A stretch of 64,000 nt of DNA, taken from NCBI GenBank assembly GCA_965153285.1, contig OZ229118.1; one strand, 5' to 3'. The position numbers were made by a program, and so were the translations under genes. This document shows, piece after piece, positions 1-64,000 of the stretch (position 1 is its first letter; each line of letters begins with the position of its first letter). The stretch comes from Podarcis tiliguerta. Lineage: Eukaryota. The notes below the pieces were generated by a model. That model did no database searches and had not been told where the DNA came from. It worked only from the letters and a program-made list of their open reading frames with translations.

Positions 1-1251
1 CCAAATCCACCAAGAAGAAAAGATACAAATAAAACCCTAGCTTCTGAGGCATGCTGCTGTTCTCCTTTTCAGAAATTATTAAACCCAGGAAACATTAATT
101 TTCTAAAGACATACATGTTTATCTTTCTCAAGTCTGACTGGGCCTAAAACCAGCGGGTTTATCCAATGGGTGTTCCATTCATGCAAGATCTCCCCCTTGT
201 GTAATGCAACTTCCCCTCCCCTGCACCATTTGCCCCCCCCCAATCCCTGTTCTGCAACCCTCTGAATTTGGGAGGATGAAGTGGGGAGCGGGGCAGTTTC
301 AACACAAAAGGGATTACTTTGCACAAAAGGGATGACTTTGTCAGCTACAACCCAGTTTCTCTACTAATGTATTCACAGGAAAATATTTCTCTACAACAGA
401 GATCTTCCTTGTAATAGCCACATATCTATGGCAAAGCATAAGATCATTAAAAGAGCTTGCTGGATCAGGCCAATGGCCTACCTAGTCCAACATCCTGTTT
501 TCGCAGTGGCCAACCAGATGCCTGTGAGAAATTGTATAGCTTAATTGCATAGGAAGATGCACCAACTTGTGAATGTTCTTGCCCCAACTTCTGGGGACTT
601 AGGTTAATTTCTCTTTAGCCCCTGTTTCAGACCATTTCCAAAACTACATTCCCCTGTTAAGTAATTAGGAATGTGGAGGGAGACATGTAGTTTGAGACTG
701 AAACATTAAGGCAGCTGTTTAGGCCGCAAACTCAGTCAGCATGTCCAATGGCCAGGAATGATAGGAGTTGTAGTCCAAAACTAGGTGTGAGGGGTACCAG
801 GTGGAAAGATTGCATGAAGGCATTGTGGTACTGATGGGGAGAAATAGCGAGAATATTGTGTTGGAGAGCATAGGGCTGGATTCCACCAAGCTAGTGCACT
901 AGCAAAAGCCAGTGCAAGGACTTTGGATAGCGTAATGCTTTCTTCTCCTAAATTCCCCCCATGCCTTTCCCAAATCCACTCTGGAGAGTTTGGAGAATCC
1001 GCTGAACAGTGTGTGAAGAAGGAGAGGGGAGGTTGTTCCATTTAGCAAACAGAAATGTCTTTGTTGCCTGAATTATTGTATTTGTGCGATGTTTAGTTCC
1101 ACCCATATAGAATACATTAAAGTAGTGACTAAACAGTTTTGTAGTTGATCTGCAAGGCTTTTCTTTATGAAAGATTTCTCAAATGCATAGGGTCTTTCTA
1201 TAGAGAGGAGTTTACTATTTATTTTAATACAATAAATTACATTCTACTAAC

Positions 1252-4200
1252 CTAAAGGCACACAGAACATAATCTTTTACTGAATTTTTGGATACCAAAA
1301 TGGAATTAGTCTTGCAGATAGGCTCTTCCTCTGTAGAAAGGTATACCTCATGGAGCAACTGACAGGAATGAGCAAGATCAAAAACCTGAAATATAATATA
1401 GTATGGAAATGAATTGGTTTGAGATGGCTGCTGACCACTTTGTATCTGAGCCCAAATTGTAAAATCACCAAGAAAAGTAACTGTAAGAAGTGGTTATGTA
1501 AGGCCACTTGGAATACAATTAAAGGCTTGAATCCTGTATCTCTTTCTTCTGATCCCAGCATCAGTATAAAAATATCTGTTAATGTCTGCTGATCTACATA
1601 AGATCTGATTCAAAGGTTAGTAATCCTTAAGTCTTGTTTGCTTTATTATCAATTACATTTATAGTTTCCCCATAACTAAGATTCATGGGGTGACTAACAG
1701 TTCCAAACAAAGACTTAAATTCAATACAATACCAATGAACTAACAGCACAAAAATCTAGCAAAACACAACCAACCACGTCAGTGCACAGAACATAATTCT
1801 ACCCACTGTCATAGATGTGATTTTTTAACAAAACAACACCTCACCTTAACCATGTGGCTGCCATTAAAAAACACCAGTAAGAGGTGCCCATTCATTGCAG
1901 ATGTTAGTATTGGAGTACCAACAAACTCGCCAGTTGCATATACCACTTTTTCCAGGGAAAGATCCCAGATTTTAATGGTGCTTTTGTCAGACACAGCCAC
2001 CAGTCTGTTCTCCAGACACACTGAAATTGCACTGATATTATTCCCAACTCCATGCAGAGTGAAGACAGCTTTGCCGACCCTCAAATCCCACAATTTCAGA
2101 GTTCCATCACTGGAGACTGTTGCAACAGTGAGTTCTTCCTGAGTTTCTCCAATTGCTACAATTCTGTCCAAGTGGCCTATGGATCCATGGGAGTAAAATG
2201 TTAGAATTCACTCTGGGGAAAAGCAGCTTCAGTAGCATCAGTTAGAACCTTCCTGTGAAACTCAGATAAATGGGTAGCAGTTCATCATCATTTATTAATT
2301 TATACCACTTACTTGTCAAAATGGTTTCTTAGCAGTTTAGAAAACTGATTCTAAGAAGTTTTTTATGGCAGAGGCTGGATGGTTAGCTGTCATGGATGCT
2401 TTAGTTGAGATTCTTGCATTTCAGGGGGTTGGACTAGATGACCCTTGGGGTCCCTTCCAACTCTACAATTCTATGATAATTAAAGCACACACTAAAACAA
2501 TTCCATCAAACCATTAAAATAAGCATCCAGTTAATACAATAAAGAAACCCATTAAAACAACATAATAATTAAAAAGAGAACATAAACTATATTTAGGAAT
2601 AATTACCATAATAACTTAAATGTAAGTACATATCACCATGATGGAGGGCTGGGGAAGACTGTGCTAGGCTGATCATCATGCTTGCTTGTTCAGCCTACAG
2701 TCCGGGTCCTAACTGTTGATGGGCAATTTCAAGGGCTCTGTTTTCCCTTCTTTTAGATCTCTATTTTTAAATCTGACTTGGACTGGACAGACCTTCAAAC
2801 AGAAGACATCCTTCAAACAGAGGACTGCCCTCTGTAGAATAGGACACATGACCACCCTACGCATTATCAAGCCCATAATCACTTAGCCCAGAATATGTCT
2901 CATGCTACCTGAGCACAATATCATGAAACGTTCTAAATCTTTCTAAGTGGGGGTTACTTTCTAAATGAGGATGGGCACCATCTTGTATTTTGCCTCAGGC
3001 AGCAAAATGTCAGCAAACAGGCAGAGCGGCCAAAACACAAGTTATAAGAAACAATGTGATTATTTTCTCTCTCTATCCAAACCATAAGGAAAGGTCTGAT
3101 TGCTTTTCTAGTGGTGCAGAAGGGACTGAATGGTAAGAATTATAGATGCAACGCTAAAATGATATACATAGGGAATAGACATCAAGCAAAGGTTGCTAGA
3201 AACTTCGTAACTTCTGGTCTTTAGCAAAATCTTGCAAAGGGCTTAGAGGGCTTAGAACTTCAGCACTGATTCGCCATTAAAAGGTTTCTAAAAGATTAAT
3301 ATTATTCTCCCTTACCTCTCAAAAGGTCGCAGAGAAGTCTACCAGGTTCTATAAGGCAGGCTGTTGAAGGTAGAAGAACAGGAATAGAAGATTTCTGACA
3401 TTGGGACAAAAGAGCTGGCAGATAGGGATATTTTTTGGGATCACCTGAACCAACACAATATAATGTATGTTAGTCATTCAATGAGCTGATTTTAAAACTG
3501 TAATAAATATGACATGGGTTTGTTTATTTTTACCCTGTTGCCCTGAATTCTGCATTATTTCAAATGTTTTAAAATGCATGGCCATCCAGGTCTCTTTCTC
3601 TCTGACCCTCAGAAGTCTCCTTAGGCCACAATCCTCACTGTGTGTGTTTCACACCTCTACTGTTTTTTGCCTGACTGGAATGTGTCCTTGAACTCTGAAA
3701 ATGAGTCAGTCTTCCCTGGATGGAGTACAGAGAGGAGTGTGGGGGTGTGTAGAAACTAGACTACAAAGCTAAAATTTACATTTGTTGTTCTGCCCACTTT
3801 TGCCTCTGGCCCCATTCCTCAGAAGGGAATGTAGTCCTTAGACTGAAAAAGGTTCCCAGCCCTCAATTACATTCTTACATTTGCCTCCAGTATTCCTTTC
3901 TGCCTCCGGTCATGACTAATCCTCCGGGAAACTTGTAAGTATAGTTTGGTTCTGCCAGGGCCATCGCGTCCCATTTCGCCGCTTGAGGCAAAACAGGAAG
4001 TGCCACCCTGTCCTGTGGACATGGAATCAGCGATGATTTTGGGTGAGATCTCATGTGCCCCCAAAGATTCTAGTGCAAATTTGGCTCCAGTGGCAGAGAG
4101 GGTGGGAGATTTGCAGGGGAACCACGTTAGGGGTTTCCACTGCCTGAGGCAGTGGCCTCACTTTGCCAAATGGCTGGCCCGGCCCTGGGTTTTGTCTTGG

Positions 4201-7200
4201 ATGCTTAAGTCCCAGTAGTGACTAATAATGGTTGGAGCTCAAAACAAAATATCAAAAATATAGAAAACGCAAAATACTTGCTGAAAAATCTAAATCTCAC
4301 AATTTTCAGTACCTGGGGCCACTGGTTTATCTGCTGCAATGATACGATGAAGGCGGCCTATAAGCTGTGAAGCCATCTGACAAGGGTCTTGTAGTAAAAC
4401 TTTCTTGGATAACTTGAGCGCTTCACTTAATAAAGTTAAGTCACGTATAGTCCTGTGGAGGAGGCAAGGCGGCAGGAATCACATCACATTTGAGTTTCCT
4501 TGCTCTAATATCAATAAAACACTAGAGGGGTTTTTACAGAGAAGTGGTTTTCACAGTGAAACATTGTGGGACTCAACTATTTATTGTTAAGAAACGAAAG
4601 GCCAGCTGAGGGGCAGGGTGGAAACTAAACTCATAATAACTTGATTAGCATGTAACTAGAATCTTTATTTGAATGTAGCTTTGATTGTTAAACAAAATGG
4701 ATTGCTGAACAGTGCTATAAACAATGGAAGTGGTTTGGAAGATAGAGCAATATGTGCCCACCTTTCAGCTAGCCTGCTGCCCTTAGGTGGGATGAAGATC
4801 AATTTACCTGTGTTAAAGTAAGTAAACACGTTGAAAGCAGGATCATATCACTTTTAAGCAGTCCTGACTTCACTCAAAGAATACTGAGAACTAGTTTTTA
4901 AAGTGCTGAGAGTTGTTAGGAGACCCCTATTTTCCTGTCAAAGTTACAGTTCCCAGAGTTCAATGGGAAGAGGGGTTGGCTGTAAACTATCCTGAAAATT
5001 ATAGTTTTGTGAGGGGAAGAAGGGTCTCTTAACAACTCTCAGCACTCTTAACAAACCAGAATTCTTCGGGATAAGCTGTGACTGGTAGAATCTACACACA
5101 TATTTTTAAAAAGCCTGTGATAATCCCTTTTTAAAAAAATACATTGAATTTGGCATAGCTCACTGTTGCCATCTAGTGTCACATTTGTATATTGCACTTT
5201 ACAACACATTTAAAGTGTTTTATTTGCAGCTGTATAGCTGGGTCCACTGTTAAAAATGGTATCAAACTGCTCTAAATGTATAGTGCAGATGAGGCCTAAG
5301 AGTCAATGGCCATCACATAGAAAAATGGTGTGCACCATTTTGTCTTTCACCTGAGGCAGTCAAATCTCTTGGCCAGGCCCTACTATCATACCAGATTAAT
5401 TGATTACAGGCTGTAAGTATGAGGGTTTGTGATTAAGTAAAATAAGCTCTAGACATTCACAGTTGTGTTCTACTGCTGTAAGCCTACCTGTCTGCATCGA
5501 TAGCTGCTCTTAGATCCGCTTCAATGCTGATAACTGATGAAGCCCAGGCTTTGTATAAGAGAAACTCATAATTAAAGAGACATTCTTTGATTAAGGCAGT
5601 AATGTTCTTAGATTTGATGAGGTGATACGGAGCCCCAAGGAGCTTACGAACATTAAAGGTGTAGCTGATCTTGGACTCTTTTTCTAAAGTCCAGGCCAAA
5701 GGTTGAAATGCAGACATTTCAATGAGTTTATGTGGAATTCTACCCAGGTAATAATCTGCAAAGGTGGCATGCAGCGATGCCTGGGAATCCTGTGTTCTGA
5801 GATATCTGTCCATGCAGACATGTCTCAGAGATGTATGAGCCCAATTAAAAACATAAGTGTGGTCAGTTCTTTGCTCTTTCAGGTGGTCTCCAAAATCATC
5901 CAAAAGTTTCAACCACAGCACTAGCGGGAATGCTGAAATTGAGACTTTTTGGAATTTAGCTACTTCCTTAATAACCACTTCATCCGTTGACATAAGGTGG
6001 AGCAGCTCTTCCTGAGTAATACCATTTCTTGAAAGTGTGGTATAAGCTGCCATCTTTTTTACAACTTGTTCTCCGTGGGATTTTTCCATTCTGTTCAGTG
6101 TCCATGAATACAGATCAGGTATATTTTGAGGAAGACACACCTCTGCCTCTGGGGTGAAAGATGTCCATAAACAGGACTCCTTATAGGCACAGTGTACAAA
6201 GAGTGGTACTGGGCAGGCTGTGCATGCTTCCATTAGGCGATCATGCTGTTGCTGGGGAAGTCTTCGGCAATCCTTTTCTAACCAGGAGCTGATCATCTCA
6301 CTGATTTCTCCAAATGTCAAAGGAGGTATTTGTAAAATATTCTCTTTCGCTGTTATTTTCTGAGGAAAAGAAGCATATCTCAATTATCATATCAGAGGCA
6401 GATTTAGAGCACTTGCAGCATTGAAACTATGATGTAGTGAATGCGCAAAACAGTAGGCAAAAGATAGGGGAGGACAAAATTTTGGCCTCCCACAGGGTGC
6501 TGCTGAAATTTGAAAGACCAAAGTCTGCCCCTGATCACATTGTCTCCAGACCTGATTGAGTTGGTGTCATTTTGCCAGCCTAATACAAGACAGCCTATTT
6601 ACCGTAAAATATAAGAACCGAAAAAGGATTTAATATCACTGGATTTCTGCACTTCTTCATCCAATAACCAGATCTGTGGGGCAGATAACTATACCTATAA
6701 ATCTCTGCCAGGATTCTACAGGTTGGATCTTCAAGTTTTGAATCAAGACTCAGGGTTAATACTAAATACCTGTGGGGCAGTTTGACTATAAAAGATAGGT
6801 GGCATGTTCTCTTTTAGACTAGACAGATCCGAGAGGGACTGGAGCAAAATCTGACACTCTCCTGGGTCTTATCTTTCTTGACTCACATCTGATATCAGGA
6901 AAGGGCTACAAAACACAGACGTAACTGACCTTGGAATTATGGCATAGACGTAGAATGAAATGGCTGCCTTAAATGCAGGGATTTTTGATACTGGTCTTTT
7001 TTGGACTTTCCAAGGATGGAGAAAAAAACCCGCATTTAAAGGGGGAAAGGTACAGGACGACACTGGGATAGGGGAAGTGCCATATAGATGCCGCTCTGTC
7101 AATGTAGAGACAGGCTAGTGCGAATCCACATTTTGCTCCAGTGTGGAAAAACCCATAGAGGAAAAAGTGTATACACACCAAGAAAGTTAAACAGAACAGT

Positions 7201-10200
7201 TTGTATATGGGCAAAGAAAGTAAGCTTTTACAAGCTAAAGTCTCTTCAGGGTCTGCTGTTGCTTTGGGGTGAGTGTTGTCTAGCACTCTCTTACCTATAC
7301 CTTCCTATTCGCCCTGGGCTCCTTTGAGAGGAAAGGTAGAATATAAATTCAGTAAATAAATTACTCAAGCTTTAAATAAACAGATACCACAAAAGCACCA
7401 TAGGCTTGATCCAATGGGTCACTGTGGGTACAGCAACACTCACATTTAGAAAGGTCTGCATAGCGCACAACAGAGTCAGGATCCACTCTGAGGCCTAAGC
7501 CCATGAGCACTCAATATGCTAGTCTATTATTACATGGAATGGGAGGTCTGGTTACAAGTTTCATATCCCCAGCCAACTTACCTCTTCCACTTCCTCAAGG
7601 AAAGCAAAATTAGGGCATGACTCTCAGTTTCCCCTAAGGATACGGGGTGGGGCACAATGTTCTAAGCCCTATGTGGGAATCCATGAGCATTTGTTCTCAT
7701 GGTTGATTGGATCAAGGCCCTTAAGGTTGCAATCCTGTACACACCTATGTGGGACTTAGACCCATTGATTTCAACAGGACTTTCTTTCAAGGATAGGATG
7801 TGCTGAAAGTGTCCAGTACTGACCCTACCAAACTGCCCTGGATTTTCCCACTGTTTGAGAAAGTGTGGAATGAAAAAAACAACTGAATAAAGTATCGCTT
7901 TACCTCCAGTTTTTTGAAGCATGAAAAACTTGATTCGGTGCACGTGGAAACAATAAAATACACATTCTTTGGTAATTCAGGAGGTATCCAAGGAAAATCT
8001 GCAACATGTTCCTCTGATAATTCATCTATGCCATCCAGACATATTAGAAGTGGTTTGTCTTGTGTGGCAGACTCCAGTAATGAGAGAAACTCTTCCACCA
8101 ATCCTTCAAAATCCTTTTTGAGAAAGATAGCAAACATTTTAGCCAGTCCCAAGTAGCTATGGCTACTGTGTTGGGTCACAGGAACAGAGTTGCCTGAAAA
8201 TTCTGTTCAACGTTTTTCAGCTAATCAACGTAATTTGCATTCATTGTTATCCTTTAGCTGAAATATCCCAGAAGGTTGTTACCTTTTCCAGATAAACCTT
8301 TTTCTTCAATAAATGTTGCAGAAGTTCTTCGTAGAGGAACAGATGCTTCAAAATTACATGTCCCAGAGAGCCCTGTGATATGTTTCCACAAAAGTTCATA
8401 GTCCTTATTCATTTTTGCTGCTATAATCAAATCAAGCACATCTTCAAACTTTTGAAACACTGTTTTCAGCTAAAAGCTATGTATAAAAATGTGTATTTTA
8501 GGGTATATTTGTGAAAATATATGTATGGAAACAATTTGAATTTTCATGCATTTACTAAAATTCACAGGTTGATGTGGAAATGTGACAAAACAGACTTACG
8601 AATGAACACATAAGAAACTGATATGGCGTGGAAATAAACCAATCTATTCATTCCTAGGTAAGAATGATTATTATTATTATTAAAGACTATGATTGAGTAA
8701 GGAGAGGAAATGAAATGTCAGCTCAGCAAAAATAATGGATACCAAGGGATTCCTAATGGCTTGCAGAATATTAAAAAGGTGTTGGCAATAGAAATTGTGG
8801 GAAATCTGTCTTAACTTTGGAGATGTTCTCTGACATGTGTTGGCTGTAGACATGCAACACATTACAGTGTTTGATAATGCAGTGATGGAGATGTGCCCCA
8901 GGATCCCCTTTGTTTTCCCATGTTGAACTGATTATGAGCACTGTCAGCTGTAATAGCACTGGTCCTTTGCTGAAAAGTGTTTCTTGGTTTCTGACCTTTC
9001 ATTATCTGAGCAGCACCGTCAGCATTATGCTTGAGCTATTTTGTCATCTTCCACTCTTAACTTTTATTTCTTGCTGAATCATGTGGAGGGGAAAGTGTGT
9101 GCATGTAGGTGCTGCTGCCGTAAAAATGCAACAGTATAATTTTTCCTTTGAGCCTTAAAAAGAAGGAAAATTTAATTCGTTACCTTGGATAAATTAACCG
9201 AGACCTTGTAGATAGAAGCTATCTGGTAGCAAAGACTGAAGAGAGTCAGTCGGATATTTCTGCTTTCACCAGTAACACCAATAAATCGAATTACAACTCT
9301 GAGGTTCCTGAATGAAAAGGGGGGGAAAGCAAATAAAATAAAATAGCTTTTTACCTTGCTTATGAAAATGTTTTCTTTTTAATACATGTGTTAAATCAAT
9401 GTATGTGTGCCGTTACTGTATCATCTAGTTGAAGGTGGACTTAACGTTGTGAACAGTGAATGTTGGGCTCAGAGTAAAATATGCAAATATAAAGGTATTA
9501 ATTTAGTTTATATATTGTTATCAATATGGAATAATTTTACATTTCACAGAATTCACAGCACTCTGTGATACCAGCTAAGACAAATCAAAGGGAGCAAATA
9601 TGGTAGCTAGTAAGCAACAGTTGGGAGCTGGATATGGGTAACACTGGGTTTATCTCTATTATCTTTATTCAAGAACTTTTATCTATGTTCCAAGTATCTG
9701 TGAATCTGCAAGAGGCCCTTACCCAGATATCCAGCTAGGAGCCAAAGAAGCGGCTTTTGCTATGACGGCAGTTTTCCCGCATCCAGTCTCTCCACAAATT
9801 ACAACTAGCTTTCTGTTCAAGGATGCAAGGCGATTCTTCAGTTTGCACAAAAACATTTCTCTTCCTATTAGAGATTTAACCCTGTTTTGAGAGGGGAAAA
9901 CAAAACACTATTTGTGTTTAGTCACCACTGAGTACTGGCTAAGACTGACGCTGTGCACACACCATACCTTTAAAACACATTTAAAGCTCATATTCCCCCA
10001 CGAAGAATCCTGAGAACTGCAGCTTCTTGAGGATGCTGAGAATTGTAGCTCTGGGAGGGGTAAACTACATTTAATATTATTCTCAGGTGTGAGCGGGCAG
10101 GGGAATGTGCTTTGGATGTGCTTTAAAGGTGTGGTGTGTATGCAGCCTAAAATCCTATATCAACGTATCTGAGGGCTACAAGTAAGTGGCCCAGCACTCC

Positions 10201-13200
10201 TAGGAGGTGCTTGGAGGATGACTTATTTTTATTCCTCCAGCAAGGGGCAGAAAGTGAATTAGGGTTACCCATTTGTAGCAAAAATAAATAAATAATTTTT
10301 TCTCAATCTAGAATCATTCATGCTCTTCCACAACATGCTACTTTCAATCTAGATTTAGTCAATCCAGATAGATCCATCCTGCTGTTCACAAAGGATGGTA
10401 TGATTACTTGATAACATGTTTGACAACTCTCTCCTTCGTTATCAGTGCCTTTTCCTTCACTACATGTCCCAGGTGAATGAATAAGGAAGTGAGTGAACAG
10501 GTTTCTCAAGAAAGACAAGAGCTGAACAGTAAGCTCTTGCAGTACTTTAGGATGCTGGCTTGGATAGTGATGCATGTGGTGGGGCTTAGTACCTCCTACT
10601 GACACCAAAGCCACAACAGTTTACCTGGACAGGGATGAGGCAGGATGGGACTGAGTTCAGGGCCACAGGGATGCACCAGCAGGAGAGCTGAACTGCTGCC
10701 AACCCCACAAGTGCACCCATACAGACCTGATCTCCCTGCTGCCTGTCCCAACCCAGCCTGGTTGTTATGTAGCAACAACAGCAATGTCAGGAGAGTAATT
10801 CTGCCCTAACACACGTGCTGCTGCTGGCTGGCTGCCCCTGTGGATATGTAATGTGGGGCAGTAGATTTTACTACAGTGTTTTAGCTATTTAGCTCCTCCT
10901 ATGCTCAGCCTGCATGTTTCCGGACAATATACAAATACTCATGAAGAGAGATCTGCAATAGTGTGGCAAAAAAGAAAAACAAATCTAAGATGAATTCAGT
11001 GTGCGCTACCCAAGTGTGTGCACCACTGGCTTGCCATGGGTGACAAGAGGCTGACACATGCCAACTGACAACCATGATTTTCAGGGGCTGAAATGAACCT
11101 GTGAATAGGCAGCCACCACAGCTAATGTAAAGTTTTATAGACTGGTTCTATAACTCCTTTCGCAAGGATGGAACAAAGCCCCAGACAATGAGGATCCAGG
11201 GGCCAACATGATGCTATATTTTGGGTATCATGCCAGACCGGTGCTAGTTGCCACCACTGAGATTGCTGTGTTGTGGAGTAGTGCCATTCTAGGGATAGGG
11301 GACCAAGTGATGGCCGAGACCTTTTGGAGCCACGGCTTTGGTCCTGTATACCTTAAGGAGTATCTCCACCCCACCGTTCAGCCCAGACACTGAGATCCAG
11401 CTCTGAGGGCCTTCTGGAGGTTCACTCATTGAGAGAAGTGAGGTTACAAGGAACCAGGCAGAGGGGCTTCTTGGCAGCTGCGCCTGCTCTTTGGAATGCC
11501 TTCCCATCAGATGCAAAGGAAATAAACAACTACCTGACTTTTAAAAAACATATGAATGCAGCCGCAGATAGGGAAGTTTTTAATGTTTGATATTTTACTG
11601 TGTTTGATGTTTTAATTAGCTGGAAACCGCTCAGAGTTGCTGGGGCAACCTAGTCATATGGGTGGCATATAAATAAATTGTTTGAAGATGACAATGATGA
11701 TTGAAGAAAATCCAAGTGGTGCACTTTTTGGTGGTAAAATTTCAATAGTAGAACTGAATATTTGATAATATGCTGTCCATTAATGGTACTTTTAAATCCA
11801 CCTTCCCCAGAGTGGATTGTCTCACCCTGCCTAATGAGCTGACCCTTCAAGCGCACTGGAAAACCTTATATTAGGTATCTAATATGCCCCTTTGGTGGCA
11901 TGTTGTTAGCAGAGAAGTGCTTTGTTTACAAGAGTACAACTTTTATTTCTCAAACATGTCTATGTTCTGGTAAGAGGCAGGGGTGTGGGTGTGAGTAGGA
12001 ATTGGTATCATTTAATTTTCCTTCATATATGCTCTTGTTGAATGACTAGAATGCTGCCCAAATGAATGGGTGGGTCAGGTTTTTACTTCAATAGAGGCTG
12101 CTAATAAGATTGTTCTTAAACCACAACTATCATATCAACTCTTCAACTGTTCTCCATCATGAAGCCTGGCTAAAGTAAATTAAGCAACCAAACATCACCA
12201 AACTCACAAGGCCTGACAGTGCTGGATATGTTCCAGAACCTCATCGTCATGATCAGTTTCAAAAACTTGCTTTCTTCGCTTAGGTAGCATTTCTTGAATA
12301 TCCTTCAAATGGATTGTTCTGGACAAATGAAAACATGGAGGGGAAAAGTTTTAATCCACATTTCAACATTGTGTATAGGTTACAGTGACTTTTGGACAGT
12401 GTTATTTATTTTCTTCCATTCATATCCCAGCTAGATGCCACCACACATGTAGTTGTTGACAACCACGTGAGGATGTGGCAAAACTTAGTTCCTTTTATGA
12501 ATGTCCAAATATGAGGATATACACGGGAGAATGCTGGTGATTATTTAATCACAATTTCCAGCATTCAGAAGTGACAAACAAGGAAAAAAACTATCCTTAT
12601 AAAGACATGCACAAAATGTGCTTGTGGTGTCAACATTCTTATACGATTGTTGGCAACCACATGGCAAGGGTTAGCCAATGTGATGTCCTCCAGACAAGTG
12701 ACTAAAACAGCTTTATTTTCTCAGCAGTGCCAAGAATTACCTCCTCCTGATTTAGATGCACACACACACTTCACACAGTATTAAGTGCCACTGAGTACCC
12801 ATCTTCAAGCCCTTATGCCCACTTACTAGAAATGGCATTTTGGAAAGACTTCACCTGAAGTCTAAAATGCAACTTTGGACCACTGGATCCTGCTCCCTAA
12901 CCATTTCCACTGACCCTCCTAGCATTGTGCCTGCATGGGTGGCAATTCTTAGAGAAGGTCTGTCTGCACTTTTTTTTTTTTTTACAAGGAAACCAAACCA
13001 TACTATATTTCTTGAATTTGCTCCACAAAATATGTGAAAGTACAAGAGGGTTGGGGTTTTTGTTTGTTTGTTTTGTTTTTGGCTTTCTTCAGTCATGCAC
13101 ATCCTGCCTCTACTAGAGACCAATGAGATAACTTTGGTAAGTTATAAGTACTGTATGATGGAGAGTTACCCCCTGTAACTACAGGTCTTCCCAGGTATAT

Positions 13201-16200
13201 TATCTCTGAAAATGAAATTCCATTCTTAGCTATAATGTCAATAGCCATACAGGCCTATTCTCATGAATCTGTCAAATCCTCTTTGAAGCCACCTAAGTTA
13301 CTGTCCATCTCTTCCTCTTGTGGTAATTACTTCCGTAATTAATGTGAGGAAGTGAAACAGAGCAAACAATACATCAGAAATTTTCAACTGTCATATTTTT
13401 TAGGCTTTGATTATTTAAGGTGCCATGGGAAAACTACTTCTATATTGAAGTATAATGGAACGAACCTTTACTATTAAGTTATGTATACATTATGAAGTGC
13501 TTCACCAAAGAAGCAGTTATGTGGCTGACCTGTTGAAGTGATTGATGACAATTTTCTGAAAGTCATTGCAAAGGCACTCAAGGTAGTAAGCATGGGACCT
13601 GTTGGTGGTGGGGCTGATGCCATCTCTTCCCCAGTTAATGCTCTTTCTGTAGATATTTGTGTGACGAAGCTGTAAAGACAAGCCTATAATGTTGGCATCA
13701 TCAACCACCCAAGCAAGCAAACAGCTGACTGAACAATACTGAAGAGGATAACTGTTTGAATCAGAGAAGTTTTGAATGTTAAACGGAGTCTTTGTGCCAG
13801 AGTAAGATCAACTTATGGGACGCGGGCGGCGCTGTGGTTTAAACCACAGAGCCTAGGACTTGCCGATCAGAAGGTTGGCAGCTCGAATCCCCGCAACAGG
13901 GTGAGCTCCTGTTGCTCGGTCCCTGCTCCTGCCAACCTAGCAGTTTGAAAGCACGTCAAAGTGCATGTAGATAAATAAGTACCACACCGGCGGGAAGGTC
14001 AACGGAGTTTCCATGCGCTGCTCTGGTTCGCCAGAATGCTGGCCACATGACCCGGAAGCTGTAAGCCGGCTCCCTCGGCCAATAAAGCGAGATGAGCACC
14101 ACAACCCCAGAATCGGCCATGACTGGATCTAATGGTCAGGGGTCCCTTTACCTTTACCTTTAAGATCAACTTAAACCTGCTTAATCTTTTTGTAGTGTAA
14201 GTTCTTCATACTTATAGCTCAGGCCCTCCAAGTGTCCCTATTTTCTAGGGAAATCCCTGACTTAGAGAAGCTGTCTTGGTTTCTGATTTGATCCCAGAAT
14301 GTCCCACATTTCCTTAGGATGTTCCCATTTTCAATGGAGATATGGTGGAGGGTATGGAATTATCTGACCCTCGAGCCGTCTGAAGGGAATCCTCTACAGG
14401 TTTTTTTTTAATGTTTCATGTTTTATTATGTTTTTATATATGTTGGAAGCTGCCTAGAGTGGCTGGGGCAACCCAGTAAGATGTGTGGGGTATAAATTGT
14501 AAAATTATCGTTATGGAATGGGACGTCCCTATTTTCATTGGAGAAATGTTGGAGGGTATGTTAGGTTATGTCCCCGGGCATATTTTATAGGAATAAGTTT
14601 CATTTAAACAGTACTGTTTCATTAGGAACATGGACATCCAGTGTTTAGAATGCAGTATGAGATTTTGAGTAAGACACATCTAGCTGATGTTATTTCTTTA
14701 AGGACAAATTGTATGCAAAATAATAATACACGTTTCATTGACTATAGTTTATTTCAGCCTAGCAAATGGAGATGTTTCTTTCAAGCTTTATTGTGTTGTA
14801 ACAGTGCAATGTTCTGGTCTGACATCGCACAGAGACATGCTGGGAAAGGAATCAATGAAGACCTTTCCTTTGAAAATAGTAAGCCATTTCTGTCAATAGC
14901 ATAGTTTGAAGCTCATGCTGAGAAATGCAAATAAATGAAAATGGTGCTTCCTATTCGATTCCTTCTAGTGTGTTTGGGGTTAGAGTGTAGGTATATATAT
15001 AAAAGATGAAGCAATGATATTTATTTTGTCAGGTTTTACCTGTTCATTAAAGGCTCTACTTTGCTTCCATCATTTTCAGGTCTAGAGCATGCCACAAGAA
15101 AGTCAGAGACTAATGCTAAGCAGGTGGCAATAAAGATAGGAAGAGGAACAAAGCTTTAAAAAGTGCATATTGTGGGATAACTGAGAAAGATTACAAATTC
15201 AGATAACAGGGTTAAAATAAATTAAAATCGAGGCCAAAAGTGTTGGGGGGGGCAGGGGGAGGTGGTGAAAATGTATATAAAAGTACTTAGAAATGGTTTC
15301 TGAAAAAGGTCTGAATTGGTTTACTGAAAGCAGGCAGAGTATACACTTGCAGATCATTATGTAGAATGCAGTGGTAGACAGAGTGGGAAATGTTTTCTTC
15401 ATTTCCTCATGGATATTGTGGACAGCTTAAGAAAAAAATATTTCTTAAGTGGTGTTCAATACATTTTGCCCGAAGCAACTGCACTGCACAGTTCAAGATA
15501 GAGACCCCACGATTCCCTTTGCTATGTTATAGAGCAGGGTGGGTAATCTCAGGCTAGGGGGCCAAATACAGCCCTCCAGGCCTATTGATCTGGCCCTAAG
15601 AAATTTCCCCAGGCCACACTCACTGGTTCTACTGCACCCCCCACCCCCAAGTGTTTTGCCTGGCTGGAATGTGCCTTTGCACTCTGGTGATTCCTCTTGT
15701 ATGTCTGGATGCAGGATAGAGAGAGATGTGTGTAGAAATTTGCCTACTGTACAAAGGCAAATTTTACACCTGTTGCCCGGGTCCCACCCACCACTGGCCT
15801 ATGTCCCTAGAAGGGAATATTGCCCTTGCACTGGAAAGGGCTTTCCACCCTTGTTACAGAGGATGATGTGGTACAAATATGATATCCCATGATATGTCAT
15901 CAGGACATCTTGAGATATCTTCAACCAGAATATCCATTGAGATGCTTCTATAGATAGCCCAGGCCCTATGTGGCTACAACTACCAATGATGTTCTGAGCA
16001 ACCTACCCTAGAGTGAATGCTTTTCACAAAGTTCTGATGTGCTTCATACGTTGTCTTGTTGATCTCTGGTCTTAGTGGGTGAACGTCAATATATTTTGGT
16101 GCATGGGGACTTGACAGACTGGACTGCAGATCTGTGATGTCTCTTTTGAAGCAGTGACAGTGATCCTCACACTTTCCCTGGACCTGGAATCCTTGATCCA

Positions 16201-19200
16201 CTTCTTGTTGCAAAACTTGCAAAACAGAAATAATTCTATTTAAACTACTCAAATAAGCCACCACCCATATAATGAAGCAAAACAACACCCTGGTCATATA
16301 TTGGATACCTTCCTCACCTGTTCTGAGCAATGTGGTGGCAGCTTCTTGTCCAAGAGCAACTGCAGCATATTCTTGAAATATCTTGTGCAGTTTCTGAAAA
16401 GACGCCAACCATTTGTTCTTCGCTTGTTGCCTGCGAGTAGGATCATTGCTGAGGATATCTTGGTACACTGTGCTGTGCAGACAACATGGAATGCATGAAC
16501 CGTGAGAAACAGGCTAAAAACAAAGAAATGTACAATTGCCCTTGCACTGGAGGTACAAATGTACATCTTCAAAATGTACAATTCGCCAGCTCCGTGAAAT
16601 GCTGAAGAGTAGCCCCACAGACATGTTCCATTCGCAAGTGAGTTTTGGATGGTTGAAAGGAAGATGGGAGCACAAGTCAACAGATCAATGATACAAAATG
16701 CCCATGATACACAGAGCATAGTTATTCATAGCACAGGACAGTGTCTCCATTTTATGGGAAGAAAGTTAGGAGAATCCGCAAATAAACTCACAATCCAGTG
16801 CCTAATTTCACCTCATTTTTATTATGGTCTCCATAAGCTTCCAAAAACAAATGGGGAAAAACAATGCGATTTTTCTAGAAAAAGAGGTGCTGGAACTTAC
16901 CATGAGCACCTCCTTTGTTCTCTTATAATGGCAATGGCACCCACCTAAGAGGTGATGGAACTGAGTTCCAGCAAGTTCTGGCTGAGAAAAAGCCCTGGGG
17001 AGCAGTAGCCAGCACAATTAAGAAAAGATGTCTCTGTCCCTCCATGATTCCCTCCTATGATTCAAGCACTGGCTTTTAGCAGATGAAACAGCAGATATTT
17101 CTGGCATAGAACGACTGTCTCTGGATGTAATATTCATGGAAGAAAGTGACGAGAATACATATTTGCACGAGGAACTGTTTGGGTTCATTTCAATCTCAAA
17201 CCAAACTGCAGTAGACATAGTCAACACTATGGACTATGGACTAGAGCTCAATAAAGGCTCATCCATACTTTCCGTTAAATCCAGACCTAGTTCCATTTTC
17301 AATTTGGTCTTGTGCCAAATTTTTGCCTCGGATTTTACTCCAGGACAGGCCCCTGAAAACCAGTTCTTTCCCATTCATTCTCGTAGTCTGCTGTTCAGAT
17401 TGTCTCCACCTCCCACTCATGGCAGCTGGGTTGAGCAATGACATTCATTTCCCCCCACAGCGGGCATCTTTATACTAGACTCAAACATTCAGACCTGCAC
17501 ACAACCAAAGCACCAGCAACTGTGAGGGGGGAATGAGTCTGCACATTGGTTTCCTTTTTCATGTTAAACTCCTTTTGCTGGCCGGCAATAGCCAATTGAA
17601 GTAAATGGCATGCAAACCTCTGTCGCAGTACTGGAAAGGGAATTTGTTTACAAACAGAGCAAAATGGACACCAAATGCCAGGGAAGGTACACAACAGTTG
17701 TCCCAACGCCTGTAGGTTTTTGCCAAGCTTCTGTAATTTAATAATAACAACAATAATGACAATAACTAACCAAATAGGTTGAAGTCTGTAAACTGCAGGG
17801 ATGTAGTTTTCATCCAACCTGTACCAGCAATCCAGAAGTTGAAGTTCTCTCTCATATTCAGCTACAGTCTTTTGGGTGAGGAGAGAAGCATTAGAAAACT
17901 CCTGCCCATTTGAATTAATCATTTCATATTCCTTCTTGCTGTTTGTCTCAGCTTCAGGTTCTTCTGTTGAGACACTAGGGCTCAGGGCATATTGATTAAT
18001 ATCACCTTGGATTTCATTCTTTTTATCTACTAGAGTTTCTTCCCTCAAACCACTAGACAAACTGTGCTTTGACTTTTTGGTACTCAGCTTCATTTGTTCA
18101 ATTGTGGCTTTGATCGCCTTTAAATCTTCCTTGGCTATTACTGCTGGGAGAGAGGGGTCGTCATGCTTTTGCCCAATAAAAACCTGAAACAGAAAACCAA
18201 AGAAGAGAAAATTGGCTTACAATGGAACCAATAAAGCCTTGGTGCATTTGTTTTGTGAAGCCAGTGGCATCCCGCAGCTACTTCAACCCGAGGTATGACT
18301 GTGGTGCATAAGAATAACCTAATGAACTGAGGCAGCAGAATAGTAACCTAATGAACTGACTGCTACTAGGGGTGATCCAGATACAGGGGTGTAGTTAGCT
18401 GCTCCGGCACCCGGAGTGGGGGGGGGGGAGCAGGGCAAGCTGCCCACGGTGAGCTGTCCATGGAGTCCGCCTGGCAGATGCAAGCCCCACACTGCCGTTT
18501 TGGGCAACATGGGGCCCCGAGCCACCGCATCACTCCCAGGAGAGACGTGTGGCTTGGGTGCGCTGCAGGCCAGGCCCTGTGATAAGTGCCACCCCCTGCG
18601 GTGTGCCATTTGTCACCCCCTCAGGGATGACACCCGGGGTGAACTGCACCCCACACACCCCTTATACATCCCTGTCCAGATATATCCATTTTTGTTTTGA
18701 TATGGACTCCCCTCTTTCTTCCATCCAATGACTTATGAAATGGAAAAACTAGGCCCTGAAATGGCATTTAAAAAACCCTCAGTGTGCTTAACGTATTGCA
18801 AATTCCATCTGGACTTACAACAAACATTTGGAATCCAAGCTGCTGGCATTTCCTTAATGTCTTCATATGTAGGGAAGCCATGTTGTGATCATTAGTGAAG
18901 CCATCTTTTATCCCCCACCTCAGGTCCACCATCCGGAAGTCGTAGCCTCTCTCTTTACAGTATTTGTACAGCCAAGGAAATGACTTTTCCATTAATGCAT
19001 TTCGTTCTACTTCAGAATCTGATTAAGATAATAAAGCAAGCATATTACCTAAATCAATTTGTTGATTAAAAGCAACATTTTTAGAACACGTGGAGATATA
19101 GAAGCAGCTGGCAGACTTTCAGTATATGATTTATAGGCTCACTGCCTATAAATGTAAAAATAAAGTGCTTATTTGAATTGAAAGGGGACCGGGTTCTGGA

Positions 19201-22200
19201 CTCTAGCACCACTAGTTATAATGACTTTTAGGAGCACGATTTATTTCACAGGCAATTGTAAATTCTCAGCACACACTTTTCAGATTAACTTGCTATGCAA
19301 TATTTGGTGTATTTTTTTTTTGTTCTTTTGAACACTTACATTTGCAAAAAAAAAAGCAGAAAACTGCACAAGCAAATTACATTAAAATTTTCTATTATGT
19401 GATTTGCTTGTGTTGTTTTCTGGTTTTGTGCAAATCTGAGGGATGAAACAAATAAACTAAAAAAGTATAGTTCAAGAGCACTCCAGAAATAGTTATCGGC
19501 ATGGCTGGAAAAGCAATGAAAACACTGAGGAGATAGTAGGTGAGGAAAGTGACAATTTACCTATCCACCCCAAAACACCAGCTTATACCACAATAAATCT
19601 GTTAGTCTTAAGATTTTTAACACAAAATTCTGGTGCTTTTGGTTGTACCTTGATAGCCTCCACAGATATAGATCATGAAGATTTTCCTTTTGGATAAACA
19701 CAGAGAATTGATTTGTCCTCTAATGGCAGCTCTGTTTGTATTGCCATCTGAAGACTTGCATGGATAGCATCTGGTTTCATTAGTTATTCCCTGGTCTTGA
19801 AGCAAACGAGCACTAAAGGTTTTTACTTTTTCAGTCTGGGTTTTCAGGTGAGGTAGACTGGATGATGAGGATCCACAGACAGCGGCTCTGTCTGCTTTAT
19901 CTTCTGAACTATTTACATCTGATAACATTAGAGAACCTGATAACACACTTCTCGATAAATCCATTATCCTTCTGTTAATTTTCTTTTCATCAGTTGTCTT
20001 GGTGTTTTCTGAATGGTGGGTTTCTTCACTTGTTTGCCGTTGGAGGAGCCATTTGTTTGTATACGTTGATTTCTGGGTTTCTGTTTCTTTGTGTCTAGAA
20101 ATTACAACTTTTTCAATCAATTCAGTAGTTTTATCCCCATCCAGTGACTCATTTGAGCAAACACTAAAACTTGAATAGTGGCATTTCATCTGATTTATGT
20201 TTGCCTCCGGCTAAAAACAAATAAATGAACAAGCCCATAATTAATTAGATAGCCTTTATAAACTGCCATTTTAATTGCATATATACTGTTGAGCATGCAT
20301 TTCTCTTTATCTCATATACACACAAAATGCCTGTTGACTTCTGCAGTAGTAGTACATATAAGAGATGCAAGATTGGAAAAGGAGGCTAAAATCATGCTTT
20401 GTTGATTTTTAGACTACCTAAATTTGAAATGCTTCACATTACACCAGGGTTAGCAGACATGAAGCCCTCAGATGTTTGACTCCAACTCCCATCCGCCCCA
20501 GCCAGCATGAATAATGATCATGGATGATGAGAGTTGTAGGCCAACTTGTCCTCTGCAAGGATTTTGATCATACATGGACAGCAATGCATAGGGAAAGGAG
20601 AGACCAATACAATATCTGTTATTGGAATCACCTGGCACTGCAGAATAATATAGAAACATACTAGCGGAAGGCTGCAACAACTACACAGTATTGGGGATGC
20701 TGCACAGGTCAGCACAACCGCACACCAGGCTGTGCGGGTCCCCGCAGCGTCTCCTGACACCACACAGGAATGCCCTCCCATCAGATGTCAAACAACTATT
20801 TGACTTTTGGAAGATGCCTAAACAGCAGCCCTGTTCAGGGAAGTTTTATTGTGCTTTTAATATTTTGTTGGGAGCAGCCCAGACTGACTGGGGCAACCCA
20901 GTCAGATGGGCGGCATATAAATAACAAAATCCTTATCCATATAATTCTCATCATCTGGTGATTTCTGTCTTACCCTTAGAATAAACATCTCTGGGTTTCT
21001 CACATGTGATTGACTTTTATCCTCTGATGTGTGTCTCAAGCTTTTCGCAAAATGGAAAGACGTGCAGTGCTAGTGATAAACAAAGCAAATGTTAGGGACA
21101 TTTTGTTTTCCACCCCTTTCAAAAAATTTAAAGGCAAGTAATTACCTACCTTTAAGTGTTTCCTCACTTGCATGTCTGTTTCTTCAGTTATTTTCATATA
21201 CGGTACATGCCAATGACATTTTTGTTTCTAGAAGTAATTTAATAATATAATATAAAAATGGTAAATGAGGGAATTTACTGATGGTGAGGTAATACTTTTA
21301 ATGACCGCTCTTCCCCTTACAGAGCTAATTTCTAGTGTAGTTTAACAATCAATGCCTATTCCCAAGGTACTTGGGGAATTGTAACTCTGTAAGGAGTTGG
21401 GGTCTCCTAAAACTCTCAGTACCCTTAACAAACTATACTTCCTAGAATCCTTTTGGGAAAGACATGGCTGCTTGAAGAGGTATGATACTGCTTTAAATGT
21501 GCAGTACAGATGTGGCCAGAGAGATGTAAATGGGCCAAAATTTGTGAATCTTTCAAGAATGTTTTGACCCTACAAAAGTTTCTTTTTAATGCCCCAAGGG
21601 TCCACATGAGAACATTGCTGATGAATATATACATCATGTGAAATTTTACTTGTAGTATCATAGACTTGTAGAGTTGGAAGGGACCACAAGGGCCAACAAG
21701 TCTACACCCTTCAACATTTCTCCGATGAAAATAGGGACGTCCCATTCCATAATGATAATTTTACTGTTCATACCCCACACATCTTACTGGGTTGCCCCAG
21801 CCACTCTAGGCAGCTTCCAACATATATAAAAACATAATAAAACACTAAACATTTAAAAAACCGAAAACCTTCCCTATACAAGTTTGCCTTCAGACGATTC
21901 GAGGGTTTGATAACTCCATACCCTCCAACATTTCTACAATGAAAACAGGGACATCCTAGGAAAAGTGGGACATTCCAGGACCAAATCAGAAACCGGGACG
22001 GCTTCTCTAAATCAGGGGTGTCCCTGGGAAATTGGGACACTTGGAGGGTCTGCTAGGCCAACCTCCTGCTATGCAGGAATCTTTTTGCCCTACATTGGGC
22101 TCAAACCCACTAAGAGTCTCATGCTCTAGCGACTGAACTATAGTGACGGTTCTGTTCACATAAATGGGAAGAAATATATTTTCTAACAGCGATTCATAGC

Positions 22201-25200
22201 TTCCCTGGGATGAATGATACTCATGCTGAAACCAGAGCTCCTAATAATTAATAGTAAGGTTAAAAGGTAAAGGTACCCCTGCCCGTACGGGCCAGTCTTG
22301 CCAGACTCTAGGGTTGTGCGCTCATCTCACTCTAGAGGCCGGGAGCCAGCGCTGTCTGCAGACACTTCCGGGTCACGTGGCCAGCGTGACAAGCTGCATC
22401 TGGCGAGCCAGCGCAGCACACGGAACACCGTAATAATTAATAGTACTTCTATTTAAAAAGCAGGAAAGTTATTGGTTCTCCTTTGATTTCAACTTCCTTT
22501 AAACATATGCTTGTATCAGTGTATGACAACAAGGCTTTTTTTTTGCATTTCCTAGGATTATGCTATTACTGTACTTAGGTTATTAAACCATTCATGCTTT
22601 GGGAATACACAACACCTCATTAACCTCACCATCAAGCCAGAACAGTAACTCACCCCAGTCCATTTTGAGCAAATATCTTTGCACACATATTTCTGTGAAT
22701 GTGACATCTGTGGGGAGAAGAACAATTCTTGGAGGCTTCTAGAGTGTCCTCGGCTATGCAAATTACCGGAAGGCTAAAAAGAAAAATAAATGCATGTGGC
22801 AGGTTTGGTATAATCCCTTTCATTTCATTAATTTATTACATTTCTATACACTTCATCCAAAGATCTCAGGGCAGTTCCCAACATAAAAATACAAAAATAC
22901 AAAATAAAAACAAAAATACAAATTAAATAATTAAATTAAATTAAATTAAAGCACTACCGTATATACTTTATTTGATTACCCAGCTATTCTTAATATTCCA
23001 CAGGCTAACCGATGGTGTCTTCAGACTGACACTTTATTGTGGGAAGGTTTCAGTCGTATACTGGATGTTAGGTTTGTACAATTAAAGTGGATTTAAATGC
23101 TCTGTTGCCCTAGCACAACAAATCCACTTTAAAAGAAACCCAGATATTTTGCAGTATGGAAAGTGATGAGGAAATGTATTTAAAAATGTGGGATGTACGA
23201 AGGATAAATGGAAATATGTGTAAAGATCCTACAAAACAAATCAGGAAGTATACTCATAACTACCCCCACATAATCAAATCAAGAGGAATGCTTAATTAGA
23301 TTGGGAAAAGTCTAACCACAACATATGCTTCGTGCAAGCAAGTCTGGATGAATGCTTAATTATTATTATTTTTAAAAAAGTCTGGATGAATGCTGAATAA
23401 ATAGGTTGTCTGGAGGAGCATCAAGTTACATGCTAATCAACAGTGATAGAAATTTAGGTTGTGATTCCTAAAGAAACTTGATTAGGGAGTAAACCTCACT
23501 GACCACAGTGCAATTTACTTTCAAGTAAGCAGGGCTAGAACTCCACCACATATAATGAAAAGTGCATTATTGTTAAAATACTTACAGTCACAATATTATC
23601 CAATCGTCTTTTATGAATTGAAGGTAAAACAATTGTTTCTTTGTCACCCTGTAGGAAATACAGCATAAAATTTTGCTGTGCCTCAATTTTGCAAACTACG
23701 CATTCAGCCAAAGCCAGATAAAAATAATGCCTATTGTTGCAAGACTAGAAAAGGCTACATAGGCTCTGGAAATGGTGTGTACCAATTTTATAAAAATGAA
23801 TCTGTATCTGTATACAAAATACATAACAAAATAATGTTTTATATAATTCTACGCAAAGTGTTTGGAACCCCCACCCCACCCCCAAATCCAAAGGAGAGTG
23901 TTCAGAAACTTTAGCTGGCCCAGAATGCTGCAACCAGATTATTGAGTGGAGCAGGTTTCAGGGAGAATTTTACTCTTTTGTTAAACCAACTTCGCAGGCT
24001 ACTTGTGCATTTCCAAGCATAATTGAAAGTGCTGGTTATGACCTACAAAGCCCTATGTGGTTTGGACCCAGGCCTTCTGAAAGATTGTATGTCCCTATAA
24101 AGCTTATGCAGATGCCAAGATCCCAGTGGCGTAGCGTGGGTTGTCAGCACCCGGGGCAAGGCAAGTAGTTTGTGCCCCCTAACCCGTGGATTAGTGCCCC
24201 CTAACCCGTGGATTTGCGCCCCCTAACCCTAACCTCCAGATGTTGCGCCCAGTGCGGCCGGGCCCCCCCCTGCACCCCCCACGCTATGCCACTGCAAGAT
24301 CCTCAGGTGAGCATCTTCTCTTGATCCCATCAACATAGGACCCATGGGTGGGGGTGATGCAAGAGAGAGCTTTTTCCATGGTCGCTTCCATATTGTGGAA
24401 TTCCCTCCCAAGAGAAGTTAGACTGCCTCCCCTCTTTGTTACCCTTCCTCCTGCAGGCTAAGATCTCCTTATTCAGGCAGGCCTTGAAAATGCAGATGAG
24501 ATCACTGGGCTGCTGGAAGGGCAAACTGATACCACCAGATAAGTGAAAAGTGGCTGCGGTGCACGGAGGCCACCGCATGATCTCACAGGATCTTGCTGAA
24601 ATCCAGAAGTTGCAGCCGTGCAACTGGTTAGCAAGGCCAGAGGTAAGGTCGTGTGTGTGGTGCATGTGTCGGGCAGCCGCTTGCTATTTCACCTCAGGCA
24701 GCAAAATAGGCTGAGCCTGCTTCTGTGTCTGCATGGGCCTAGGGCACATGCTCATTTTATGCCGGCTTCTAATGGTTTTATGTTGGCTGTGTTGATATGT
24801 TCTTAATTGGTCCTGATTCTATTTGATGGTGATTCTGTATTTATTGATTCATAACTTTTCGAAACACCTAGATGACTTTGTTGATAAGCAGCATAAAAAT
24901 GTTGTAAATAAGTAAGTACGATATATTACATCTATTCTCCCTTTCTTAATCTGTGAGAATTTAACAGAAAGATTGGGCACTTTTAAATTGAAATGAAGAT
25001 ACAGAGGAGGGAGTATATATCGCCTCTAATAATATAAAAGCTAGCATAAAAATTGAACAGCAGATTTAGAATCATAGAATCATAGAATCATAGAGTTGGA
25101 AGAGACCACAAGGGTCATCCAGTCCAACCCCCTGCCAAGCAGGAAACACCATCAGAGCACTCCTGACATATGGTTGTCAAGCCTCTGCTTAAAGACCTCC

Positions 25201-26536
25201 AAAGAAGGAGACTCCACCACACTCCTTGGCAGCAAATTCCACTGTCGAACAGCTCTTACTGTCAGGAAGTTCTTCCTAATGTTTAGGTGGAATCTTCTTT
25301 CTTGTAGTTTGTATCCATTGCTCCGTGTCCGCTTCTCTGGAGCAGCAGAAAACAACCTTTCTCCCTCCTCTATGTGACATCCTTTTATATATTTGAACAT
25401 GGCTATCATATCACCCCTTAACCTCCTCTTCTCCAGGCTAAACATGCCCAGCTCCCTTAGCCGATCCTCATAAGGCATTGTTTCCAGGCCTTTGACCATT
25501 TTGGTTGCCCTCCTCTGTACACGTTCTAGTTTGTCAGTGTCCTTCTTGAACTGTGGTGCCCAGAACTGGACACAGTACTCCAGGTGAGGTCTGACCAGAG
25601 CAGAATACAGTGGCACTATAACTTCCCTTGATCTAGATGCTATACTCCTATTGATGCAGCCCAGAATTGCATTGGCTTTTTTAGCTGCCGCGTCACACTG
25701 TTGGCTCATGTTAAGTTTGTGGTCAACCAAGACTCCTAGATCCTTTTCACATGTACTGCTCTCAAGCCAGGTGTCACCCATCTTGTATTTGTGCCTCTCA
25801 TTTTTTTTGCCCAAGTGCAATACTTTACATTTCTCCCTGTTAAAATTCATCTTGTTTGTTTTGGCCCAGTTCTCTAATCTGTCAAGGTCGTTTTGAAGTG
25901 TGATCCTGTCTTCTGGGGTGTTAGCCACCCCTCCCAGTTTGGTGTCATCTGCAAATTTGATCAGGATGCCCTTGAGTCCATCATCCAAGTCGTTGATAAA
26001 GATGTTGAATAAGACCGGGCCCAAGACAGAACCCTGTGGCACCCCACTAGTCACTCTTCTCCAGGATGAAGAGGAACCATTGATGAGCACCCTTTGGGTC
26101 CGGTCAGTCAGCCAGTTACAAATCCACTGAGTGGTAGCATAGTCAAGCCCGCATTTTACCAGCTTCTTTACAAGAATATCATGGGGCACCTTGTCAAATG
26201 CCTTGCTGAAATTTATTTTGAAACAACGTTTTAGATAAGGAGATCATAACCTTTCAATATTCATAATGTGTTGAAATCTGCTGACAGTTTTGAGTTGAAA
26301 ATAATACAAGGGTTAGGTATCGTTCATCTATGCTTTTTAACACTGGGGTTCTTACACAGCCCAGATACCACCTCCAAAAAGGTGAGGGTAAAATACAAAG
26401 TTTTAGAACAGAAACCAACATAGTAAAACTAGTTTTAAATTATAGTTTTAATAAAATATCTAAGATTTACTCAAAAGGTACTTACTGTATGTAGAGGCTT
26501 CTGAGACAAATATCCTTTTGTGTAAGCTGCCCACAT
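1252..26536 (-). CDS. NACHT and WD40 repeat domain-containing protein (NWD1/NWD2-like STAND NTPase: DUF4062-like, NACHT, WD40); multi-exon, 3' end lies beyond the left edge of the window
   Basis: 20 phase-compatible GT-AG coding exons (minus, 5'->3'): 26536-26486, 23648-23586, 22773-22654, 21227-21150, 21069-20974, 20210-19649, 19018-18819, 18183-17771, 16472-16318, 16215-16007, 13669-13530, 12318-12208, 9881-9723, 9307-9184, 8113-7904, 6359-5488, 4452-4313, 3444-3316, 2176-1845, 1385-1252. Total 4298 nt, no internal stop. Motifs: [30 protein letters not shown] (DUF4062-like), WYRLDEN, Walker [17 protein letters not shown], Walker [13 protein letters not shown]40 [20 protein letters not shown] and [10 protein letters not shown]. 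The first five small exons rest on splice signals and open frame only (less certain). The ATG at 26536 has A at -3 and an in-frame upstream TAA. Confidence 0.88.
1845..2176 (-). CDS. NWD-like gene exon encoding WD40 repeats
   Basis: [47 protein letters not shown]; GH..WD repeat signature. Confidence 0.9.
2355..2477 (+). mobile_element. CR1 3'-terminal fragment
   Basis: gggggttggactagatgacccttggggtcccttccaactctacaattctatga; related short tails at ~21657, ~38890, ~40155 and ~48645. Confidence 0.75.
5488..6359 (-). CDS. NWD-like gene large exon (post-NACHT helical/winged-helix region)
   Basis: 872-nt exon inside ORF 5484..6383 (..[53 protein letters not shown]); acceptor cttttcctcag, donor gtaggc. 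Confidence 0.9.
7904..8113 (-). CDS. NWD-like gene exon with the NACHT Walker B
   Basis: Translates [57 protein letters not shown]...; hhhhDGhDE at 8021-8050. Confidence 0.9.
9723..9881 (-). CDS. NWD-like gene exon with the NACHT Walker A (P-loop); not in the ORF track
   Basis: Translates [52 protein letters not shown]; GxxGxGKT at 9770-9793; AG/GT boundaries in phase with both neighbours. Confidence 0.9.
11284..11680 (+). mobile_element. LINE (L2/CR1-clade) 3' end fragment
   Basis: ggctttggtcctgtataccttaagga..ttggaatgcccttcccatcag..gctggggcaacctagtcatatgggtggcatataaataaa; the same 3' end recurs at ~20765-20925. Confidence 0.55.
13816..14160 (+). mobile_element. Sauria SINE, full length
   Basis: tRNA-like head gggacgcgggcggcgctgtggt..tcgaatccc, (ACCTTT)n tail, 13-bp TSD taagatcaactta (13803-13815 and 14161-14173). 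Confidence 0.9.
14220..14560 (+). mobile_element. Non-autonomous DNA-transposon-like repeat containing a LINE-3'-like segment (copy 1)
   Basis: Ends caggccctccaa..ttggagggtatg; colinear with the reverse complement of 21706-22052. Confidence 0.7.
16868..16997. repeat. Interspersed repeat fragment (second copy at ~28905-29020)
   Basis: Both loci share tttttctagaaaaagaggtgct..accatga..acctcc..gttctcttata.tggcaatggc.cccacc..gaggtg.tggaactgagttc. Confidence 0.7.
18384..18674. mobile_element. hAT-type MITE
   Basis: Terminal inverted repeats caggggtgta / tacatccctg; perfect 8-bp TSD tccagata (18376-18383 and 18675-18682). Confidence 0.8.
18819..19018 (-). CDS. NWD-like gene exon encoding the core of the DUF4062-like N-terminal domain
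   Basis: Translates [67 protein letters not shown]. The ER..L..FP.L..C..F..VDLRWG pattern is typical of NWD1/NWD2/TEP1 N-termini. Acceptor ttaatcag, donor gtaagt. Confidence 0.88.
21706..22052 (-). mobile_element. Same repeat family, inverted copy 2, inserted into a short CR1-tail-like element
   Basis: Reverse complement aligns by eye to 14220-14560. Flanked by the split halves of atcatagacttgtagagttggaagggacc..ctaggccaacctcctgctatgcaggaatc. Confidence 0.7.
22257..22430 (-). mobile_element. Sauria SINE, 5'-truncated
   Basis: Tail aaggt(aaaggt)n on +; 15-bp TSD taataattaatagta (22242-22256 and 22431-22445). Confidence 0.88.
23913..24490 (+). mobile_element. Degenerate L2/CR1-clade LINE 3' fragment (interrupted by the 24124-24294 MITE)
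   Basis: cagaatgctgcaaccagatt..gtgctggttatgacctacaaagcccta..tgtggaattccctccc resembles the degraded LINE ORF2 C-terminus (QNAAARL..KVL..YKAL..LWNSLP); boundaries approximate. Confidence 0.55.
24124..24294. mobile_element. hAT-type MITE nested in an older LINE fragment
   Basis: TIRs cagtggcgtagcgtggg / cccacgctatgccactg; perfect 8-bp TSD caagatcc (24116-24123 and 24295-24302); internal tandem gtgccccctaacccgtggatt units. Confidence 0.85.
25067..26212 (-). mobile_element. CR1 LINE, 5'-truncated copy (C-terminal half of ORF2 reverse transcriptase plus 3' tail)
   Basis: ORF 25152..26189 with [39 protein letters not shown] (CR1 RT). 3' end is the (ATTCTATG)n microsatellite, read as tagaatca repeats on +. 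Truncated inside the DFSKAFDK motif. Confidence 0.96.
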
Positions 26537-29500
26537 GGTTTTTGCACAGATGTTTAAAGTCAGAAAATGTAGAAAGTCAGCTTAGAGGAAAGTTTTATTT
26601 CATTGCCTCTTGGGTATTGGCAGATTGTTTTAGCTCTCTCCTGAGCTAAGAATCAGTTAGTTGTACTCCAAAACATATAACCGAACATCTTATGCTTCCT
26701 TCCAAAGTTATAATTTTAGTAAGAAGAGAACAGATTTAGTAAGAAGACAGCAGGGCACAAATCTAATTACAGGTACTGCTGCATAACTGAAAGTATTACC
26801 AGCCAGTTGCAAACTTATAATTTCACATTTCCCTTTGAGAAGTATAACACGTATTTACAAAATACCTATGACGTAGTAGGATTTTCTCTCCCACAGATGC
26901 TTCCAAATAGCAAACAAAAAACCCATCTCTCTTCCCAGTGCTATTTTTCTTCTCTGCCTCTTGGCGTATGGAAGTGAGTAAGTTTACTGATTCCCAGGCA
27001 GCGCTAACCCATAGCAACATGCAGTGGCAAAACCTGTTTGACTTGCTATTCAGATTTTAGCCTCCTTTTAAGAGCTGTTGGCTAGAACAGTCAGCTCCAA
27101 AGCCAAATAAAAAAGTGGGAAGAGAAAAACAACCCCAATAGCTGAACGTTATTAATGGACTCATAAGAATGTGTTCAGCACTCGATATGAATCTCTACCT
27201 TTATTTGTTATCTCACTTTATTACAATTACAGTTAGCTCAAAACAGATTCCTATACAAATTGTTGCGAAAAATAATTAAGCCAGTGTTGTCTGGAGTTTG
27301 TTAGGTGGCTGTTTTTTGCTGGTAGCTAACAATGAACAAATTTATTAATTATACAAAATCAATCATGCTAGATTGAGCGGCAACAATTGTTTCCCAATCA
27401 GTAGAGTTGAAATGGCTCATCAGGATAGTTGGTCCCTAAACCACAGCCTGCCTATCACACATGGTACAGCTTTATAGAAGACAATGATGCAACATGGGAC
27501 CAACCACACAGAACCACTGTGAAATTATTTCAGTTGGTCTCAAGTTTGAGCAGTTTGGTGAGGATTGTTACAGTTGCCTTACTGAATGAGATAACTAACT
27601 CTGTTGAAACCACAACACAGGGCAAATTCAGATAATTGTATTAGAAGTTATAATTGGAAGCAACTTCTGCCTGCACATTTTTTAAGCGAAAGAACACAGC
27701 TGGAAGACAGAGGTGGTTTTGCTGCAATATATTCTTAGGCAGCCTCCTGATGTTTTGGACTACAAAGTCCGCTTACCTTAAATGGTACAGCACCTCTTAC
27801 CCACACCATGATCCGGCAAGGGAAAGGGTATCAGAATTTCCACCCAAGCTGGTTGCAACCCCAAAATTGGTCCTCGCACCGTCCTGGGAAGTGGGACTAC
27901 AACTCCCATTAGTCCCAGCTCGGATGACCATTGGGGTGGGCTATTTTAAGATATTTTAATTACAAGGAAAGTGCAGAAGCAGTGTGCGCCCTACAATGCA
28001 ACTAAAGATCAACCAGTGTGTCTGAAGTATTCAGATATCCTACCTTTCAAGGTTTTCCTTCAAGATCCTACCAATTCTGACTTCATGTCAAGTGGCAGCA
28101 GAAAGGAGACAAGCAATTTCGGTTTGTTTGTTTCCCCCCCAACTGGTCTATTCAGATAAATTGTCATGGTAACTAAATTTCTACTCTGCATAAACTGAGT
28201 TTCCTCTCCCTTGGGGAGCTATTGAACAAAAGCACTCTATTTTCCATACCTGGCAGTCTCAAATGTTAGTCCCGTCCCCCCATCAGCAGAAATACAGGTG
28301 CTCACGACAAAGATGTTAGATGTTTAATATCTGGATTCCTTTCATAGAAACTACTTTTGTGTGAAAGGCGCAATAATTTATGTAGGTATTCACTGTGCTA
28401 AAAATTACATAGCCGAGTGCCTGAATATCCTGTTCATTTTTGTGATGGCTCTAATTAAATTTCAAAGAAGTGCAGATATAACATTGTAGAAAGGCGGGAG
28501 TTGTCAAAATATAACTTGGCCTCTGATCCAATCTGTTGATCATGCTATTTAATTTACTTATTTGGGAGGATATGTAGGTCTGGATCCTATATTGATTCCC
28601 CAATGGCAGGGGAGAAAACATGGAGCAGGCGAAACTGTTCCTGGAACAGTCTTCCTCTCCTAAAATTATCCCACTTTCATCAGTTTTCCTTGTTTGAAAT
28701 TGTTATTTACAACAGAAACATTCCACCAGTTTGCTCACAGCCTCAACACCAGGACATTTCATGCATTTATTTTATTCTGTGTATTACATGCCAACTCATC
28801 CGCTGTTGCTCTATCTCCCCTTCCATGATGGCTATGTTCTACCCACACTGTTCGAGGCAGCATGTTACTGGGAATCTCAGGTTGGTGGAGCTATGTTGCC
28901 AGTGTTATTTTTCTAGAAAAAGAGGTGCTCACCATGAACGCCTCCCTTGTTCTCTTATAGTGGCAATGGCGCCCACCAGAGAGGTGCTGGAACTGAGTTC
29001 TGGTGAGTTCCATCTGGGGGAAAACACCCGCCCCAACCCAATCTTGTGCTCATCTCCTGCTTGCAGCCTTCCAGTTTGTCACTGTGAGAACAGGATGCTG
29101 TGCTAAATAGGCCTATGGCCGGCTGCAACAGGGCTCTCCAAGAGTCTTGTAGCATATTGTTACAGAAACACACAATGCTGCCCAGCCAAATTGAAGCAGG
29201 TTGAAGTCACAAAGATTTTAATAGCAGATTGAAATATGTGCTGAACTCTACAGTTGAAGTTTCTGCTTAACTTTGGCCCACTGTATGCACAGGGCCTAAA
29301 TGCAAATAAACACACAACACGGCAGATAAATATATATTTATTTAAATCCCTCCTTTCCCACAATAAAAATTAGATGGCATTAAGGCATCTTATACTCTAT
29401 TACTATTTAAACAGTAAAGAGAACTTTTAGATACAAGACGGCACATCTATGCAAAATTCCGTTTTATCTACCCATTTGGTGGTTATATCCATCTCTTTAT

Positions 29501-30782
29501 TCATTAACATATACAAGAAAACATGACAACTCCTATTTTTCCAAAGGAAGAAAATAACAAACAGAAATAAATGGCACCCAGCATTTAGGGCGGGTACTGT
29601 GCTACCTTTTGAGAGGAAAAATACAAACTACTGTACCATAAATGCATTTCCAACAGAGAAAATGTACTGGTGGGTTAGTTCTAGTTATTTTTTCATCACA
29701 GTTTTTCATACAGTGGAGTTCTATGCAGGTTTACTCAGAAGTTCTGAATTCAATGAAGTGTACTCCCCAGTGTATTTTGGACTGGAGTCCTATCAGAATT
29801 CTAATTACCCATTTAAAAAATAATAATTATCAGAAGTGAAATTATAGTTAGCCCATCAACTTTGTGGATGAGTGAAGAACAGTAACTTCATTGATAAAAG
29901 GTAAGATACATTGCTGTCAAATAACAGTGGCTCTGGATAGAATAGGATAGTTTCATTTGTATTGGGATGTGTATCTTTTGTTATGCTTATAAAAGAGGTG
30001 GGATGATTTGGCTGAAACTGGAGGGACTCAGCAAGTAAGCCTTGTGGATTTCAATATTCCCCCATAATTAATGACCTGACGAGGTCTGTGGCCACTGGAG
30101 CATTAGCTAGAGTAACAAAGTGTATCCCAACAATTCACTAGCTTTCTATGCTGTAGTAGTAGTAGTAGTATTTATTGAATTTACCACCCACTTAACCTGG
30201 TTACGTGTTGATGTAATAATAAATCAAGTAGTAGAAGGGTGTGTACAAATGGGGCATTGCCTCTACAGTGGCTACTGGCAACCAACCAAAGGTTTATGGG
30301 AAAAGGTTCATGGCTGGGATGAAAGGAGCTGGGAGAAATGATGGCATTCTGGGGCATAACTTTATTTTATTTATTCAACCAAATTTGAAAACTGCTTGAC
30401 TGTAGTAAAACCTCTAAGTAGTTCACAAGAACTATTAAAATTATCAACAAAAACAGTTAAAGTCATTAAACACATTTAAAGTTAATTAAAATCAACTGTA
30501 AAAAAAGATTAAAACACCTCAGCTTCTATGCAAGGCAAGCAAATATTTAAATGGGGCTATTGGCTCATGAACCGTTGACTCCCATTGGCTGTAGCGCTGC
30601 CCTTCCTCAAGTTTGTCTATACATTCAGCTTTTTTCCAGCCTCTTCTGCTAGGATATTTCATCAAGGGATTGAACTTGCAACCCAATGTCTATGAAGTTT
30701 CTACTATCCCATTCCTGCAAGTTGCAGCTCCAAATGCGAGTCACACCTGGTCTATCCAGTTGCATCTAAACATGGTTTGGGG

Positions 30783-30918
30783 CAGTGATGGCCAAACTTG
30801 GCCCTCCAGCTGTTTTGGGACTACAACTCCCATCATCCCTAGCTAACAGGACCAGTGGTCAGGGATGATGGGAATTGTAGTCCCAAAACAGCTGGAGGGC
30901 CAAGTTTGGCCATCACTG
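30783..30918. mobile_element. Palindromic hAT-type MITE (136 bp)
   Basis: 58-bp arms 30783-30840 and 30861-30918 match at 57/58; flanks gtttgggg / gttggggg (7/8) fit an 8-bp TSD. Confidence 0.85.
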
Positions 30919-32217
30919 GTTGGGGGAAAGGGTGTGTGCCATAGCATAGGTTTTTGGGTAGCTACAAAAGCCACATTGTGGGTCTGACTTGTGCTAATTC
31001 CTGTGGCAGGCAGTGACTTCATTCTCTTCTGTCTGACATTGTTCCATCCCAACAAACTACCAGATAACTCCTGCTGCTTTCTGCTGTGAGCTCCTACCAT
31101 ACTGTTCCTCCTTTCTTGCCTCTGACTTCTCCATTAGCAAAATCTCTTTTCTCTTCATGGAAGACACCAACATATAAGCTATGTGGAGTGTTCCGACAGT
31201 TGTCAGTGTATGATCACTGATCCCAGAGCAAATCTCAAATCTCGTTCAAGGGCTCACAATTCTCAGAGCCCATGATCTGCTCACTAGGATATTGGGTTGC
31301 CAGTGGAATGGTTCTCCTTTCTTCCCTTCTTGTTTGCCTGGCAAAAGTATTATCATTGTAGGCTGTGGATTGGCAGAAGATTTAATCCCTGTCTGAAGGG
31401 AGGCCTGGTGGTTGTAGTTTCTGCCTACTGCTACCTCCCTATAACATGGAGAGGTGGAACCATCTCTCTCTAGTTGTGCATGGGACACCATGTGTACTGG
31501 CTCAATCATATAATGTTTGCATTTATTCTTTGCCATGGGCTGATAATTGATCCAGGGATTGTACCAATGCAAGGGCATCATTAGTGGCTGGTAGGCAACT
31601 GCAGATGTGCCATGGGAATAAAAGTTGATACCTTATCTTTTATACCTCATGATCCTGTTTTGCTTTCTAGGACTGTGACTATATTACAGCTGGGAAGCTG
31701 TGCTAGAGGGAGACCATGGGATTGGGTTGAAAAAATGCATTTCAAGAATACCACGGTTCAGGAAGATCCAATATTTTTTCCAAAATTTAGCCTGTCATTG
31801 TAGATTTCATCTGAAAAGCTGGATCAGCAATGAATAGTATTTGAAATAACACTGAAGAAGCTATGCAAAAAGAAATATAAAATAAGACCAGCAGCTAGAG
31901 CATTAGATGACTCACTTTCCAGTTTTGCATGATTTAGTACAGGGTCAAACAGTATAAAAGCAAATTACATATTGTTATATTCAGAGTCCTGATAGTTGAC
32001 ATCCAAATAGGAGACAATCTTCAGCCTAATTTCTTTAAAGGCAAACATGTGATATGAAGAAAGTGATTATGGATACCAAAAACATTTCCCTCTAGGTAAG
32101 CACACCTTTTCAGATTACTGTCATTTTATAAAATGTAAATGAAAAAAGAGAGAATATGGCAGTTGATTCCAAACAGTGTTGTAGTAAAAGCTGATGTTTT
32201 CCTATATCAGTGTCCTC

Positions 32218-39226
<7,009 letters not shown>

Positions 39227-40060
39227 GGCGCGACACCGGAGGAAACAGGAGCCCCCCCCCCAACCCCTTTCACTGCCCACCGTCCCTCCTCCCAGGTGAT
39301 CGCGACGCCCTCCTCTCCGCCAGGGCGAGATCCACGCAGCCCCGACCGATCCCGACAGCCGCCTACCCGTGCGCGTGCGCCGAAAATGACAAGAGGAGGC
39401 GGGCTCACGGCACCCGCGTCCTCCCCGCCCTTCCTATTGGGCGTGGGGGTCCACCCTTCCGCATCTTGTTCCCGGCTGGCTATTGGCCACAGGCTCTTTC
39501 AGACACGCCCTCTGGCTCGCTTCGGTTCCCTTACGCCAGTCCGACCTCTTTCCTGGTCCTCATTGGCTCTTCGTCGAACTCTAACGCTGCCCGCGCTCCA
39601 ATGGTTTCGTCCCTTGATGAGTCTTGGCGCTCATTGGGCAGCTGCAGACGTCGCTCTCAGCTGGTTTCGCACCCCTCCTCCCAACCCGCGGCTTGTTTGC
39701 TGGGCTCTTCAGTCAGGCCTTGGGCTGCTGCTGGACCCTTTCCCCTTCTTTCCTCCGTGGTTCGGTCGGGCCTTTCCCATGGACTGCGCCGGTGGAAGTT
39801 GAGCGGGGCCGCCTGTGGCGCTGAGGGGGAGCTGCTTCTTCCGCAGCGGCGCAGGTGCGGGTGGAGCGGGGCCGCGCGGGGCGTGGTGGGCTGCGAGGGG
39901 AAGGAGACGCGGGAGGGTCAGGCGCTGTCAGCTGTCGGGAGCGCCATGACTGGCTCCGGGAGGGGCCGCGGAGGGAAAGCGCCGGCAAGCGGCCTCGGGC
40001 GAGCAGGGACACCGCCGAGAAGCTCGGGGAAAGTTGGGCGAAACCTTCTAGGAAGCCGCT
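39227..40060. promoter_or_regulatory. CpG-island bidirectional promoter shared by RWDD4 and TRAPPC11
   Basis: Sharp rise in GC and CpG between the two divergent genes. NRF1-like TGCGCGTGCGC (39370-39380), GC box CCCCGCCC (39423-39430), five CCAAT/ATTGG boxes (39436, 39482, 39562, 39598, 39633), ETS-like GGAAGT (~39794). Confidence 0.85.
39800..39854 (+). other. TRAPPC11: Probable non-coding first exon of TRAPPC11 (start approximate)
   Basis: Donor-like GCAG|GTGCGG at 39854/39855 inside the CpG island. The ATG exon has an acceptor (actgtttcag) at 40440, so an upstream UTR exon is needed. Confidence 0.5.
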
Positions 40061-40399
40061 TGGTCATTCATGGCTAAGCCATTTCAGGCTGCGGAGTTTG
40101 CAAAGCTAAGCAGGGTCCGGTATGGTTTCAGATTGGTTGGGAACCGCGTGTTGAGATTCCTGGGTTGGACTGGATGACCCTTGGAGTTTTTTCCAACTCT
40201 ACAATTCTTTGATTCCATATACTGCTATCAAGGTGGGGGAAGCTGTGCCTCTTTCAATCCTAAGATTTTATTTACTATTGCATGTCGTATCAGCTTACAT
40301 TTGGGAAGAATTTAGTCAGAGGTATTTTTATTTTCTTTAGCAGAGGCTTTTCTTTCTCTTTGACTATCGGTGTCCCAGAATAACAATAAATGTATCTGA

Positions 40400-64000
<23,601 letters not shown>

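What the first reader, a model, noticed from the sequence alone, without database searches (positions are those of the whole stretch)
1252..26536. Intact NLR-like STAND NTPase (DUF4062-NACHT-WD40) next to RWDD4: candidate uncharacterised third NWD paralogue
Seen: 20 phase-consistent exons give ~1,430 stop-free codons with canonical Walker A (GETGCGKT), Walker B ([10 protein letters not shown]) and WD40 repeats, so the gene looks functional, not decayed. Known: this effector-NACHT-WD40 layout is that of NWD1, NWD2 and TEP1, and is analogous to APAF1 and fungal HET-E signalling switches. Human NWD1 is on 19p13 and NWD2 on 4p14, while RWDD4-TRAPPC11 is on 4q35, where I know of no NWD gene. Inference: a separate NWD-family paralogue kept in squamates (perhaps other non-mammals) and lost or unrecognised in mammals, i.e. 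an unstudied ligand-gated oligomerising signalling protein.
Basis: partly seen in the sequence, partly recalled or inferred. Interest (0 to 1): 0.78.

Follow-up and report, generated by a model that had tools for sequence, protein, structure and literature searches.

The report
Unnamed NWD-family sensor gene beside RWDD4
This stretch holds the first 70% of a real, spliced lizard gene for a large switch-like protein (TIR-like head, ATPase core, WD40 tail) of the NWD family, which fishes, amphibians and reptiles keep under no name and which nobody seems to have studied.

Summary
On the minus strand, 20 exons (26536 to 1252) start at an ATG. All have AG/GT borders and matching phases and hold 1,432 stop-free codons. 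Four junctions are seen in spliced RNA contigs of three related species. Walker A, Walker B, an NWD-type winged helix and WD40 repeats are present.

The gene runs off the left end of the window, so about 620 residues of WD40 tail were not seen. It is the lacertid copy of RefSeq "uncharacterized protein LOC…" (Zootoca, Podarcis; 93-98% identical in the largest exon).

It belongs to a single-copy clade found from sharks to squamates and alligator. No bird, turtle or mammal is among the 99 clade proteins listed. The clade is not NWD2. It groups with invertebrate NWD-like proteins, apart from NWD2 and a further vertebrate "NWD2-like" clade. I could obtain no mammalian NWD1 sequence, so "orthologue of NWD1" stays open at about one in five.

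The head is homologous to the TEP1 TIR-like NADase domain, although Pfam DUF4062 does not score. In this genome the residue aligned with the catalytic glutamate is lysine; it is glutamate in all six other lacertid proteins.

It is a new member of a known kind, of moderate interest.

The parts
26486..26536 (-). Exon 1, start codon ATG at 26536-26534, 17 codons
   Evidence: tblastn of P0173/P0439 residues 1-17; GT donor, phase 0
23586..23648 (-). Exon 2 (N-terminal extension)
   Evidence: AG/GT, phase 0/0
22654..22773 (-). Exon 3 (N-terminal extension)
21150..21227 (-). Exon 4 (N-terminal extension; 26 of 26 residues identical to Zootoca and Podarcis)
20974..21069 (-). Exon 5 (N-terminal extension); the intron before it is only 80 nt
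19649..20210 (-). Exon 6: low-complexity extension, ending in the first strand of the TIR-like head (KIFMIY at 19685-19668; Phe aligned with TEP1 F902)
18819..19018 (-). Exon 7: core of the TIR-like (TeTIR) head, with the DLRWG loop at 18926-18912 and the conserved Cys in LRKC at 18857-18846
   Evidence: BLASTP to the NWD2 head E 1e-10; profile hit to the TEP1 structure 11gz_A; motif columns
17771..18183 (-). Exon 8: rest of the TIR-like head: GQKHD (18174-18160), KEDLK (18132-18118), a clade-specific insert of roughly 80-90 residues between about 18093 and 17848, and WYRLDEN (17826-17806)
18118..18120 (-). Codon AAG (Lys) at the position aligned with the catalytic Glu E1008 of TEP1
   Evidence: codon; equivalence by spacing; Glu in 60 of 68 orthologues with the motif, and in 6 of 6 other lacertid proteins with the motif
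16318..16472 (-). Exon 9 (linker between head and NACHT)
16007..16215 (-). Exon 10; the 102-nt intron before it (16216-16317) is in frame and stop-free
   Evidence: the 34 residues it would add are absent from Zootoca and Podarcis proteins
13530..13669 (-). Exon 11
12208..12318 (-). Exon 12
9723..9881 (-). Exon 13: start of NACHT, Walker A GETGCGKT at 9793-9770
   Evidence: RNA contigs end their match at 9881 and join 9722/9723 to 9306/9307
9184..9307 (-). Exon 14 (NACHT)
   Evidence: spliced in contigs of runs X1 and X2 on both sides, and of X4 on the 3' side
7904..8113 (-). Exon 15: NACHT, Walker [11 protein letters not shown] at 8050-8021
5488..6359 (-). Exon 16 (872 nt): helical domain, NWD-type winged helix and second helical domain
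   Evidence: Pfam PF25469 E 3.8e-18, 66 bits, cut-off 27; model pLDDT 91; best fold matches are STAND proteins 6mfv_A Z 12.1 and APAF-1 1z6t_A Z 11.0; spliced on both sides in X1 and X2
4313..4452 (-). Exon 17
3316..3444 (-). Exon 18
1845..2176 (-). Exon 19: first WD40 blades
   Evidence: Pfam WD40 30 bits (cut-off 27) and TEP1-type propeller families under their cut-offs
1252..1385 (-). Exon 20: last exon in the window. Its GT donor, in phase 2, leads out of the window
   Evidence: no further block for P0173 residues beyond 1434

Best explanation
Window 1252-26536 (minus strand) is the 5' 70% of a real protein-coding gene. It is the lacertid copy of the unnamed RefSeq gene 'uncharacterized protein LOC118084041 / LOC114604050'.

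The product has about 2,050 residues. In order, it has a poorly conserved N-terminal extension of about 310 residues, a TIR-like (TeTIR, DUF4062-related) head carrying a clade-specific insert, a NACHT ATPase, a helical / winged-helix / helical arm, and WD40 propellers.

It belongs to a distinct single-copy orthologous group of the NWD family. The group is present in cartilaginous and ray-finned fishes, lungfish, coelacanth, amphibians, squamates and crocodilians. It separated from the NWD2 line before the sampled invertebrate lineages diverged.

Inferred mechanism, by analogy with APAF-1 and with what is proposed for TEP1: the WD40 propellers hold the ATPase closed. An unknown ligand releases it. 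Nucleotide exchange at the Walker A/B site drives ring assembly, which brings the TIR-like heads together. The heads then either cleave NAD+ or recruit partners.

Shown here: gene structure, splicing, domain homologies and clade membership. Inferred: ligand gating, oligomerisation and any NADase output.

In this particular genome the residue aligned with the catalytic glutamate is lysine, so an NADase output is unlikely for this allele.
For: Gene model: 20 exons, all AG/GT, phases consistent, 1,432 stop-free codons.

RNA: spliced contigs join 4451|5487, 6359|7904, 8112|9183 and 9306|9722 in runs X1 and X2. Run X4 shows 8112|9183. All skipped pieces read CT..AC on the plus strand, which is GT..AG on the minus strand. 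One contig of run X2 is 4,712 nt long and crosses five exons.

Domains:
- Pfam HTH_NWD1 at 66 bits and WD40 at 30 bits on single exons.
- NACHT at 31.6 bits (cut-off 26.7) on the Zootoca orthologue.
- The exon-16 model (pLDDT 91.2) best matches the STAND proteins 6mfv_A (Z 12.1, 208 aligned), APAF-1 1z6t_A (Z 11.0, 234 aligned) and MalT 8bob_D (Z 9.8).

Head:
- BLASTP of exon 7 against the NWD2 head gives E 1e-10.
- A profile of ten orthologue segments finds the TEP1 TIR-like domain 11gz_A as the best PDB hit, E 1.1e-4.
- An iterated search reaches bacterial DUF4062 proteins and TEP1.
- Phe, RWG and Cys are conserved.

Clade:
- 99 of the 120 listed hits are jawed-vertebrate proteins at E 8e-71 or better.
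- FastTree places 102 of them plus the window in one clade with support 100, in an order broadly like the vertebrate tree.
- The careful tree gives the clade 100/100, the clade plus six invertebrate proteins 96/99, and NWD2 plus NWD2-like 98/100 elsewhere.
- The AU test rejects a vertebrate-only grouping, p 0.00036.

Constraint: 17 synonymous against 19 non-synonymous changed codons versus a relative's transcript, roughly dN/dS 0.35.
Against: - No mammalian NWD1 sequence was available, so 'distinct from NWD1' is not tested by a tree.
- The C-terminal ~620 residues lie outside the window.
- Bulk RNA raw reads of one related species (X17, 12% of the run read) gave no exon cover.
- The runs with spliced contigs are only guessed to be RNA, although the splicing itself argues for RNA.
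- Pfam DUF4062 fails to score.
- Lys replaces the predicted catalytic Glu in this genome.
- Human NWD1 and NWD2 showed no NADase activity in vitro (passages of 10.64898/2026.05.01.722283 and 10.64898/2026.09.04.749371). Activity of this head is therefore doubtful even where Glu is kept.
- The AU group was named after I had seen the tree.
- The tree rests on one exon's worth of columns (319).
Confidence: 0.66

Rival explanations
1. It is simply the non-mammalian orthologue of NWD1. Under this reading, mammalian NWD1 is a fast-evolving, N-terminally truncated and relocated descendant of this gene. There would then be no extra paralogue and no loss in mammals.
For: - 11 of the 99 clade proteins are named NWD1 or NWD1-like by their sources, including a RefSeq alligator protein named NWD1 without 'like'.
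- The nearest invertebrate relatives are named NWD1-like: Ptychodera and Plakobranchus.
- Fish papers count one 'NWD1/NACHT-P1' with stated orthologues in mouse and human (passages in PMC4852459 and PMC4039239). Catfish 'NWD1' entries fall in this clade.
- Human NWD1 is intron-rich, with 19 exons (passage in PMC4039239). This gene is too, whereas I recall NWD2 having few exons.
Against: - Most RefSeq names are 'uncharacterized protein LOC…' and the zebrafish member keeps a clone name. That is not what an accepted 1:1 orthologue of a named human gene usually gets.
- 7 of the 99 are named NWD2(-like), so similarity to the two human proteins is about equal.
- No mammalian protein is among the best 150 cluster representatives for the largest exon, which reach down to 103 bits, although brachiopod and hemichordate proteins reach 160 bits.
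- No mammalian protein is among the 120 listed of 131 hits.
- Human NWD1 lies at 19p13.11 (passage in PMC4039239), not beside RWDD4.
- The TeTIR preprint (section 5 read) calls NWD1 closely related to NWD2.
Confidence: 0.2
2. The gene family is real, but this species' copy is on its way out. The catalytic residue of the head is lost, evolution is fairly fast, and the unseen 3' third may be broken.
For: - Lys codon AAG at 18120-18118 where 6 of 6 other lacertid proteins with the motif and 60 of 68 clade proteins have Glu.
- About half of the changed codons versus a relative are non-synonymous.
Against: - There are 1,432 codons without a stop or frameshift, and all 39 splice sites are canonical.
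- Walker A and Walker B are intact.
- The largest exon is 98% identical to Podarcis muralis.
- A rough dN/dS of 0.35 still indicates constraint.
- The position also varies in the clade (Asp 6, Gln 1, Asn 1) and among invertebrate relatives (Lys, Asn, Ser).
- The lysine could be a polymorphism or an assembly error; I had no read call left to check it.
Confidence: 0.1
3. The head does not work as an enzyme in this clade at all. It is a protein-interaction or scaffold module, as animal TIR domains mostly are. The protein would then have a housekeeping role rather than a cell-death or immune one.
For: - Full-length human NWD1 and NWD2 did not cleave NAD+, and the NWD2 head had reduced or undetectable activity (passages of 10.64898/2026.05.01.722283 and 10.64898/2026.09.21.753143).
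- In this clade the canonical 'YG' after strand C is replaced by HD, YD or HE, and 'SSTF' by 'CGGY'.
- Teleost members have lost the Trp of the RWG loop.
- The Lys in this genome is tolerated in an otherwise intact gene.
Against: - Phe, Arg-Trp-Gly, Cys and Glu, the residues the preprints tie to NAD+ binding and catalysis in TEP1, are kept in nearly all of the 21 clade members aligned (Phe 19, full RWG 17, Cys 21, Glu 19 plus Asp 2).
- Glu or Asp is kept in 66 of 68 clade members with the motif.
Confidence: 0.35

Closest known systems
NWD2 (KIAA1239), vertebrate
   Same: Same order of TIR-like head, NACHT, NWD-type winged helix and WD40. The head aligns directly (E 1e-10), with the same spacing of the ExE and WY.xDEN motifs.
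   Different: It is a different clade. Identity in the NACHT-to-winged-helix region is only 29%. NWD2 has no N-terminal extension of about 310 residues, no insert of about 80 residues in the head, and YWG instead of RWG. Species with this gene also have a true NWD2.
NWD1 (NACHT-P1), mammalian
   Same: Same family and architecture, and intron-rich. Automatic names often call clade members NWD1-like.
   Different: According to two preprints (passages read), human NWD1 has an N-terminally truncated head. This gene keeps the first strand and adds a long extension. Human NWD1 is at 19p13.11 (PMC4039239), and this gene lies beside RWDD4 and TRAPPC11.
TEP1 (telomerase / vault protein 1), TIR-like NADase domain, PDB 11gz
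   Same: It is the best solved-structure match of the head profile. It shares Phe, the RWG loop, Cys and (in the orthologues) the catalytic Glu. It is also followed by NACHT and WD40.
   Different: TEP1 has TROVE and VWA domains in front and an extra segment of about 25 residues before the catalytic helix. This clade has its insert after that helix. TEP1 is an active NADase (preprints); nothing is known for this protein.
APAF-1 / Dark apoptosome proteins
   Same: The exon-16 model matches the helical / winged-helix / helical arm of APAF-1 (Z 11.0, 234 residues aligned) and Dark (Z 9.0 and 8.6). These proteins also have WD40 sensor propellers after the ATPase.
   Different: They have an NB-ARC ATPase, not NACHT, and a CARD head instead of a TIR-like head. 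There is no detectable sequence relation outside the P-loop.
Vertebrate 'NWD2-like' clade (Latimeria H3A8Q7, sharks, sturgeon, gar, lungfish, axolotl, frogs, teleosts)
   Same: It is another unnamed vertebrate NWD-family group that shows no amniote among the rows above true NWD2 in the listing.
   Different: It is sister to NWD2 (98/100), not to this clade. Its members have about 1,650 residues and no head insert.
Invertebrate NWD-like proteins (Ptychodera XP_070532605, Lingula LOC106180985, Plakobranchus)
   Same: They are the nearest relatives in the tree (96/99). The Ptychodera protein also has a long acidic insert at the same place in the head.
   Different: Identity is 30-33%. They keep 'YG' and 'SS..' where the vertebrate clade has 'HD' and 'CGGY'.

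Membership tests
STAND NTPase of the NACHT type | Walker A (GxxGxGK[ST]) and Walker B (hhhhD[GAS]hDE) in that order | tested here: met
   GETGCGKT at 9793-9770 and [10 protein letters not shown] at 8050-8021. Walker B is conserved in 21 of 21 aligned clade members and Walker A in 20 of 21; the zebrafish row is gapped at Walker A.
STAND NTPase of the NACHT type | Pfam NACHT (PF05729) at or above its gathering score | tested here: inconclusive
The Zootoca orthologue P0173 scores 31.6 bits, above the cut-off.
STAND NTPase of the NACHT type | Helical domain, winged helix and second helical domain after the ATPase | tested here: met
   The exon-16 model has pLDDT 91.2. The top fold matches are 6mfv_A (STAND, Z 12.1), APAF-1 (Z 11.0) and MalT (Z 9.8). 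Foldseek alone gave no E of 0.001 or better.
NWD family (NWD1/NWD2-like) | NWD1-type winged helix (Pfam PF25469) | tested here: met
   E 3.8e-18, 66 bits, cut-off 27.
NWD family (NWD1/NWD2-like) | TIR-like head directly upstream of NACHT and WD40 repeats downstream | tested here: met
   Exons 6-8 encode the head, exons 13-15 the NACHT domain and exons 19-20 WD40. Only the first part of the WD40 region lies in the window.
NWD2 orthologous group | Branches inside the vertebrate NWD2 clade | tested here: not met
   NWD2 forms a clade at 100/99 that excludes it. The window sits in a separate clade at 100/100.
NWD1 orthologous group | Branches with mammalian NWD1 | not testable with these tools
TeTIR / DUF4062 / NIR TIR-like NADase domain | Pfam DUF4062 (PF13271) match | tested here: not met
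   0 families for the exon-7 segment at E up to 1. 1 of 10 orthologue segments matches at E 0.12. It is not among the 25 families shown of 29 for P0173. One preprint notes that eukaryotic domains with inserts escape such profiles (passage of 10.64898/2026.09.04.749371).
TeTIR / DUF4062 / NIR TIR-like NADase domain | Profile-level homology to a solved or accepted member | tested here: met
   Profile A1 against the PDB finds TEP1 11gz_A best, E 1.1e-4; the next hit is at E 0.024. The iterated search reaches PF13271-bearing bacterial proteins and TEP1. The E-values are for a small set of 436 preselected proteins.
TeTIR / DUF4062 / NIR TIR-like NADase domain | Conserved Phe, Arg-Trp-Gly loop and Cys (TEP1 F902, R942, C959) | tested here: met
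   KIFMIY, DLRWG and LRKC. The numbering of 11gz_A was worked out.
TeTIR / DUF4062 / NIR TIR-like NADase domain | Catalytic glutamate (TEP1 E1008) | tested here: not met
   The window has Lys (AAG at 18120-18118). Orthologues have Glu in 60, Asp in 6, Gln in 1 and Asn in 1 of 68 with the motif. The equivalence rests on my alignment and spacing argument, not on a structure.
TeTIR / DUF4062 / NIR TIR-like NADase domain | NAD+ hydrolysis | not testable with these tools
   This needs a biochemical assay.

The most novel reading that the evidence does not exclude
Jawed vertebrates ancestrally carried a further TIR-like-head STAND sensor besides NWD1, NWD2 and TEP1. It descends from an old bilaterian NWD line, lies beside RWDD4-TRAPPC11, and has the full TEP1-type active-site set (Phe, RWG, Cys, Glu). 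Birds and mammals, and perhaps turtles, lost it. Where kept, it is an NAD+-cleaving, ligand-gated cell-death or immune switch, and this lizard carries a natural catalytic-dead (Glu to Lys) allele.
Probability: 0.25. Interest if true: 0.7.

Novelty: new member of a known kind. Interest (0 to 1): 0.5.

Why it matters
Three 2026 preprints showed that the DUF4062 / TeTIR / NIR head of TEP1 is a TIR-like NADase linked to bacterial anti-phage immunity. In the parts I read, they count only TEP1, NWD1, NWD2, TTC41 and NPHP3 in mammals.

This clade is widely conserved in non-mammalian vertebrates and keeps the TEP1-type active-site residues better than NWD2 does (RWG, not YWG). It is therefore a candidate second active animal NADase-STAND and a case of lineage-specific loss of an innate-immune-like sensor.

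It also shows that 'NWD1' and 'NWD2' labels in fish, amphibian and reptile annotations cover at least four different vertebrate gene lineages. That matters for anyone who transfers mouse Nwd1 function to other vertebrates.

Against this, the gene is already predicted in about a hundred genomes, the family is known, and no function was tested here.

Tried and rejected
- Single-exon searches of the head failed. The exon-7 segment gave no Pfam family at E up to 1 and no meaningful PDB hit (one chain at E 1.7).
- The protein atlas query with the largest exon gave only unnamed clusters and a 33% PF25469 cluster, which told nothing about relatives.
- I tried four routes to a mammalian NWD1 sequence:
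  - the representative search (the best 150 held none, and 20 of the representatives were named);
  - the lungfish orthologue as query;
  - the first 940 residues of penguin NWD2, so that the length window would shut out full-length NWD2 (34 hits, none a mammalian NWD1);
  - the coelacanth 'NWD2' H3A8Q7, which turned out to define a further vertebrate clade and not NWD1.
The only hint is a corn-snake protein of this clade filed as 'RWDD4 isoform X1'.
- Raw RNA reads of run X17 covered only a repeat at about 4900-5400 and no exon.
- Foldseek against the PDB gave no match at E 0.001 or better. The alignment-based search did.
- I considered that the Glu of the WY.xDEN motif might be the catalytic one. 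I rejected this because TEP1 has RDSS there.
- I considered the reverse-transcriptase ORF at 25155-26243 as a possible exon. I rejected it as a LINE fragment in intron 1 (RVT_1).
- Earlier findings of the scan held nothing on NWD genes.
- Stein et al. 2007, the first description of NACHT-P1, is not held.
- Supplementary files of the papers are closed. The phylogenies in the supplements of PMC4852459, PMC8455134 and the three preprints may bear on the NWD1 question.


Full report
**What is there.** The window is vertebrate DNA of about 40% G+C with no N. On the minus strand between 26536 and 1252 lie stop-free segments that carry a P-loop, a Walker B and WD40 repeats. Each exon was translated and searched on its own, and stored orthologue proteins served as stand-ins for the whole.

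**Pfam on single segments.** Pfam on ten open segments gave these results:
- The NWD1-type winged helix PF25469 on 5487-6383 (E 3.8e-18, 66 bits, cut-off 27).
- WD40 on 1812-2207 (30 bits, cut-off 27).
- Only sub-threshold P-loop families on the Walker A segment (NACHT 13.8 bits against 26.7).

**Gene model.** The best relative of the largest exon is Zootoca vivipara 'uncharacterized protein LOC118084041' (P0173, 2053 aa, 93% identical). Its cluster also holds Podarcis muralis LOC114604050, P. raffonei LOC128420733 and a P. lilfordi protein. The window is 98% identical to P. muralis in that exon but identical to none of them. It therefore comes from another lacertid lizard.

tblastn of P0173 gives colinear blocks for residues 1-1434 and nothing beyond.
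- 20 exons with an ATG at 26536.
- 19 of 19 acceptors AG and 20 of 20 donors GT.
- Matching phases at all 19 introns, no stop in any exon, and none in the nine split codons.
- 4,298 nt in total, which is 1,432 codons plus 2 nt.

The last donor, at 1252, leads out of the window. About 620 residues of WD40 tail are therefore unseen, and 'intact' is shown only for the first 70%.

**Splicing in RNA.** One search for sequencing runs and one laying of reads on 4250-9950 were allowed. Assembled contigs of three runs from three coded organisms, relatives of the window's species, carry the spliced form:
- 9306|9722, 6359|7904 and 4451|5487 in runs X1 and X2.
- 8112|9183 in runs X1, X2 and X4.

Every skipped piece reads CT..AC on the plus strand, which is GT..AG for a minus-strand gene. 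One X2 contig of 4,712 nt crosses five exons with 46 differences in 1,507 nt. These runs are only guessed to be RNA, but intron-less contigs with canonical borders are hard to explain otherwise. Raw reads of a bulk RNA run of organism C (X17, 12% of it read) covered no exon, only a repeat. Expression in that sample is therefore low or absent.

Of the 46 differences, 37 are listed in the output. They change 36 codons, 17 synonymously and 19 not. With the usual three-to-one ratio of site classes this gives a dN/dS near 0.35. The gene is constrained, but not strongly.

**Domains.**
- Walker A (GETGCGKT, 9793-9770) and Walker B ([10 protein letters not shown], 8050-8021) are canonical. Walker B is conserved in 21 of 21 aligned clade members and Walker A in 20 of 21; the zebrafish row is gapped there.
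- The Zootoca orthologue passes Pfam NACHT (31.6 bits, cut-off 26.7), HTH_NWD1 (61.5 bits) and NPHP3_N.
- A model of exon 16 alone, built with 32 homologues as its alignment, has mean pLDDT 91.2.
- Foldseek found nothing at E 0.001 or better, although APAF-1 had the best TM-score at 0.53-0.54.
- The alignment-based search put STAND proteins on top over the whole model: 6mfv_A (Z 12.1, rmsd 4.5, 208 aligned), APAF-1 1z6t_A (Z 11.0, 4.3, 234), MalT 8bob_D (Z 9.8), Dark, Avs3 and NLRP3.
- For helical models Z near 12 is at the edge of what the tool's notes call safe. The agreement of the families is what I lean on.

**The head.**
- Exon 7 aligns with the N-terminal domain of penguin NWD2 (BLASTP E 1e-10, 34% over 59 residues).
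- An iterated search seeded with P0173 305-545 against the 436 proteins then stored reaches NWD2, bacterial proteins that carry Pfam DUF4062, and wombat TEP1. That set is small and preselected, so its E-values flatter.
- A profile of ten 126-residue orthologue segments finds the solved TEP1 TIR-like domain 11gz_A as the best PDB hit (E 1.1e-4; the next hit is at 0.024).
- Pfam DUF4062 itself matches only 1 of the 10 segments, at E 0.12.

**What the preprints say about this domain.** Three 2026 preprints show that it is a TIR-like NADase in TEP1, with F902, R942 (RWG loop), C959 and the catalytic E1008. They also report that human NWD1 and NWD2 were inactive in vitro. For 10.64898/2026.09.21.753143 I read the abstract, section 5 and passages. 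For 10.64898/2026.05.01.722283 and 10.64898/2026.09.04.749371 I read passages only.

**The lysine.** By aligning wombat TEP1 to 11gz_A I fixed the numbering: chain residue i is residue 893+i, and E1008 is the second Glu of SVTEME. In short-form bacterial proteins, NWD2, NWD2-like and invertebrate proteins, a Glu lies 14 residues after the 'YG' that follows strand C. It also lies 18-20 residues before the Tyr or Phe of the (W/I/F)(Y/F)xxD motif. E1008 has the same 20-residue spacing in TEP1.

At that position 68 of 102 clade proteins examined gave a motif match. Of these, 60 have Glu, 6 Asp, 1 Gln and 1 Asn. All six other lacertid proteins with the motif have Glu.

The window has Lys, codon AAG at 18120-18118. 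Phe, RWG and Cys are kept. The equivalence is my inference from sequence spacing, not from a structure. I could not check the codon in reads.

**Which gene family branch.** The representative search with the largest exon found 2,519 proteins at E 0.001 or better, of which 150 are listed. The top ten are vertebrate. The rest of those I could name are molluscan, brachiopod or hemichordate NWD-like proteins.

With the lungfish member as query, 131 proteins passed E 1e-10 and 120 are listed:
- 99 are jawed-vertebrate proteins at E 8e-71 or better. They come from sharks and rays, bichir, sturgeon, gar, bowfin, teleosts (zebrafish si:ch211-212k18.6), lungfish, caecilians, salamanders, frogs, many squamates and alligator. 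Crocodile and gharial fragments and a coelacanth fragment appear.
- None of the 99 is from a bird, a turtle or a mammal.
- By my count 11 are named NWD1(-like), 7 NWD2(-like), one 'RWDD4 isoform X1' (corn snake, which suggests adjacency there too), and 80 uncharacterized or generic.
- The other 21 rows are seven invertebrate, protist or unnamed proteins, one trematode protein and 13 penguin NWD2 at 29% identity.

**Trees.** FastTree on 188 rows used the window plus the 187 of 272 hit proteins that covered at least 230 of the 292 exon positions. It puts the window with 102 of these proteins in one clade (support 100, stem 0.78), in an order broadly like the vertebrate tree.

A careful IQ-TREE run used 64 rows: the window and 63 proteins that I picked out of the 436 then stored, with 319 columns. 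It gives this clade 100/100, NWD2 100/99, and a further vertebrate clade 100/99 that is sister to NWD2 (98/100). That further clade is the 'NWD2-like' group found with coelacanth H3A8Q7, plus teleost proteins named NWD2.

The present clade groups instead with six invertebrate proteins (Ptychodera, Lingula, Plakobranchus and three unnamed) at 96/99. An AU test rejects a tree that holds all vertebrate rows together (p 0.00036). I named that group after seeing the tree. Crotalus adamanteus, Alligator and Latimeria each have a true NWD2 as well as a member of this clade.

**What stays open.** I obtained no mammalian NWD1 sequence. Whether this clade is a lineage of its own or the non-mammalian orthologue of NWD1 is therefore argued only indirectly.

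Against orthology:
- RefSeq mostly names these genes 'uncharacterized LOC'.
- The names are split between NWD1-like and NWD2-like.
- No mammalian protein is among the best 150 representatives, although protostome proteins are.
- Human NWD1 lies at 19p13.11 (passage in PMC4039239).
- NWD1 has a truncated head (preprints).

For orthology:
- RefSeq names the alligator protein NWD1.
- Fish papers count one 'NWD1/NACHT-P1' with mouse and human orthologues (passages in PMC4852459, PMC4039239, PMC6988351, PMC10253273 and PMC8455134).
- Both genes are intron-rich.

I put the orthologue reading at about 0.2. Loss in birds and mammals rests on the absence of predicted proteins from these listings alone.

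**Literature.**
- A search for 'ch211-212k18.6' found 0 papers.
- A search for 'NWD3', 'NWD1-like' or 'NWD2-like' found only fungal or unrelated uses (search listing).
- In the parts I read, the three preprints list only mammalian members.

**How it most likely works.** By architecture and fold it is an APAF-1-like switch, with a WD40 sensor, a NACHT nucleotide switch with an intact P-loop and Walker B, and an N-terminal effector. The effector is of the TEP1 type. In most orthologues it keeps every residue that the preprints tie to NAD+ binding and catalysis, so ligand-triggered ring assembly with NAD+ cleavage is the natural guess.

Only the parts are shown here. Gating, assembly and enzyme activity are inferred. 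The inactivity of human NWD1 and NWD2 in vitro and the lysine in this genome both weaken the enzyme part.

**Verdict.** This is a new, unnamed member (orthologous group) of a known kind of protein, and it is already present in automated annotation. Interest is moderate. It gains from the 2026 finding that this head is an NADase, and it loses from the untested NWD1 relation and the lack of any functional data.

Noticed in passing
window 18118-18120 (minus strand): Codon AAG (Lys) sits where six other lacertid proteins and 60 of 68 clade members have the Glu that aligns with the catalytic E1008 of TEP1. It could be a species change, a polymorphism or an assembly error.
   Followed up: partly
window 16216-16317 (minus strand): The 102-nt intron between exons 9 and 10 is in frame and stop-free. 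If retained it would add 34 residues, which are absent from the Zootoca and Podarcis proteins.
   Followed up: partly
window 25155-26243 (minus strand): A 363-codon stop-free reverse-transcriptase ORF (Pfam RVT_1, E 2e-23) lies inside intron 1 of the gene. It is a LINE fragment, not an exon.
   Followed up: partly
window about 4900-5400: A repeat in the intron between exons 16 and 17 draws very deep cover from all four runs, with many loose ends at 5022 and 5056. It behaves like a SINE-type element expressed in or carried by many transcripts.
   Followed up: no
window 38001-40000: G+C rises to 0.59 between the RWD-domain gene (minus strand) and the TRAPPC11-like gene (plus strand). This looks like a shared CpG-island promoter.
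   Followed up: no
stored proteins P0313, P0332-P0346, P0354, P0397, P0316, P0317, P0320, P0352: A further vertebrate NWD-family clade, labelled 'NWD2-like' or 'NWD2', is present in sharks, coelacanth, lungfish, amphibians and ray-finned fishes. It is sister to true NWD2, and no amniote appears among the rows above true NWD2 in the listing.
   Followed up: partly
stored protein P0164: The corn-snake member of this clade is filed in RefSeq as 'RWD domain-containing protein 4 isoform X1', although its precomputed Pfam listing shows no RWD family. The two neighbouring genes seem to be merged in that annotation.
   Followed up: no
stored proteins P0001 and P0151: Two unnamed Logan-assembly fragments, 70-72% identical to the largest exon, branch as sister to all squamates. 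They may come from a tuatara or another reptile that has no named protein here.
   Followed up: no
window about 52600-52850 and 56700-56950: Long (CA)n / (TG)n microsatellites, read as runs of His-Thr in translation, lie in TRAPPC11 introns.
   Followed up: no
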